A stretch of DNA of 64,000 nt from an uncultured Rhodothermales bacterium (GCA_965651265.1 CBFGRV010000003.1:30472-94471); one strand, 5' to 3'; positions 1 through 64,000 are shown, numbered from the stretch's first letter. Notes: a model not told the origin generated them from the letters alone. Numbers and translations are program-made.

Positions 1-273
1 GCATCTTTCGGAGAAATCGTCGCGGACCGTGAAGTTAGGGCACGCGGGGAACGGATACGCCATTCGACGCTTTCTCCGGAATCCGCGAGAGATGGACATG
101 CCCATTCCTGACACCCGGACGTTGCTTGTCCCTGTGAGTGGAATCCGGAAGTCCGGCTGAGCCGGACAAAGCATGTCCATGATGTATGGATATCGACCTC
201 ACCCCACCGGAATGATCATCCGAAGATCCATGACGAACGACTCTGCCCATGCTAAGGCGGAGGGAACGGCCTC

Positions 274-1359
274 TTGAGCAGCCGTCCGTCCACGCGGCTC
301 AGTCACGCCGCGCTCATCACGGCATGCGTCCTCTGGGGCGGCTCCTTCTATTTCGGAAAGGTGGCCCTCGCCACGCTGAGCGCGCATCACGTGGTGCTCT
401 GGCGGTTTGTGTTGGCGCTCTGCATCCTCCTCCCGATAAGCTGGCACCGGGCCCGCGCTGATCATCGCGCGCGGCGATCGGCAGGGGCCGGCGCCGACGA
501 CTCAGCGGCAGTTAGTGACGGGCAAGCATCCGGACCGGGTGCTCTTCGCCGGCTGCCCGCGCGGGAAGATTGGCCCCTCTTCCTCTTGAACGCGGCCTTG
601 ATGGTGCCGATTCAATTCATCCTTCAGTTCGAGGGACTAGACCGCACGACGGCTTCCAGCGCTGCACTGATCGTCGGTGGCTTTGCCCCGCTGCTTGCCG
701 TGGCCGCGCTCATCGTCGATCGCGAACAGCCCGGGCGGGCCGGATGGGCGGCGATCGCGACCTCGACGCTCGGGCTCGTACTCCTCGTCGGCTCGCCCGG
801 AGAAGGCCGCTCACTCGTCGGCGACCTCATGGTCCTCGTCTCCCTGGTCGCCGCCGTCAGTATGGTGCTCTGCACGCGCCGCCTGGTCCATCGCTACGAT
901 TCGCTACTCGTCACGGTCATCTCCATGGGCATCGGCACGCTCCTTCTTCTGCCCTGGACGCTTATCAGCGCCGGCCTTCCGCCCGTCGACCTACCTGCGG
1001 AGGTGTGGGGCGCCCTCGTCGGGCTGGGCGTAGGGTGCACGGCGATCACGTTCAGCCTCTGGAACTGGGGCATTCGTTATGTCCGGGCCGCACATGCCGG
1101 CATCTACGTCAACCTGGAGCCGTTCATCGGCGCCGTCCTCGGCGTCGTTCTGCTGGGAGACGTCCTCACCCCAAAAATCATTCTCGGAGGCGGCCTCATC
1201 CTGGCCTCCGCCGCCATCATCTCACTGCCAACGAGGCCGCGCGAGAGCTTTTCACCGGACACGTTACATCGCTCGGGCACAATACGAGGCTCGATCCGTC
1301 AGTCCGAAGGTACTATAGAATCCGCAACGTCCGTCCATCCCGACCAACACCCCAATTAA
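274..1359 (+). CDS. DMT/EamA family transporter
   Basis: About 10 hydrophobic helices in two EamA repeats; LWGGSF near the N-terminus and [11 protein letters not shown] in the second repeat. TTG start uncertain. Confidence 0.85.
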
Positions 1360-1369
1360 CAGATTCGAC

Positions 1370-1858
1370 ATGCCGCAGACCCGATGGAGCAGCCCACCTT
1401 CGATGCAGATCGATCCGGAGAAAGGCTATCTGGCCAACATTGAGACCCAGAAGGGAACGATCAGCATCGCGTTGTATCCGGAGCACGCGCCGATAACCGT
1501 CAACAATTTCGTCTTCCTGGCGAGGGAAGGCTACTACGATGGCGTGTCCTTCCATCGGGTGATCAGCGACTTCATGATTCAGGGTGGTGATCCGACCGGC
1601 ACCGGTCGCGGCGGACCGGGCTACGAGTTTGAGGATGAGCTGGATGGAAATCCACTCCTCCACGAACGCGGCGTGATCTCGATGGCGAACGCGGGTCCGA
1701 ACACGAATGGCAGCCAGTTCTTCATCACGCATTCGCCCCAGCCGCACCTGAACGGTCGCCACACCGTCTTCGGCAAGGTCATCGGCGGGTTGGATGTCGT
1801 CGATTCCATCGAGCGCGGCGATCGGATGCTGCACGTGGAGATCGAAGAATCGGCGTAG
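1370..1858 (+). CDS. Cyclophilin-type peptidyl-prolyl cis-trans isomerase
   Basis: [39 protein letters not shown] and [10 protein letters not shown] are cyclophilin signatures. Confidence 0.97.
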
Positions 1859-1889
1859 CGATCTGGCGCTACTCGGGCGCGCTTAGCCG

Positions 1890-3263
1890 CTACTCAAGGA
1901 CTCCCTCCAACACGGCCGCGTCGGCCGTTTCGAGCCGGAGGCCAAGGAGGCGCGCCGCCATGGGGGCGACGGACCGGTTGTCGATCCACTCCAACTGTCC
2001 ACCGGACCGAATGCCGGCCCCCGACGCGATGAAGAGCGCCCGCATCTCCGGCGTGTCGTTCAGGTAGCCGTGCACCCCGACGGCGCGGTCGAAGGCGATG
2101 ACGGGATCGCCCGTGGCCGCATCGCCAAAGGCGTAACCCGGGTCCGCAGCGAGCACCAGATCACCCACCTGGTCGGATTCGGTTGGATGGGGAAGTCCGT
2201 AGGCCGCATACTCATCCGGCTCGAGCACTCGGGCGATGCCTTCGACACCCTCGAGCAGCTCCCGCGCCCGCGCGAGGTCGTCCGCCGCGGTCGAAGGATC
2301 CGTCGCGAAGAGCATCGCCGTGCCGCCATTCGAGAGCGACTGCACCCGCGCCGACGAAATCCGCCCTTCATCATCCACATCGAGCAGGCCGGCCTGGCGG
2401 AGGAGCACGTTCGGGCGCACCTGCCGGTTGACGCTCATGAAGCCGTGATCCGAGACCACGAAGATGGCCGTCTCCTCGCGGACGCCCGCCGCATCGAGAG
2501 CATCGAGCACCTCGCCAACGTGCTGGTCGGCCAGCGCCAGTGCAGCCGATGCGGGCTGGGAGCCGACGCCGTACCCGTGATGAAGCCCGTCGACTGCGAG
2601 CAGATGGAAAAGCAAGAGATCAGGCATCCTATTCTCGATAAGATGCACCGCGGCGGCCGTCCACACGTAGTCGCGCCCGGCGTAGCTCATCCTTCCGAAG
2701 GCCTCCTCATCCTCGACGATCCCCAACTCCGCCAGCTCATCGCGGAGCGGCGACGTGGTGTGCTCGATGGCCCGCGGCGCATCGGGGAGACTCTCGTCGA
2801 GCGTCGGCGCTGAGCGCGTCACGGGCCAGTTCACCTCGGCCGTACGAAGCCCGGCTTCCGAGGCGATGTCGAAGAGACTGGGATGCGCCGTCAGCTCCGC
2901 GCGGTCGACGTCACTGTTTCGCGTCACCGGCTCACCGGGTCCCCCGCGCACGAACCGACCGTTCATCAGCACGCCGTGCTTCTCCGGGTACACACCCGTG
3001 ACCAGCGTCGTGTGGTTCGGCCAGGTGACCGACGGGGTGGCCGGCGTCATCCCGCGCGCCCAGACTCCATCCCGCGCGAGCGCGCGCACGTTGGGCAGCG
3101 GCGTGCGCTCATCCCACAAGGCCTCGGCGGGAAATCCGTCGATGCTGATGATGACGACGTGCCGGGCCGGCCGCTCCTGGGCCGGGGTTGGATGTGGGAC
3201 GGTCAGCGATGCGATGCACGTTAGCGCGACAAAAGCGCAAATCGCTCGGAGATGTCGGTACAT
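1890..3263 (-). CDS. Alkaline phosphatase superfamily nucleotide pyrophosphatase/phosphodiesterase, exported
   Basis: Signal peptide; ISIDG, PSVTWPNHTTLVTG (Thr nucleophile), DGLHH, SDHG and HGY motifs. Confidence 0.9.
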   Translation of the reverse strand: MYRHLRAICAFVALTCIASLTVPHPTPAQERPARHVVIISIDGFPAEALWDERTPLPNVRALARDGVWARGMTPATPSVTWPNHTTLVTGVYPEKHGVLMNGRFVRGGPGEPVTRNSDVDRAELTAHPSLFDIASEAGLRTAEVNWPVTRSAPTLDESLPDAPRAIEHTTSPLRDELAELGIVEDEEAFGRMSYAGRDYVWTAAAVHLIENRMPDLLLFHLLAVDGLHHGYGVGSQPASAALALADQHVGEVLDALDAAGVREETAIFVVSDHGFMSVNRQVRPNVLLRQAGLLDVDDEGRISSARVQSLSNGGTAMLFATDPSTAADDLARARELLEGVEGIARVLEPDEYAAYGLPHPTESDQVGDLVLAADPGYAFGDAATGDPVIAFDRAVGVHGYLNDTPEMRALFIASGAGIRSGGQLEWIDNRSVAPMAARLLGLRLETADAAVLEGVLE

Positions 3264-3302
3264 GGATGAGGATGGCTCTTGTTGAGAGGGCCAGTTAGGA
3301 TG

Positions 3303-6300
3303 CTATTTTCCGCCGACCGGATGCACATCCGCACTGGACAGATCCACTATTCGCACGCCAATCGGCGCCATGCGGGCCTCGCGGTCGATCAATAGGCTGA
3401 AGCTGTGCGTCCCCTCCTGCAGGTCAATCGAAACCGTGCTGCCGCCCGAGGGAATGGGCGCGCCCTTCATCCACAAAGATAACCCGTCCGGAATGCCCAT
3501 GTCGAGCGCCACCGTTCCGGCCTTCCGCACATCCAGTTCGAACCGTACCAGGCTCACGCGTCGGCCATCGGGCATCTGTATCAGGGGGATGTCGTCAAGC
3601 GGAAGCGCGCCCGAAACCATGCTGTAGGCCGGCTGCCATGTCAGCCGGTCGTCGCCTCCGGCCGCCAGCTCCGCGGCGGTGCCCACGGCAATCTCTTCGT
3701 TCGCGGTGGCCATGCGCCAGCGGCGAATCCATCCGGGCTCAGGCGTGACGCCCTCGGCGGCACCTAGCTCCGACAGGAAGCGGATGAGGTCAAGGAATTC
3801 GTCTTCGTCCAGGTTCGCCGTGAGCCCCGGGGGCATCAGCGAGCCCGGGACAACGGCCCGCGTGCGAATCTGGTTCTTCGGGATGGTCACTTCTTCATCA
3901 GCCAGATCGCGGAGCACGACTTCCGCTTCGGATTCGCGCATGAGCAAGCCGGACGCGACCGTGCCGTCGGTCCGCGTGACGTTCACCAGGCCGAACCCGT
4001 CCTTCACGGCCTTCTCCGGCATCAGCACGGCTTCGATGATGTAGTCGACGGGCGCGCTCGCGCCGAGGCTGCTCAAATCGGGTCCGGCGCGACCACCCGC
4101 GCCGCCGATCGCATGACACGTCTGGCAGGCGAGCTCGGGGCGGCGATAGACCAGCTCCCCGCGGCTCGGGTCACCCTCTGCCTTCACGTCGAGCTCGAGC
4201 CGATGGAGCTGCTCTCCAGAGGGATTCTGCGGTATGCGTGGCGGAGGGAGCGGGCCTCCGATGGCCTCGAGCGCGGCATACAGGGCGTCGGCGCCTTCCG
4301 TCGATTCGCGCCAGCGCGGACCCATAGAGCGGATGACCTCCAGTCCCTTGCGCGCGGCGGATTCCTCGATGCCGCGAGTGCCCAACGCGGCGAGAAGTGC
4401 GCCCGCGCCGTCTGAATGCGAAAACAGCGATCGGTAGACGCGTTCTGCATCATCCGACAGCGAGTCATCTTGCAGCAACTCGACCGTTGCTGTGGCCGCC
4501 GCCGCCAGATCGATGGACGAAAGCGCGGCGGCCGCGAGCAGCCGCAGATCGAGCGGCCGGTCGGATGCGGTCATCTCGACGAGCGCCGCGGTACTCACCG
4601 AATCGCCCATGGAGGCGAGGGCGTCCACGGCGGCTTCGCGCAGGCGCTCCGACGTGCCCGGCGCCTGCGCCATCGCGATGAGATCGTCGCGAAAGGCCGC
4701 AAGTCCCCACCATCCAATAAGCCTCGCAGAGGATGCCGCCACGGCGTCGTCCTCGTGCGTCAGCAACGCAGCGATCCGCTCCAGGCCGTCGGCAGGATGT
4801 CCCGCCGGCCTTTCGTTTTCGCCGGCCTGCGGCGCCTCGATCACACTCCCGCTCGAGCTCCTCCTCTCGCCCCGTCGCGCGGCGCGTTCGAGCGCGGCCA
4901 GTAAATCGATGGCCCCTCGCTCATCGCGAAGGGTATGCTCAAAAAGAACCTGCAGGTCGGAAGCCGACCCATATTGCGCGATGCGATCGAGCACCTCGGC
5001 CCGGTAGTCGTCCGGAACGTCGCCGTGATCGAACATCTGCGCCAGGTGCGCCACGGCGTACGGTTTCGTCGAGACTTTCAGGGCGAAGGCGAGCTTGGCG
5101 GTATCCCCGAAGAAATCCGGCGACTCCTTCACCTGCAAGAGCCAGACCGGCTCGAGGTCACGCATCGTAATCCAGAGCGCGTGATCCAGGAATCGGTCCA
5201 TCGGCGCATCGAGCACCTGGAGCGCCAGACGGGCCGCCTCGGCCGTGCGAAGGCGGCGCAACGCGGTCACCGCCTCCATCCGCACTCGCGGATGTTCATC
5301 TCGCACCGCATCGGCGAGCAGCTCGGCCGACCGCTCGATGCGATCGATCCAATGAGAAAGCACCCGCACGGCGGCCGCCCGTGCCCGCGAATCTTCCGCC
5401 TGCAGCAGGCGCTCGAGCAGCGCTCCATCCACGCGATCCACGGCTTGCATCGCCCAGAGCGCTTCCATCAAAAGGCGCTCGCGGTCCGGATCGTCTCCAT
5501 CCAGCCGAGCCACCCACGACGCCACGGCGGCCTCGACCTCATCGCCATCCATCTCGCGGATCAGCCTCCGCGCCTGGCGCCGCGTCCAGAGCTCGGGAAG
5601 CCGAAGCGCCTCGAGCAGCTCCATCGCCCCGGCGGCTGCAAGGTCCGGCGGCTCGACCGGCGGCCGGCCGCGCGCCGTGATCCGCCAGATACGCCCGCGC
5701 TCCTGATCGCGGCGCGGATCGCGAAAGTCGATCTCGCCGTGCTGGATGATGGGGTTGTACCAGTCGGCCAGGTAGATCGCGCCGTCGGGCCCCATCCGGA
5801 CGTCGACCGGCCGAAACGCGACATGCCGGCTCCAGACCAGCGGCCCCGCGGGCTCCGCCCGGAACCCGCTTCCATCCTCCGAGACGGCGAATCGCACCAC
5901 GCGGTTTGCCCGGTAGTCGTTGGTCACGAAATGCCCCTGCAGCGAATCCGGCAGATGGCGCCCGGAAAGCACGTCGAGGCCGGCGTACTTCGGATGATCC
6001 TCGTTCAAGCCGGTCAGCATACGCTCGGCGCCGAGCGCCGCATTGTACTGCGCACCTGGAAAGAGATAGTAGATGCCCTGGTAGTCCGCGCCGTCCGTCC
6101 CGAAGGACTGTCCCCACGCGTCGAACTCGTGCCCCCACGGATTCACCATCCCGCGGGTGAACACCTCGAGGCGGCGCGCAGCCGGCTCCATCCGCCAGAT
6201 GCCGCCGCCGTGGAGACGCCGCATCCCCCAGGGCGTCTCGATATTGCTGTACGTGTAGATGCCCTGGTTGATGTAGAGCGCGCCATCGGGACCCCAGCGG

Positions 6301-6818
6301 AACGTGTTGATGAGATGATGGGTGTCGGCGCGGCCGAATCCGCGAAAGATGACTCGCTTCTCGTCCGCCCGGCCGTCGCCGTCCGTGTCCTTGAGATAGA
6401 GCAGCTCGTTGGCATTGCCCACGTAGAGGCCGCCGTCGCCGATGGCGATACCGGTCGGCATCTGGAGCCCCTCGGCGAAGACGATGGACGTATCGGCGCG
6501 GCCGTCGCCGTCGCGGTCCTCCAGCACGTAGACCTTGTCGTTGGGTACCTCTCCGGGCTCCGGTTGCGGGTATGTAGTCGTGCCGACGACCCAGAGGCGC
6601 CCGCGCTCGTCCCACGCCATCCGCACGGGCTTCCCGATCATGGGCTCGGCGGCGAAGAGGTTGATTTCGAAGCCGTCGGTCACCTCGAGCTGCTCGAGCT
6701 CGTGCATCGGATCCGGATTGGGGATGGCGCGCACGTTCTGTGCGCCGACGGGGCCGGCCGTGGCAAAAATGACCGCGACGAGAGCGAGTGCCGAAACGCC
6801 GGCCGATGTCATTCTCAT
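3303..6818 (-). CDS. PVC-type heme-binding CxxCH protein (membrane-bound dehydrogenase-like beta-propeller + HEAT repeats + cytochrome c)
   Basis: Signal peptide; FAAEPMIGKP/WDERGRLWV, DTDGDGRAD, GPDGAIYLADWYNPIIQHGE, HEAT repeats, CQTCH heme motif, GPDLS and SLMPPGL. The ATG at 6818 overlaps the upstream stop (ATGA), so it is preferred to the ORF-track start at 7079. Confidence 0.88.
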   Translation of the reverse strand: MRMTSAGVSALALVAVIFATAGPVGAQNVRAIPNPDPMHELEQLEVTDGFEINLFAAEPMIGKPVRMAWDERGRLWVVGTTTYPQPEPGEVPNDKVYVLEDRDGDGRADTSIVFAEGLQMPTGIAIGDGGLYVGNANELLYLKDTDGDGRADEKRVIFRGFGRADTHHLINTFRWGPDGALYINQGIYTYSNIETPWGMRRLHGGGIWRMEPAARRLEVFTRGMVNPWGHEFDAWGQSFGTDGADYQGIYYLFPGAQYNAALGAERMLTGLNEDHPKYAGLDVLSGRHLPDSLQGHFVTNDYRANRVVRFAVSEDGSGFRAEPAGPLVWSRHVAFRPVDVRMGPDGAIYLADWYNPIIQHGEIDFRDPRRDQERGRIWRITARGRPPVEPPDLAAAGAMELLEALRLPELWTRRQARRLIREMDGDEVEAAVASWVARLDGDDPDRERLLMEALWAMQAVDRVDGALLERLLQAEDSRARAAAVRVLSHWIDRIERSAELLADAVRDEHPRVRMEAVTALRRLRTAEAARLALQVLDAPMDRFLDHALWITMRDLEPVWLLQVKESPDFFGDTAKLAFALKVSTKPYAVAHLAQMFDHGDVPDDYRAEVLDRIAQYGSASDLQVLFEHTLRDERGAIDLLAALERAARRGERRSSSGSVIEAPQAGENERPAGHPADGLERIAALLTHEDDAVAASSARLIGWWGLAAFRDDLIAMAQAPGTSERLREAAVDALASMGDSVSTAALVEMTASDRPLDLRLLAAAALSSIDLAAAATATVELLQDDSLSDDAERVYRSLFSHSDGAGALLAALGTRGIEESAARKGLEVIRSMGPRWRESTEGADALYAALEAIGGPLPPPRIPQNPSGEQLHRLELDVKAEGDPSRGELVYRRPELACQTCHAIGGAGGRAGPDLSSLGASAPVDYIIEAVLMPEKAVKDGFGLVNVTRTDGTVASGLLMRESEAEVVLRDLADEEVTIPKNQIRTRAVVPGSLMPPGLTANLDEDEFLDLIRFLSELGAAEGVTPEPGWIRRWRMATANEEIAVGTAAELAAGGDDRLTWQPAYSMVSGALPLDDIPLIQMPDGRRVSLVRFELDVRKAGTVALDMGIPDGLSLWMKGAPIPSGGSTVSIDLQEGTHSFSLLIDREARMAPIGVRIVDLSSADVHPVGGK

Positions 6819-7879
6819 GAGTCGTCCACGCCCCCCTTCGAGGCTATCCGACGCTTTGAACGGTCGATCGCATGGTCGAGCGTCTCGATGAGCGGCGTCA
6901 ACTGCTCGAGCTCGACGGCATTCTGGCCCTGCTCGTAGCTCCGGAAGCCGATCAGGTACGTCTCGTTCGCCGGCCGGTACTGTTCGAAGTAGAGTAGGTC
7001 CTTCTGGATGATGAGCTGACGGAGCTGCTCCTGCTCGGTCACGCGGCGTGCGCTTTCGCCGGATGCCCGATGCATCCACGAAGGCTCGATTTCGAGCCCG
7101 AGTCCGGCCGCGATCACGCGCGCCAGCTCGCGGTGACCCACCCTATCGAGGCGGATGCCGTCGTCCGTCAGGCGCGTGTGCCGGTTCGCCTCCATCAATC
7201 CGTTGAAGACATCTACGAAAAAGTGTCCGCGCTCGCGAGCGACGCGCGCAATGGTCTCCGACACCTCAGCTAATCCCTCATTCGTGCGATGTACGATCTC
7301 AGCCGGTGAAGGCGATGAGGCCGCCTCCAACGGCGGCGGCGAGAGCAGGACGATCCGTGCACCCGTCCGGTCCTGGAGGTCATCCAGCAGGCTTCGAAGC
7401 CCGTCCTCGAAGAGAGCCAGCGCGCTGCCCGCGGAGCGCCCCGGCGTGTCGTTCTCCTCAAAAGGTACATTCGAGCCGTAGCCCACGAAGATCACGGTAG
7501 GATCCGGCGCCGTGGCATCGCCGAGAAGCCGCTCGTAGGGTGTCGGCGGGCTAGTGAATCGGGCGCGCGCCTCGCCGAAAACCGTATCGCCGGACCATCC
7601 CAGATTCCGGAAGATGATGCGCCGATCCGGCCAGCGCGTCGTGAGGACGAGCTCGATGAAGCCGAACTCCTGGGCGGCTTCGATAAATCCGCTACCCAGC
7701 AGCACGACGCGATCTCCATCCACCAGCTCGAACGCGGGTGCGCCACCGTCACCGCCCGATCGCTCGGCCGGCGCGGGGATCTGCGCGGTCGTGATCGAGA
7801 CGAGCCCGCCGCCCGCCATCCCTATCATCACGACCGCAACGACCCGTCTCAACGCCGGCTCGGCCCACTGCCTGCGCAT
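6815..7879 (-). CDS. SGNH/GDSL-fold protein, catalytic residues apparently missing
   Basis: GDRVVLLGSGFIE, FRNLGWSGDTV, VGYGSN and DDGIRL blocks; N-terminal signal; translationally coupled to the downstream heme protein. Confidence 0.8.
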   Translation of the reverse strand: MRRQWAEPALRRVVAVVMIGMAGGGLVSITTAQIPAPAERSGGDGGAPAFELVDGDRVVLLGSGFIEAAQEFGFIELVLTTRWPDRRIIFRNLGWSGDTVFGEARARFTSPPTPYERLLGDATAPDPTVIFVGYGSNVPFEENDTPGRSAGSALALFEDGLRSLLDDLQDRTGARIVLLSPPPLEAASSPSPAEIVHRTNEGLAEVSETIARVARERGHFFVDVFNGLMEANRHTRLTDDGIRLDRVGHRELARVIAAGLGLEIEPSWMHRASGESARRVTEQEQLRQLIIQKDLLYFEQYRPANETYLIGFRSYEQGQNAVELEQLTPLIETLDHAIDRSKRRIASKGGVDDS

Positions 7880-7896
7880 CGAATCGCGTGCCTCGT

Positions 7897-9357
7897 CTAG
7901 ACCTCCCACCCTTCCCGATAGGTCCGCCCGACGAATTGATTGGCCTCCTCGATGTTCGTGATGCGCATGTTCTCACCATCCCAGAGGAGCTTGCGGCGCG
8001 CATAGTAGTGCGCGTCGCCGTCCTCATCAACCCGGCGTAGCATGTAGGCGCGGATGGCGAGATTCCCCATCAGAACAGTCTCCGTCATGGGACCGGCATA
8101 GTCGAAGGACGACGTCAGGGCGCGGTGCTCGGGGCTATCGAAGCCCGCCTTGATCGCATCTACCCAGCGGCGTTGATGGCCGTATTCCGGCTCGTCGTCG
8201 GGCTCCGTCTCGGGTCCGAACTCCGTGGTGCCGTCATTTAGATACAGCTTCGGCATCAAGGGTGAGCTGTCGTTGATGTTCGACGAGATCACACCGTTCT
8301 CACCGATCATGAGCACGCCGTTGGCGCTGTTTCGCCCGCCGATGTCGTGATCCGGCGGAATGGCTTCGGGATGCGGAGGCCGGATGCCGCCATCCATCCA
8401 CGTCATCTCGATGGGGGCGCCGCTCTTGTCCGTGGCGTCGAAATGCAGGGTGATGAGCGACGAGGCCGGGGCGCCCTCCGGGACGTACTCGGGCGTCCAC
8501 ATCTGCGTGTAGATGGTGCCGACGCTCGCTTCGGCGTCCCTGGGGTACCCGAGCTTCAGCGTGCGAAAGGGGATGTCGATGAGGTGGCATCCGACGTCGC
8601 CCAGCGCGCCCGTGCCGAAATCCCACCAGCCACGCCAGTTGAACGGATGCAGCCCCGGGATGTACGGGCGAAACTCTGCCGGACCGAGCCACAGGTTCCA
8701 GTCCAGATCGGGCGGTTTCTGGCTCGCATCCGGTGCCGGCATGGCGAAGCCCTGAGGCCAGACGGGCCGGTTCGTCCAGATCTGCACCTTCGATATCCGC
8801 CCGAGGACTCCGCTATCCACCCACTCCTGCACCATCCCGAGGAGCGGATTCGACGCGCCCTGGTTGCCCATCTGCGAAACGATCTGATGCTCGCGCGCCA
8901 TCTGGGTGAGGATGCGCGCCTCGCGGATGTTGTGGGTCAGCGGCTTCTGGACGTACACGTGCACGCCGCGCTCCATGGCGTGCTTGGCCGCCGGCGCGTG
9001 GACGTGGTCGGGCGTCGAGATGGTGACGGCGTCGATCTCCGGCATCTCATCCAGCATGATGCGGTAGTCCGCGTACAGCTTCGCATCCGGGAATCGCTCG
9101 ACGGAGCGCGACGCGCTGCCGGAAAAGTCCACATCCGCCAGCGCGACCACCCGCTCGCGCCCGTTCACAGACGCATGGAGGATGTCGCTGGCCCCTTTGC
9201 CGCCCGCGCCGATGGCCGCCAGGGCAACCTGATCGCTCGGCGCCGTGAAACCGGGGCCGCCGAGAACGTGGCGGGGCACGATGAGGACGGAGCCCGCCAG
9301 CGCCGACTTCTGCAGAAACGACCGGCGAGTGAGGGTGCGAGCGTCTTTTCGTTGCAT
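7897..9357 (-). CDS. Tat-exported Gfo/Idh/MocA family oxidoreductase
   Basis: TRRSFLQK twin-arginine signal; IGAGGKG, ISTPDHVH, VYVQKPL and WDFGTGALGD. Confidence 0.93.
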   Translation of the reverse strand: MQRKDARTLTRRSFLQKSALAGSVLIVPRHVLGGPGFTAPSDQVALAAIGAGGKGASDILHASVNGRERVVALADVDFSGSASRSVERFPDAKLYADYRIMLDEMPEIDAVTISTPDHVHAPAAKHAMERGVHVYVQKPLTHNIREARILTQMAREHQIVSQMGNQGASNPLLGMVQEWVDSGVLGRISKVQIWTNRPVWPQGFAMPAPDASQKPPDLDWNLWLGPAEFRPYIPGLHPFNWRGWWDFGTGALGDVGCHLIDIPFRTLKLGYPRDAEASVGTIYTQMWTPEYVPEGAPASSLITLHFDATDKSGAPIEMTWMDGGIRPPHPEAIPPDHDIGGRNSANGVLMIGENGVISSNINDSSPLMPKLYLNDGTTEFGPETEPDDEPEYGHQRRWVDAIKAGFDSPEHRALTSSFDYAGPMTETVLMGNLAIRAYMLRRVDEDGDAHYYARRKLLWDGENMRITNIEEANQFVGRTYREGWEV

Positions 9358-9441
9358 GGCCGCGATTCCGTTTGGTGGATGGGGTCCTCCCAAACGGTAC
9401 CGCATTTTGCGCTCACCGGCAACCTTAAGCGACGCGTGCGA

Positions 9442-11757
9442 TCACCGAACTTGAATGGCCGTCGCTACACGGGATCGCTCGCCGGCCACGATGCGCACGA
9501 AGTACATCCCGGCCGCGGACGCCTCCGGAATCCACTCGACATCGTACCGGCCCGGAGCCTTGTAGGCATCCACAAGGCGAGCGACGCGAGCCCCGCGCAC
9601 GTCATACACCTCGATACGCACGTGCTCCGGCTCCGCAACATCGTACGGAATGCGCAGGCTGGTTCGGAATGGGTTCGGATAAGGCGCACCGAGCGCGAGA
9701 TCTGCCGGCAACTCCGAGGAGTCGCCCACTGCGACACTGCATTCACCGCCCGAGAGTACTTCCTCGACCGAACTGCACCCGGGCGCATTGAAATCAATCT
9801 CGATCCCGCCGCCGACCCCTCCATCTGCGGTCAATACGTGCGTCAGCGCGCAGCTGCAATGTTGAAGAGAGGAGTTTCCGGCGACAATGAGCGATCCTCC
9901 TACTTGCTGAAGACTGCTCATTGCGTCTATCGAAGTCAGACTCGAATTGTCCCGAATAGTCAGATCGTACTCGACGACCTCAATGGCCGCCAATCCTTCC
10001 AATGAAGTCAGTTCCGGATTACCAACGATCGTAATCAATCCCGTCTGCTTGACGTCTCCATAGCTGCCCACATCTTCGAGCAGCATGTTGTTGGTAACCC
10101 TGAGATATGAGAGACTGTCCAGCCGATTGAAGTCAGGCAGGGAGCGTAGGCTTTCGTTACCTTCGAAATGCAGCCCAGCATGAGTTAGCGTTGAATCGAA
10201 TCCTTCGATTAGCTGCAGCGATTTGGTGCCGGCGATGTGGATGCCCGCAGCTTTCTCGAGCGTGGGAAATCCGAACAGATACTTCAGGTGCTCATTGGAG
10301 TTTATCGTTAGAATCCCCCCAATCTCTTTTACCGACGCAAAGCCTGAAAGAGTTGAATCCGTAGATACGTTTATTAGAACGTTATTATTAACTCGGACCA
10401 GATTTGGGAAACTATTCTGCAAGGCAGAGAGGCGGACATGTTGAAAAGTGAGATTTCCCAGGGTCGTAATCTTATCGAAAGTAGGTGCCGCTTGCAGGGC
10501 GTCCATGTCACTCCAGCTCAAACCTCCTAGCTCCGACAATCCTTCAAAGCCTGTCATGGACAGCAGGCCGGAATTGCCGGCCACGCCGATGACTCCGGAG
10601 ATCGTGTCCAGCGCGGCGGGCCCAACAAACGTATCCAGATTCGCATTTCCGCCGATCTCCAGATTGTTTCCAACATGCTCGAGGGAGACGAAACTGCTTG
10701 CAAGTCTTAGCTGCTCGTTCTGCCAGATGGAGAGCGAGCCCCCAACCTCTCGAAGTGACTCAAAGTAGCCGGTCCCCAGGGTGTCGAGATCGACCACCCC
10801 TTCGATTCTCAGATTCTCTCCGACAGTCTCGAGCCTCTCAAATTGGACATCGAGCCCCTGAAGTCCACTCAAGAACAAAGACCCTCCCACCTCACGCAGG
10901 GAATCGAATGCCGGCACGACGATGGAACCGGAGTAGATGGCGAGGCGCCCGCCAACGGTCTCGAGCTGCGGAAAGCCGTTGATAATTTCCAGGTCGTCTC
11001 CTGAAATAGATATTCCATCATCGACGACCGTCTTGAGCTTGGGGAATCCATCAATCGCAGTCAGGCCATTATCCCAGAGTAGAAGACTTTCGAGAGTCTC
11101 GATTCCCTCGAACGTGGGCAATTCCTTGAGCGAGGTATTTTGTTCGAAGGTGATTTCGTCGGCCGCGCTGAGCATCCCGAATTCCGGCAAGGTCTCGAGC
11201 TCCTCATTCTCCGTCACGAACATGGTCCCCACCTCAAGGAGATTGTCCATCCCGGACAAGGCCTTGAGCGATCCATTTCCATGGATTCCGATGAAATCTG
11301 TCGCCCTTTGAAGCCCTGTGAACGCGACCACCGAATCAAGGACCGGGTTCGTCATGATGTAGAGCGAAGCAACCGATTTGAGGTTGTCGAACCCACGAAT
11401 GCGTTCGAGCGAGTCATTATTTCGGATGTCGAGCACTACCCCCACGGAGTCCAGACTCGAGAAGCCGTCGATTTCGACAAGCCCCGTCGAGTAGATCGCC
11501 ACACTACCGGTGACGAACTGTAGCCCATCGAGTCCACTCAGGTCGGTGATGCCGTCACCCGTGATGGAAAGATGCCCATTCACGCCGGTATAGAAAAAGG
11601 CGTCGACCTCCTCCTGACTCGTCAACTCCAGGTTTCCGTTGTAGACTTGCCCGCGCACGGGCACAGCAATAATGGCTCCGAGCAGGAAAATTAGAATCGG
11701 GCACGACCACGCGCGCGGCATGGAAGTGCGAGGTCGAGACACAGTCGATCGCATCAT
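9442..11757 (-). CDS. Receptor L-domain/leucine-rich repeat protein with T9SS C-terminal sorting domain
   Basis: Many 'L.GF..L..VGG.L.I..N..L' repeats; LTSQEEVDAF N-cap, Cys C-cap, and PYPNPF...VYDVRG...AGMYFVR tail. Start uncertain (11721-11781). Confidence 0.8.
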   Translation of the reverse strand: MMRSTVSRPRTSMPRAWSCPILIFLLGAIIAVPVRGQVYNGNLELTSQEEVDAFFYTGVNGHLSITGDGITDLSGLDGLQFVTGSVAIYSTGLVEIDGFSSLDSVGVVLDIRNNDSLERIRGFDNLKSVASLYIMTNPVLDSVVAFTGLQRATDFIGIHGNGSLKALSGMDNLLEVGTMFVTENEELETLPEFGMLSAADEITFEQNTSLKELPTFEGIETLESLLLWDNGLTAIDGFPKLKTVVDDGISISGDDLEIINGFPQLETVGGRLAIYSGSIVVPAFDSLREVGGSLFLSGLQGLDVQFERLETVGENLRIEGVVDLDTLGTGYFESLREVGGSLSIWQNEQLRLASSFVSLEHVGNNLEIGGNANLDTFVGPAALDTISGVIGVAGNSGLLSMTGFEGLSELGGLSWSDMDALQAAPTFDKITTLGNLTFQHVRLSALQNSFPNLVRVNNNVLINVSTDSTLSGFASVKEIGGILTINSNEHLKYLFGFPTLEKAAGIHIAGTKSLQLIEGFDSTLTHAGLHFEGNESLRSLPDFNRLDSLSYLRVTNNMLLEDVGSYGDVKQTGLITIVGNPELTSLEGLAAIEVVEYDLTIRDNSSLTSIDAMSSLQQVGGSLIVAGNSSLQHCSCALTHVLTADGGVGGGIEIDFNAPGCSSVEEVLSGGECSVAVGDSSELPADLALGAPYPNPFRTSLRIPYDVAEPEHVRIEVYDVRGARVARLVDAYKAPGRYDVEWIPEASAAGMYFVRIVAGERSRVATAIQVR

Positions 11758-11897
11758 GGGGGGATGAACCAGGAAGAGCAACTGCTGTCGGATGGGGCGC
11801 CGACGTGCAACTCCCTATCGCTTGTTAGGGGTTGGCTTTGCGGGGGTATCGGCAGCCTCGGGCTTCTCTCAACCCCTCAAAGATGCGCAGAGCCCCT

Positions 11898-12206
11898 TCA
11901 GACGCCACCCCCCGGGATGGGGTGCTCCGCATCCGGGCCAACCACGGTGGTCCATTCGCGGACGTGCCAGCCCGTCACGATGCCGTTCCGGACGTACGGA
12001 TCGCCCTCCGCGAAGCGCTCCACCACCTCGGGCGAATCGGCGCGGAAGAGCAGCACGGCGCCGTCGGGTGGGTCGGCCAGCGCCCCGCCGAGGATAAGCT
12101 CGCCCCGTGCCACGGCGTCGCACGCGTACGCCAGATGTGCATCGCGGTACGCGACGCGCCGGTCGATGTAGTCGTCAACGACGTCGTAGAAGAGCAAATA
12201 GTGCAT
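11898..12206 (-). CDS. YciI-like protein
   Basis: MHYLLFYD...RDAHL...GGALADP...FAEGDPYV..G.VT.W.VREW pattern; ATG at 12206. Confidence 0.88.
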   Translation of the reverse strand: MHYLLFYDVVDDYIDRRVAYRDAHLAYACDAVARGELILGGALADPPDGAVLLFRADSPEVVERFAEGDPYVRNGIVTGWHVREWTTVVGPDAEHPIPGGGV

Positions 12207-12220
12207 GGCAGATGGTGATT

Positions 12221-13612
12221 TCAGACCGCGGCGCCGGTTTCCAGGTCCAGGTCGCTCGCGGCGATCCCAAGCCTGACCTCCAGCTCCTCCAGAGTGAGGT
12301 CCTTCGTCTCGGGCATCATTATCCACACGAAAAGCAGCTGTAGCACCATCATCCCCGCGAAGAAGGCGAAGATCACCCCACCGGAGAACGCATCCAGAAC
12401 GACCGGCGTGATCAGCGTGATCAGGGCGGCAAACACCCAGTGCGTCCCGGAGCCGAGCGACATCCCGTAATCACGGACGGTGTTCGGGAAGATTTCGGAG
12501 ATGAAGACCCAGATGATCGCGCCGGATCCGATCGCGTGCGAGGCAATAAATGCGCAGACGAAGGCGACCACGACGGCCCCCTCGGCACCCGAGAAGAACG
12601 CCCACGATACGCCGATCAACGACGCGATGTATCCGATGGACCCGATGAAGAGCAGGCGCCGCCGGCCGTAACGGTCGATCAGCGCGATGCCGAGCAGCGT
12701 GAAGATCAGATTCACGATGCCGAGCGGCACCGAGGCGCCCAGCACGGCGTCCGCCGCGATGCCCGCCTGCGAGAAGATCCGCGGGGCGTAATACAGGACG
12801 AAGTTGATACCCGATGCCTGATTGAAGAAGGCGACCAGGAAGGCCAGGAGGATCGGAAAACGGTAGCGGCCCGAAAAGAACGTCGAGAGCCCAACTTTGC
12901 CGCGGGAGGCAGACTGGCGAATCGCCGCGACCAGCCCATCCGCATCCTCACCAGGATTCAATCGCAGCAGAACCTCGCGCGCCGTGTCCTCATCCTTCCG
13001 GCGCGTGATCAGCCATCGTGGACTCTCCGGTACACCCATCACGAAGAGGCTGTAGAGCGCCGCGGGGATCGCCTCGACCCCCAGCATCCACCGCCAGGCG
13101 TGCTGCTCGACGGCAAGTCCGATCAGGTAGTTGGACAGATATGCGACCAGAATCCCGAAGACGATATTGAATTGATAGAGGGCGGTCAGCTTTCCGCGAT
13201 CCCCGGCCGGACTGATTTCGGACAGGTAGATCGGCACCGCGACCGACGACGCACCCACGCCCAGTCCGCCGATGAAACGCGATGCCGAGAAGATATAGGG
13301 GTCCGGCGCCAGCGCGGAGCCGACGGCGGACACGAGGTACAGGATGCCGATCCAGAACAGCGTTCGGCGCCGGCCGAACCGGTCGCTCGGGATGCCCCCA
13401 AAGAGGGCGCCGATGACCGTCCCCCACAGCGCCATCGACATGATGAACAGCCCGTGGAACAGCGGGCTCGTGTTCCATAGCGCCTGGATGGGCTGGTCCG
13501 CACCCGAGATCACGATCGTGTCGAACCCAAACAGGAAGCCGGCCAGCGCCGCGACGAACGTGCTCAGGTAGAGGGTTCTTCTGGATTGCGCTGGCAGGGG
13601 CGATTCCATCAT
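12221..13612 (-). CDS. MFS sugar porter (XylE/AraE-like)
   Basis: GFLFGFDT, DRFGRR, PESPRWL, FFNQASGINFVLYY, SEIFP and PETK motifs; about 12 TM helices. Confidence 0.95.
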   Translation of the reverse strand: MMESPLPAQSRRTLYLSTFVAALAGFLFGFDTIVISGADQPIQALWNTSPLFHGLFIMSMALWGTVIGALFGGIPSDRFGRRRTLFWIGILYLVSAVGSALAPDPYIFSASRFIGGLGVGASSVAVPIYLSEISPAGDRGKLTALYQFNIVFGILVAYLSNYLIGLAVEQHAWRWMLGVEAIPAALYSLFVMGVPESPRWLITRRKDEDTAREVLLRLNPGEDADGLVAAIRQSASRGKVGLSTFFSGRYRFPILLAFLVAFFNQASGINFVLYYAPRIFSQAGIAADAVLGASVPLGIVNLIFTLLGIALIDRYGRRRLLFIGSIGYIASLIGVSWAFFSGAEGAVVVAFVCAFIASHAIGSGAIIWVFISEIFPNTVRDYGMSLGSGTHWVFAALITLITPVVLDAFSGGVIFAFFAGMMVLQLLFVWIMMPETKDLTLEELEVRLGIAASDLDLETGAAV

Positions 13613-13853
13613 CGATCTGGGATGGCACCTTCAGAGACGAAGACGTGCGAGCTCGAAGGCCGCGCGGATCGGGCAAGCTAAGAAAAACGAAGACCCCGTT
13701 CTTCCCCAGATCGTTACCATCGCTCTCATCTTGCCAGTCTGATGCGGAGCCCGCGAGTCAAAGCAATCTGCTACCATATGCCCGGTGTGATCTGTTACCG
13801 ATCTGCCCGGTCTATACCCCTGGAACCAGCAACAAGTAAATATTAACCTAGGG

Positions 13854-15935
13854 ATGAGCCACGACCACGGACACCACCATCACACTCCAGACCATGGGGG
13901 GCACGGTGACCATGGTGCGCACATGGAACACGATGCGCACGACGGCGGCCATGTGCACTCGGGACACGATGCCCACGCCGGACATTCCCCCGGTATGTTC
14001 CGTGACAAATTCTGGCTGTCTCTCGCGCTGACTCTCCCCGTCGTGTTCTGGTCCGAGCACGTGCAGATGCTGCTCGGCTACGAGGCTCCTTCCTTCCCCG
14101 GTTCGAGGTGGATAGGGCCTGTTCTCGGGACCGTCATCTTCTTTTACGGTGGATGGGTGTTCATCAAGGGCGCGGTCGACGAGCTGCGGGCCCGCCTGCC
14201 CGGAATGATGACGCTCATCGCGCTCGCCATCACCGTCGCCTTCCTCTTCTCGTGGATCGTCGAGGTCGGATGGCTGGAAGCGGATCCGCTCTGGTGGGAG
14301 CTGGCCACGCTCGTCACGATTATGCTGCTGGGCCACTGGATCGAGATGCGTTCGGTCTCGCAGGCGCAGGGTGCGCTGCAGGAACTCGCGAAGCTGCTGC
14401 CGGACACCGCCGTTCGCATCGGCGATTCCGGGGAAGAGGAAGTCCCCGTTTCGGAGCTGAGAAGCGGCGATGTGGTCCTCGTCCGACCGGGGGCGAGCGT
14501 GCCGGCCGATGGAATCGTGCAGAGCGGATCGAGCGAATTGAACGAGGCGATGATCACGGGGGAATCGCGCCCCGTGAAGAAAGCCGAGGGCGATGCGGTG
14601 ATCGCCGGAACGATCAACGGCGCAGGGGCGCTCTACGTGGAGGTGACCGGCACGGGGGACGACACGAAGCTCTCCGGCATCATGCGCCTCGTGGCCGAGG
14701 CGCAGCACTCGAAATCGCGAGCGCAGCACCTGGCGGATCGGGCGGCTCAGCTCCTGACAGGCGTGGCGTTGCTCGCCGGCGTGCTGACGCTCGTCGTGTG
14801 GCAACTCCTCGGTGCGCCCATTGACTTCTCGATCGTGCGCGTCGTCACCGTCCTCGTGATCGCTTGCCCGCACGCGTTGGGATTGGCCGTGCCTCTCGTC
14901 GTGGCGATATCGACGACGCTGGGTGCGCGCGGCGGCCTCCTCGTTCGCGATCGGCGCGGACTCGAAGAGGCGCGCCATCTCGATGTGGTTGTCTTCGACA
15001 AGACGGGTACGCTGACCCTCGGCGAGCACCGTGTGGTCGCGATGGCCGTAGCCGATGGTCTGTCGGAGGATGAAGCCCTTCGCATCGCTGCCGCCGTCGA
15101 GCGCGACTCCGAACATCCGATCGCCCGCGCCATCGTGCAGTCTGCCCTGGACCGCTCGATTGAGATTCCACCGGCGACGCAGTTTCGCGCGGTACCCGGC
15201 AAGGGCGTGGCGGCCACGGTCGACGGCACTGAATACCGTGTGGGTGGGCCAGCGCTCGTCCGGGATGGAGGAGCGGACATCCCCCCGACACTTCGTGATG
15301 CCGCAGATCGTGCTGCGGATCAGGGCCGGGCCTCCGTTTACCTGCTCGAGAACGGCCGCGCGCTGGCCGCCTTCATCGTGGCTGACGCCGTGAGGCCGGA
15401 AAGCCGCGAAGCCATTCGCGCCCTTCACGATCTGGGCATCGAGGTGGCCATGCTAACCGGCGACTCACGGGCCGTGGCGGAATCCGTCGCGCGGGAGCTC
15501 GGCATCGACACGGTGTTCGCCGAGGTCCTACCCGAGGAGAAGGCGTCAAAGGTGAAGGAGCTTCAGGCGGAGGGCAAGCGGGTAGCGATGGTCGGCGACG
15601 GGGTGAATGATGCGCCGGCTCTGGCAACGGCGGATGTCGGCATCGCGATTGGCGCGGGCACGGACGTCGCCGTTGAAGCGGGGGACATCGTGCTCGTACG
15701 CTCCGACCCGCGGGACATCCCGAGGATCGTCGCGCTGTCGGCCGCCACCTATCGCAAGATGGTGCAGAATCTCTGGTGGGCGGCCGGATACAACATCGTG
15801 GCCATCCCGCTGGCCGCGGGCGTCCTGGCTGCCTGGGGGATCCTGCTCACACCGGCCGTCGGCGCCGTGCTCATGTCGCTCAGCACCGTGATCGTGGCCA
15901 TCAACGCGCAGCTGCTTCGCCGGGAGAGAATTTAG
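13854..15935 (+). CDS. copB: Heavy-metal P1B-type ATPase, CopB-like (P1B-3, copper)
   Basis: His-rich N-terminus; TGES, CPHALGLA, DKTGTLT, SEHP, GDGVNDAP, GYN and MSLST motifs. Confidence 0.9.
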   Translation: MSHDHGHHHHTPDHGGHGDHGAHMEHDAHDGGHVHSGHDAHAGHSPGMFRDKFWLSLALTLPVVFWSEHVQMLLGYEAPSFPGSRWIGPVLGTVIFFYGGWVFIKGAVDELRARLPGMMTLIALAITVAFLFSWIVEVGWLEADPLWWELATLVTIMLLGHWIEMRSVSQAQGALQELAKLLPDTAVRIGDSGEEEVPVSELRSGDVVLVRPGASVPADGIVQSGSSELNEAMITGESRPVKKAEGDAVIAGTINGAGALYVEVTGTGDDTKLSGIMRLVAEAQHSKSRAQHLADRAAQLLTGVALLAGVLTLVVWQLLGAPIDFSIVRVVTVLVIACPHALGLAVPLVVAISTTLGARGGLLVRDRRGLEEARHLDVVVFDKTGTLTLGEHRVVAMAVADGLSEDEALRIAAAVERDSEHPIARAIVQSALDRSIEIPPATQFRAVPGKGVAATVDGTEYRVGGPALVRDGGADIPPTLRDAADRAADQGRASVYLLENGRALAAFIVADAVRPESREAIRALHDLGIEVAMLTGDSRAVAESVARELGIDTVFAEVLPEEKASKVKELQAEGKRVAMVGDGVNDAPALATADVGIAIGAGTDVAVEAGDIVLVRSDPRDIPRIVALSAATYRKMVQNLWWAAGYNIVAIPLAAGVLAAWGILLTPAVGAVLMSLSTVIVAINAQLLRRERI

Positions 15936-16008
15936 ATCCGCTGCGCTCGCTCGGGTCGAACGCCCCTGGGGGGCTCATCCTCCCACGACCGCAGGAGAAG
16001 TGTCGAAG

Positions 16009-16085
<77 letters not shown>

Positions 16086-16374
16086 GTACGGCGTTTGGCT
16101 CGACGGCGATCCGAATGGCTCGGTCACACAGCCGTCGACTCCCGCGGAGCGACGACCCTAAACGATGCGGCGTGGAAGTTGTTCGCAAGAAGCCGCACCG
16201 CGCTCCGGCACCCTGCGCCGATCAACAGAAATTTAGCGAAGCGCGCACGCCCCTTAGACGCACAAACGGCCCGCATCCCGCGGGCCGTTTGTACCATCCT
16301 CCAATTCCTGATTCAGCGAGCGGCGTAGCCGAACCCCGCATTGGCATCTCGCTCCGAGCCTGCCACACGAGCAA

Positions 16375-16875
16375 CTAGTTGCCCCCGAGGCTGAACAAGA
16401 CACCGGCGGCGAGAGCGATGATATCGGGATCCCCGAATGTCATCTGAGCCTGTCCAAAGAGGCCGACAGTCCCCATTTCCATGCGCGCGCCGCCGATGAG
16501 ATTGATGCCGGCCTCCGTGGAACTGCTGTTGAAGTCCCCGATCGGCGTGTCGATGTCGACAGAGAACCGGGTAATCCCTAATCCGGCACCCGCATAGGGG
16601 GTGAAGACTTCGTTGTCGATGCCGAATTCATAGAGGGCGTTGAGGCCCAGCTGCCAGACGGTCAGCTCGCTCTCGGTAAAGTAGTAGTCGAAAGCGGCGT
16701 TCAGAACGACCGGAAGGGACGTCCTGAAGCGTGCGTCGGCACCGACGAATAATTCCTCGATGTCACCGGCTACGTCAAAACCAACCTTGGGGCCAAGCTC
16801 GACGGTGATTCCCTGCGCTTTGGCGGCGCCGACCGAGAGCATGAGTGCGACTACGACTGCGGTTAGGTGCTTCAT
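16375..16875 (-). CDS. Small outer membrane beta-barrel protein (OmpA-like/porin family)
   Basis: Signal peptide MKHLTAVVVALMLSVGAAKAQ; amphipathic strands, TPYAGAGLG, aromatic residue near the C-terminus (GVLF). Confidence 0.8.
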   Translation of the reverse strand: MKHLTAVVVALMLSVGAAKAQGITVELGPKVGFDVAGDIEELFVGADARFRTSLPVVLNAAFDYYFTESELTVWQLGLNALYEFGIDNEVFTPYAGAGLGITRFSVDIDTPIGDFNSSSTEAGINLIGGARMEMGTVGLFGQAQMTFGDPDIIALAAGVLFSLGGN

Positions 16876-17122
16876 GAGATTGTTGCGATTGATTGGAATC
16901 AGGTGATGATAGAAGCGGCCGAACACCGCCGCGGATGTCGAGCCATCGCCCTCTCAGGGCGGCGCGTGATGCAAGGCTCGTCCCGGCGGCATAGAATATC
17001 GAAAGCGCGGACATTCGGCAAATGCCCAACATGCGTCCACGGCGAATCTTTCACGATTATGCGGGAAAATCATGGTATACCGGACAAATCCTCTTTCCAT
17101 CGCTCATCAACACTGCGCCAAC

Positions 17123-17159
17123 AGAAAAACCGGTGACCGCGGACGGCCACCGGTTTCTT
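17123..17159 (-). terminator. Rho-independent terminator-like hairpin, possibly bidirectional
   Basis: AAACCGGTG...CACCGGTTT stem with A/T runs on both sides, downstream of the 17224..17598 gene. Confidence 0.65.
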
Positions 17160-17223
17160 GGTAGGAGCTGCGATGTCCCCAGGGAGAGCCTCCCGGCTTG
17201 CCCTGGGAATCGCAAGCCAGGAG

Positions 17224-17598
17224 TCAAAAACGCGGATTCGTTTCAGGCTTCGGCCAGTTGGATCCGTCACTCTGGTGCACGGTTGACCGGGCCGACGTTG
17301 TTCGCGTTTCCGGATGCTGCGCGCGCTCGACACCGGGTCGACCGGGCGCCTCCTGCATCCTGCGGCGGTCACGATTGGCCGCCATCCCCTGTTTGTGAGC
17401 GATGCGGTCGATCAGCCGCCCAAGGCGCTGATTCGACATGCGGGTCGCCACTATTCCGACTCCGATCGCCGCCAGCAAGCCGGCTGCGCCGATCAGGCCG
17501 CTCCTGCTCCTCATGGGTCGGCGAAAGTAGGTTGGCGCATAGCTGCCCAACCTGTCGCCGATGCCATAACGAAGTCCCTGGACTCTATCGCGCATCAT
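17224..17598 (-). CDS. Hypothetical small single-TM, Arg-rich protein
   Basis: Strong RBS (GAGGAGG) just upstream of the ATG; one hydrophobic segment GLIGAAGLLAAIGVGIVA; followed by hairpins. Confidence 0.6.
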   Translation of the reverse strand: MMRDRVQGLRYGIGDRLGSYAPTYFRRPMRSRSGLIGAAGLLAAIGVGIVATRMSNQRLGRLIDRIAHKQGMAANRDRRRMQEAPGRPGVERAQHPETRTTSARSTVHQSDGSNWPKPETNPRF

Positions 17599-17815
17599 GA
17601 TTCATCCTCCTCACTGTCCGGTACATCGTTCACTCATGCCCTGTTAATATGCGGCATGCGCCCCGTAGATCATGACCAGGTTGTGACGTATCGCGCCATA
17701 ATTGTAACGGCACGGTGACGGCGCGCTCACGCGGACTTATCTCTCGAGTCCGGCTGTGGGATAGGGAGCGACCGGGTCGTGCGTGTGACCGCAGAACTAC
17801 GATGTGATTACGCCA

Positions 17816-18634
17816 TCAGCCATCGCCAATCGGGAATCCATCCAGGGCATCGAGAAAGTAGAAATGATGGGTCGGGCCATGCCCCTGTCCGATGTTCAGC
17901 CCATGCCGGATGGCGTCGGTAACGTAGCGCTTCGCCCGCGCGATGGATCCGCGCAGTGAGAAGCCGCGCGCCAGGTTGGCCGCGACGGCAGAGGCAAACG
18001 TGCACCCCGTTCCGTGCGTGTTCTTCGTCGCGATGCGGCGTGCGGTGAAGGTATGGATGTGTTGGCCGTCGAAGAGCACATCCACGGACTCGTCGTCCTC
18101 CTCGATGTGGCCGCCTTTCACGAGCACCGCCTTCGCCCCCATGGCGTGAATCGCCCTCGCGGCCTCCTCGGCTCGCTCACGAGACGTCACCTCGATCCCC
18201 GTAAGGTGCCGCGCCTCGTGCGCATTCGGCGTCACTACCGTCGCCAGCGGCAGCAAACGCCGTTTCAAGGTCTCGACGGCATCCTCCTTGAGCAGGTGGT
18301 AGCCGCTCTTCGAGACCATCACCGGATCCATCACATACGGAAAAGCCGCGCGCTCCTCGATCTTTCGAGCCACGAGCTCGATGATCTCTGCCGAGGACAA
18401 CATCCCCGTCTTCGTAGCTGCGATGGGGATATCATCGAACACGGCATCGATCTGAGCTTCGATGATGTGCAACGGCAGCTCCAGCGCATCCGTGACGGCC
18501 ACCGTGTTCTGCGCCGTGATGGCCGTGATCACGCTGGCCGCAAACACACCATTGGCCTGCATCGACTTGATGTCGGCCTGGATTCCGGCGCCGCCGCCCG
18601 AGTCGCTGCCCGCTATGGTGAGTGCCACCTTCAT
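17816..18634 (-). CDS. thiD: Hydroxymethylpyrimidine/phosphomethylpyrimidine kinase
   Basis: [36 protein letters not shown] and NTHGTGCT. Confidence 0.97.
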
Positions 18635-18677
18635 CTAGATGATTCCTTTGAGCATAGTGCAACGTCGAGCCTGGCCC

Positions 18678-19301
18678 TCACAGCTCGGCGAGAAAATCGA
18701 TGGCAGCCTGCTCGGGGTCATCCTTCTGGAGGATGCCGGAGAGTACACCCACGCCGTACGCTCCGGCCTCGAGGCAAAGCGGCACGCGGTCGGGCGTAAT
18801 GCCGCCGACGGCAAACACGGGTACATCCTGAACACGCTCCGTGAAAGTCCGCAATTCGCCGAGGCCGACGCCTACGTGTCCCGGCTTGCTGGGAGAGGCA
18901 AAGATGGGGCTGAAGAAGACGTAGTCGGCGCCGTCGCGGATGGCCTGCTGCGCCTCCGTCACGTAGTGCGCCGAGAAGCCGATGACTGCGTCGATGGGCA
19001 GCCGTTTCCGAGCGGTCTCGACGCTATCGCCGCGCGACCCGACGTGATAATGAACGCCGAGCTTCTCGGCCACCGCCAGGCGCCCGTTGATGGAGATCAT
19101 CGTGCCGGGCGAGAGCATCCTGATGCGCTCGACGAGCTCTTCGGCGCTGCTCCGGAACGCGGCCGCGTCAGCGTCGTGGTCGCGCAGATGAATCCAGGGC
19201 ACTTCCTCGGCCACCTTTAGAATGGCATCCCAGACGGCACGGTCCGTGAACCGATCACCAATCAGGATGAGCCGCGGCAGACTCACATTCGATTCTCGCA
19301 T
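18678..19301 (-). CDS. thiE: Thiamine phosphate synthase (ThiE/TenI family)
   Basis: GFSAH, ADYVFFSPIF.S.SK, PVFAVGGIT and GAYGV; thi operon context. Could instead be the TenI-like paralog. Confidence 0.8.
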   Translation of the reverse strand: MRESNVSLPRLILIGDRFTDRAVWDAILKVAEEVPWIHLRDHDADAAAFRSSAEELVERIRMLSPGTMISINGRLAVAEKLGVHYHVGSRGDSVETARKRLPIDAVIGFSAHYVTEAQQAIRDGADYVFFSPIFASPSKPGHVGVGLGELRTFTERVQDVPVFAVGGITPDRVPLCLEAGAYGVGVLSGILQKDDPEQAAIDFLAEL

Positions 19302-19571
19302 GCGTGAAGTTCGATCCAGGTGGGCGTCCGCGAGGCCTCCTCGGGCGCCAGATTTGGGTCGTTCGGCGGACAAAGTAAACACAGCGCGCGATTTCTGCCT
19401 GCAGCGTTGCTAGTTGCGGATTGCTGTTGGTTGCAGAGCGAGAATTGGCGAAATCCAGGACAGATGGACAAACATCATCCATTCGTTCTGGACAAATGGC
19501 GAATGGGCATTCCGGATGACGGCCCCCACGTGAGGCGGCTCCTGAGGTAGGGGAGCTCGCCGGACATGCCC

Positions 19572-20384
19572 TTATTGCCCCAACGCGACGCGGCGCTCGG
19601 TTGGCGAGGAAGCCTGCGCGTAGGTCCGGCGCGGCATCCGCCCGGCGAGATAGGCCAGACGCCCCGCCTCGATCGCGTGCCGCATCGCGGCGGCCATCAT
19701 GACGGGATGCTGTGCATCCGATACGGCCGTGTTCAGCAAAACACCGTCGTAGCCCAGCTCCATCGCCTGTGCGGCGTCGCTCGCGGTCCCGATGCCGGCA
19801 TCCACGATCAGCGGTGTGTCCTGGATCAACTCACGGATGAGCTGCAGATTGTATGGATTGACGAGCCCCTGACCGCTGCCAATGGGCGATGCGAGCGGCA
19901 TCACGGCCCGACATCCCAGATCCGCCAGCTTCCGACACGTGATGGGGTCGTCATTACAGTAGGCCAGCACGTCGAAGCCGTCATCGACGAGCTGCCGGGC
20001 GGCACGCAGCAGCTGCTCCACGTCGGGAAGCAGCGTCTCGTCGTCCCCGATGACCTCCAGCTTGATGAGATCGGTCTCGAGCGCCTCGCGTGCAAGCTGT
20101 GCCACGAGCACGGCCTCCTTCGCCGTGTAGCATCCGGCCGTGTTGGGAAGCAGGCGGTAGCCGCGGCTCAAAAGCAGGTCCAGGAAGCTTTCCTCCGAGG
20201 TGTCGCGCAAGTTTACACGCCGTATCGCCACCGTCACCAGCTCGGTTCCCGTCGCCTCCAGCGCATCCAGCATCAACTGCGGATTCGGATAGCCGCTCGT
20301 GCCCATCAATAGCCTGCTCGAAATCGTCATCGAACCGAGCCGGAGCACATCCGCGTGACCGTTCGTGACCACCTGATCGCTCAT
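19572..20384 (-). CDS. thiG: Thiazole synthase
   Basis: [33 protein letters not shown] and LLNTAV; RBS GGAGGGG before the ATG at 20384. Confidence 0.97.
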
Positions 20385-20427
20385 GACTTCCCCTCCTATG
20401 GCAGCATCGGCATCGACATCCACCTCA

Positions 20428-20658
20428 TCATCCTCCCTGGAGCGCCGTGATGACCTCGATACGGTCTGATGGACCGAGCTCGGACGTGGACCACCGACCC
20501 TTCAGCACCACTTCGTCGTTCACGGCAACGGCAATGCCTTTCGGATTCAGGGGATCGAAGCCCATCTCTCGCAGCAATTCAGCGATCGTCGTTCCGGACG
20601 CAATCGCGCGCTGCTCGCCGTTTAGCGTAACCTGTATCTCCGTCGTAATCTCGCTCAT
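20428..20658 (-). CDS. thiS: Sulfur carrier protein ThiS
   Basis: LNGE...[10 protein letters not shown]...[12 protein letters not shown] with C-terminal GG; lies between thiO and thiG. Confidence 0.93.
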
Positions 20659-20717
20659 GACTTCAGCCTGACTAATGCTCTCGAGAAACGGAATCTGGAG
20701 GGGGAGGTTTCGACGCC

Positions 20718-21833
20718 TCACGCCCCGGCGAAACGCAATGGCGAGAACGGCGCCAGCCACTCACTGATGGCGCCCTCGGCCACGGAACGCGCCATCTCTT
20801 CAGCGACGATGGGTGTCAGGAGGATGCCGTGCCGGAAGAGGCCCGTTGCCATCACGATTCCGGGTGCGCTGGATGGCCCCAGAATCGGAAGGTGGTCGCG
20901 ACTCGCCGGCCGCAGCCCGGCCCACATGTCCCGAACCGGCAGGTCGTAGATGCCCGGCACGATTTCCCATCCTCCCTCCAGCAGGCGGTAGAGCCCGCCG
21001 GCCGTCACGCGCACGTCGAAGCCCATCTCCTCACTGGTGGCCCCTACGAGGAGCCGGCCGGATGATTTCGGGACCACATAGGCCTGCGGGCCGCGCACGA
21101 CGTGCACCAGGCCAAACGGCGCCTCCATGTGCAGCTCGACCATCTGCCCCTTCACCGGGCGCACGGGCGGCCTGTCCACCATCCCCTCGACGTCGCGCGA
21201 CCAGACGCCCGCGGCGATGATGATCGCGGAGCCGGCCACCCGCTCGCCATCCTCCAGAACGATGCTCGGCGCGATCTCGTCCGGCTTCACGGCCCGCACC
21301 GGCGAGTGTTCGTGTAGCACGCCGCCGGCGGCGAGGAAGGCGGCCTTCAGCGCCTCGACGAGCAGCCGGTTGTCGACTTGATAATCCTGCGGCGAGTGCA
21401 CGGCCGCGGCCAACCGGGGCGCGACGAACGGCTCCAGCTCGAGTGCCTCCGCACCGGTTAGCCAGCGAACCTCGAGCCCCGTCTCGCGCATGAATTCGTA
21501 GCGGCGCCGCAGCGCCTCGGCGGCGTCGCGATCGTCGGCCACGATGAGCGTGCCGTCCGTGCGAAGATCCACGTCGATTCCGCTCGCCGACTCGAGCTCG
21601 GCCGCAAAATCGGGCCAGCGCCGCGCACTCTCGCGCGTGAGCCCGTAAAACTCCACCTCCTCGAATCCGAGCTCCGTATCCGGCGCGAGCATACCGGCCG
21701 AAAGCCACGTCGTGCCGCGGCCTGCCTCGCCGCGTTCGTAGATAACGGTCTCGCGACCGCGCCGGGCGAGCTGCCACCCGATGGACAGGCCCATCGCGCC
21801 GGCGCCGATAATGAGGATGGGGGATGATGTCAT
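20718..21833 (-). CDS. thiO: Glycine oxidase ThiO
   Basis: IIGAGAMG FAD motif; SAGMLAP, RPVKGQ, WAGLRP and GLFRHGILLTP; operon context. Confidence 0.93.
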   Translation of the reverse strand: MTSSPILIIGAGAMGLSIGWQLARRGRETVIYERGEAGRGTTWLSAGMLAPDTELGFEEVEFYGLTRESARRWPDFAAELESASGIDVDLRTDGTLIVADDRDAAEALRRRYEFMRETGLEVRWLTGAEALELEPFVAPRLAAAVHSPQDYQVDNRLLVEALKAAFLAAGGVLHEHSPVRAVKPDEIAPSIVLEDGERVAGSAIIIAAGVWSRDVEGMVDRPPVRPVKGQMVELHMEAPFGLVHVVRGPQAYVVPKSSGRLLVGATSEEMGFDVRVTAGGLYRLLEGGWEIVPGIYDLPVRDMWAGLRPASRDHLPILGPSSAPGIVMATGLFRHGILLTPIVAEEMARSVAEGAISEWLAPFSPLRFAGA

Positions 21834-21898
21834 GTTCAAACAGGGCCGTGGTTACGCTCCTCTAGAAACTGCACGGTTCTGATCCGGTTCGAAGCAGC

Positions 21899-23146
21899 GT
21901 GTTCAGAGCTTTCTTGATCCTTCTCCTCGCCGGCACGCTCGCCTCGTGTGCCGGGTCTCGTTCAGGGCTCAACAGCGGCACCCTCCAATCGCTCCTCGCC
22001 TCGCGTGACTACTTCACGATGCGCGAGCGGCTGATCAGGATGTCGGGCTCCCCCGACCGGCTCGTGGCCGAAGCAGCCGTGCTCAATGCCTTCAACCAGC
22101 CCGCCGCGTCCAACGAGGCCATCGACCGCCTGCTCGCGTCCTCCGAGGTGGACGACGAGTTGCGCCTCGAGCTGACGCGGATTCAGCGGGCGAATTTCAT
22201 TCGCCTCCACCGGTTCGACGACGCGTACCGCGCCGCGCGCGAGGCCCTGCTGTTGCCGCCCAATTCCGCCGAAAAGCGGCGTGATGATCAGAACATCGAG
22301 ATCTTCCTGCGCGCTCTGCGCGATGTCGCCCCGCAGACGGCCGTCATTGGCGGCACGAGTGAGGTCCGGCCCGACTCCGCCGGCCACTACCCCATCCTCA
22401 TCAACGGGCACACGCGCGCCTTCGCCCTCGACACCGGCGCCAACTTCAGCGTCCTGATGCGATCGGAGGCCGCCGCGCTCGGCCTCGAAATCCGCCCTGC
22501 CGGCTTCCAGGTGGGCACATCCACCGACATCAACATGCTCGCCGACGTGGCGATCGCCGACAGCGTCCGGATCGGCAGCGTCCGCTACCGCAACGTCGTC
22601 TTCCTCGTCTTCAACGACCGCGCGCTCACCTTCCCGAACGAGTTCGAGATCCGCGGCCTGATCGGCTTTCCCCTCATCGAAGCCATGCGCGAGGTTCATT
22701 TTCTGGAGGATGGATCCCTTCAGATCCCTGCGAGGCCGGTGGTGCCGGCCGTCGGCAACCTGGCCCTCGACGGCCTCGATCCCCTCATTCAGGTGCGTTG
22801 GCGCCGCAGCGATCTGATCTGCCGGCTCGACTCGGGCGCCAATAAAACGGCCTTCTACGAGCCCTTCTACAGGCGCTTCAAGGTAATCATCGACCGAACC
22901 GGCGAACCGCACAGGTCCCAGACCGGCGGCGTGGGGGGCGTCCGCGAGTTCGACGTGCGCGTGCTCCCGCGCACCCGAATCACCGTCGGCACGCGAACCG
23001 TGCACCTGGAAGATGTCCGCGTCCACGTCGAGCCGCTCCTGGCCGATGAGAAAAACTACCTCGACTGCAACGTCGGACGCGACGTCCTCGAACAGTTCGG
23101 GGAATACGCACTGAATTTCGAGTCGATGTCACTCGTGTTGCGGTAA
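21899..23146 (+). CDS. Lipoprotein with two retropepsin-like aspartyl protease domains
   Basis: Lipobox LAS-C; helical N-domain; FALDTGAN...GLIG and RLDSGAN...NVGRD motifs. Confidence 0.85.
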   Translation: MFRAFLILLLAGTLASCAGSRSGLNSGTLQSLLASRDYFTMRERLIRMSGSPDRLVAEAAVLNAFNQPAASNEAIDRLLASSEVDDELRLELTRIQRANFIRLHRFDDAYRAAREALLLPPNSAEKRRDDQNIEIFLRALRDVAPQTAVIGGTSEVRPDSAGHYPILINGHTRAFALDTGANFSVLMRSEAAALGLEIRPAGFQVGTSTDINMLADVAIADSVRIGSVRYRNVVFLVFNDRALTFPNEFEIRGLIGFPLIEAMREVHFLEDGSLQIPARPVVPAVGNLALDGLDPLIQVRWRRSDLICRLDSGANKTAFYEPFYRRFKVIIDRTGEPHRSQTGGVGGVREFDVRVLPRTRITVGTRTVHLEDVRVHVEPLLADEKNYLDCNVGRDVLEQFGEYALNFESMSLVLR

Positions 23147-23203
23147 GATGAGCCCTGGGAATCGCGGTGGCGATTCCGAATCTTGTGGGATAGAGGGAAA
23201 CTG

Positions 23204-23347
23204 ATGGCGGATGTCGACTTCATCATCGCCGGGGGCGGGTTGGCCGGCGCCTGCGCCGCCTTCCGATTAGACAGGCACGGGTCCGTCCTCGTCATTGACC
23301 GCCCGAACCCGCACCGGGTCGACCTGGGGCGCTCTCGCGCTTGTTGA
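23204..23347 (+). pseudogene. Truncated N-terminal fragment of an FAD-dependent oxidoreductase
   Basis: Own translation: MADVDFIIAGGGLAGACAAFRLDRHGSVLVIDRPNPHRVDLGRSRAC*. Complete Rossmann beta-alpha-beta (GxGxxG plus acidic residue) after a GAGGG RBS, then loses family character inside the convergent gene. Confidence 0.7.
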
Positions 23348-24485
23348 ACCGCAGGCAGGCGTTGCCCAGATAGATCAGATCCCCCGACTCCAGTGTTACG
23401 GGACGCCGCTTCACGGGGATGGGTACCGGGAAGCTCTCGCGTACTACGGAAGTGCCCGCCGTGCTGTTGTCGTCGCGCACCACGAATTCGCCGCTGCGCT
23501 CGTCGAAGGTGATGGTGGCGTGGGCGCGAGAGACGGTTCGATTGATGCGCTGTAGGTCGTCCGGCAACCCCTCGTAGTGATCGAACACCACGCGGTTGTA
23601 GCGGACGATCCGGCCCCGACGATCCGCTACCTGGCTCGTGCGCCCGATCGGCATCGGGCCGTCGCTCTTCAGCAGATACCACTCCTGCTCGGCCTTACCG
23701 TGCACTACGGCCAGCGTGGCCGTCGCGGCCTCTGCCCTTCGGTGCAGCTCGACGGCGTATGGGTCGGCGCCGTAGGGCCAGGCCGCCTCGTGAAATCGGG
23801 TGCGGATGCGCAGGCGGTCTGCATCTCGGAGGCCCGCATTGGCCAGTTGGCGCCGCACGGCATCCCCGAAGGGTCGCTCATGTCCCTCGATAGCCGATTC
23901 GAAAAGCAACTTCGTGGGCTCGTCGGGCGAGTGCAGGTGGATGGTGATGCCCTTGAGCGCCGGGTTGCTCCGGTGCGGCTCGACGGCATCTTCCACGGCA
24001 TCGAGGATGTCGCGCCGAAGCTCGAGCGGCTCGAGGGCGAGGCTGCGTCCGACCCCCGAACCCGAGCCCGTCAACTCAGCCTTCATCAGCTCGAGGACCT
24101 GCGGCTCGAGCCGGTCGGCCTCCTCATCGGCCCCAACAGCGCGGAGCAGGTGGATGGTATCCTCGAGCGCCCGTCGGGTCTCCGCCGCGGTCAGATCCGC
24201 CTGATGAGCCCATTTCGTACGCACTTCCTTCAGCAAACTCGCCCGACTGCGTCCCTCATGTCCGATCTCCCGGAAGCTCCGGAAGTACCTCTTATATATG
24301 AGCATCAACAGATCGCTCGTATCCCAACGCTCCGGAGGCTTGTCGTGGAGGACGCTGCGGGCTTCGGCCACCCAATCGGGGCCGTAGGCCTCGTGCATCT
24401 CCCTCTCGACGAACGGCCTCAACACGTCATACAGTAAATCCAGGGCATCACCTATGAGCGCTCGATATGAGGGCTGTGCGTCCAA
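23292..24485 (-). CDS. Swt1-like HEPN domain + FhaA-like middle domain + C-terminal FHA domain
   Basis: N-terminal ALDLL...LRPFVERE...GPDW...WD..DLL...KEVRTKWAH (R-x4-H); C-terminal IGR...VSRAHA...DDNSTAGT...L.SGD.IYLG FHA. Start uncertain (TTG 24485 chosen; ORF track gives 24551). Confidence 0.75.
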   Translation of the reverse strand: MDAQPSYRALIGDALDLLYDVLRPFVEREMHEAYGPDWVAEARSVLHDKPPERWDTSDLLMLIYKRYFRSFREIGHEGRSRASLLKEVRTKWAHQADLTAAETRRALEDTIHLLRAVGADEEADRLEPQVLELMKAELTGSGSGVGRSLALEPLELRRDILDAVEDAVEPHRSNPALKGITIHLHSPDEPTKLLFESAIEGHERPFGDAVRRQLANAGLRDADRLRIRTRFHEAAWPYGADPYAVELHRRAEAATATLAVVHGKAEQEWYLLKSDGPMPIGRTSQVADRRGRIVRYNRVVFDHYEGLPDDLQRINRTVSRAHATITFDERSGEFVVRDDNSTAGTSVVRESFPVPIPVKRRPVTLESGDLIYLGNACLRFNKRESAPGRPGAGSGGQ

Positions 24486-27400
24486 GGGTGGATCGGTACG
24501 TGATCGATGGTGGAGAATCGGTCTCGCGTGGCCGGCGTTCGGGCCGTGCAACTACTTCGGAGATGATGCCAAGATCGGCGGCCGCTTCGATGATCGCGCG
24601 GGCGATCGGAGCGGCAACGACACTGCCCGAGCCGCCCTCCTCGACGAGCACGCCGACGGCGATCTTTCGACGTGAGCCGCCCGAAACAGATCCCCGACTC
24701 CCCGGGGGAGCCGCTCCTGCGTGCGCCGGATCCAGGTCGTACGGCGCGAACGCCGCAAACCAGGCATGATTGTTCTTGCCGTCTTCCTCGGCCGTCCCTG
24801 TCTTCCCGGCGATGGGCACGCGTGCATCTCGAAGCGATCTGGCCGTCCCGTGCGGATCGGTGACGACGCCGCGCATCGCCGAAGCGAGTAGGTGCAGCTG
24901 CTCCGGACGAAGATCAAACGTCAGCTCCGCGGCTTGATGGGCAGCCGTCACGCGCGCATCGCGGCCTGCAAAAGAGGCAGCGACGGAATGCGGCGCGCGC
25001 ACCCATCGGGGCCGCACCACCCGCCCTCCGTTCGCCACCGTGGCGGCCACACGCGCGACCTGCAGCGGACCGCCCACGATGGGCCCCTGACCAAAGCCGA
25101 CCTGGCGGAGGTTGTCCGGCGCGTTGAGCAGCACGAGTTTCGCTCGCCGGTCTAGCCCGGGTGGACCCAGCCGAAATCCAAACGACTCGAGCGCATCGAG
25201 CAGCCTCTCCGCACCGACCACGTCATGCGCCAGGGCGGCGAAGTACACATTCGACGAGGAGACGATGGCCCGCCGTAGCCCCACGGTACCCGTCGGCTCG
25301 CCGCGCCGCGCATAACGATCCGACGCGCGCACGAGGTGCGTCCAACCACCGCTCGATGGCGCCGCCGACAGCGCTGCCATGGCCGTGACCAGCTTGAAGG
25401 TCGATCCCGGCGGCTTCGCGCCCTGCCCGAAGCCTCGGTCGAACGCGAATGGATCGCCGTGAAGCGTGGAGGGATCATCGAGGTTTGGCGGAGGATGCGT
25501 GACCGACGCCAGCACCTCGCCCGTCGATGCATCGATCACGACAGCGGACGAGATCAGACCGGCGGCCGTCTTCTCTGCAAGGATTTCGCTCACGGCCTGC
25601 TGCAAGTGGATGTCGATGGTCAGCTGAAGGTCGCGATTCCGTGCCAGCATCGACCGGGCGGCGCGCGAACGCCGGCGACTGCCGATCAGCGGAAGTAAGT
25701 CGTGATAGTCGTATCGGATCACCTCCTTGCCATCCACCGGTACAGGCTGAGGGCGGTTGTCGTAGCCGCGCAGATAGGACAGGAAACGATGCTCCGCGAA
25801 AAGGCTGTTGTCGGCGCCCCACTTGACGCGCCGATTGACGTCGCCGAGAAGGTAGAAGGTCGATGGGGCAAATGGATAAATCCGGCCGCGCGGATCTTCG
25901 GCGTCGATGGCGGCGCGCACGGAATCCGGAAGCACCTCCGAACGACCGCTGTCAATGGCGAGAATGATGCCGTTGCGGTCGCGGATCGTTCCGCGGCCCA
26001 GCACCTCCCTCGCTGCAAAAATCCGGGGGTTGTAGGCAAAGGCACGCTCACCGGATGCCCGTGGCACGAGCGTCGGCCTCACCGCCAGGTCATCCGCCCG
26101 GATCAGCTGGATATCCGCCGCGCGCCATCCGACCGCCGCTAGCAGCACGAAAGCCGCGGCAGACGCCACCCGCATCGGCATCCCGAACTTCTCATCCACG
26201 GATGCATCCGCCGACTCCGTGCGTGCGGAGACCGCCGCAATCAGGCCGAGAAGCGCGAAGTTGACGATCATCGACGATTTCCCGTAGCTGAGGAACGGCG
26301 TCACGATTCCGGAGAGGGGAGCCAGGCCCGTCGTGCCTCCCGCGATCAGGAACAGTTGGAAGAGCAGCATCAGCCCCGCGCCGCCCGCCAGGAAGACGCC
26401 CAGAACCGCCGGCGAGCGCCGCGCGATCAGAAAGATGCGCACGAAAAGCGCCGTGTAGAGGATCAGGATGGCCAGGAGTCCGGCAAGTCCCAGCTCCTCG
26501 CCGAGCGCCGGGAGCACCATGTCCGTGTGCGCCGCCGGAACCGCCGATGTGCTGCCCATCCCGAGCCCTGTCCCGAGCGGCCCGCCCGATGCCATCGCCC
26601 AGTAGGCGTGCGCCAGGTGCTCACCACCGGTGACGTGGTTGCTCCAGGGCGATAGCAGCATGCTCATCCGGTCCGCCACGATCGGCACCGCGCCCGTCGC
26701 GTAGATGACCCAGAACCCGCCCAGCATCGCGGCGAAACCGGCCGCAGAAGCCCACCATCGCCCACGAGCCGTCGCATAGAGCACGAGAAATGTACTGCCG
26801 AGGACGAGCGCCGGCCCCATGTCGCGCAGCACGAAGCACGAGGCCAGGGTCAGCGCCACGCCGGCGGTCACGGGCCACACGTCGCGCAACCGCGGTACAT
26901 CCACCCGTCTCAGCCAGCGCGGGAGTGCCCGGCGCTCGCGCAGCTCGCGCAGGAATCGCCAGTTCCGGGCGAAATAGCCTGCCATGAAGAGCATCAGGCA
27001 GAGCTTCACGATCTCCATCGGCTGGATGCGGCCAAGGCCCGGCAGCTCGAGGTTGACGCGCGCACCGCTTCCGATGGGCCCCGACCCGATGGCGTACATC
27101 ACGAAGACCGTCGCAAGGGCTCCCACGAGCCAGACGCCGTGCTGCCGGCGCCAGAATTTGCTTCGGATGTCGACGAGGCTTGCCGCCAGAAAGGCTCCCC
27201 ACCCCGCTGCCGTCCCGATCGCGAAGGGCCACCCGAGAGCCACGCCGCCGATGCTCATCATCAGGAGCATCCCGAGACCCGTCATCAGGTGTAGAAGCGG
27301 CAGGAGGATCGGATCGGCCGCGTGACGGCGCGCCATCCAGACGCCGTGCACGATATAGGGCGGCGCCAGAAAGGCCGCCACCATCCACCAGATGCTCCTC

Positions 27401-27561
27401 CATCCCGCTCCGGATTCCGATCCGCTCGACGCGCCAGGCTCCGCGCCCATTGCCCCGGCAACGAGCGCCACGCCCACCATCACAACGACAGTCGACGCGG
27501 CGAGGAGCCGGCGCTCCTTGAAGCGGCGACTCAGAATGGCTTGCTCGATAGGTGCAATCAT
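24448..27561 (-). CDS. Fused SEDS glycosyltransferase (FtsW/RodA/SpoVE) - class B penicillin-binding transpeptidase
   Basis: SEDS motifs IQPMEIVK, DMGPA, PAAHTDM and PFLSYGKSS; PBP motifs GSTFK (SxxK), SSN (SxN) and GKTGTAE (KTG). Confidence 0.92.
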   Translation of the reverse strand: MIAPIEQAILSRRFKERRLLAASTVVVMVGVALVAGAMGAEPGASSGSESGAGWRSIWWMVAAFLAPPYIVHGVWMARRHAADPILLPLLHLMTGLGMLLMMSIGGVALGWPFAIGTAAGWGAFLAASLVDIRSKFWRRQHGVWLVGALATVFVMYAIGSGPIGSGARVNLELPGLGRIQPMEIVKLCLMLFMAGYFARNWRFLRELRERRALPRWLRRVDVPRLRDVWPVTAGVALTLASCFVLRDMGPALVLGSTFLVLYATARGRWWASAAGFAAMLGGFWVIYATGAVPIVADRMSMLLSPWSNHVTGGEHLAHAYWAMASGGPLGTGLGMGSTSAVPAAHTDMVLPALGEELGLAGLLAILILYTALFVRIFLIARRSPAVLGVFLAGGAGLMLLFQLFLIAGGTTGLAPLSGIVTPFLSYGKSSMIVNFALLGLIAAVSARTESADASVDEKFGMPMRVASAAAFVLLAAVGWRAADIQLIRADDLAVRPTLVPRASGERAFAYNPRIFAAREVLGRGTIRDRNGIILAIDSGRSEVLPDSVRAAIDAEDPRGRIYPFAPSTFYLLGDVNRRVKWGADNSLFAEHRFLSYLRGYDNRPQPVPVDGKEVIRYDYHDLLPLIGSRRRSRAARSMLARNRDLQLTIDIHLQQAVSEILAEKTAAGLISSAVVIDASTGEVLASVTHPPPNLDDPSTLHGDPFAFDRGFGQGAKPPGSTFKLVTAMAALSAAPSSGGWTHLVRASDRYARRGEPTGTVGLRRAIVSSSNVYFAALAHDVVGAERLLDALESFGFRLGPPGLDRRAKLVLLNAPDNLRQVGFGQGPIVGGPLQVARVAATVANGGRVVRPRWVRAPHSVAASFAGRDARVTAAHQAAELTFDLRPEQLHLLASAMRGVVTDPHGTARSLRDARVPIAGKTGTAEEDGKNNHAWFAAFAPYDLDPAHAGAAPPGSRGSVSGGSRRKIAVGVLVEEGGSGSVVAAPIARAIIEAAADLGIISEVVARPERRPRETDSPPSITYRSTLGRTALISSAHR

Positions 27562-27576
27562 GGCACTGGGCCGCCG

Positions 27577-27687
27577 CTACGAAGGGCGCCCGGAAACCGA
27601 ATCGTGGAGAAACCGAAGGGCCAGGCCTGCGAGCAGGATCAGAAAGACGTAATGCCCGGCGTCGTATAGAAAAGTCGTCCAGCTCAT
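27577..27687 (-). CDS. 36-aa single-TM peptide
   Basis: MSWTTFLYDAGHYVFLILLAGLALRFLHDSVSGRPS; ATG a few nt after the upstream stop and stop about 15 nt before the next ATG, filling the gap in the operon. Confidence 0.55.
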   Translation of the reverse strand: MSWTTFLYDAGHYVFLILLAGLALRFLHDSVSGRPS

Positions 27688-27692
27688 CTGCG

Positions 27693-28793
27693 TCAGTGGG
27701 GCTCGTCGGTGCCCTGTTCCGGCTCGAGAGCCTCGAACTGGATGATGACGGCATCGGCCAGATTGATTTCGGCGCGGGAAGGGAGCCCGTGCCACTCTCC
27801 CGACGGCTCGAGCAGCTTGCCGTTCACGCGCGTACCGAAGCGGCCGAGGTTCTTGATCTGGAACGAGGCGCCGTCGCGGCGAATCACGACGTGCTCGCGC
27901 GAAACGTCCGCCTGGGTTCTTAGGGGGATATCGAGCTCGATGCCCGACGGCTCGTCGTGGCGGCCGATCACGACGCGCCGCTTCTCGAAATAGAAGGTGT
28001 GGCGCCCCTCGCGATCTTCGTACTCGAGACGTGCGACCGCGCCGGCGGGAGCGCTCTCCCTGTCTGCATCTTTCCGCTTGCGCACACCTTTCCGCTCTCG
28101 GGAAGGATGGACGTCCTGCTGATGGGCGTCGTCTTCTTCTCGCGGGCTAATGACCGGCGTGGTGATGCTCGTCGAACCCGCGGCAGACGATGCGCCCGGA
28201 TCTCCGGCACCGTCTCCGAAGGAGGCCGTGCCGTCTCGAACGGCACCCGTGCCGCGGTCCTGTTCGCCTACCCGTCCGAGCCCGCCGGGTGGCGTGATCA
28301 GAATGGTCTCGAACCCCCCGTCCGGCTTGCGCGTCGTGCGACGCCGGAGATACAGCCCGGTATCCCCGCGCATCACCGGCGAGATCCTTCCGCCGAAGTC
28401 CGTTTCGACGGCCAGATAGTCGATCCGCGCCGAGGGTTCCGCCGCCACGAGCACATCGATGGCCCACTCTTCGCCCGAGCGCTCGATACGCTGCGCGCCG
28501 GGCACGAGCCGCCGCAGCCGGTGGTCGGGATAGAAAAGACGAAGCAGCGGCCGGAACAGCCGCCCGAAGATCCCTCCGGCCGGCGGATTGAGCCTCTCGA
28601 GTTCCCCATCCAGCCGCTGCCTCGCCTGCGTTTTGATGCGCGATAAAATGGGCTCCAACTCCCGATAGGCATCGGGGTGGATCAGCACGTCGTAGACCGT
28701 CGGCACGAGCACGATGTCCGTGTCGAGCGGCTCGTGCGCATCGTGCATGGCCTGAACGATGCTCTCGACGATATCGCGTGCGGTGGGACGCAT
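27693..28793 (-). CDS. FhaA-like protein (DUF3662-like N-terminus, disordered linker, C-terminal FHA)
   Basis: VPTVYDVLIHPDAY...L N-domain; FHA IGR...DVSREH...NLGRFGTRVNG. Confidence 0.8.
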   Translation of the reverse strand: MRPTARDIVESIVQAMHDAHEPLDTDIVLVPTVYDVLIHPDAYRELEPILSRIKTQARQRLDGELERLNPPAGGIFGRLFRPLLRLFYPDHRLRRLVPGAQRIERSGEEWAIDVLVAAEPSARIDYLAVETDFGGRISPVMRGDTGLYLRRRTTRKPDGGFETILITPPGGLGRVGEQDRGTGAVRDGTASFGDGAGDPGASSAAGSTSITTPVISPREEDDAHQQDVHPSRERKGVRKRKDADRESAPAGAVARLEYEDREGRHTFYFEKRRVVIGRHDEPSGIELDIPLRTQADVSREHVVIRRDGASFQIKNLGRFGTRVNGKLLEPSGEWHGLPSRAEINLADAVIIQFEALEPEQGTDEPH

Positions 28794-28844
28794 TTGGGAA
28801 AGGCTGCTGGTCGCTTGTTACTGGTGGTGTGAACCGGGAACGAA

Positions 28845-30803
28845 TCAGGGCACGAAGACGGCCAGGCGCTGGCCGACCCGAATGACGTCGGTACGAAGCG
28901 CATTCCACTTCCGCAGCTCAGCCGCCGTGGCGCCGTACCGTCGCGCAATCGACGTCAGCGTGTCCCCCCGCTTCACCCGATAAGAAATCCAGCGCTGCCG
29001 CTCGCCGCCGGAGGGCCGGCTCTCGCCCGGGTAGATCGTGAGGGCCTGTCCGGCATAGATCCGGCTGGATGAGAGGCTGTTCCACCGCTTCAGATCCGCA
29101 ACCGTCACGCCGTACTCTCGGGCGATGTTCGTCAGATTGTCGCCCCGGCGCACCGTGTAGCGAACGCGAAGGGCGGCGCCCGACGACTCGCTGGAGCTCG
29201 ACCTCACCACACGTTCGGTCGAATCCATATCATCCCCCGAACTGGGGCCTGCTGTCGTCGTGAGTGAAGCCAGACGTACGGGCGTGGCGCCGCGGGTACT
29301 CGGCTCCACGGGCACAGCCAGCTTCTGGCCCGGATGAATCAGCGATCCTCGGATCGAATTGTATGCGCGCAGATCCGCGACCGTCGTGCCATACCTACTA
29401 GCGATCTTCGACAGCGACTCACCGCGACGAACGGTGTGCTCCACGATGCTCCGGCGCTTTTCCGCGGGTAACTCTGCATAGGCAAGCTGGAACAGGTCGG
29501 CTCTACCGGCGGGCACCCGAAGCCGGTACCCCGAGGGCGGCAGGATCTGTCGCGTCAGCTCCGGATTGAGCTCGCGAAGCTCCTCCACACTCGCCCCGGC
29601 GAGCTCGGCCGCTACCTGAACATCCATCGGCCCCTCCACCTCGACCACGTCGAATTCGTACGCGGGTCCAGGCTCCACCCTGGAGAGGCCGAAGGATGCA
29701 GGATCGGTCGCCACCATGCGGGCGGCAATGTACATGGGGACATAATTGCGCGTCTCGCGCGGAAGCTCATCGTAGATGTCCCAGAAGGAAGCCTTGCGGC
29801 CGTGCCGCGCCTGGAAGCGATCCGCGGCGCGTCGCACGCGCGTGGGGCCACAATTGTAGGCCGCAAGCGCGAGATGCCAGTCGCCGAACATGTCGTACAG
29901 GTCGCGAAGATGGCGGGCGGCGGCGCGGGTCGACTTGATCGGATCGGAGCGCTCATCCACCCAGTGCGTGATCTCGAGCCCGTAGGCCCTCCCCGTCGCG
30001 GGCATAAACTGCCACATCCCACCGGCGCCCACCCTGCTCCGGGCTTTCGGATTGAGACCGCTCTCGATCATCGCCAGATACTTGAGCTCATCCGGCAGCC
30101 CCTCTTCCCGGAAAATGGTCTCGATCATGGGAAAGTAGGTGCCGCTTCTGCGCATCCACGGGTAGATGTGTCGATCCGGGCTCTTCTGGAGGTAGCGCAC
30201 GCTCTGTTCGACAAGCCGATTGGTCGTCATGGGGATGGTGCCACCAAGCCGCACCACCTCGGGCAGCGCGATGTCTTCCTCGAGCGGACGGTCGACCTCG
30301 TTGAGGGCCGCGAACATCTCGTCGCGCAGGCGGAAGATCTCTCCGTATTCGACCGACGTCGTGTCGATGGTGCCGTAGTGCGATTCGTAGGCGGTGATGA
30401 CGGATCGGTAGAGCTCTCGGATCTCGGGATCGTCGGATGCGGCGAGACCGCCGTTGGGCGAGCCCATGAGGATGCGGGCATGATCCATGGCTTCATCGAG
30501 CGCGCTTTCGATGCCCGCTCGATCGCCGCGGGCTTCGGCGCGCAGCATCTCCGCCAGGGCCGCGTAGGCTGCCGCTTTATGCTCGATCACCGCGGCATCA
30601 TTAAGCCGGACCGCTGCCCTCACATTACGAGACTCCGAATCCGACACTCCGGTCGCGGCTGCATCATTCCCTCGCTCGCTCGGCATGGCCCGGCCGGAGC
30701 CGCTCCATCCTCCGGTACCGTTTTGCGCTCCTTTGGACGAGCCGCATGCGGAGACGAGGATGGAAACGAACAGGCAGAACGATAGGGTGGAAGCAATCCG
30801 CAT
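28845..30803 (-). CDS. MltD-like lytic transglycosylase lipoprotein with 3 LysM domains
   Basis: Lipobox VSA-C; LAMIESG (catalytic Glu), GMWQFM, ALAAYN and ETRNYVP; three V.RG(D/E).L..IA..YG.T...L...N repeats. Confidence 0.92.
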   Translation of the reverse strand: MRIASTLSFCLFVSILVSACGSSKGAQNGTGGWSGSGRAMPSERGNDAAATGVSDSESRNVRAAVRLNDAAVIEHKAAAYAALAEMLRAEARGDRAGIESALDEAMDHARILMGSPNGGLAASDDPEIRELYRSVITAYESHYGTIDTTSVEYGEIFRLRDEMFAALNEVDRPLEEDIALPEVVRLGGTIPMTTNRLVEQSVRYLQKSPDRHIYPWMRRSGTYFPMIETIFREEGLPDELKYLAMIESGLNPKARSRVGAGGMWQFMPATGRAYGLEITHWVDERSDPIKSTRAAARHLRDLYDMFGDWHLALAAYNCGPTRVRRAADRFQARHGRKASFWDIYDELPRETRNYVPMYIAARMVATDPASFGLSRVEPGPAYEFDVVEVEGPMDVQVAAELAGASVEELRELNPELTRQILPPSGYRLRVPAGRADLFQLAYAELPAEKRRSIVEHTVRRGESLSKIASRYGTTVADLRAYNSIRGSLIHPGQKLAVPVEPSTRGATPVRLASLTTTAGPSSGDDMDSTERVVRSSSSESSGAALRVRYTVRRGDNLTNIAREYGVTVADLKRWNSLSSSRIYAGQALTIYPGESRPSGGERQRWISYRVKRGDTLTSIARRYGATAAELRKWNALRTDVIRVGQRLAVFVP

Positions 30804-30953
30804 CGGTGGTTGCTGGATTCTGGTTGCTGGATGCTGATTTCCGAGCAAGACTACAAAGGCCAGACCCAATTCGTCCGCCAGAGGAGGCAGGCCTGCTCAC
30901 AACGATTTTTGCGAACTAACCTGCGACGCAAACGAAAAAATTTTCGGGAGTGA

Positions 30954-32588
30954 TCAATACTTCACCCACATCTGCAGCGTCCTGTCCGTGACGTCGCAGA
31001 GCTCCTCCGGCTTCATCCCGCGGCTTTGCGCGATACGGCGCAGTTCCTCGGCGAGGTAGCGCTTCAGCGATCTCTCCAGGATGCGCGTGGGGATGCGCTC
31101 GCCGTTGGCCGCGAGGTGGTCGAGCGGCTCGCCGTTCGCGAAGGCCGCGGCGATCGTCCGCAGCGCATCCGAAGCGCCGCCCTCCGACGCCATCGGGCGC
31201 GCCAGGCCCCGATCCAGCGCGAAGCCGACCGCATCTACATCCTCAAAGGACGGATCTACGGCGGCGGCTATCAGCTCGTAGGCCACGCGAAACAGATCCC
31301 GCAAATTGCCAGGCAGCGGATGATGGGACAGGTGCTCGACCACCCGCTCGTGATCGCGCTGATTCAGTCGCAAGTCTCCGGGCGCGACGCGAGCCCGCGC
31401 CATCGACTGCCGAAAAACACTTCGCCACAGCCAGGGCAAATCCTCCCGCACCTCACGCAGCGCCGGCACCTCGAGAACCAGTACGCTGATACGATCCAGG
31501 AAATCCGGATCGAGCCGCTCGGAGAGCTCCGCCCAGGAAAGGTTCGTCGCCGTTACGAGCCGGAAATCGCTGCGCTCGGTCCGCTGCCCGCCAACGCGCG
31601 TAAAACGCTTCTCCTCGAGCGCGCGCAAAAGCATCCGCTGCAGGTCCCGCGAAATGTCCCCGATCTCGTCGAGAAAGAGCGTATCTCCATCGGCCGCGTG
31701 CATCAATCCCTCCGTATCCTTCTTCGCGTCCGTGAAGGCGCCCTTCAAGTAGCCGAACAGCTCGGCGCGCATGGTCTCCGGAGTATACTGGCTGCAGGGC
31801 ACCGAGGGCCACGACTCATCCTGCTCGGGCTTGCGAAACGGCGAATTGCTGCGAATCCACGAGGCCAATGTCGTCTTCCCGGTGCCCCGCTCACCGAGAA
31901 TCAGCACCGGCACGTTGAGCCGCGCGTACCGCCTCGCGTCGGCGTAGAGCGTAGTCAGGCGCTCCGAGCGGAAATGCTTCGGGTCGAGGAGCATCATCTC
32001 CTCGGGCGCGGCGACCTCGTGCGGCCGGGCATGCTGAAAGGCCTTATAGAATGTCGGGATGTCGAGCGAGACGGGCACCACCGCCGGCCGACCGCTCCGA
32101 TGGGCCCGACGAAGGCTCTTCACCATGGTGAACGGCGTTCGAATGAGCCCCATCTCCCCCATCAACACCCAGACCGTCTGCATAGGCGGCGTTCCCGGGC
32201 TGATGTGGACGAGTAGATGATCGTTGGGGTATCGCGCTCCGATCTCGTCGACCTGGTCATTCACGAACTCGAAGATGCCGCTGTAGTCGGTCGGATCCTC
32301 CCCCTGCCACGGCACCAGCTCCACCTCGATTCTTCGCCTGGATGAGAGCCGCTCGATTTCCTTGCGCGTCGCATCCGCGGCGGCGAAGTCCTCGTGCGGA
32401 CGCGGCCCACCATTCGGCTTCCGGTAAAACAGCACGGCCCTCGCCACCTTGCCGCGATAAGGCGACTCCGGATCGAAGAGCAGCGTCAGCGTGGGCCCTG
32501 GCGACTCGCGATCCAGTGTACCGTCGCGTCCGGTGGCGTACGGGTCGGTCCGAAGATCGGCCCAGGAAAGCAGTACGAAATCTTCCAT
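30954..32588 (-). CDS. Sigma54-interacting AAA+ regulator with CARF/RtcR-like N-terminal sensor domain
   Basis: GERGTGKT, ELFGYLKGAFTDA, TLFLDEIG and PGNLRDL; no receiver domain; N-terminal VLLSW...DPTDY...LVHISPGTPPMQTVW resembles the CARF-like Rossmann motif; short C-terminal HTH-like segment. Confidence 0.8.
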   Translation of the reverse strand: MEDFVLLSWADLRTDPYATGRDGTLDRESPGPTLTLLFDPESPYRGKVARAVLFYRKPNGGPRPHEDFAAADATRKEIERLSSRRRIEVELVPWQGEDPTDYSGIFEFVNDQVDEIGARYPNDHLLVHISPGTPPMQTVWVLMGEMGLIRTPFTMVKSLRRAHRSGRPAVVPVSLDIPTFYKAFQHARPHEVAAPEEMMLLDPKHFRSERLTTLYADARRYARLNVPVLILGERGTGKTTLASWIRSNSPFRKPEQDESWPSVPCSQYTPETMRAELFGYLKGAFTDAKKDTEGLMHAADGDTLFLDEIGDISRDLQRMLLRALEEKRFTRVGGQRTERSDFRLVTATNLSWAELSERLDPDFLDRISVLVLEVPALREVREDLPWLWRSVFRQSMARARVAPGDLRLNQRDHERVVEHLSHHPLPGNLRDLFRVAYELIAAAVDPSFEDVDAVGFALDRGLARPMASEGGASDALRTIAAAFANGEPLDHLAANGERIPTRILERSLKRYLAEELRRIAQSRGMKPEELCDVTDRTLQMWVKY

Positions 32589-32677
32589 GAGGGATGGACG
32601 GATGAAACTAACGACTTCATGCGAGGCCGTTCGGTCGCCGGCAGGGCTCGAAACGGACTCCCCGCTCGCGACGTCGA

Positions 32678-35380
32678 CTAGCGATTCTCAGCGGTGACGT
32701 ACTCCCATCGAAGTCGATCAACCTGCGTGCGGAAGGGGAGTTCTCGACCTCGAAGCCGCCGGGCGGCCTGTTCGGCCTCCTCTCGCTTAGAGAATTGCCC
32801 GACGCCAACCAGGTATTCCCACGCCCCACCGGCGGGAACCGCGATGATGCCGGAACGCAGACCCAGATCGCGATAATGCCCCACCAGCCACTGCGCGCCG
32901 CGCAAGCTCCGGAGGCTTCCCACGATAATCGTCCAGCCCGATCGATGGCTTGCGAAGCCCTGGGCGCTATACAGGGGCTGGAACGAGTCGTTCTCGAGTG
33001 GACTGGGAATGTCGAGCGTGGCCGCCGGAAGCCGGTCATCCGGACGCTGTACCCCGATGAACTGCGTAGCGCGCGGCCTCTGTGACAGCATGATCCGCAA
33101 GTGGTCGCCGGCTGCGCGCGCCTGCTCTTCCGGATTTACCGGGGAATGGCGGGACGATTCGTTCTGGTTAGATGTGGATTGGGATTTCGTCCTTCCATCC
33201 TCCGGGTCGCGTTCGGCCGGCTCCGCGGAGGCACGTTCCTCTGGGGGATCGTCGCTCGCGAGCATCGTACCTTCGAGAGCCGCACCCGACAGGCTGGGAA
33301 AAGCCTCTTTGATATAGCCCAGTGCCGTCCCCATATCCAGATTGCCCATGTTGAGCGGGCCTACGAGCAGCACGAGCGCCAGCGAAGCCGCCGCCGACCA
33401 GGATAGGCCGCGGCGAAGCGACCGGCGCGAGGCGAAACTGGTCCGATCCAGATGCCAGATGCGGGCCGTTCGATCATCGCCCGCGGTGACCAGGCGCCGC
33501 CCATCGCGACTGAAGGCGAGAGCCGCCACGGCGCCGGCGTGGCCCGTCAGCCGCTCGGCTAACCGCCCCGACTGAACATCCCACAGCCGCACGACGCGGT
33601 CGCGGCCTGCACCGGCGACGAGTCGACCGTTCGGGCTGAAGGCCGCGGCCATCACACCGGAGGACGAGCCCGCAAGCTCCTGGACGAGCGCCCCGTTCGA
33701 TGCATTCCAGACGGTTACCTTCCGGTCGGATCCGCCGGAGACAAGGCGCCGGCCATCGGGACTGAAGTCTACGGCCATGGCCCAGCCGCGATGTGCCTGA
33801 ATGCAAATGGAGATCGCCTTGCGCGAGCGATCCCAGATGAGCACCTGCCCATCGGATCCGCTCGTGGCGATCCGCCGGCCATCCGGGCTGAATGAGGCAG
33901 ACAGCACGTATCCAAGGTGGCGCCCCACCGTGTCTTCGAGATGTCCGGTGCGCACACTCCAGAGGCGAACCGCGCGATCGGCGCCGCCCGAAACGAGGGT
34001 TTTTCCGTCGGGGCTAAAGGCAAGCGCCATCACCAGGGCGGTAAGCGCATCGATTGTGCGGATCAGCCGGCCCGTGCCGGCATCCCACACGCAGATCTTG
34101 CCGAAGACATCTCCAGAGGCCAGGAATCGGCCATCGGGACTGAAGGTCACCGCCGAAACGCTGCCCTCGTGCGCGAACAGGTCGAACATGAGGCGGCCGT
34201 CGGTCACCTGCCAGACACGCACGACTCCATCGTCGCTGGCGGTGGCCATTCGGCGACTCTCGGGCGCAAAAGCGACGGACTGCACCGGTCGCACATGGGT
34301 GAGGACCATCATCTCCCGGCGGCGTGCGGCCAGGCCGGGACCCGCCGGCCGGTCCTCCTCCCGTTCCACGTCACGTGATTCGCGATCGGCCCGTTCGCTT
34401 TCCGAGACGTCGCGATCGGCAGCGTAGTCGGATCCCCCGCGCGAGTAAACGAAGCGCAATCGCCGCGGGCGGGGAGTATCGTCCAGCAGGCGCGCCGCCA
34501 CGTCCGCATCGGCCGGCGCGTCGACATATTCCCGCAACCGCACACCAGCTTCGCGCAACCCGGCGCGGAGCGTGCTCTGCAGCTCCACGGCCGACGCAAA
34601 GCGCCGGTCGGGATCCTTCTCCAGGCATCGCGCAACCACATCCGCCATCCAGGTCGGCACATCCTCCCGAAGCTCACGAAGGGGCGGCACGGGTTCCTGA
34701 GTCACCTGCTTCATGAGCTCCATGAGCGATGCGAAGCTGTCCCCACTCCGCCGAAAGGGCGTCTGTCCGGTGAGGCACTCGAAGAGGACGACTCCCAGAC
34801 TGTACAGATCGGAGCGTCCGTCGACATCGCGTCCCTGCGCCTGCTCCGGGCTCATGTACTCGGGCGTACCCAGCGCACCCTGTGAGATCCTGGGCAGCGA
34901 CGCCTCGAGCGCGATTCCGAAATCGGCCAGAACGGCTCCGATGCGCGGCTCCATGATGATGTTGGAGCTCTTCACATCGCGGTGCACGATGCGGTGCTTG
35001 TGGATGTGCTCGAGAGCCTCCGCGATGTCGATGCCGATGCGGGCCGTTTCCTCCGCGCTGAGGTGGCCGCGCCGCCTGAGGTGTCGTTCCAGCGTATCGC
35101 CCTCGACCAGCTCCATGACGAGGTGCGGAAATCCACCCTCGACGTGCGCGTCGAACACGGCCGCGACACGCGGATGCTTCAGCCTTGCGAGGGCGTGCGC
35201 CTCACGCTTGAATCGCTCGAGCGCGTCTCCATCCTCCTGTAGCCCCGGGGGCAGCACCTTGAGGGCCACGATGCGATTCAGATGCGTGTCGCGCGCTCGG
35301 TAAACCGCACCCATTCCACCGCTTCCAATTTTCTCGATAAGGTCATATCGACGGAAGACGGGGGTGCGCGAGGTCTCCAT
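32678..35380 (-). CDS. Hanks-type Ser/Thr kinase - 7x WD40 - TM - SPOR-like domain
   Basis: IGSGGMGAVY, VALK, HRDVKSSN, DFG and GTPEYMSPE; seven F(S/A)xx(G/S)...W repeats; one TM; C-terminal WTIIVGS...YLVGVGQFSKREEAEQAARRL SPOR-like motif. Confidence 0.88.
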   Translation of the reverse strand: METSRTPVFRRYDLIEKIGSGGMGAVYRARDTHLNRIVALKVLPPGLQEDGDALERFKREAHALARLKHPRVAAVFDAHVEGGFPHLVMELVEGDTLERHLRRRGHLSAEETARIGIDIAEALEHIHKHRIVHRDVKSSNIIMEPRIGAVLADFGIALEASLPRISQGALGTPEYMSPEQAQGRDVDGRSDLYSLGVVLFECLTGQTPFRRSGDSFASLMELMKQVTQEPVPPLRELREDVPTWMADVVARCLEKDPDRRFASAVELQSTLRAGLREAGVRLREYVDAPADADVAARLLDDTPRPRRLRFVYSRGGSDYAADRDVSESERADRESRDVEREEDRPAGPGLAARRREMMVLTHVRPVQSVAFAPESRRMATASDDGVVRVWQVTDGRLMFDLFAHEGSVSAVTFSPDGRFLASGDVFGKICVWDAGTGRLIRTIDALTALVMALAFSPDGKTLVSGGADRAVRLWSVRTGHLEDTVGRHLGYVLSASFSPDGRRIATSGSDGQVLIWDRSRKAISICIQAHRGWAMAVDFSPDGRRLVSGGSDRKVTVWNASNGALVQELAGSSSGVMAAAFSPNGRLVAGAGRDRVVRLWDVQSGRLAERLTGHAGAVAALAFSRDGRRLVTAGDDRTARIWHLDRTSFASRRSLRRGLSWSAAASLALVLLVGPLNMGNLDMGTALGYIKEAFPSLSGAALEGTMLASDDPPEERASAEPAERDPEDGRTKSQSTSNQNESSRHSPVNPEEQARAAGDHLRIMLSQRPRATQFIGVQRPDDRLPAATLDIPSPLENDSFQPLYSAQGFASHRSGWTIIVGSLRSLRGAQWLVGHYRDLGLRSGIIAVPAGGAWEYLVGVGQFSKREEAEQAARRLRGRELPFRTQVDRLRWEYVTAENR

Positions 35381-35555
35381 AACCAGGTGCCGGCTGGATG
35401 TTGCTAGGCGTGCCGCCAATCCGAGCGCAGGCGGATACGCGGCTTGATGTCCACTTCTCGAAACAAAGCTTGCCTAGCAAGCGGGACGACGCCTGCCGGC
35501 AATCTCGAGGATGAAGCGCATCGGCCAGGGGCACTGCTGCGCACCCTAAACGAGC

Positions 35556-35571
35556 TGCAAGGAGTATGCCC
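35556..35571 (-). promoter_or_regulatory. Candidate sigma54 (-24/-12) promoter upstream of the kinase operon
   Basis: Minus strand GGGCATACTCCTTGCA versus consensus TGGCACGNNNNTTGCW: GG and GC correctly spaced, about 175 nt upstream of the kinase ATG. Confidence 0.4.
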
Positions 35572-35844
35572 AACAGTTGAAGCGCCGGACCCGAATACGG
35601 TACGCGGCGCAGAAACCCAATGCCAGTGCGACGACGTTTTGCGGAAGTTTGTTACAGTGGCACGGCGAAATGACCAGCACCCGGTTGGGCGGCGTGGCAT
35701 CCTGGAGCCACTACCTGTACGACATCGGCGGCGAATAATTAAAGAAACCGTGTAGCCTCGCGGCGCACGATCTTCTCGTGAGGAACGCCGCAGCATTTCA
35801 TACTTTACTACACACCCAAACCGGACAACAAATCGCGACGCATC

Positions 35845-36927
35845 ATGGCTGAAGTAGCAACCTCTCGAATCGCCGACATCCTGGGCAGTGAGGCGGGCGA
35901 CCTTCTCGATCACAAGTGTACGACCATCCCTAAGGAACGCCTTCATCTGCCGGGTCCCGACTTCGTCGACCGCGTCTGGATGCAGTCCGACCGCAATCCT
36001 CGTGTCCTCCGCGCGATGCAACAGCTCTTCGACCATGGTCGACTCGGCGGCACGGGCTACCTCTCCATCCTTCCTGTCGATCAGGGTATCGAGCACGGGG
36101 CGGGTGCTTCGTTTGCGAAGAACCCGGACTACTTCGACCCGGAGAATATCATCAAGCTGGCCATCGAGGGTGGTTGCAACGCGGTGGCTTCGACGTACGG
36201 TGTGCTCGGGTCCGTCGCGCGGAAGTACGCGCACAAAATCCCGTTCATCCTGAAGTTCAACCACAACGAGCTGCTGTCCTATCCGAACACCTACGATCAG
36301 ATTCTCTTCTCCACGCGGGTCGAGGATGCCTTCAACATGGGCTGCATCGGAGTGGGCGCCACGATCTATTTCGGCTCGGAAGAATCCGCGCGTCAGTTGC
36401 AGGAGGTCTCCGAGATGTTCTCACTGGCACACGAGATGGGTATGCTGACCATCCTGTGGTGCTACGTGCGCAACTCGGCCTTCAAGCAGAACGGCGTGAA
36501 CCACGAAACGAGCGCCGACCTCACCGGGCAGGCCAATCACCTCGGCGTCACGATTGAGGCCGACATCATCAAGCAGAAGCAGCCGGAGCAGAACGGCGGC
36601 CTCAAAGCGCTGAACATGGGATCCTCCAGCTACGGCAAGCTGGATGAGCGGATTTACTCGGAATTGTCTTCCGACCATCCGATCGACCTGACCCGCTACC
36701 AGGTGGCGAACTGCTACATGGGCCGATGTGGCCTCATCAATTCGGGCGGTGGCTCGAGCAAGAACGACCTTCAGCAGGCCGTTCGGACCGCCGTCATCAA
36801 CAAGCGCGCCGGCGGGATGGGCTTGATCTCAGGACGAAAGGCTTTTCAGAAGCCCATGAATGAGGGCGTCGAGATCCTTCATGCGATCCAGGATGTGTAC
36901 CTCGACGACAGCATCTCCATCGCGTGA
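35845..36927 (+). CDS. fbaB: Class I fructose-bisphosphate aldolase (FbaB/DhnA)
   Basis: [25 protein letters not shown] and [16 protein letters not shown]. Confidence 0.96.
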
Positions 36928-37086
36928 GCCGCGCCACGCCGGCGCTGCCGGCTGAGGCCCCACGCCACGGGCACGATTGTTGTTTATCCCCCGAAAGCCG
37001 TCGTCGGCTTTGCTCTGACGGCGGCTTTCCGGGTAAGATTGAAACGGGCGGATTCGAATATGTCGACCTACGTAGGAGGCAATACA

Positions 37087-37536
37087 ATGCGGCTGCATAT
37101 CGTAACCGCCCTGGCTTTCATGCTGCTGCTCGCCGGATGCGACGCCACCGAGGATGATTCGGAAGCCCGGCGCTTCGACTCGGCGTGGCAGATCGTGGAA
37201 GTCGAGTCCCAGAACGTGGACTACACGTCGTTCGTCCTCGGACGCTATACGAGTGCGGTCATCGCATTCAACTCGAAGGAGGATGAGTTTACGATTCTGC
37301 TCGATGTGGCCGACTCCCCCGACGATATCATCATTCGGGGCGAGTTCAGGGTGGATGCAGACGATAGCGAGCTCACCCTCTTCTCCGACAGCTTCGGTGC
37401 CTTCGACTTCGACTACATCTTCGAGAACGAGAACCGGGTAATCCTCTTCACGGAGGACGATGATCCCATTCTCCAGGACCTTTTCGAGGTCGCGCTCGAT
37501 CTCGAAGAGGTTATCCTGGTGTTGGATCGCGACTGA
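37087..37536 (+). CDS. Acidic lipoprotein, lipocalin-like, function unknown
   Basis: GGAGG RBS; lipobox LAG-C; SAWQIV motif; beta-rich. Confidence 0.7.
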   Translation: MRLHIVTALAFMLLLAGCDATEDDSEARRFDSAWQIVEVESQNVDYTSFVLGRYTSAVIAFNSKEDEFTILLDVADSPDDIIIRGEFRVDADDSELTLFSDSFGAFDFDYIFENENRVILFTEDDDPILQDLFEVALDLEEVILVLDRD

Positions 37537-37609
37537 GCCCGCGAGCGAGTCGGCATCTTCGCGTTTGGATGCTTATCATCGGCGGTCCCGATTTCTTTCG
37601 GGCATTTCG

Positions 37610-38974
37610 ATGACATCCAATCACCGCCATCCGGCCGCCAGTATGCCGCTGCTTGTTGCTTTCCGTCTCTTTGGAACTCTCTTCGCACTCGTCTTCTGCC
37701 TGCTCGCCTCTCCCGCTCTTGCGCAATCGTGGGAGGAGCTTCCCATCGAGCAGTCGCTGCGCTTCAACGACATATACTTCATCTCTCCCGACACAGGATG
37801 GGCCGTGAACGGATCGGCTTACATCTACCGGACGGTGGATGGCGGGCAAAGCTGGCAGCTCAAATTTTACCGTGACGACACCCACCTCCGCTCCGTCGGC
37901 TTCCTGAACGCTAGTCGCGGATTCGCGGGGAACGTGGGCGAAGGCGAGTTCGGGACGACGAACCCGGTGCCCCTCTACGAGTCGTCGAACGGCGGCTCGG
38001 CGTGGTCTGCGGTTACGGAGTTCGATGGCCCCACGCCGGCAGGGCTTTGCGGCATGCACGTGGTGAATGATAGCACCGTCGTGGCGGTCGGACGCGTGCG
38101 CGGCCCCGCTTATTTCATCCGCACGACGGACGGCGGCGAAACCTGGCAGTCGAAAGACATGAGCGAATACGCCGCCGGGCTAATCGATGTGTATTTCCCG
38201 CATCCGGATACCGGCTTCGCCGTCGGACTTACGAACTCCGTTCATTCGTCCTCAAGCGGGATCGTGATAGCTACCGTGGACGGCGGGGAGACCTGGGAGA
38301 CGCGCTTCGTAAGCACGCGTACGGGCGAGTGGTTTTGGAAGATGTCGTGGCCGTCGCGCCGCACAGGGTTCGCATCCATCCAGCGCAATGGAGGGGGCCC
38401 GATCTACATCGCCAAGACCTCGGACGGTGGCCTCACCTGGGAGGAGAAGTATTTCCGATCCAATTACTTCGTTCAGGGGATCGGTTTCATTGACGAGAAC
38501 ACGGGCTGGGTCGGAGGCAACACGCAAGAGCCGGCCTACATGACCACGGACGGCGGCACCACCTGGACCGCCGCAGACATCGGCCCGCGGCTCAATCGCT
38601 TTCGATTCTTGAGCGATACGCTTGGCTATGCAGCCGGCGCGGCCGTATACAAATTCGTCCGGCCGGCTGCCACGTCGGCACCCCGTCCCGAGCTGCACAC
38701 GCTTTCAGTTGATCCCATCTACCCGAACCCGTTTACCGAGGAAGCACACATCGGATATCGATTGGATGGACCGTCTCCGGTCAGCATCCGCGTCTACGAC
38801 GCTCTCGGCCGCACCGTGCGCGGGTACGAGCTCGGTATGCAGCCGCCCGGATACCACGGGTTGACCTGGGACGGTAACGATCATGTCGGCCGGACAGTCG
38901 CTCCTGGCTCGTATTTCATTGTTTTGCGGGTCGGAGATGTGGTCCACACCCGCCCCGTCGTTTTTCTGAGGTAG
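37610..38974 (+). CDS. YCF48/BNR-repeat beta-propeller with T9SS/FlgD-type C-terminal domain
   Basis: Repeated T.DGG.(T/S)W Asp-boxes; YPNPF...VYDALGRTVR...WDG...G.Y tail. Confidence 0.85.
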   Translation: MTSNHRHPAASMPLLVAFRLFGTLFALVFCLLASPALAQSWEELPIEQSLRFNDIYFISPDTGWAVNGSAYIYRTVDGGQSWQLKFYRDDTHLRSVGFLNASRGFAGNVGEGEFGTTNPVPLYESSNGGSAWSAVTEFDGPTPAGLCGMHVVNDSTVVAVGRVRGPAYFIRTTDGGETWQSKDMSEYAAGLIDVYFPHPDTGFAVGLTNSVHSSSSGIVIATVDGGETWETRFVSTRTGEWFWKMSWPSRRTGFASIQRNGGGPIYIAKTSDGGLTWEEKYFRSNYFVQGIGFIDENTGWVGGNTQEPAYMTTDGGTTWTAADIGPRLNRFRFLSDTLGYAAGAAVYKFVRPAATSAPRPELHTLSVDPIYPNPFTEEAHIGYRLDGPSPVSIRVYDALGRTVRGYELGMQPPGYHGLTWDGNDHVGRTVAPGSYFIVLRVGDVVHTRPVVFLR

Positions 38975-39056
38975 CGACGGCTCGAGCACATTGTATCCAT
39001 GATCTGCCTCTTGTATCATGGACGCTCATAGTTCTTCCACCAACCTTCACAATGTT

Positions 39057-40997
39057 ATGCACAGAGTTACGACGTTCGTGATCGCGAGTTTTCTCGTGAC
39101 GACAGTAGCCGTCGGGCAGAAGATCGACTACGTCTACCGCGCGCCGCTATCCTCCGAGCCTGGAATGCCGTACGAGGACGAGATGGTGGGCGGCCAGTTC
39201 AGTGGTCCGCTGTCCGTCAACGGTCCCTTCGACCTCGACGGTGACGGGAAGATCGAAGTCCTTCTGACCGACTACTCCGGCGGCCAGCGGGTTCATGTAT
39301 TCGAAGTTCAGGGTCCGGACCAATGGGAGCTCGTCTACTCCACCCCGTACCACGCGGTGACGAGTGTCGGCACGCGTGGAGCCCGGCACGCAACGGGCGG
39401 GGACCTGGATGGGGATGGCTTCGGAGAGATCATATTCATCAGCGGGCAGAACTGGGATGAATCCGAGGAGCATCCCCTTCCCGACCGTGGAACCGGAATC
39501 TTCATTTACGAGCACACGGGTCAAGACAATGACTTCGGCGACGCGCCCGCGGAAGTCTTCGGCGCAGATGCGTTCACCGAGCCCCTCCCGCCCTACATCA
39601 AATCCGACAACTTTAGTGTCGTGGATGTGGATGGAGACGGCGTCCAGGAACTTCTCTTCGCAAACGACGCATCAGCGGGCACCGATGAGTGGATGGTGCT
39701 CTCCATCAATGGTGACATCGGCACTGGATTCGCGACGATCGTCGAGGAGCTTCGGCTGAGCTCGAGTGCCAACGAGTTGGATCCCGTCAATCGGGGCGGC
39801 GGCAGCACCTACGCCATCAATGCGGCCGATCTCGACGGTGACGGCATGTTCGAGCTGTCCATGCACGCGTGGAACAACTTCGCCTTTACGAATGCCGCCG
39901 TGACGGGCGCCGACACCTATGTCTATCCCGAGGATGGGGCCGAGAACATCTTCCTGCAGGCTTCCGGAAACGACGACCTTTCCTGGTTCAACGGCGTGGT
40001 CGTAGACATCAATGGAGACGGCGACGACGAGATCTTTTACCCGCGCGAATACGGGTACCAGGACGAGGCGAACGGCAATATGTACGAGTACGTCAGCGTC
40101 CTCAACTATGAGGATGGCGAGGATGTGCTGCAGGTGACGACGGATCAGCTGATTCTCGATCTTGTGGGGCCGCTGTCGGCTTACGGCATCACTGCCGGTG
40201 ACGTGAACGGCGACGGCATTCCGGAGCTCATCGGCGCCGGCCGCGGCTACGACGGGCGTAACCTTACCGCCGGTGAGAAGCCGAAGTACCTGCGCATCGC
40301 AGAGTGGGTCGGCGGCGAAGGAGGTGACCCGGAAGATGCGTCCAACTACGTGATCCACGAGGTGGAGTTCGACATTACCGCCGATGACTCGCTCTTCAAC
40401 GTCGTCCATCGCGACTCCCTCGGCGAGATGACGACCTATTACGAGAACGCCGGCAACAGCGGCTCGTACCCGCCGGGAATGGCCGAGGAGCTCTCTCCCA
40501 CCCGCGTGGCCTTCCTGGGTGATGCCGATGGAGACGGGTTCACGGAGGTTGCCATCGCATTCTTCGGCATCAACGACACCCTCGACGTAATCGAGGAGGT
40601 CTGGAATGCGGATTCGCTCCAGTATTACCGGACCGTCGTGGACCAGATCGTGGTGGAGGAGCGGCCGATGATGCGCATCGTAGAGCTGAATGCAGTCCTC
40701 AATGTGGCTGCGGAGAATCCGGCCGGCGTCCCCGAGGGTTACGCACTCCATCAGAACTATCCGAACCCCTTCAACCCCTCCACACAGGTGGCCTTCGAGG
40801 TCCCGACAGCGGGGCAGATCCGCGTGGCCGTCTTCGACGTAACCGGTCGTCAGATCGCGGTGCTGTTCGAAGGACAGGCCTCCGCCGGACGGCACAACGT
40901 TCGTTTCGATGCTCACGGGCTGTCGAGCGGCGTGTACCTGATCCGGATGGAAACGCCTTACGGCACGTTGACGAGGAAGAGCGTTCTCATGAAGTGA
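39057..40997 (+). CDS. FG-GAP/VCBS-repeat secreted protein with T9SS CTD (paralog A)
   Basis: Signal peptide; about 7 D(L/V/I/A)(D/N)GDG repeats; QNYPNPFNP...LSSGVY tail. Confidence 0.85.
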   Translation: MHRVTTFVIASFLVTTVAVGQKIDYVYRAPLSSEPGMPYEDEMVGGQFSGPLSVNGPFDLDGDGKIEVLLTDYSGGQRVHVFEVQGPDQWELVYSTPYHAVTSVGTRGARHATGGDLDGDGFGEIIFISGQNWDESEEHPLPDRGTGIFIYEHTGQDNDFGDAPAEVFGADAFTEPLPPYIKSDNFSVVDVDGDGVQELLFANDASAGTDEWMVLSINGDIGTGFATIVEELRLSSSANELDPVNRGGGSTYAINAADLDGDGMFELSMHAWNNFAFTNAAVTGADTYVYPEDGAENIFLQASGNDDLSWFNGVVVDINGDGDDEIFYPREYGYQDEANGNMYEYVSVLNYEDGEDVLQVTTDQLILDLVGPLSAYGITAGDVNGDGIPELIGAGRGYDGRNLTAGEKPKYLRIAEWVGGEGGDPEDASNYVIHEVEFDITADDSLFNVVHRDSLGEMTTYYENAGNSGSYPPGMAEELSPTRVAFLGDADGDGFTEVAIAFFGINDTLDVIEEVWNADSLQYYRTVVDQIVVEERPMMRIVELNAVLNVAAENPAGVPEGYALHQNYPNPFNPSTQVAFEVPTAGQIRVAVFDVTGRQIAVLFEGQASAGRHNVRFDAHGLSSGVYLIRMETPYGTLTRKSVLMK

Positions 40998-41039
40998 TCG
41001 GGCGAACGCCGTCCAGGGCAAATTCTCCTTGAAATACCG

Positions 41040-41073
41040 GGGCCCCGTCTCCTCGCGAGTCGGGGCCCTTTTT
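41040..41073 (+). terminator. Rho-independent terminator
   Basis: GGGCCCCG/CGGGGCCC stem followed by TTTTT. Confidence 0.7.
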
Positions 41074-41216
41074 CTTGTAGCGCAAAGTGCCTTCTTGATG
41101 AGTGGCACTGCAAGATGCTAAGTCTTATACTTGCATCTCAGATTTACATCCCCATCTGACTATGTCGAAGTACATCCTGTGCTTCGAAGGGCATTCTTAA
41201 CCATCTAGTTGGCCTT

Positions 41217-43139
41217 ATGCGGTACGCTACCATTTTATCCCTGGCGGTAACGTTTCTCTTCGCGGGAAGCGCTTTCGCCCAAACACTTGAGCTAGAATAC
41301 GTTTTTAGCCCGGAAGGCACGGAGCTTTCCGATGCGTTTGCTCCCGGAGTGCAGAACGGGGCGCGAGGTTTGTCCGGTCCCTTCGACCTCGATGGCGATG
41401 GTAACATCGAAATCCTGGTCGCCCAGCACAACGGCGCCGGTGGCATGATCCATGTTATCGAGAACCAGGGCGTCGACAACTGGGTCCACGTCTACTCGAC
41501 GGCACTCATCGACTCGACCAACAACTCGAACAACGCACGTTACGCCACGGGCGGCGACCTCGATGGCGACGGCCTCGGCGAGATTATCTACGTGGCCGGT
41601 GGTGGCTACAATACGGAGGCCGACCCGACGCTGACGGTGGGCGTGTACGTCTGGGAGTATGACGGCAATGGCGACGACCACTACGGTGTGTATCCAGCCG
41701 CGGTCGGCAACTTCCAGGATATTCAGGGGATCGGTCCGTCGGCCGTCCATGCCCAGCAAATCCGGGCCATGGACATTGACGGCGATGGCATTCAGGAGGT
41801 CATCTTCGCTGCCAACGGCGGGAATGACTTCGACTATTTCTACGTCATGTCAACCCCCGATGACCTCGAGACGGACGGCGCCGGATCTGGCTTCGTAACG
41901 TGGAACGTGGAGCTCGCCGTCAATCCGCGGTCAAACACCGCCATCTTCGGGGGCGGGAGCCCCATGGATGTCGTTCCGGCCGACCTCAACGGCGACGGCC
42001 TGATGGACCTGTCGTTCCACTCGTGGAACAACTTCAACTTCTTCAACGGTGTCGTCACGAGTGCCGATACGTACGTCATACCTGACGAAACCACGCAGAA
42101 TCCCTTCCTGCAAGCGGCCGCGGAAGACCACACCGGTCTGTTCGGAGGCCACGCCGTCGATATCGACGGGGACGGAACCGTTGAGGTCTTCTATCCTAAC
42201 TTCAATACGAGCAACCTGGCCGTCCTGAGCTACGCGCAGGATCAGGATGTGCTCTCCATCACTCCGGCTGAACTGGTCATCGACGTCGTCGAAGGTACGG
42301 GTTGGGGCGGCATCACCCACGGGGATGTGGACGGAGACGGTGCCCTCGAGCTCTGGATCGGAGGTAGCGGCCTGTCGCCGTCCGCGTACAACAACGGCGA
42401 GCCTTCTCGCTTCCTCAACCTGGTCGAATACCTGGGCGGAGATCCGACGGAATCGACCAGCTGGGAGCTCCATAAGCTCGACACCGGCAACGACCTCGAC
42501 ACGACCGGCTTCAACGTCGTCTATCGAGATTCGATGGGCGTGATGACGAAGTACTTCGAGGATGCGTACAGCCGTCAGGGGGTCATCGACACGACCGGGA
42601 ACGCCGCCGACCCGATCTTCCCGACGGGCGTCGTCAACCTCGGAGATGCGGACGGCGACGGTAGGGTCGAAGTGGCGATCTCCTTCCAGGGCGTTGACGA
42701 CAGCCTCGTGGTGTTCGACGAGGTCTGGAATGCAGATTCGCTGCGGTATGATCGGATGGTTCGCGAGATCGTTCCCGCGCCGGCACGTTCCTTCGTGCGG
42801 ATCTACCAGTTCCCGGCTGACTATGCGGTTGCGGTAGACAATGAGCCGGGCATTCCCGATGGCTTTAAACTCCACGCCAACTATCCGAATCCGTTCAACC
42901 CGTCGACCACGATCGGATTCACCATCCCACGCGATGCCGCGCTGACGGTGCGCGTCTACGATGCCACAGGCCGTATCGTGAATACGCTCATCAGTAATCA
43001 GCAGTACGCGGCAGGAAGGTACGAGGTGACGTGGAACGGCACGAACCTCTCCGGCCAGTCGGTCGCGAGCGGCACGTACTTCTATAGCCTTGAGTTCGAT
43101 GGTCGCAAGATCGTTCGGCCGATGGTGCTCGTGAAGTAA
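41217..43139 (+). CDS. FG-GAP/VCBS-repeat secreted protein with T9SS/FlgD CTD (paralog B)
   Basis: Signal peptide; DxDGDG repeats; ANYPNPFNP...VASGTYFY tail; collinear with paralog A. Confidence 0.85.
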   Translation: MRYATILSLAVTFLFAGSAFAQTLELEYVFSPEGTELSDAFAPGVQNGARGLSGPFDLDGDGNIEILVAQHNGAGGMIHVIENQGVDNWVHVYSTALIDSTNNSNNARYATGGDLDGDGLGEIIYVAGGGYNTEADPTLTVGVYVWEYDGNGDDHYGVYPAAVGNFQDIQGIGPSAVHAQQIRAMDIDGDGIQEVIFAANGGNDFDYFYVMSTPDDLETDGAGSGFVTWNVELAVNPRSNTAIFGGGSPMDVVPADLNGDGLMDLSFHSWNNFNFFNGVVTSADTYVIPDETTQNPFLQAAAEDHTGLFGGHAVDIDGDGTVEVFYPNFNTSNLAVLSYAQDQDVLSITPAELVIDVVEGTGWGGITHGDVDGDGALELWIGGSGLSPSAYNNGEPSRFLNLVEYLGGDPTESTSWELHKLDTGNDLDTTGFNVVYRDSMGVMTKYFEDAYSRQGVIDTTGNAADPIFPTGVVNLGDADGDGRVEVAISFQGVDDSLVVFDEVWNADSLRYDRMVREIVPAPARSFVRIYQFPADYAVAVDNEPGIPDGFKLHANYPNPFNPSTTIGFTIPRDAALTVRVYDATGRIVNTLISNQQYAAGRYEVTWNGTNLSGQSVASGTYFYSLEFDGRKIVRPMVLVK

Positions 43140-43187
43140 ATCCGGTCACCTGGAGCGATCCAGGCTCGCGACAGACGAGAGAGACTT

Positions 43188-43223
43188 CAAGAGCCCGTCG
43201 CCCTCCGTGGCGGCGGGCTCTTG
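43188..43223 (+). terminator. Terminator-like hairpin
   Basis: CAAGAGCCCGTCGCC/GGCGGCGGGCTCTTG 15-bp stem with one G-U pair; weak U tail. Confidence 0.6.
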
Positions 43224-43344
43224 TCGTTGATGGCCTCTTGAGTTGCGCATTTGCGCATACGGGGGTTAGCCGCTTATTCTTGTAACCGGCGACAGAACGG
43301 CAGTGCACCATCGCTCCAGTCAAAGACCACAAACGGAGGCACCC

Positions 43345-45045
43345 ATGGAACAAACCGCTACGAAACGCCAGGCATTCATCTTCACCCTACTGGCGGCCGG
43401 CCTTTTTATCGTCGGCATCACGCCGCGCGCAGCCGAGGCCGACGTCTTCGCGTCGCAGATCAAGGTCACCAACCCCGACGAGAGCGAATTCGACCAGGAT
43501 TTCTCCGACGGCACCGGTGCACTCATCTCTTTCATCCTCAACGACAATGCATCCAGCGTCGTGGTCGAGATCCGTGAGGACGGTACCGAGAACGTCGTGG
43601 CGACCCTCGACCTCGGTGCACAGTCGATGGGTCGGGTCGAGGTCGAGTGGGATGGCGAGGGCGCCGTGGCCGGCACCACCTACGTTGTAGACGTGACCGC
43701 CACGCAGGACACGTATTCCACGGAGAACTGGACCGTCTATTTCGACTCCGGCGACATCAACATTTTTTCGCGCGGCGGCGACCCGGTCACCGACATGACG
43801 TCGCCCTTCTTTGGGCTCATTTTTATCCCGAATTCGGGGGGCCCATTGGGAAAAGGCATCACGATCTACAATGCGGATGGCTCACAGTACGAGCCGTTTC
43901 TCGTTGCCGCGGATCTGAGCAGCGGCGGCGAGATCGACTGGGGCAACAGCAGCGATTCGATCTTCGGAGGCGTTCTGGATGACGAGGAGCGCTTCTACGT
44001 CTCCGCGGTCACCCACGGCGAAGTGCGCCGGCTCAACAATGACTTCTCGCTGACCACGGTTGTCGAAGGCCTCCTCAATCCGAAGGGACTCTTCATCCAG
44101 GGAACGGGCGAGGATCGCGTGCTCTACATCGCCGACGACTCGCTCGTTGTCCGCGCCGCCATCGGCACGGAGGACGTTTTCACCGGCGAAGTGGAAGTGG
44201 TCGGTCAGTTTTCGGAAGGCTTCCCGCGCAACATCGCGCTCGATGACGACGGCAATCTCTACGTTTCCTTCCGGGAATCCAATGAGCTAGCCTCCACCCC
44301 GGTCAGCCTCGGTAAGTTTGACATCTCCGGCGATCTTCCCGTCGAAGATGCGGACAATGTCTGGTCGATCGGGGCCGACGCCACATTTCAGATTGCATCG
44401 CTCGAAATCGATCGGGGGCAGAATCTCGAGAGTGCCGAAGACGACATCCTCTACTTTGCGACGCGCGCCGGCGCCGATTCCGACGCAGACGGCATCTGGA
44501 TGGTCGACGATCTGGATGCATTCTTCCCGACGGTGAGCCAGGTCGTCAACGAGCTCGACCTCTACCCCGACCAGAGTTGGAATATCAACGACCGGGCCGT
44601 GGTGCGGCTCGATGCGGCGGGCAACTTCATTCTCCTCGAGAACTCGAATGAACACCTGTTCTTCGCGAGCCCGCCGGGTGCGGAGGCGACGAACAGCTTC
44701 ACCACGACATCCGCCACCACCTTCATGGTCAATGACATCGTGGCCATTGGGGATGACGAGCTGCCGTCCGCGTACCGTCTCGATCAGAACTATCCGAATC
44801 CCTTCAATCCAACGACGACGATCGAGTTTTCGCTTGGCCGCGCCGACTACACGACCGTCAAAGTGTTTGACACGCTGGGTCGCGAGGTTCGGACGCTCGT
44901 CGCCGCACAGACACCGGCCGGCACACATCGCGTCGAGTGGAATGGACTCGATCAGACCGGGCGCGCCGTCAGCAGCGGGGTCTACATCTTACAGGTCGTA
45001 TCCGGGTCGTTCCGTGACTCCATCACGATGACCCTTGCGAAGTGA
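43345..45045 (+). CDS. Secreted acidic beta-propeller protein with N-terminal Ig-like domain and T9SS CTD
   Basis: GGAGG RBS; signal peptide; NPKGL and PRNIALDDDGNLYV propeller motifs; QNYPNPFNP tail. Confidence 0.8.
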   Translation: MEQTATKRQAFIFTLLAAGLFIVGITPRAAEADVFASQIKVTNPDESEFDQDFSDGTGALISFILNDNASSVVVEIREDGTENVVATLDLGAQSMGRVEVEWDGEGAVAGTTYVVDVTATQDTYSTENWTVYFDSGDINIFSRGGDPVTDMTSPFFGLIFIPNSGGPLGKGITIYNADGSQYEPFLVAADLSSGGEIDWGNSSDSIFGGVLDDEERFYVSAVTHGEVRRLNNDFSLTTVVEGLLNPKGLFIQGTGEDRVLYIADDSLVVRAAIGTEDVFTGEVEVVGQFSEGFPRNIALDDDGNLYVSFRESNELASTPVSLGKFDISGDLPVEDADNVWSIGADATFQIASLEIDRGQNLESAEDDILYFATRAGADSDADGIWMVDDLDAFFPTVSQVVNELDLYPDQSWNINDRAVVRLDAAGNFILLENSNEHLFFASPPGAEATNSFTTTSATTFMVNDIVAIGDDELPSAYRLDQNYPNPFNPTTTIEFSLGRADYTTVKVFDTLGREVRTLVAAQTPAGTHRVEWNGLDQTGRAVSSGVYILQVVSGSFRDSITMTLAK

Positions 45046-45078
45046 GGTACGTCTGAGGTCTGTTTCGAGCCTGGCCAT

Positions 45079-45111
45079 AGGCCCGTCGCTTCCCCTGGCG
45101 GCGGGCCTTTT
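45079..45111 (+). terminator. Rho-independent terminator
   Basis: AGGCCCGTCGC/GCGGCGGGCCT stem followed by T run. Confidence 0.7.
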
Positions 45112-45284
45112 CATTGCGGAATCACATCGAAGAGGCGCGGGCCATGCCGTTTGGCCTGCAATAGAAGTTCGCAGGATATATCTTTGGCATTCTTATTTAA
45201 ACTCGTCGGGGATAGTAGGCATCCATGCCGTCGCCCCAGAGTCTCCTCCGACTCCTCTAGTACGACCTTCCCACTCCTTTACGC

Positions 45285-48188
45285 ATGCACGTAGCTACAC
45301 CAACTGCGAACAACGTCGCGATCTCACGCTTCTGGCTGCGGTCCTTTTTGTTGTTTGTCGCCCTGCTATCGTTACCCGCCGCCTCCTATGCCCAGGGGAA
45401 GATCGCCGGCAATGTAACCGATAGAAGCACCGGCGATCCGCTCATCGGCGTGAACGTCGTGATCCAGGGTACGACTCAGGGTACGACCACGGACATCGAC
45501 GGCAACTACATCATCCTCAATGTCCGCCCGGGCGCGCATACCCTCGTGTTCTCCTACATCGGATTCAGCACGCAGGTGGTGGAAGATGTGCGCGTGTCGA
45601 GCGATCACACTACGACGATCGATGTGGCGATGAGCGAGGAGGTCATCGAAGGGCAGGAAATCATTGTTCAGGCCGAGCGCCCCCTCATCCAGAAGGACCT
45701 CACCGCGTCGAAGAAGACCTTTGTCGCCGAAGAAATCGATCAGCTTCCCGTCGAGGGTTTCTTCGGCGTGCTGGCCACACAGGCGGGTGTCACGCAGGGA
45801 GCCGACGGTGCCTTCCACATCCGCGGAGGACGATCCAATGAGATCGGGTATCTGGTGGATGGGATGTCGGTGGGAAATCCGTTCAACACGAACACACTCG
45901 CCACCGAGGTAGCCGCGGATGCCATTCAGGAGATGACCGTCATCTCCGGCGCCTTCAACGCGGAGTACGGCAAGGCGATGTCGGGGATCGTGAACCTCAT
46001 TACGAAGGAAGGCGGCACGGAATACGCCGGCTCCATCTCCTTCGAAGCGGGCGACAACCTGGCCGGCGGTTCAGACATTTTCGGCGTCGGCGACTTCGAC
46101 TACATGAAGGACGTTTCGATGAACATGTACACGCTCGAGGGTACCCTCAGCGGTCCGCTGCTCACCGACAAACTTCGATTCTTCGTTTCCGGCCGTCGCG
46201 ATGTCGACGACGGCCACATTTACGGGATGCGGCGATTTCTCCCTTCCGACTCCGCCAACTTCAATGCAGACCTGGATCGGCTTGCCCTCATCCAACAACA
46301 CATCCCCGGTTTCGACGGCCCGAACTGGTATTACGAGATGCACGGCAAGCCGTGGTACGAGTACGTATCCGAGGGAATTGCTCCGCCCTCTGAGATCGTC
46401 TCGATGAATCCGCGCGAGAGCTTCAACATCATCGGGAAAATCACCTTCCGTCCCTGGGCGGGCGCAAAGATCGAGTACAGCCACTTGCAGGACGGATCGA
46501 AGCGGACGCCGTTCAGCTTCTCCTACCGGTTCAATCCTGACGGCGTGGCACCGGTACGGGACCGAAGTTACAACCACGGACTGCACTGGACACATACGCT
46601 GAACGACCGCTCTTTCTATACGGCGCGATTCTCCTATGCGGTCAGCAAGTTCAGACAGTACCTGTACGAGAATCCGCTGGACGAAAGGTACGTGGTCGAC
46701 AGAAGTACCACGGGCAACGGCAACGTTCTGGGGTTTCCCGGCAACAACTTTCTCTTCGCCGGCAACCAGAAGACGCACGTCTATGAGGACGCCTACTCCT
46801 TCCGTGGGAAGATCGATTTCACGCGCCAGATCGGGATGATCCACGAGGCGAAGGCGGGCATCGACCTCGAAATTCATGAGCTCGAGCGCGAAAACTTCGT
46901 GGTGCTCTACGACGGTAATCGGTACCGCCGGCCGACGGTCGAAAGCATCGACAACCCCTCTCGCGACAAATACGGTTGCACTCAGTTCATCGACGTACCG
47001 GGCGCCTATGACGGGTACACGTGCCGGGAGCAACGGGCCTACCATTTCGCCGCCTATGCACAGGATAAGCTGGAGTTCGAGGATTTCATCATCAATGCCG
47101 GCGTGCGCGTCGAGCATTTCGTCCCAAATGGGCGGTACATCCCCGACTTTTTGAACCCGCTGGATGAGACCCGCGAAAACGTCGTCACCGCGGAAGCGAG
47201 CCCGGAGACCATCGTGCTGCCGCGAATCGGCGTATCGTTCCCGATCACGGCACGAGGCATCATCCACTTCTCGTACGGGCACTTCGCTCAGATGCCGGAG
47301 CTCCGCACGATGTATCTCAATCCTGAGTTCGAGTACCCGGCAGATGTTGCGCCGACGTTCGGGAATGCCAACCTGAGGCCGGAGAAGACGATTTCGTACG
47401 AGATCGGCCTGCAGCAGCAGCTCACCGAGACGATCGCCTTCGACGTGACGGGATACTTCAAGGACATTCGCGACTATCTCACGCGACAGCAGGTCCAGTA
47501 CAGTACGATCCCTGGCCAGAACATTTTCAACATCTACGTCAACCGCAACTTCGTCCACGTGAAGGGCGTGACGTTTGCTCTGACGAAGCGGCGCTCTCGC
47601 GATGGGCTCGTGTCCGCCAATATCGACTACACGTACCAGATCGCCGAGGGAGAGAACGACGATCCCAGCGCGGCTTTCTTCAACTTCCTCTCCGGGCGTG
47701 AGAACGAGCTGGAGGTTATTCCTACGGACTTCGACCAGCGGCATGTCGTGTCCTCGGTCGTTACGGTATCGCGGCCGCAGGACTGGGGCATCTCGCTGAT
47801 CGGCAGATTCTCGACGGGCTATCCGTACTCCCCACTTCTGCTCGATCAGAACATCGACGACCTCCCTCGGAGCGGGCGCAAGCCGTCGCAAATCAAACTG
47901 GACGCGCATCTTTTCAAGACGATCGGGCTGGCCGGCGTGGACGCGCGACTCTTTGCGAAGGTCTACAACGTGCTGGACATCCGGAACGAGCTCTTCGTCT
48001 TTGACGAGACCGGCCGTGCGACCTACTCCCTCAGCCGGCGCCTGAACGCGCACGCGACCTGGGAACCCGCTTACGACGACATCGGAATCGTGCTGCCCGG
48101 CATTCCGACACTCGACGACTGGGACACCCGCCCCCACTACTTCTCCGCACCGAGAGAGGTGAAGGTGGGGATTATGTTGTCATTTTAG
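45285..48188 (+). CDS. TonB-dependent receptor (carboxypeptidase-regulatory-like N-domain + plug + barrel)
   Basis: GKIAGNVTD...GVNV, HIRGGRSNE...VDG, GAFNAEYG..MSGIVN..TKEG, HFSYGHF.Q and C-terminal PRxxxxGxxxxF. Confidence 0.92.
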   Translation: MHVATPTANNVAISRFWLRSFLLFVALLSLPAASYAQGKIAGNVTDRSTGDPLIGVNVVIQGTTQGTTTDIDGNYIILNVRPGAHTLVFSYIGFSTQVVEDVRVSSDHTTTIDVAMSEEVIEGQEIIVQAERPLIQKDLTASKKTFVAEEIDQLPVEGFFGVLATQAGVTQGADGAFHIRGGRSNEIGYLVDGMSVGNPFNTNTLATEVAADAIQEMTVISGAFNAEYGKAMSGIVNLITKEGGTEYAGSISFEAGDNLAGGSDIFGVGDFDYMKDVSMNMYTLEGTLSGPLLTDKLRFFVSGRRDVDDGHIYGMRRFLPSDSANFNADLDRLALIQQHIPGFDGPNWYYEMHGKPWYEYVSEGIAPPSEIVSMNPRESFNIIGKITFRPWAGAKIEYSHLQDGSKRTPFSFSYRFNPDGVAPVRDRSYNHGLHWTHTLNDRSFYTARFSYAVSKFRQYLYENPLDERYVVDRSTTGNGNVLGFPGNNFLFAGNQKTHVYEDAYSFRGKIDFTRQIGMIHEAKAGIDLEIHELERENFVVLYDGNRYRRPTVESIDNPSRDKYGCTQFIDVPGAYDGYTCREQRAYHFAAYAQDKLEFEDFIINAGVRVEHFVPNGRYIPDFLNPLDETRENVVTAEASPETIVLPRIGVSFPITARGIIHFSYGHFAQMPELRTMYLNPEFEYPADVAPTFGNANLRPEKTISYEIGLQQQLTETIAFDVTGYFKDIRDYLTRQQVQYSTIPGQNIFNIYVNRNFVHVKGVTFALTKRRSRDGLVSANIDYTYQIAEGENDDPSAAFFNFLSGRENELEVIPTDFDQRHVVSSVVTVSRPQDWGISLIGRFSTGYPYSPLLLDQNIDDLPRSGRKPSQIKLDAHLFKTIGLAGVDARLFAKVYNVLDIRNELFVFDETGRATYSLSRRLNAHATWEPAYDDIGIVLPGIPTLDDWDTRPHYFSAPREVKVGIMLSF

Positions 48189-48190
48189 AG

Positions 48191-48260
48191 AGAGGTCGGA
48201 GGTCAGAGGTCAGAGGTCGGACCTTGCTTTCAGACTTCTGACTTCCGACCTCTGAATTCT
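48191..48260. repeat. Intergenic heptamer (RGAGGTC) tandem repeats arranged as an inverted repeat
   Basis: AGAGGTC GGAGGTC AGAGGTC AGAGGTC (48191-48218) and GACTTCT GACTTCC GACCTCT GAATTCT (48233-48260). Confidence 0.85.
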
Positions 48261-48276
48261 GCCTGATACAGCTCTT

Positions 48277-51200
48277 ATGCATCTAATATCACCGATGGCT
48301 TTCAAGTCTCTTCCCTTCATCGCTTTCTCCCTCCTCCTCACCGTGGGGGCGTATGGCCAGACGCCGATCGACGTCCCTGAGCGAGGCTGGAGTGCCGAGC
48401 AGATGGGCGCCTGGCTGGATCGAATGGCCATGTCCGGCCAGCCTACCTACTATCAGGATTGCCCCGACTTCACGAACCGTCGCGACGCCATCCTGAACGG
48501 CAATAAGATCACGACGCAGATCACGAATTTTGGGTCGATTTCCGCTCCGGGCAACCGGATCACCGACATCGTCTGGAACGGCCTCGGGTACGGCTTCGAG
48601 TTCGGCCCCTTTGTCGCCGCCGAGGTGGTCGATGAAGGTCGTCGCGATCCGCAAAGCGTGCCGAAGCGCGACGCCAATGGAAACATCGTGACCGACGCCC
48701 AGGGAGACACGATCTATGTGATGCACATCGTGTCCGACGGGCTCGTCTCGGGTGGTGGCGAGGTCTCGCCGGACGGCTCCCAGCGGTGGGGATGGCAACC
48801 GATCCCGTGTGCACAGCCCGTGGGCAATTTCGCGGGCATACAGGTCGTAAATCCGAATTCGGATCGCATCCCGACGAGTGACGATCGCGACGCGGATCTC
48901 GACGGCAAGCCCGACCCGTGGCCTGAGGACTGGTACAACGAGAACCTCGGGGAGTACGTCTGGCCCGGCGCGCTGCAGCAGGGCGCGTCCAACGCCGACA
49001 AGGAGGCCCTCTACTTCATGAACGACTACCAGAACCGGGAATTTTACTACTTCCCCTTCCCGAGCGATTCGTCGAGGCGAGGCCTGGGCCTCGAAATGGA
49101 GGTGCGCCTCTACCAGTGGGCCAACCCGCTGGCCGAGGATGCCATATTCCTCATCTACAAAATCACGAACAAGAGCGAGAAGGACCTCGAACGCGTCCGC
49201 TTCGGGATGTGGGGCGACCCGCACGTTGGAGGTGCGAGCGACTACCACGACGACCTCGCCTTCTTCGATCGTAGCCTCAACATGGTATTTACGTGGGATG
49301 CCGACGGTCGATCCGATGTCGCCGGACGTGCCCCCGGGTACTTCGGCTACAAGTTCCTAGAGAGCCCCGGACTCGGTAATGAATGCATCGGGGGGCGCGG
49401 CGCGAACGTGGCGGAATGCGAGGCGTCGGGCGGGCGATTCATTCCCGGAGACGGCATCGACAACGACGGCGATGGAATGATCGATGAGTCGTGGACGGAC
49501 GGCATCGACAACGATGGCGACTGGAATCCCGAGACGGATGACGTCGGGATCGACGGCATTCCCGGCACAGGCGATTTCGGCGAGGGCGACGGCCTGCCGA
49601 CGGCCGGCGACCAATTCGACATCACGAAGCCGGGCGAACCCAACTTCGAGTTCACGGACATCGACGAGAGCGACATGATCGGCTTGACGTCCTTCGCCTC
49701 ACCACTTTACGGATCGGTGTGGAGTGACGAGGACTTCCGCGTCTGGAATCTCGTCGAGCCCGGAAACTTCGACGATATCCCGACGGAGCCGGCCGACTAC
49801 CTCTTCATTTACGGTGCGGGCGACTTCAAGCTGCATGCGGGCGAGACGAAGCGGTTCTCTATTGCGCTGCTCGTAGGCGAGAGCCTCGATGACCTCATGC
49901 TGAATGCCCAGACCGTGCAACAGATCTACGATGTGGGCTATCGGTTCGCGAAGCCGCCTGAGAAACCCACGGTGCAGGCCGTACCGGGCGACCGCAAGGT
50001 GACGCTCTACTGGGACGACGCGGCCGAGCGATCGCTCGATCCCCTGACGAACGAATTCGACTTCGAGGGCTATGTCATCTATCGGTCAACCGATCACGAG
50101 TTCAGTGATCAGCAGACCATCACGGACATCAACGGCACCCGTTTTCTGTTTCGCCCACTGACGGATGCGCGAGGCGTCGAAGCGAAGTTCGATCTCGAAA
50201 ATGGAATCACCGGGCCTGCACCGATCCCCTACCCCGGCCGGGGCGTCTCGTACGACCTGGGCGAGGATACGGGTCTGTTCCACACCTACGTGGACTCGAA
50301 CAATGTCCAGAACGGTCAGACCTACTATTACGCCGTCGTGGCCTACGACCGCGGTTTCGTCGGTGATGCCGGGGCGGGCTTCGAGGGGGGCATCGCGCCG
50401 AGCGAGACGGCAAAGACCATCACTTTCGACCCGACGACGGATACCCACATCTTCGACGTCAATACGGTGGCCGTGACGCCCGGCCCGCGTGTGGCGGGAT
50501 ACGTCGAGCCATCACTCGAGATCAGTCACGCGGCAGGCAATGGAACGGGTAGCGTCGACGTTCGGATCGTGGATGAGCTCGCCGTTCCCCCGGACAATAC
50601 CTTCCGGGTGGATTTCGACGAGGTCGACGGCCAAATCGTCTACACGATCACGGATCAAAAGCCGACCTCGATCGAAATCACCGCGCGCCCCGGTCAGTTC
50701 TCCGGGCTGGGCCACGCTCACATCATCCCGTCGTCCTTCTCCCTCACAACGCTCGACGGCGGCGCGCTCCAGGCCGGCACCGACTTCGAGCTGAATGCGG
50801 ATGCCGGAACGGTTCATATTCTCGAGGGCGGTAGCGTGCAGCCGTTCCAGCAACTGGTCGCCACCTTCCGATACTCGCCGATCTACCGAAGCAACCTTCT
50901 GAGTGGCGAGGAGGCCAATTTGGTCTTCAGCGGGCTGCATGTGTTCGTGGAGGATGAGGAACTCGCCATCAACACGGACTTGACAGGATGGGCCGCGGGG
51001 GATGTATCGATTCCGGGCGACGTTCGAGTCGCTACGGCGGGCCCCGGGCGGCGGCCGCAGCCGTCCGACTACGAGGTTCGGTTCGCGGATTCGAACATCG
51101 GGACATCCTTCAACAACAACGTCCCTGTTCCCTTCGAGGTGGTCAACCTGACGCGTGCCAATGAGACGATCTCGGTCTTCACGCCCGATGGTAATCGCAA

Positions 51201-51735
51201 TGGGGTCTGGGATCTGAACGAGCCCATCATCTTCCTCGAAGATGTCGATGGGCAGATGATCGCGACGTGGGAGGTTCGGCTGAATCCGGGTCCGGATGCG
51301 CCGATGCCGGGCAACGGAGACGTCTTCCTCGTGGTTACGCACAAGCCCTTCACCGACGCGGACGTCTTCACCTTCACGACCCGGAGTGCGGCTGTGGACG
51401 AGCAGCTTGCATCCCAACAGCTGCAGAATATCTACGTGGTCCCGAACCCGTACGTCGCCACCAGCGAGATCGAGCCGCTGAACCCGATCGCCAATACCGA
51501 ACGCGGCGATCGGAGGCTCTACTTCGCGAATCTTCCCCAGGAAGCCACTATCCGCATTTACTCGCTCGCCGGTGAGCTCATCGACACGATCGAGCACCGG
51601 AGCACGATGGACGACGGCAAGGCGTTCTGGGATCTGCGGACGAAGGAGAATATGAATATCTCCTACGGCCTCTACATCTACCACGTCGATTCGCCGCACG
51701 GTTCGTTCGTCGGCAAATTTGCGGTGATAAAATGA
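48277..51735 (+). CDS. Large secreted hypothetical protein with DGIDND repeats, Fn3-like domain and atypical 'VVPNPY' CTD
   Basis: Signal peptide; DGIDNDGD x2; PGDRKVTLYW...FEGY.IYRS...YYYAV; C-terminal VVPNPY...GKFAVIK. Confidence 0.8.
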   Translation: MHLISPMAFKSLPFIAFSLLLTVGAYGQTPIDVPERGWSAEQMGAWLDRMAMSGQPTYYQDCPDFTNRRDAILNGNKITTQITNFGSISAPGNRITDIVWNGLGYGFEFGPFVAAEVVDEGRRDPQSVPKRDANGNIVTDAQGDTIYVMHIVSDGLVSGGGEVSPDGSQRWGWQPIPCAQPVGNFAGIQVVNPNSDRIPTSDDRDADLDGKPDPWPEDWYNENLGEYVWPGALQQGASNADKEALYFMNDYQNREFYYFPFPSDSSRRGLGLEMEVRLYQWANPLAEDAIFLIYKITNKSEKDLERVRFGMWGDPHVGGASDYHDDLAFFDRSLNMVFTWDADGRSDVAGRAPGYFGYKFLESPGLGNECIGGRGANVAECEASGGRFIPGDGIDNDGDGMIDESWTDGIDNDGDWNPETDDVGIDGIPGTGDFGEGDGLPTAGDQFDITKPGEPNFEFTDIDESDMIGLTSFASPLYGSVWSDEDFRVWNLVEPGNFDDIPTEPADYLFIYGAGDFKLHAGETKRFSIALLVGESLDDLMLNAQTVQQIYDVGYRFAKPPEKPTVQAVPGDRKVTLYWDDAAERSLDPLTNEFDFEGYVIYRSTDHEFSDQQTITDINGTRFLFRPLTDARGVEAKFDLENGITGPAPIPYPGRGVSYDLGEDTGLFHTYVDSNNVQNGQTYYYAVVAYDRGFVGDAGAGFEGGIAPSETAKTITFDPTTDTHIFDVNTVAVTPGPRVAGYVEPSLEISHAAGNGTGSVDVRIVDELAVPPDNTFRVDFDEVDGQIVYTITDQKPTSIEITARPGQFSGLGHAHIIPSSFSLTTLDGGALQAGTDFELNADAGTVHILEGGSVQPFQQLVATFRYSPIYRSNLLSGEEANLVFSGLHVFVEDEELAINTDLTGWAAGDVSIPGDVRVATAGPGRRPQPSDYEVRFADSNIGTSFNNNVPVPFEVVNLTRANETISVFTPDGNRNGVWDLNEPIIFLEDVDGQMIATWEVRLNPGPDAPMPGNGDVFLVVTHKPFTDADVFTFTTRSAAVDEQLASQQLQNIYVVPNPYVATSEIEPLNPIANTERGDRRLYFANLPQEATIRIYSLAGELIDTIEHRSTMDDGKAFWDLRTKENMNISYGLYIYHVDSPHGSFVGKFAVIK

Positions 51736-51788
51736 GGGTTGCTGATTGACGCCGGCAGAACCTCGGCGAAAGATGGGTACTTAGAGAT

Positions 51789-52856
51789 ATGACACGACGC
51801 ATGAAGCGATACACGACACTCCTGGCTGCTCTCCTCTTGATTCCTTCCGTGGCCCTTGCACAGGAGCAGGCGCCGTCCGAGGATGGCGCACCCGGCGGCA
51901 AAACGGTCACCAAGTCAGGGACGACGGCCGCGCAGTTCCTGAAGCTCGGCGTCGGCGCCCGGCCCATCGCGATGGGCGGCGCCTTCGTTGCGGAGGCAAG
52001 CGATCTATCCGCGCTCTACTGGAATCCCGCGGGACTCGCGAGTCTCCGCGGAGCAAGCGTTTCGCTCGCGCACACGGAGTACCTGGCCGACGTGAACTAC
52101 AGCTTCGCCGCCTTCGGCACGTCTCTCGGAAACTGGGGAACGTTGGCTGCGGCCATCCTCTACCTCGACTCGGGCGACATGACCGTCCGCACGATCGAGC
52201 AGCCTGAGGGGACCGGTGAGCAATTCAAGGTTCAAAATTTTGCCATCCAGCTCTCCTATGCCCGCGCGCTGACGGATCGATTCTCGCTCGGGGTCAACAC
52301 AAAGTACGTCCAGGAGCGCATCTGGCACAGCTCGGCGTCGACCCTGGCACTGGACATCGGCACGCTCTTCACGACGCCTTATGAGCGGCTGCGACTCGGA
52401 GCGAGCTTCTCGAATTTCGGCCCTAAAATGCAGATGAGTGGGCGCGACATCGTATTTAGCTACGATCCCGTTCCCGGGCAGGCCGGAAACGTCGAGATCG
52501 TCAACGCCGAGTATCTGATGGAGGAGCATCCACTTCCCCTCCTCTTCAGAATCGGTCTCTCGTGGGATGCTGTTCACACCGCCGACCACCGCATCGTGCT
52601 CTCGACCGATGCCGCTCACCCGAACGACAACTACGAGTACGTCAACTTCGGGGCCGAGTACGACTTTCGTGGGCTGATCGCGCTGCGTGGTGGGTACCGC
52701 AACCTATTCGAGCAGGATGGCGAGCAGGGCTGGACGTTCGGCGGCGGATTGAACCTGCGCATGGACAGCGGGCTGCGAGCCGGATTCGACTACGCCTACG
52801 CCGATTTCGGGCGCCTCGACGCTACCCATTGGTTTACGGTGAACCTGGGATTCTAG
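51789..52856 (+). CDS. PorV/PorQ family outer membrane beta-barrel
   Basis: AQFLKLGVGARPIAMGGA, ALYWNPAGLA, LRGGY and DYAY; C-terminal Phe. Confidence 0.88.
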   Translation: MTRRMKRYTTLLAALLLIPSVALAQEQAPSEDGAPGGKTVTKSGTTAAQFLKLGVGARPIAMGGAFVAEASDLSALYWNPAGLASLRGASVSLAHTEYLADVNYSFAAFGTSLGNWGTLAAAILYLDSGDMTVRTIEQPEGTGEQFKVQNFAIQLSYARALTDRFSLGVNTKYVQERIWHSSASTLALDIGTLFTTPYERLRLGASFSNFGPKMQMSGRDIVFSYDPVPGQAGNVEIVNAEYLMEEHPLPLLFRIGLSWDAVHTADHRIVLSTDAAHPNDNYEYVNFGAEYDFRGLIALRGGYRNLFEQDGEQGWTFGGGLNLRMDSGLRAGFDYAYADFGRLDATHWFTVNLGF

Positions 52857-52893
52857 CCGCAGCGTGCGGAGCGCGCGACGGCGCCGGCAGCGG

Positions 52894-54810
52894 TTACCGG
52901 ATCAGTGTCATCGATCTGGTAACACGACGGCCGTTCACGGTCAAGGCGTAGAAGTACGTTCCTGTGGCCAACTCGGGGCCGGCTTCAAACCTCACTTCGT
53001 AGGTACCGGGGGCCAACTGCTGCTCGATGAGGGAGGTGACGGTCCGCCCAAGGACATCGTACACCTCCAGCGTGACATCTCCAGGGCTTTGTAGGCCGAA
53101 TCGTATGGTGGTCGCGTCCTTGAAGGGGTCCGGGAAGTTCTGTTCCAGCTCAAACGTGAACGCCGGCACCTCCTCGATCGCTGTGGCGCGGCCCTCGAGA
53201 GAAACGAAGTTGCTTGTCTCGCTTTCGATCGAATTACGGCTCACCGCCGTCACGGCGTAAAAGTAGGGGTCGTCGGCGATGCCGGGATTGTCCGTGATGG
53301 ACGTATCGCCGGTCAGCGCCACGAGATTCCGTGGGTCGGCCACGATCTCTTCAGGGCTGGGCTCTACCGGCGTCCGCATCCGGTAGACGGCAAAGAACTG
53401 GGGCCGATCGCTTCCCTCGCCCTCCGGCGGCGCCCACGTGAGCGTGACCTCGTCGGAGCCTGTCCATTCGTACGCGAGCGACGAGACCGGAGGCGGCGAT
53501 GTCATATCCTTCCACTCCATCATGGGCGTCAGGGCCGGATGGCGGAAAAGGTCGTTCGCCAGGGAGTCTGCGATCCTTCCCGCGTTGCTCGTGATGTCCA
53601 GCGTGCGGAAAAAGACACTGCCCTGGATGTCCTCGTGCATCCGATTGAATCGAACCTGGCGCTGCACCTCGCCGGGACCGTAGATCGCATCTGCCTTGTA
53701 GACCGCGAGACCCGGGTAAATGTGCCGTCCATTCGAAGCGGTCTGATCGCTCCACCACGTCGCCAGTGCCCCGTAATCCTGTGCGCCCCCGAAGGCCCAG
53801 TAAAGCTGAGGTGTCAGGTAATCGAGCGACTGCTGCTCGAGCCACGCCACGGCATCCGCGTAGAGCACATTGTAGGCATCCAGCCCAACGATGCCGGGCG
53901 GAACCCCGTTCTTCCAGATTCCGAACGGGCTAATGCCGAAGGCCACATCCGGCCGGATGGCCTGAATGGTGTCGGACACGCCTTGGACGAACACGTTGAT
54001 GTTGTTGCGCCGCCAGTCGCCGATATTGCCGATGCCGTCCTCGTTGTATGTTGCGTAGGTCTCGGCGTCCTCGTCCGTGATTTGGTCGGGTGGATATGGA
54101 TAGAAGTAGTCATCGAAGTGTACGCCGTCCACATCGTATCGCGTGACGACATCGGCGATCACGTCTGTGACGTATTGTCGGACAGCGGGAATGCCGGGAT
54201 TCAGAATCTTCAGATTCCCGAAATCGAGAATCCATTCCGGATGCTCAACGGTGACATGGTTCGGAGCGGGGGTATAGAGCCCGCGATCCGCGCGATATGG
54301 ATTGAACCATGCGTGGAGCTCCATTCCACGCTTGTGGGCCTCCTCGATGGCAAACTCCAGCGGATCGTAGAACGGGTCTGGCACCTTACCCTGTTCTCCC
54401 GTGAGCACATACGACCAGGGCTCGATCTCGGACTCGTACAGGGCGTCGGCTTCGGGTCTCACCTGGAAGAAAACTGCGTTCATACCAAGTGCCTTCAGAT
54501 CGTCGAGTAGCGCGACGAGCTCCGCTTTTTGATTCTCGGTGCCGTTGGTCTTCGGCCAATCCAGCCTCGAGACCGTGGCGATCCACGCCGCGCGGAATTC
54601 ATGCTTCGGAATGGCCGTCTGGCCCCATGCGATCATGTGCGTGCTGGACAATACGAGTGCACAGAGCGCGAGCCGGGTGAGGGACCGCCGACACCGCCTT
54701 CGCCTGCGGATGGGCTGTTCTACGTCAGGCTCCAGCACGGCGGAGATTGGTGCGATGATCATACTACCAAGTTCTTGAAGGGCGATAAGGCCGGCACAGC
54801 GTAAAGTCAC
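52894..54810 (-). CDS. Glycoside hydrolase-like family 10 (GHL10, YddW/DigH-like) + Fn3 + T9SS CTD
   Basis: EFRAAWIATV..DWP, FQVRP, HAWFNPYR, DGVHFDDYFYPY, ISPFGIW and DYLTPQLYW; QNFPDPF tail. True start may lie downstream of GTG 54810. Confidence 0.9.
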   Translation of the reverse strand: MTLRCAGLIALQELGSMIIAPISAVLEPDVEQPIRRRRRCRRSLTRLALCALVLSSTHMIAWGQTAIPKHEFRAAWIATVSRLDWPKTNGTENQKAELVALLDDLKALGMNAVFFQVRPEADALYESEIEPWSYVLTGEQGKVPDPFYDPLEFAIEEAHKRGMELHAWFNPYRADRGLYTPAPNHVTVEHPEWILDFGNLKILNPGIPAVRQYVTDVIADVVTRYDVDGVHFDDYFYPYPPDQITDEDAETYATYNEDGIGNIGDWRRNNINVFVQGVSDTIQAIRPDVAFGISPFGIWKNGVPPGIVGLDAYNVLYADAVAWLEQQSLDYLTPQLYWAFGGAQDYGALATWWSDQTASNGRHIYPGLAVYKADAIYGPGEVQRQVRFNRMHEDIQGSVFFRTLDITSNAGRIADSLANDLFRHPALTPMMEWKDMTSPPPVSSLAYEWTGSDEVTLTWAPPEGEGSDRPQFFAVYRMRTPVEPSPEEIVADPRNLVALTGDTSITDNPGIADDPYFYAVTAVSRNSIESETSNFVSLEGRATAIEEVPAFTFELEQNFPDPFKDATTIRFGLQSPGDVTLEVYDVLGRTVTSLIEQQLAPGTYEVRFEAGPELATGTYFYALTVNGRRVTRSMTLIR

Positions 54811-55973
54811 TAGGGACCGTCACGCTGCGTGTAGATGCTCAGAATCCTGCCCGGATTCTCCGGCAGGTCCGTGCGGGATAGATAGAGGGTTGCACCCTCC
54901 CCCCATGCAAGGGAAAACGCTGGGGGCGCGATCAGGCCCGGGTAGAAAATCTCGTAGGAGCCATCGGGCTCCACGATAAAGAGCGGATCATCCGCCGATG
55001 AGCCCACAAATAGCGCCCCGTCCGCCGTGGCGGCAAGAGACATGCCGACAGCACTACCCTGAGAGGCTTCGGTCAAATTGAAAAACAGCTCACCGTCGCT
55101 CAAAGCACCATTATTGATTGGGTAGCGCATAATGATATACTCGCCATCCAGAAGGAGCATCACATACAGGACGCCCCCGTGAGCCTCCAGGGCTCTAATG
55201 GTGCCTCCGACCTCGTACCCGGTAAGCTCGCCGGCTAGGTTTGCGGCGAACACTACACCGCCGCGGCCGCCGGCCCATACGGTCCCTGCCGCATCGATGG
55301 ATAGTGCCGTGAAGCGTATGGAGCGATCGGACGTAGAAGTCCAATTCTCCGGCTCGCCACCATCAGGTGGGAAGCGGAAGATGATGCCGGAGTTGCGGAC
55401 GCCGTAGAGGTGGCCGCCTGGACCGAACTCGATCGCATCCCATCTGAAAGCTGCCGAACTGAAGACTTCTCGCGTTCCATCTTCAAAGATACGCACGATG
55501 CCCTGCGGGACGTCGTTCGCGGCAATCGAAGCATAGAGGTTGTATTCGTCGTCGGTCGCGATCGCGAAGGTCTCTTCGAAATCCCCGATGCCGCCAAACT
55601 CTCTGATCGCGGGCTGCAACGTATAGGACATCGAGTTGCTCAGTTTTTCGGCCCCGACGACGGCAACCCGCACATTGATGCCTGATTTGGCGAGGTTCGG
55701 GCTCGCCACGACCAGCTGCGTAGACGTTGCCGAAATGACCTGCGCCCGCTGCGCATCGAAGTAGACGATATTCTCGGCGGGAGTATCGGAGAAGTTTTCG
55801 CCCATGATCGTCACGGTACCGATCCCCGCCAACCACTCACCTTCCGGCTGGATGCTCGTGATGGTCGGGTCCGGCATGAAGGCGCGACTCTCGTCGTACA
55901 GGGAAGGGCCGGGCGTCGTGTCGCACCCCATTGCCAGCAACAGTAAAAGCGAAACCACCGCAGGATACTTCAT
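54810..55973 (-). CDS. IPT/TIG-domain beta-propeller lipoprotein
   Basis: Lipobox AMG-C; PTITSIQP...TIMGENF...N.VYF IPT motif, then propeller-like repeats. Confidence 0.8.
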   Translation of the reverse strand: MKYPAVVSLLLLLAMGCDTTPGPSLYDESRAFMPDPTITSIQPEGEWLAGIGTVTIMGENFSDTPAENIVYFDAQRAQVISATSTQLVVASPNLAKSGINVRVAVVGAEKLSNSMSYTLQPAIREFGGIGDFEETFAIATDDEYNLYASIAANDVPQGIVRIFEDGTREVFSSAAFRWDAIEFGPGGHLYGVRNSGIIFRFPPDGGEPENWTSTSDRSIRFTALSIDAAGTVWAGGRGGVVFAANLAGELTGYEVGGTIRALEAHGGVLYVMLLLDGEYIIMRYPINNGALSDGELFFNLTEASQGSAVGMSLAATADGALFVGSSADDPLFIVEPDGSYEIFYPGLIAPPAFSLAWGEGATLYLSRTDLPENPGRILSIYTQRDGP

Positions 55974-56078
55974 AAGTCCCTGATCACGACGGTATCGTCC
56001 GCCTGGTCGAATATGGCCTGGAATCATCATCCTTGAATTAGTCCTGGTACGCCGGAAGTCTGCTCATAGGGATGCCTG

Positions 56079-57098
56079 TCAGAAGGATAGCTGCAGGCCG
56101 ATGCGATGAATGCCGCTGAAGACGCCGTAGTCCGAGTAGGCGTAATCGCCGCCCAGCGTGATCCCGCCCACGGTCCGGTGGATCCCGACCCCGGCGTGAA
56201 TCCCCTGAACGTCGGTCGGGAAAATGTATCCGGCTCGCAGGGAAATCGTATTCAAGAAGGTGTATTCACCACCGATCTTGATCTGTTCGTCGAAATCACG
56301 CGGACTCTCCGTATCGATGGCCACGACGAAGGAGTGGTTCTCGCTCCCGGGTGACATGAGATCCAGGACATTCATCGCGACGCCGATCTTGAGGAGCAGG
56401 GGAAGCTCGAAGCTTTCCTCGGCATATTCGATGTCACGCGCGAAATTCCGCGCGGCAACGGCAAACGTGAGGCTCCGGAATCCCGTGTCGTACATCATCC
56501 CGAAATCGAATGCGATGGCGCTCTCGTCATTGGCGGCGCGTTCGTACCCGTCTTCCACCACGGACATCACGGAATTGCCGAGATCCTGACCCACGTATTT
56601 CACGTGCCCCCCGATCGAGAATCGATCGCTGAGTGCGCGGGCGTATCCGAATCCGAAACTCATGGCCGATGGAGAAAACGTGCCGAGGTCGAGAAAGCCC
56701 TGCTCGTTGTCCGCTCTAATCGTTTCCTCGATCTCGCCGTAGTCGGCATGGACGAAGGAAAACGCGAAGACACCGAGACGACCTCCCATGGGTCGGAGGG
56801 AAAGACTCGCGAAGTTGTAGGCCACATCAACAAACCAGTCGGTCTGGGCCACGGCGGCGTGTAGGAAATCTTCCTGATAGGCCATACCGGCCGGGTTATA
56901 GAAGATCGACGTCGATCCACCGCGCATAGCGGTCACCGCGTCGCCCAGCGCGGCCGCCCTGGGATCCGCCGATATGTTGAGGAACTTCATCGTCGTTCGG
57001 GCAAGCTTCTGCCGATTGGCATCCTCCTGAGCGTGCGAGCGCGGAGCGATAGCCGCCACCACCATGAGAAGAGAGAGGATCGAAGTTATATACTTCAT
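56079..57098 (-). CDS. PorV/PorQ family outer membrane beta-barrel
   Basis: MKFLNISADPRAAALGDA, IFYNPAGMA, LRAGY and DYAY; C-terminal Phe. Confidence 0.88.
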   Translation of the reverse strand: MKYITSILSLLMVVAAIAPRSHAQEDANRQKLARTTMKFLNISADPRAAALGDAVTAMRGGSTSIFYNPAGMAYQEDFLHAAVAQTDWFVDVAYNFASLSLRPMGGRLGVFAFSFVHADYGEIEETIRADNEQGFLDLGTFSPSAMSFGFGYARALSDRFSIGGHVKYVGQDLGNSVMSVVEDGYERAANDESAIAFDFGMMYDTGFRSLTFAVAARNFARDIEYAEESFELPLLLKIGVAMNVLDLMSPGSENHSFVVAIDTESPRDFDEQIKIGGEYTFLNTISLRAGYIFPTDVQGIHAGVGIHRTVGGITLGGDYAYSDYGVFSGIHRIGLQLSF

Positions 57099-57163
57099 TG
57101 GAGCATGCATTCGGTTTGCTCGGTCGGCCGCAACCATCGGCGCGCGATTTCGAACTCAGTGAA

Positions 57164-59281
57164 TCAGCGAATGATGACGAACTTCTTGATGATGCGTTGG
57201 CCGGTCTCCGTATCCGTGATGACGGCAAAGTAGATCCCGCTGGCCACCACCTGTCTCGAGGCCGTCGTATGGTTCCAGAAGGCGTCTCCGCTGCCGTCCG
57301 TATGCACGATCTCATCCACGAGCTCGCCGAGCTCCGTATAGATCTCGATTTTCGCCTGACCCGGGATGTTGAGAAAGCCCAGCTTGTCCGTTTGATCGGG
57401 CCACCGTACCGAAGGCGACGAGCCGAGGTTGAACGGATTGGGCACGATGCGTACATCCGAGAGCGCCTCGCCCGGCGGACGCTTCAGGTTGGCCGGGACA
57501 TAGGTTTGCGTGGCGTAGCGACTGCTGCGGAGCGGCACGCCTGTTGGCGTCCCACCCGTCGCGTCCGTGTTGTTATTCCGGACGGCCACGAGATAGTAGT
57601 AGTAATCGATACCGCGAATCGGCGTCGTGTCGTCGTATTCACGGGCTTCCGGTCCAAGCTCCGCGATCAGCGTGTAGGTGCTGTCGTAGGCATTCTGCGT
57701 CCTGTAGATCTCAAACCCATCAGGTGACCCTTCGGCAGGATACTCCCACGTAAGTTGGATCCGGTCTCCGCCCGAATTCACCTCAAAGATCGACGGCGGT
57801 GGCGGTGCCGAAGGAATGGAAAAGCCCGATTCGAAGTTCGCGATGGCACGGAGGAAGGTCTGATAGAGGGAGTCTCGGCCGGAGAGCGCCCACTCATTCT
57901 TGGTCATCGCGACCACCTGACCGCCCACTTCGTATTCGAGCAGAGCCGTTTCGCTGGCGCCCGAGGCTTTGTACTGGCGCCCGATGGCGTGAGAGGCTTC
58001 ACGGCTGAGGCCGCTCATAGCCTCCGCCATGACTATCCGCACGCTCTCGCCGGGACCCAGCGTGTACGGCCCGTATCCCACCGCGGCCGAAAATCCACCG
58101 GGCGTCCCCAGAGCGGGATCGCCAGATGGATTCACCCACCCATCGAGACCATCTGCCTCCACGACATAGGCATGCGAAGGAAGCTTTCGACCGGACGTCA
58201 TGATGGAGTACTCATTCAGCATCTGCGGCGGATTGAAGGCATCGTTGTTTGACTCGAAGGTTGCATCGGATTCGATCCACGTCGTCGTCGACGGCTGATT
58301 GGGATCGTCGGAATCGTCCGACGCCGAGAGATCCGCATGCAGTGTTACGGCGCCAACCATCTGATAGCCGGCGAGCCGGCCCGTCGTGTCCGTCGACGAG
58401 ATGTACAGGGGTACGGGGAGTGCCGACGGCAGAACGGGGCCGCCGAGGTTGTTGTAGGCGAGGCGAGACTGCGGATAGAAGCCGTGCCAGGCGTACTGTG
58501 CCCTCACGGGCTCACCCGGCTCAGGGAAGTTCTCCTGGTCTCCATCTCCCCAGGTGTCGATCATCGTATTGATGCCCCATCCCGATGCATTCCCCACGAG
58601 GTACCGCGATTCGCGAACCGGTGCCCACCGCCATTGCTTGAAAATCTGGACCCCCTCCAGCGTTTGATCGGGCAATTCGACATCTGCGTCTGCATCGACA
58701 TTCCCGGTGTTCGTGAAGACGTACTCGATGACGTGATAATTGTCGTGGTAGGGCTGCGTGAAGGCATAGACCGTCCGCTCCATGGTGAGGCCAAGCAGGG
58801 TATTGACCCGGTTCACGAGCATGTAGTCCGAGGGGATCGACGGATCGACGCGATCCACGGCCATAGGGGCAAGGCTCTCTGAAAGAAAGCCATCGACGAA
58901 CACGTCGGTCGGCGCCCGCTTCGCGACCAGCTCAAACTCGACAGGGAAGAATTCGCCCGCCCCGGACACGCGAGGTCCGGCGTGAACGACGCGGACATCG
59001 TAGTGGTCGCCGTTGGCATCCGTCACGTTCGTCGCTCCGATCCACAGGCCTTTCCATGCCTGGGCATCCGTGTACTGATAGATGCCGGGCCAGCGCATGC
59101 CGTCCTGCTGGTTGCCGACAAATCCGGAGGACTCGACCTCGGTACCTTGCTCCGAATACCAATTATGAAGCGAACCCCCGGAAATCCACTTCCGGGCAAA
59201 CTGTGCCTCCGCCGTGCCGGCAAGCCCGACGGCCGACGTCAAAAGCACGAATGCAAATGCAAGTAGTCTGGTGCGGTGCAT
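57164..59281 (-). CDS. Secreted hypothetical protein with Fn3-like domain and atypical 'IVPNPF' CTD
   Basis: Signal peptide; GPYTLGPGES; PPPPS...GDRIQLTW...GFEIYR...YYYYLVA; C-terminal IVPNPF...KKFVIIR. Confidence 0.8.
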   Translation of the reverse strand: MHRTRLLAFAFVLLTSAVGLAGTAEAQFARKWISGGSLHNWYSEQGTEVESSGFVGNQQDGMRWPGIYQYTDAQAWKGLWIGATNVTDANGDHYDVRVVHAGPRVSGAGEFFPVEFELVAKRAPTDVFVDGFLSESLAPMAVDRVDPSIPSDYMLVNRVNTLLGLTMERTVYAFTQPYHDNYHVIEYVFTNTGNVDADADVELPDQTLEGVQIFKQWRWAPVRESRYLVGNASGWGINTMIDTWGDGDQENFPEPGEPVRAQYAWHGFYPQSRLAYNNLGGPVLPSALPVPLYISSTDTTGRLAGYQMVGAVTLHADLSASDDSDDPNQPSTTTWIESDATFESNNDAFNPPQMLNEYSIMTSGRKLPSHAYVVEADGLDGWVNPSGDPALGTPGGFSAAVGYGPYTLGPGESVRIVMAEAMSGLSREASHAIGRQYKASGASETALLEYEVGGQVVAMTKNEWALSGRDSLYQTFLRAIANFESGFSIPSAPPPPSIFEVNSGGDRIQLTWEYPAEGSPDGFEIYRTQNAYDSTYTLIAELGPEAREYDDTTPIRGIDYYYYLVAVRNNNTDATGGTPTGVPLRSSRYATQTYVPANLKRPPGEALSDVRIVPNPFNLGSSPSVRWPDQTDKLGFLNIPGQAKIEIYTELGELVDEIVHTDGSGDAFWNHTTASRQVVASGIYFAVITDTETGQRIIKKFVIIR

Positions 59282-59288
59282 GCTCGAT

Positions 59289-62200
59289 CTAGAAGGTGAG
59301 GCGAATGCCGAAATACACGTCGCGCGGATCGAGAAACGTCAGGAATCGCTGGTTGGGCATGTCGATGTACGCCTTCTTGTCGAGGACCTCCTCGACGACA
59401 TTCGGATCGGCGCCCTGCCAGGCCCCCTCTCGATAGACGATGTACTGCTGCGTATCCCGTTCGTAGTAGATAATCTCTTCGCTCGGCGATACCTCCCCGG
59501 CTTCGAACTGGCTGCGCGACACGATGCTCTGCATAGGCTGGAATTCGACGTCGTAATCGCGGTACGCGCCGATCTTGTCCTTGCCCGGGATGTTGTCGTA
59601 GTACTCGGACTCCGGAAGATGGAGCGAGCGCAAATAGGCCGTCTGGTCGTTGGCGTCGACGAAGCCGGCGAACGAAAGGCGCTTGGCGTTGAGGGCATTG
59701 AAGACGTCCACGAAGAACTGTGCGTCGCGGCCGGCGACCGTGAAGTTCTTCGCGAAGCGCAGGTTCAAATTCCAGAAGTCGACGAACTCAACGTTGTTAC
59801 GCACGCCCGGAATACTGCCACCTCCCGTCCACGTGAACTTGGAACCCTGGCGCCACGTCCCGAGAATGCTGAGTCGCCAGTCGCCGAGTGGCTGGAAGTC
59901 GCCCAAGGACGGTCCGAAATCAACAGGCGTCAACAGGTCCAGGTTGAGCCGTGCATACGGGCGAGCGACTGGCTGGGTCAGCGCGGCGCGGCGCGTGGCA
60001 TCGTTGTTGATGAACTGGCGCTGCTGGGTTGGATTCTCGTAATTCTGGCTAAACCCGAAATAGCCGAACGAATCCTGCATATACGTGAAGTTGATGAAGC
60101 CGCGCACCCAGCTTCCCCGATTCCGACTAAACGTGATCTCAAACCCTCGCACGTCCTGGAAACCGTTCGGCTCGTAGGTGCTGTACTCCACCTGGCCGTC
60201 TCTACTCGTGAAGGTCACGAGTCGCGGCTCGTTCGATACGTCCTTGTAGTAACCCGCCACGCGAACGAGGAACTGATCCAGCAGGGAATGCTCGTAGCCC
60301 AACTCGTAGGCGCGGGTTTTTGGCAGCGGATTGTTCGGATCGGCGACTTGCGCCACCTGGCCCGTTGCCGTCCACGTTCGGAACAGGAATAGCGAGTTCG
60401 GATCGGGGATGGATCGGAAATGCCCGTAGTTGAAATACAGCTTCGAGAACGAGGTCACGGGGAACGACACCCCGAGCCTCGGGCTGAGCGTGAACAGATG
60501 CTCGGTTGCTCGCTGTTCGAGGAGCGAATCTCGGAGTGCAGCATTCGCTGCGGCGAAGGCCTCGCTGAAGGGATCGTACTGATACCAGTCCCCTCCGGCG
60601 TTGAAGTAGTCGAGCCGAAGACCCAGATTCGCGATCATCCCCTTGAACTCCAGCTTGCCCTGTCCATAGACGGCCCCGCGAGCGGGCAGCCGATCCCACT
60701 GAGAGACCTGGTTGCTCGTAGGCAGGAAGGCATCGAAGGAGCCGTAGTTGATGCGGCTGTCCGTGAGGTTGATCTCGATGCCGGTCTTCGTCTGGAGGAA
60801 CCGATTTACCTGGCTCGTCAGGTCGCCCTTCAGGTTGTAGACGACCACGCGGCTCGTATCGCGCGCGTTGCTCATGCCCACCCCCATGCGCATGCCGGCC
60901 ACGCCGAACGTCGGCTCGGGGGAGAAGCCGAAGGGCGCCTCGTCGAATCCGACGCTGCCGATCACGACGACCGTCGTCGTATCCCGAAGGGGATTCGGAT
61001 TCGTATCGTAGGCGGAGGCGAATCGCGTGAAGCGCAGCTCGTAGAAGGAGCGATCATTCACAGTGTGGGTGAATTTCGCCCCCAGCATCGACCGGCGGAC
61101 CTCCGTAGGCGCCCAGTAATCTTCGGCGAAGATGCGCGTATCGATGAAGCTAACCTGGGTCATTTCGCCCGCAATGCTCGACGGTGACCGGAAAATCCCC
61201 GGCTGACCTGCGCGGCTCGATGCCGTGCCCGTCTCCCGAGCGATCAACCCCTCTATGCTGAGCTTCATCCCCGGCGCGAGGTCCGACGTGATCTTCAGGT
61301 GGCCGGATCGCTCCTTGTAGCGATCGCGCGAGAGGGGGATGAGGTACATGTCCTGATCCTCCCGGTAGGAGGCGTAGAACCGTGCATTCCCGAGTGGTCT
61401 GCTGAAAAGCGGTAGCGGTCCGCCCAGCCCGACATCCACCGAATAATCCGGATCGACGATCTCAAGCTGCTTCCTGTGTTGCCAGAGGAAGGCCTGTTGG
61501 AGAGCGGCCGGCGTCATGTCGTTCGTTGGATCGTCGTCGCGAAGGCGCTCCTCGGCCAGAGCGATCCATCCTGGAAACTCCGGATACTGCGCGCGCAGCG
61601 CATCCGACCATGGCCCGTTCGCCGTCCCGACGAAGGCTACGTCGGGGTCGACGAAGGGACGGATCCAGTACGAATTCGGGTCGCTGGCCGTCGGGCCGAA
61701 ATGCTTCTGTGCGGGCGGGCTATAGCGGAGGATGACGTCGGCACCGTATCGATCACTCCATCCTTCCTTCGTGACCACGTTTACGATGCCTGAGCGTACG
61801 TTCCCGTACTCGGCATTGAAGCCGCCCGTCTGCACCTGGATCTCGTCGACCGCCGTGATGCTCAGGCCCGTGAACGGCGAGTTGTTTCGCTCATCCCGAA
61901 AGGACAGGCCGTTCACCATGAAGCTGAGCTCATCGGCGCCGCCCCCACGCACCTCCAATCCGAGGATGCCCGCCTGCAGACCTACGGCACCCGAAACACT
62001 CGAGACGGGCAGCCGCTCGATCTCCTCACTGGTTATGTTGGCCAGGCTAGCGGAGACATCCGGCTGAACCACGGGGCGCTCTGCAACAACGACAACTTCC
62101 TCTCCCTCGAGCACCTCTTCCCTCATGGCGATGTCGATGGTTGTCGTCTGATCGATGTTGACGACGACATTCTCGATCACCTGCGTGGCGTATCCGATAT

Positions 62201-62435
62201 ACGAGGCCCGAACGGTATGCGTCCCGGGGGATACGTTGAGAATGACGTAGTAGCCATCCACATCGGTAACGGACCCCTGGGTGGTTCCCTCGATGAGGAC
62301 GTTCACACCGACCAGGGTTTCGCCGCTTTCCGCGTCTGTGATGGTCCCAGCAATCTTTCCCGTTTGGGCAAACGCCACAGGCCCCAAGAGGAGCGAAAGC
62401 CCGAAGATGCAGATCGATTTCTGGTAGAATCTCAT
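59289..62435 (-). CDS. TonB-dependent receptor
   Basis: GKIAGTITD...GVNV, VRGG, GGFNAEYGNVRSGIVNVVTKEG, YFNYGHF and C-terminal PRDVYFGIRLTF. Confidence 0.92.
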   Translation of the reverse strand: MRFYQKSICIFGLSLLLGPVAFAQTGKIAGTITDAESGETLVGVNVLIEGTTQGSVTDVDGYYVILNVSPGTHTVRASYIGYATQVIENVVVNIDQTTTIDIAMREEVLEGEEVVVVAERPVVQPDVSASLANITSEEIERLPVSSVSGAVGLQAGILGLEVRGGGADELSFMVNGLSFRDERNNSPFTGLSITAVDEIQVQTGGFNAEYGNVRSGIVNVVTKEGWSDRYGADVILRYSPPAQKHFGPTASDPNSYWIRPFVDPDVAFVGTANGPWSDALRAQYPEFPGWIALAEERLRDDDPTNDMTPAALQQAFLWQHRKQLEIVDPDYSVDVGLGGPLPLFSRPLGNARFYASYREDQDMYLIPLSRDRYKERSGHLKITSDLAPGMKLSIEGLIARETGTASSRAGQPGIFRSPSSIAGEMTQVSFIDTRIFAEDYWAPTEVRRSMLGAKFTHTVNDRSFYELRFTRFASAYDTNPNPLRDTTTVVVIGSVGFDEAPFGFSPEPTFGVAGMRMGVGMSNARDTSRVVVYNLKGDLTSQVNRFLQTKTGIEINLTDSRINYGSFDAFLPTSNQVSQWDRLPARGAVYGQGKLEFKGMIANLGLRLDYFNAGGDWYQYDPFSEAFAAANAALRDSLLEQRATEHLFTLSPRLGVSFPVTSFSKLYFNYGHFRSIPDPNSLFLFRTWTATGQVAQVADPNNPLPKTRAYELGYEHSLLDQFLVRVAGYYKDVSNEPRLVTFTSRDGQVEYSTYEPNGFQDVRGFEITFSRNRGSWVRGFINFTYMQDSFGYFGFSQNYENPTQQRQFINNDATRRAALTQPVARPYARLNLDLLTPVDFGPSLGDFQPLGDWRLSILGTWRQGSKFTWTGGGSIPGVRNNVEFVDFWNLNLRFAKNFTVAGRDAQFFVDVFNALNAKRLSFAGFVDANDQTAYLRSLHLPESEYYDNIPGKDKIGAYRDYDVEFQPMQSIVSRSQFEAGEVSPSEEIIYYERDTQQYIVYREGAWQGADPNVVEEVLDKKAYIDMPNQRFLTFLDPRDVYFGIRLTF

Positions 62436-62779
62436 GATCGAGGTCGAAACTGGATGACGCCCTCGCCGGGACCTGCCTGGATAGTCGTGCGGGCTCGCAG
62501 CCGACGCCGTCGTGCACTGCATCGAGCGCATCGATGGAAGAGTGCCAGGCTTATGTCAACCGATCAAGGGGAGTCTGGAGGATCGTTCGTACTTACTGGA
62601 GGTTGGAGTTCGCACTGTCGCGCAACGAATAGAAGGGATTCTAAGTAAAGGTCCATCCCGCCGATGCGCAAGGCCATTACGCAGCCTATTGGGTGTATCC
62701 ACATCCGCATTCCTGGTACCGCCGGGGAAACCCCTTTGCGCAAGGCACGTCAGCATCTTTTCTAACGACAAACACCTTC

Positions 62780-64000
62780 ATGCCTGATATCAAACATACG
62801 GCATCCGCGGACGCGGCGCGGGAAGACCATTCGAAGAATCCGCCGCAAGAAGGCAGTTCATCCGATCAGGGAGGCTCGGTCGACAGCGGGCAGCAGCCAC
62901 GGGCCGGCGACGGCGAAGACGCTGCTCGGGGCGCTGGTGCATCGACGGATTCACCCGCCGTTCAGGAATCTCTCCTCGAACGGTACACAGGACACTACCC
63001 CGCCTGGGCGAAGGAGCTCGCGCGCAAGTACTTCACCAAAACCCTCACGCAGTTCATCCTGTACGGAAACGTGCGGGATCTCGTGCGGACGCGCAACGCA
63101 GACGGTCTCCCAACCTATCTGCCGCTCCGCACCTTCCTTACGGAAGACCTCTTCGCCGCCCGCGATGTGGTGGTGTTTTACGATCGTTCCGCCGGCATCC
63201 ATTTTACGGACAAGGAATCACAGGCCGACTTCAACCGCGCGCTGTCCGGATACGACACCATTTTCGGAACTGATTTCGCGAAGAAGCTGCCCAAAGACCC
63301 CGTCCGCGTTTTCTCGGTTCTGGAGAACTATTTCCGCACGCGGCTGGCTGACGGGCGTCGGATCGCTTGCATCATCGATTACGCAGAGACGGTGATCCCG
63401 ATGGCCGAGGCATCCATGTACTCTGCCGAGGACCGAAGCGCACTGGTTTTCCTTCAGAAATGGGCCCACGATCCACTCTTCCTCGCGGGTGATTTTACAC
63501 TGGTATTGATCACCGAGAACCTGACGGATCTCAACCAGCAGCTCGTACAGAGTCCGTATACGGCGGAAATCCAGATTCCCATGCCGGACGAGTCGGCGCG
63601 GGATGCGTTCGCGCGATGGTATGTAAACGATCGGCAGGATGTCTTCGATGCGCACTCCGAGGTGCGCCTGAGCGGTGTAGCGGCGAACACGGCCGGGCTG
63701 GGCTTCATCCAGCTCCGTACGATCCTGGCGGACGTCCTCGAAAATCGAACGCGGCTCAGTTTCGATGTCCTCACCGAGATGAAGAAGGAGTTCATCGAGG
63801 CGGAGGCCTACGGGATGCTGGAGTTCGTGGAGACGGACTTTACGCTCGATATGGTGGCCGGGCATTCCGAGGCGAAGCAGCACCTGCGGCACGCGGCTCA
63901 GGCCCTGAAAGCCGGGCGTCCCGATGTGCTTCCCATGGGCTATCTGGTCAGCGGGCCCGTGGGGACCGGGAAGACCTTTATGATCACGTGCTTCGCGGGC
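62780..64000 (+). CDS. AAA+ family ATPase, 5' part only (runs off the window)
   Basis: Own translation, absent from the ORF track: disordered N-terminus, YPAWAKELARKYFTKTLTQFILYGNVRD, IIDYAE, and LPMGYLVSGPVGTGKT Walker A at the window end; no stop seen. Confidence 0.85.
   Translation, partial: MPDIKHTASADAAREDHSKNPPQEGSSSDQGGSVDSGQQPRAGDGEDAARGAGASTDSPAVQESLLERYTGHYPAWAKELARKYFTKTLTQFILYGNVRDLVRTRNADGLPTYLPLRTFLTEDLFAARDVVVFYDRSAGIHFTDKESQADFNRALSGYDTIFGTDFAKKLPKDPVRVFSVLENYFRTRLADGRRIACIIDYAETVIPMAEASMYSAEDRSALVFLQKWAHDPLFLAGDFTLVLITENLTDLNQQLVQSPYTAEIQIPMPDESARDAFARWYVNDRQDVFDAHSEVRLSGVAANTAGLGFIQLRTILADVLENRTRLSFDVLTEMKKEFIEAEAYGMLEFVETDFTLDMVAGHSEAKQHLRHAAQALKAGRPDVLPMGYLVSGPVGTGKTFMITCFAG

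Follow-up and report, generated by a model that had tools for sequence, protein, structure and literature searches.

In the SusC/SusD (RagA/RagB) systems of polysaccharide utilisation loci (PULs) in Bacteroidota, the gene for a TonB transporter with a CarboxypepD_reg-like domain immediately precedes that of a partner exposed at the surface; the loci contain glycan-active enzymes and regulators, and there are many diverged copies per genome. BtuB-BtuG and other transporters with non-SusD lipoprotein lids in Bacteroides also have adjacent accessory surface proteins, which belong to several unrelated folds (Price et al., bioRxiv 10.1101/2023.03.17.533168; PMC10404256). All of these lids are lipoproteins, and preprint 10.1101/2023.03.17.533168 does not mention T9SS or PorV. 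The SusD-lacking cellulose locus chu_1276-chu_1280 of Cytophaga hutchinsonii encodes a receptor-like barrel and beta-sandwich binding proteins, which are needed for polymer use (PMC12016534).

PorV-family barrels hold surface proteins in other systems. [quoted passage not shown] The same passages describe type B CTD proteins such as SprB of Flavobacterium, where a dedicated PorV-like barrel of the PorP/SprF kind adjoins its own T9SS cargo. In the BAM complex of Bacteroidota, the FadL/PorV-like 14-strand barrel BamG sits side by side with BamA, and its loops hold the surface protein BamH (excerpts of PMC12578637). BamH is a lipoprotein and the function of this complex is protein assembly; its arrangement is the geometry that the model proposed below requires.

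Here we analyse a window of 64,000 nucleotides from a Rhodothermales metagenome-assembled genome. It contains two paralogous three-gene cassettes (triads), A at 45285-52856 (+) and B at 62435-56079 (-), each encoding a TonB-dependent receptor (TBDR), a secreted non-lipoprotein (cargo) and a PorV/PorQ-family barrel. No published description of this triad was found in the literature. Unlike SusD, the triad partner consists of beta structure throughout (a supersandwich, FN3 and the tail) and has no lipid anchor; a third gene, for the PorV-like barrel, is needed, and the receptor fails the SusC/RagA model. The tails are nearest those of PorZ and PorU in sequence and structure, and holding by a barrel is proposed here as well; in contrast to PorZ-PorQ and PorU-PorV, the triad lies outside the secretion machine, its barrels are not PorV/PorQ equivalogs, its cargo bears a head of the binding type, and a TonB-dependent receptor invariably accompanies the unit. 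The triad differs from SprB/SprF in its divergent type-A or PorZ-like tail, its barrel of the PorV/PorQ family and the inclusion of a receptor. BamG belongs to another subfamily (the NCBIfam BamG model gives 16.4 bits for PorV-A against a cut-off of 250). Compared by description, the chu_1276-chu_1280 proteins are smaller, and the accessible portion of that paper describes no PorV-like barrel or tail anchoring.

Layout, copies and spread of the cassettes

The features of the two cassettes and the genes between them are as follows (coordinates, strand, description).

45079-45108, +, terminator-like hairpin with 12 pairs (9 G-C) and a T-run, behind the preceding CTD gene
45285-48188, +, TBDR-A, 967 aa; signal peptide, CarboxypepD_reg-like N-terminal domain, plug and barrel
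45651-45683, +, TonB-box-like stretch GQEIIVQAERP at the N-terminal domain/plug junction of TBDR-A, read from the alignment
48186-48262, +, RNA hairpin without a T-run, in the 88-nt TBDR-A/cargo-A spacer
48277-51735, +, cargo-A, 1152 aa secreted non-lipoprotein (translation)
48463-49956, +, cargo-A head, residues ~63-560, galactose-mutarotase-like beta-supersandwich (predicted model)
49444-49686, +, acidic DxDxDG-rich insert inside the cargo-A head, residues ~390-470
49969-51396, +, cargo-A FN3-like domain (residues ~565-700) and further beta domains (~715-1040), from secondary structure, pLDDT 80-95
51415-51732, +, cargo-A C-terminal domain, residues 1047-1152, divergent T9SS tail
51789-52856, +, PorV-A, 355 aa, PorV/PorQ-family barrel
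52894-54810, -, GHL10 glycosyl-hydrolase-like protein with type-A T9SS tail (GHL10 267 bits)
54810-56030, -, IPT/TIG and propeller-like protein with lipoprotein signal (TIG 52.4 bits)
56079-57137, -, PorV-B, 352 aa, PorV/PorQ-family barrel
57164-59281, -, cargo-B, 705 aa secreted non-lipoprotein
57469-57167, -, cargo-B tail, residues 605-705 (AF2 model)
57799-57572, -, cargo-B FN3, residues 495-570 (AF2 model)
59203-57812, -, cargo-B supersandwich head, residues 27-490 (AF2 model)
residues 1-26 of cargo-B, -, signal peptide (AF2 model and translation)
59289-62435 (ORF to 62531), -, TBDR-B, ~1048 aa from Met33

The initial annotation had reported the order TBDR, large secreted protein and PorV/PorQ barrel twice, and all six genes lie where it had placed them. 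The TBDR-B ORF extends over 59289-62531; the start given earlier, 62435, corresponds to Met33, which lies opposite the TBDR-A start in the alignment. Database gene calls place the start of cargo-A at Met7. The cassettes had been described as head to head at their 3' ends: they are convergent but do not abut, as two - strand genes lie between them, tightly behind cassette B. The IPT/TIG protein has the lipobox LAMGC and a likely start at Met20 (55973), 48 nt past PorV-B; it may be an additional surface binding protein. The GHL10 protein is encoded by the final gene of the cassette-B strand run, and its tail scores 27.4 bits with TIGR04183 (cut-off 23); a second GHL10-CTD gene is known behind triad T07 from the flank scan. 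The hairpin at 45079-45108 is likely to be the 5' boundary of the cassette A transcription unit, judging from its sequence. The spacer hairpin at 48186-48262 has a folding energy of -43.7 kcal/mol (z -5.4; 0 of 200 shuffles equally good), and could act in processing, as a stabiliser or as a partial stop.

The genome contains 13 triads, 12 of them with the same gene order; the exception, T09, has two extra genes between cargo and receptor. Thirteen of the 18 PorV-family genes are directly downstream of a cargo gene and receptor (binomial P ~2e-18), and the gaps between triad genes range from -112 to +125 nt. The arrangement is not due to chance. Conserved order, which the initial annotation had set as a check on its reading, extends to other phyla. 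At least 596 relatives of the long cargo class are found among the 597 pattern matches listed for species-representative genomes. Among the best 80 of these, the upstream receptor could be tested at 68 loci and is there at 66 (the two misses have one 610-720 nt off); the downstream PorV-family gene could be tested at 74 and is there at all of them. Of the 65 loci testable on both sides, 63 have the two neighbours; the loci come from Rhodothermales, Marinimicrobia, Ignavibacteriota, Calditrichota and KSB1. The triad is thus widespread in relatives of Bacteroides.

Co-phylogeny had also been named as a check: Mantel rho is 0.53-0.76 (each p 0.0005) among distance matrices for receptor, cargo body, tail and barrel. 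The triad parts have co-diverged; block duplication alone would yield the same result.

Receptors and cargo proteins

Assignment as TonB-dependent receptors, which calls for a plug and a 22-strand barrel over the Pfam cut-offs, holds. TBDR-A matches CarbopepD_reg_2 (77.5 bits), Plug (43.1 bits, cut-off 23.9) and TonB_dep_Rec_b-barrel (92.5 bits, cut-off 27). TBDR-B matches CarbopepD_reg_2 (71.4 bits) and Plug (26.1 bits); its barrel has no Pfam match, yet is homologous to that of TBDR-A (E 8e-30). Identity between the two is 47% in the first 240 aa and 25% in the barrel. Membership of the SusC/RagA family is rejected: TIGR04056 has a whole-protein cut-off of 368, while TBDR-A scores 107.2 bits (residues 39-254 only) and TBDR-B 78.5, with both matches confined to the N-terminal 120-220 residues. 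PDB sequence matches of TBDR-A to the SusC homolog 8aa4 and to RagA 6sli also cover only the N-terminal part. The TonB-box-like stretch of TBDR-A has the counterpart GEEVVVVAERP in TBDR-B; both presumably resemble SusC-type TonB boxes. Against TBDR-A or TBDR-B, none of the 13 triad receptors falls below 241 bits, and none of the other 24 receptor matches in the genome exceeds 90; by these scores the triad receptors are one clade.

Pfam and NCBIfam scans of the cassettes detect no SusD-like protein behind either receptor, in agreement with the initial annotation. The cargos do not belong to the SusD/RagB family either, as they have no SusD Pfam match, no lipobox cysteine and an all-beta predicted fold. 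With no susD gene, neither cassette is a PUL in the strict sense of an adjacent susC/susD pair. The earlier label 'SusD-less' is correct for both cassettes and incorrect for the organism, which has four SusC/SusD pairs; the four SusD genes adjoin other receptors, and the genome carries these pairs alongside the triads.

Each cargo begins with a Sec signal peptide that lacks a lipobox cysteine. Cargo-A has no match in a Pfam scan, and its orthologs (62-77% identical) are named hypothetical. AF2 models have a pLDDT of 77.1 and pTM of 0.73 for cargo-A, with low pLDDT over 395-468 of the insert, and a pLDDT of 85.9 and pTM of 0.85 for cargo-B. An FN3 motif is common to both; the beta domains at ~715-1040 of cargo-A are missing from the short cargo class. 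In the predicted models, both heads are beta-supersandwiches, a call that requires superposition well above background across most of the domain. The cargo-A head aligns by VIA-align with 9ju0 (Z 19.3, rmsd 3.2, 258 aligned) and 1lf6 (Z 18.4), with hits over Z 19.3-17.1, and with the GH94, GH65 and GH116 N-domains (Z 16-18); the cargo-B head aligns with 9ju0 (Z 18.4) and 1lf6 (Z 18.3, rmsd 3.0, 236 aligned), with hits over Z 18.4-17.6 and 236-272 aligned. Both cargo classes match the supersandwich N-domains of GH15, GH94, GH65 and GH116 and galactose mutarotases (Z 13-19). The predicted head in the long and short classes is new here, and its modelled fold is typical of carbohydrate-handling proteins; the periplasmic domain of YidC has the same fold (Z 13), so the fold is no proof of sugar binding.

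The tails of cargo-A and cargo-B are 31% identical (E 5e-10). They had been called atypical. A type-A tail should match TIGR04183 (cut-off 23) or PF18962 (cut-off 27) at the extreme C-terminus; TIGR04183 is indeed borderline for cargo-B (protein scan 20.1 bits, genome scan 23.9 bits), and cargo-A has no match. The TIGR04183 model has 86 matches in the genome, which include only 2 of the 13 triad cargos. As for a type B tail, the CHU_C match is sub-threshold (16.5 bits, cut-off 27). The modelled cargo-B tail superposes on residues 687-776 of PorZ 5m11 (Z 11.8, rmsd 2.3 A, 88 aligned, 22% identity), and the NCBIfam PorZ model matches cargo-B in the tail only. A model built from the 13 triad tails puts PorZ (37.8 bits) at the top of the proteins outside the triads and PorU (32.7 bits) in third place. 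The triad tails thus resemble the PorZ and PorU tails most.

The genome encodes the T9SS components SprA (1998 bits), PorU, PorV, PorQ and PorZ. These data bear on the alternative that the cassette is a display or export module, in which the large protein is the product (e.g. an adhesin or surface-layer protein) and the receptor-like barrel aids export or assembly, not import; we regard this as very unlikely. A CarboxypepD_reg domain is likewise present in Oar-type receptors, which counts in its favour. So does the need for the TonB-dependent transporter Oar in PopC secretion by Myxococcus, as given in part of PMC6434023. Against it are the T9SS-type tail on the cargo and the presence of SprA in 46 of 48 triad-bearing genomes examined outside Rhodothermales, a co-occurrence that discriminates little as SprA is common across these phyla. 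For the N-terminal domain and plug of the receptor, the best matches are SusC and RagA, and uptake fits the LacI regulators and the enzymes acting on glycans that flank the triads (see below).

The barrels and their predicted docking

The barrels had been called PorV paralogs. Both are members of the PorV/PorQ family by NF033709 (PorV-A 234.4 bits, PorV-B 193.4, cut-off 90), and PorV-A matches PorV of F. johnsoniae in the PDB (6h3i_F, E 1e-11). Neither is canonical PorV (NF033710, cut-off 250: 89.4 bits for PorV-A and 90.7 for PorV-B) or canonical PorQ (NF033711, cut-off 220: 105 and 85.6 bits). The true PorV (295 bits) and PorQ (259.8 bits) are encoded elsewhere in the genome, with canonical PorV adjoining PorU; the paralog assignment therefore stands. 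The NF033709 scores also argue against reading the small barrel as a channel of the FadL type that serves a small or hydrophobic surface-released product, with an incidental link to the tail. This reading has a weak Pfam match to Toluene_X/FadL (22.8 bits, cut-off 29.7) and one to TraF_2 on its side, as well as the homology of PorV to FadL stated in excerpts of PMC12578637; docking of the tail is predicted and the barrel is always behind a tail-bearing protein, and we consider it highly improbable.

PorV-A and PorV-B are 28% identical (E 1e-35). Solved structures with PorV include PorV-substrate complexes. Binding of the cargo CTD by its own PorV paralog, as claimed earlier, is predicted: docking of the cargo-A tail on PorV-A scores 0.91 against 0.01 for the best of three controls. 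Of 80 solved complexes, 58 attain this mark, as do 2 of 110 mismatched pairs (approximate here, as own alignments were used). Near relatives of a genuine partner also tend to clear it, and since solved structures containing PorV exist in the PDB, the score may mirror likeness to known complexes and not binding by this copy. Three docking runs have at least 91% of contacts in common, with partner pLDDT of at least 76. Tail contact columns are conserved (mean pairwise identity 0.43 vs 0.25 elsewhere, p 1e-4), and barrel contact columns are no more so than the rest (0.26 vs 0.27). The tail contacts are family-wide motifs; consequently, the docking does not speak for specificity for the cognate barrel.

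Such contacts are also what a generic shuttle would use. The triad could be a locus whose genes are co-regulated but whose products form no stable complex, and in which the barrel only shuttles the cargo from the T9SS translocon. The tail would then be cleaved and the cargo released or attached to LPS, as ordinary T9SS substrates are; it would act as a binding protein, free or on the cell, without physical connection to the receptor. PorV is described as a cargo shuttle in parts of PMC12578637 and PMC10202324, and many ordinary type-A tail proteins are found in the same loci. However, canonical PorV is present, yet each triad has a private paralog (13 here, and all 74 testable loci among the best 80). 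In addition, the type-A model misses all but two of the 13 triad tails, and within the genome the triad tails are most closely related to the tails of PorZ and PorU. On balance we find the shuttle reading rather unlikely.

Proposed function and gene neighbourhood

We slightly favour a reading in which each cassette is an outer-membrane nutrient-capture and import unit that is built by the T9SS and free of lipid. The receptor would be a TonB-energised importer, with a SusC-like N-terminal domain and plug and a barrel in its own clade. The cargo is presumably exported via Sec and then the T9SS, for which the T9SS components of the genome, SprA in the other carriers and the predicted docking speak indirectly; a T9SS substrate should depend on the SprA translocon for export and have a tail that PorV-type barrels recognise. 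Its PorZ/PorU-kind CTD would be retained and is predicted to dock on the extracellular face of the co-encoded barrel, which would keep the cargo tethered to the cell with no lipid involved. With the barrel probably in proximity of the receptor, the supersandwich head on its FN3 stalk could bind polymer and pass it to the adjoining receptor, a job that would correspond to that of SusD and other surface glycan-binding lipoproteins in Bacteroides. The initial annotation had proposed that a T9SS-exported protein, held by its own PorV paralog, serves as the lid or capture subunit of the receptor; as a whole, this interpretation is partly supported.

A more specific form of the import reading is tentative: the private barrel may be stably side by side with the transporter, as BamG is with BamA, and hold a T9SS-delivered, lipid-free lid or capture subunit by its uncleaved tail, in a widespread FCB mode that possibly predates SusD. 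If true, type IX secretion parts have been recruited many times per genome as permanent importer subunits.

The flanks suggest that the polymer is mostly glycan. Among 40 scanned flanking proteins of other triads there are one GH9 cellulase, three CBM9, one GHL10, one NAGPA, one Laminin_G_3 and two LacI regulators; 14 of the 40 contain Por_Secre_tail (E <= 1e-5). The window itself has one more GHL10-CTD protein and four further CTD proteins. Some triads have non-glycan contexts, with an S9 peptidase, a phytase-like protein or phosphatase-family genes, and multihaem cytochromes are located behind triad T12.

Layout of the two cassettes

The triad of TonB-dependent receptor (TBDR), large secreted cargo and PorV/PorQ-family barrel is made of known parts in an undescribed combination; full-text searches of openly accessible articles found no published description of it. 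The initial annotation reported the three genes twice, as cassettes A and B, and domain models verify both copies. They occupy a region of eight tightly packed genes, listed here below the gene run just upstream of cassette A:

37460-45045, +, four consecutive T9SS-tail proteins (BNR/Sortilin-like, two FG-GAP, one FlgD_ig-rich)
45285-48188, +, TBDR-A, 967 aa; CarboxypepD_reg-like N-terminal domain, plug, TonB-receptor barrel
48277-51735, +, cargo-A, 1152 aa; no Pfam match
51789-52856, +, PorV-A, 355 aa; 234 bits to the PorV/PorQ family model (cut-off 90)
52894-54810, -, GHL10 glycosyl-hydrolase-like protein with a type-A T9SS tail; 1-nt overlap with the IPT/TIG gene
54810-56030, -, IPT/TIG protein with a lipoprotein signal; 48-nt gap after PorV-B
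56079-57137, -, PorV-B, 352 aa; 193 bits to the PorV/PorQ family model (cut-off 90)
57164-59281, -, cargo-B, 705 aa
59289-62531, -, TBDR-B (ORF)

The position 62435 first given as the TBDR-B start is Met33 of this ORF and aligns with the start of TBDR-A. The head-to-head layout first described is correct as to convergence; the cassettes do not abut, because two more genes trail PorV-B on the same strand. Neither cargo is SusD-like by domain scan, in line with the reported lack of SusD after the receptor. Both cargos carry Sec signal peptides and lack a lipobox cysteine. The SusC/RagA model is not satisfied by the receptor, in which a stretch that we take to be TonB-box-like separates the N-terminal domain from the plug.

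TBDR-A and TBDR-B share 47% identity over the N-terminal 240 residues and 25% over the barrel, PorV-A and PorV-B share 28%, and BLAST finds only the C-terminal 105 residues in common between the two cargos (31% identity, E 5e-10). Judged by sequence, the cassettes are old paralogs.

Scanning for transcription signals returned 2 promoter-like sites (4.9 expected) and 8 terminator-like sites (11.5 expected). Among these only one stands out, a strong terminator-like hairpin at 45079-45108, which lies ahead of cassette A and ends the run of four T9SS-tail genes. The spacer between TBDR-A and cargo-A is filled by an imperfect hairpin of GAGGTC-type repeats (48186-48262, +; -43.7 kcal/mol, z -5.4, no T-run). 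One compost contig has 32 extra letters of this repeat at 48191-48221; the spacer therefore varies between strains. In X19, the one true public metatranscriptome, TBDR-A and cargo-A are hit by three small contigs and other parts by short fragments, with no cover in 24 of 30 bins; three 'transcriptomic' compost runs have flat, DNA-like cover. Public reads give a weak hint of triad expression, which they neither show nor exclude.

Divergent from TBDR-B, a gene at 62693-64000 (+) leaves the window; its full ORF encodes 689 aa with a weak AAA_16 match and might be a regulator of cassette B.

Triads across the genome and other phyla

The genome (3.8 Mb, 172 contigs, 97% complete) contains 18 PorV-family genes, 13 of which end a triad. 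Every one of the 13 triad receptors reaches 241 bits or more against TBDR-A or TBDR-B, and none of the remaining 24 receptor-like ORFs exceeds 90 bits. Gene order is receptor-cargo-barrel in 12 of the 13, with intergenic gaps of -112 to +125 nt; in the thirteenth (T09, contig C57) two additional genes separate cargo from receptor. Chance adjacency is rejected: a binomial estimate puts at ~2e-18 the probability that at least 13 of the 18 would be found up to 4.5 kb downstream of a same-strand receptor. There are two size classes of cargo: five triads, A among them, have a long one (1112-1287 aa), and eight, B among them, a short one (617-820 aa). The same genome has four SusD genes, each adjoining a non-triad receptor of 1026-1254 aa; triads and SusC/SusD pairs are thus present at 13 to 4.

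Co-phylogeny of the triad genes had been put forward as a check, and the parts did diverge in step: across the 13 triads, pairwise distances for receptor, cargo body, tail and barrel are correlated (Mantel rho 0.53-0.76; p 0.0005 each, the minimum attainable by the permutation test). The units were thus duplicated and kept as blocks, which does not by itself imply physical co-evolution.

Orthologs of cargo-B and cargo-A are strongly conserved in Rhodothermales MAGs and isolates, at 56-75% and 62-77% identity respectively among the 120 matches listed for each, and they place the present genome in that order; all source names seen are 'hypothetical protein'. Cultured carriers of orthologs of both cargos are Roseithermus sacchariphilus strain RA ('Rhodothermaceae bacterium RA') and Rubrivirga marina. 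In a protein atlas, the clusters matched were likewise all unnamed ('hypothetical protein'), and belonged to Ignavibacteriota, Fidelibacterota and Bacteroidota. One cargo-A ortholog (P0156) has the precomputed Pfam accession PF27730.1; a recently created family may cover part of it.

For the cross-phylum survey, one genome per species was scanned with an alignment of four long-class cargos. At least 596 loci were confirmed (596 of the 597 pattern matches listed), and neighbours were counted for the long class only, in the best 80 of these. The best 80 come from Rhodothermales, Marinimicrobia/Neomarinimicrobiota (SAR406), Ignavibacteriota including Melioribacteraceae, Kryptoniota, Calditrichota, KSB1 and unclassified FCB bins. 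Long-class relatives include some from Melioribacter and Ignavibacterium MAGs. Odd labels (Victivallales, Paceibacterota, Acidobacteriota) occur in a few cases, which sit on short contigs or in probably mis-assigned bins. Within the best 80 of at least 596 loci, a triad-clade receptor ends no more than 600 nt upstream on the same strand at 66 of 68 testable loci, and both misses have a receptor at 610-720 nt. A PorV-family gene starts just downstream of the cargo at 74 of 74 testable loci in this set, and both neighbours are found at 63 of 65; the triad order is conserved, as expected from the initial annotation.

Cargo tail, private barrel and proposed export

[quoted passage not shown] We hold this mechanism as a whole to be moderately probable.

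The genome has, by model matches, a complete set of T9SS outer parts: the translocon SprA (1998 bits), PorU (962 bits) adjoining canonical PorV (295 bits), PorQ (259.8 bits) and PorZ (372.8 bits). SprA is also present in 46 of 48 triad-bearing genomes outside Rhodothermales, the two without it being oddly labelled bins; this fits T9SS export and discriminates little, because T9SS is common in these phyla.

The cargo tails, earlier called atypical C-terminal domains (CTDs), are indeed set apart: the type-A tail model has 86 matches in the genome, and only 2 of them are triad cargos. A profile built from the 13 triad tails was searched against the whole genome. Its own tails score 103-135 bits, by construction; the next matches are PorZ (37.8 bits), one ordinary cargo (32.9) and PorU (32.7). 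By NCBIfam the cargo-B tail matches the PorZ model and the cargo-A tail weakly matches the PorU model. The cargo-B tail superposes on the PorZ CTD (5m11 residues 687-776) with Z 11.8 and rmsd 2.3 A over 88 residues at 22% identity. According to a review (PMC10202324), two proteins, PorZ and PorU, retain their tails uncleaved and bound to PorQ and PorV, and cognate PorV-like barrels are suggested as possible shields of tails against cleavage.

Prediction of the CTD-PorV complex, another check proposed earlier, came out in favour of pairing. PorV-A residues 25-355 and cargo-A tail residues 1040-1152, with a separate alignment for each, dock with scores of 0.91, 0.91 and 0.90 in three runs, against 0.01 for the best of three controls. 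The runs have at least 91% of contacts in common, with partner pLDDT of at least 76. Of 80 solved complexes, 58 attain this mark, as do 2 among 110 mismatched pairs; the counts hold only roughly here because our own alignments were used. Since solved PorV structures exist, the high score may stem from resemblance to PorV-substrate complexes already known. The model supports tail-barrel binding, short of demonstrating it.

The predicted tail contacts are family-wide motifs (VVPNP, GEL, G-Y and the last eight residues). Across the 13 paralogs, mean pairwise identity is higher in the tail contact columns than in other tail columns (0.43 vs 0.25, p 1e-4); in the barrel, contact columns show no such excess (0.26 vs 0.27). 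The docking mode is therefore generic to the family. Variable positions make up 21 of the 47 barrel contact columns, and cognate tail-barrel specificity is possible on this model.

The main rival is that the barrel merely shuttles the cargo, with no stable complex with the receptor. The docking mode would also suit a PorV and its substrate; the likeness of the tails to those of PorZ and PorU points towards retention, and we judge shuttling alone unlikely. That the barrel is instead a FadL-like channel seems very improbable beside its PorV/PorQ family scores. For the proposed tethering, BamG (PMC12578637) is a precedent, a FadL-family barrel that is a fixed partner of another barrel and also holds a surface protein.

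A separate locus (L030, contig C8:6684-10347) encodes a protein of 535 aa whose body is BNR/F510_1955-like and whose tail is PorZ-like; two PorV/PorQ-family genes follow in tandem, and the locus has no TonB receptor. This cargo-plus-barrel arrangement without an importer suggests that private PorV-like anchors are in wider use than in triads alone.

Cargo head, likely substrates and comparison with known systems

In the confident AlphaFold2 model of cargo-B (pLDDT 85.9, pTM 0.85), exhaustive structural search by VIA-align identifies residues 25-490 as a beta-supersandwich. This head matches the N-terminal domains of dextran dextrinase 9ju0 (Z 18.4), bacterial glucoamylase 1lf6 (Z 18.3, rmsd 3.0, 236 residues) and GH94 phosphorylases (Z 17.6-18.1); those of GH116 and GH65 enzymes are likewise matched, and galactose mutarotases and the YidC periplasmic domain follow at Z ~13 each. 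The catalytic (alpha/alpha)6 domain is absent from the model behind the supersandwich; instead the head is followed by an FN3 domain (Foldseek matches), a linker and the tail. Foldseek against the PDB gives mostly FN3 tandem matches and only low TM scores for the head.

The cargo-A model is weaker (pLDDT 77.1, pTM 0.73). Its residues 63-560 return the same match list (9ju0 Z 19.3, 1lf6 Z 18.4), so long and short cargos belong to a single family. Long-class cargos have in addition an acidic, DxDxDG-rich insert, which is poorly modelled, and ~330 residues of beta domains ahead of the tail. The modelled head fits a non-catalytic copy of a largely sugar-handling fold on a stalk, consistent with a binding protein; the supersandwich fold alone does not establish function.

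Among 40 scanned proteins from the flanks of the other eleven triads, 14 have a type-A tail (E <= 1e-5). One GH9 cellulase with CelD_N, three CBM9 proteins and one each of GHL10 protein, NAGPA phosphodiester glycosidase and Laminin_G_3 protein were identified. LacI regulators stand directly ahead of two long-class triads. A GHL10-CTD gene comes after T07, a paralog near B, just as one comes after cassette B. Some flanks are of other kinds, with an S9 peptidase, a phytase-like protein, phosphatase-family proteins and multihaem cytochromes. The theme met most often in triad flanks is glycans, though not the sole one. An export or display role of the receptor has a precedent in Oar/PopC; next to these flanks, we regard it as improbable. 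A similarly small probability falls outside all the readings named here.

TonB-dependent transporters with surface partners give Bacteroidota their edge in polymer degradation, with SusC/SusD as the textbook model; triad-bearing lineages are abundant degraders of soil, compost and ocean. By analogy, the triad is proposed to work like SusC/SusD and BtuB/BtuG, although its partner is neither a lipoprotein nor SusD-like, and to anchor its cargo like PorZ-PorQ, although it is not part of the secretion machine. Non-SusD lids so far described are all lipoproteins, going by bioRxiv 10.1101/2023.03.17.533168. Conceptually, the triad has a forerunner in the cellulose locus of Cytophaga hutchinsonii, which lacks SusD and is described in PMC12016534 without a PorV-like barrel.

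If the proposed import mechanism is true, the triad would be a second solution, structurally unrelated to SusC/SusD, with up to 13 copies in one genome and a reach across Rhodothermales, Marinimicrobia (SAR406), Ignavibacteriota, Calditrichota, KSB1 and relatives. PorV-family barrels, so far secretion shuttles, would also act as permanent anchors. Triads, whose middle proteins are currently annotated only as hypothetical, would also provide a rule for locating substrate-uptake loci in phyla where SusD searches find little.

One triad, T12, has a context unlike the glycan loci of the others (L028, contig C8:60465-72839): it is followed by two proteins of 740-760 aa that combine multihaem cytochrome c, with MtrC/MtrF-like CXXCH motifs, and TPR repeats. 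Elsewhere in the window, on the minus strand, are a 913-aa Ser/Thr protein kinase joined to a seven-blade WD40 propeller (32678-35419), a sigma-54 activator whose N-terminal part is weakly RtcR/CARF sensor-like (30954-32588; E ~1e-3) and a 674-aa lytic transglycosylase (SLT) with three LysM domains (28845-30869).
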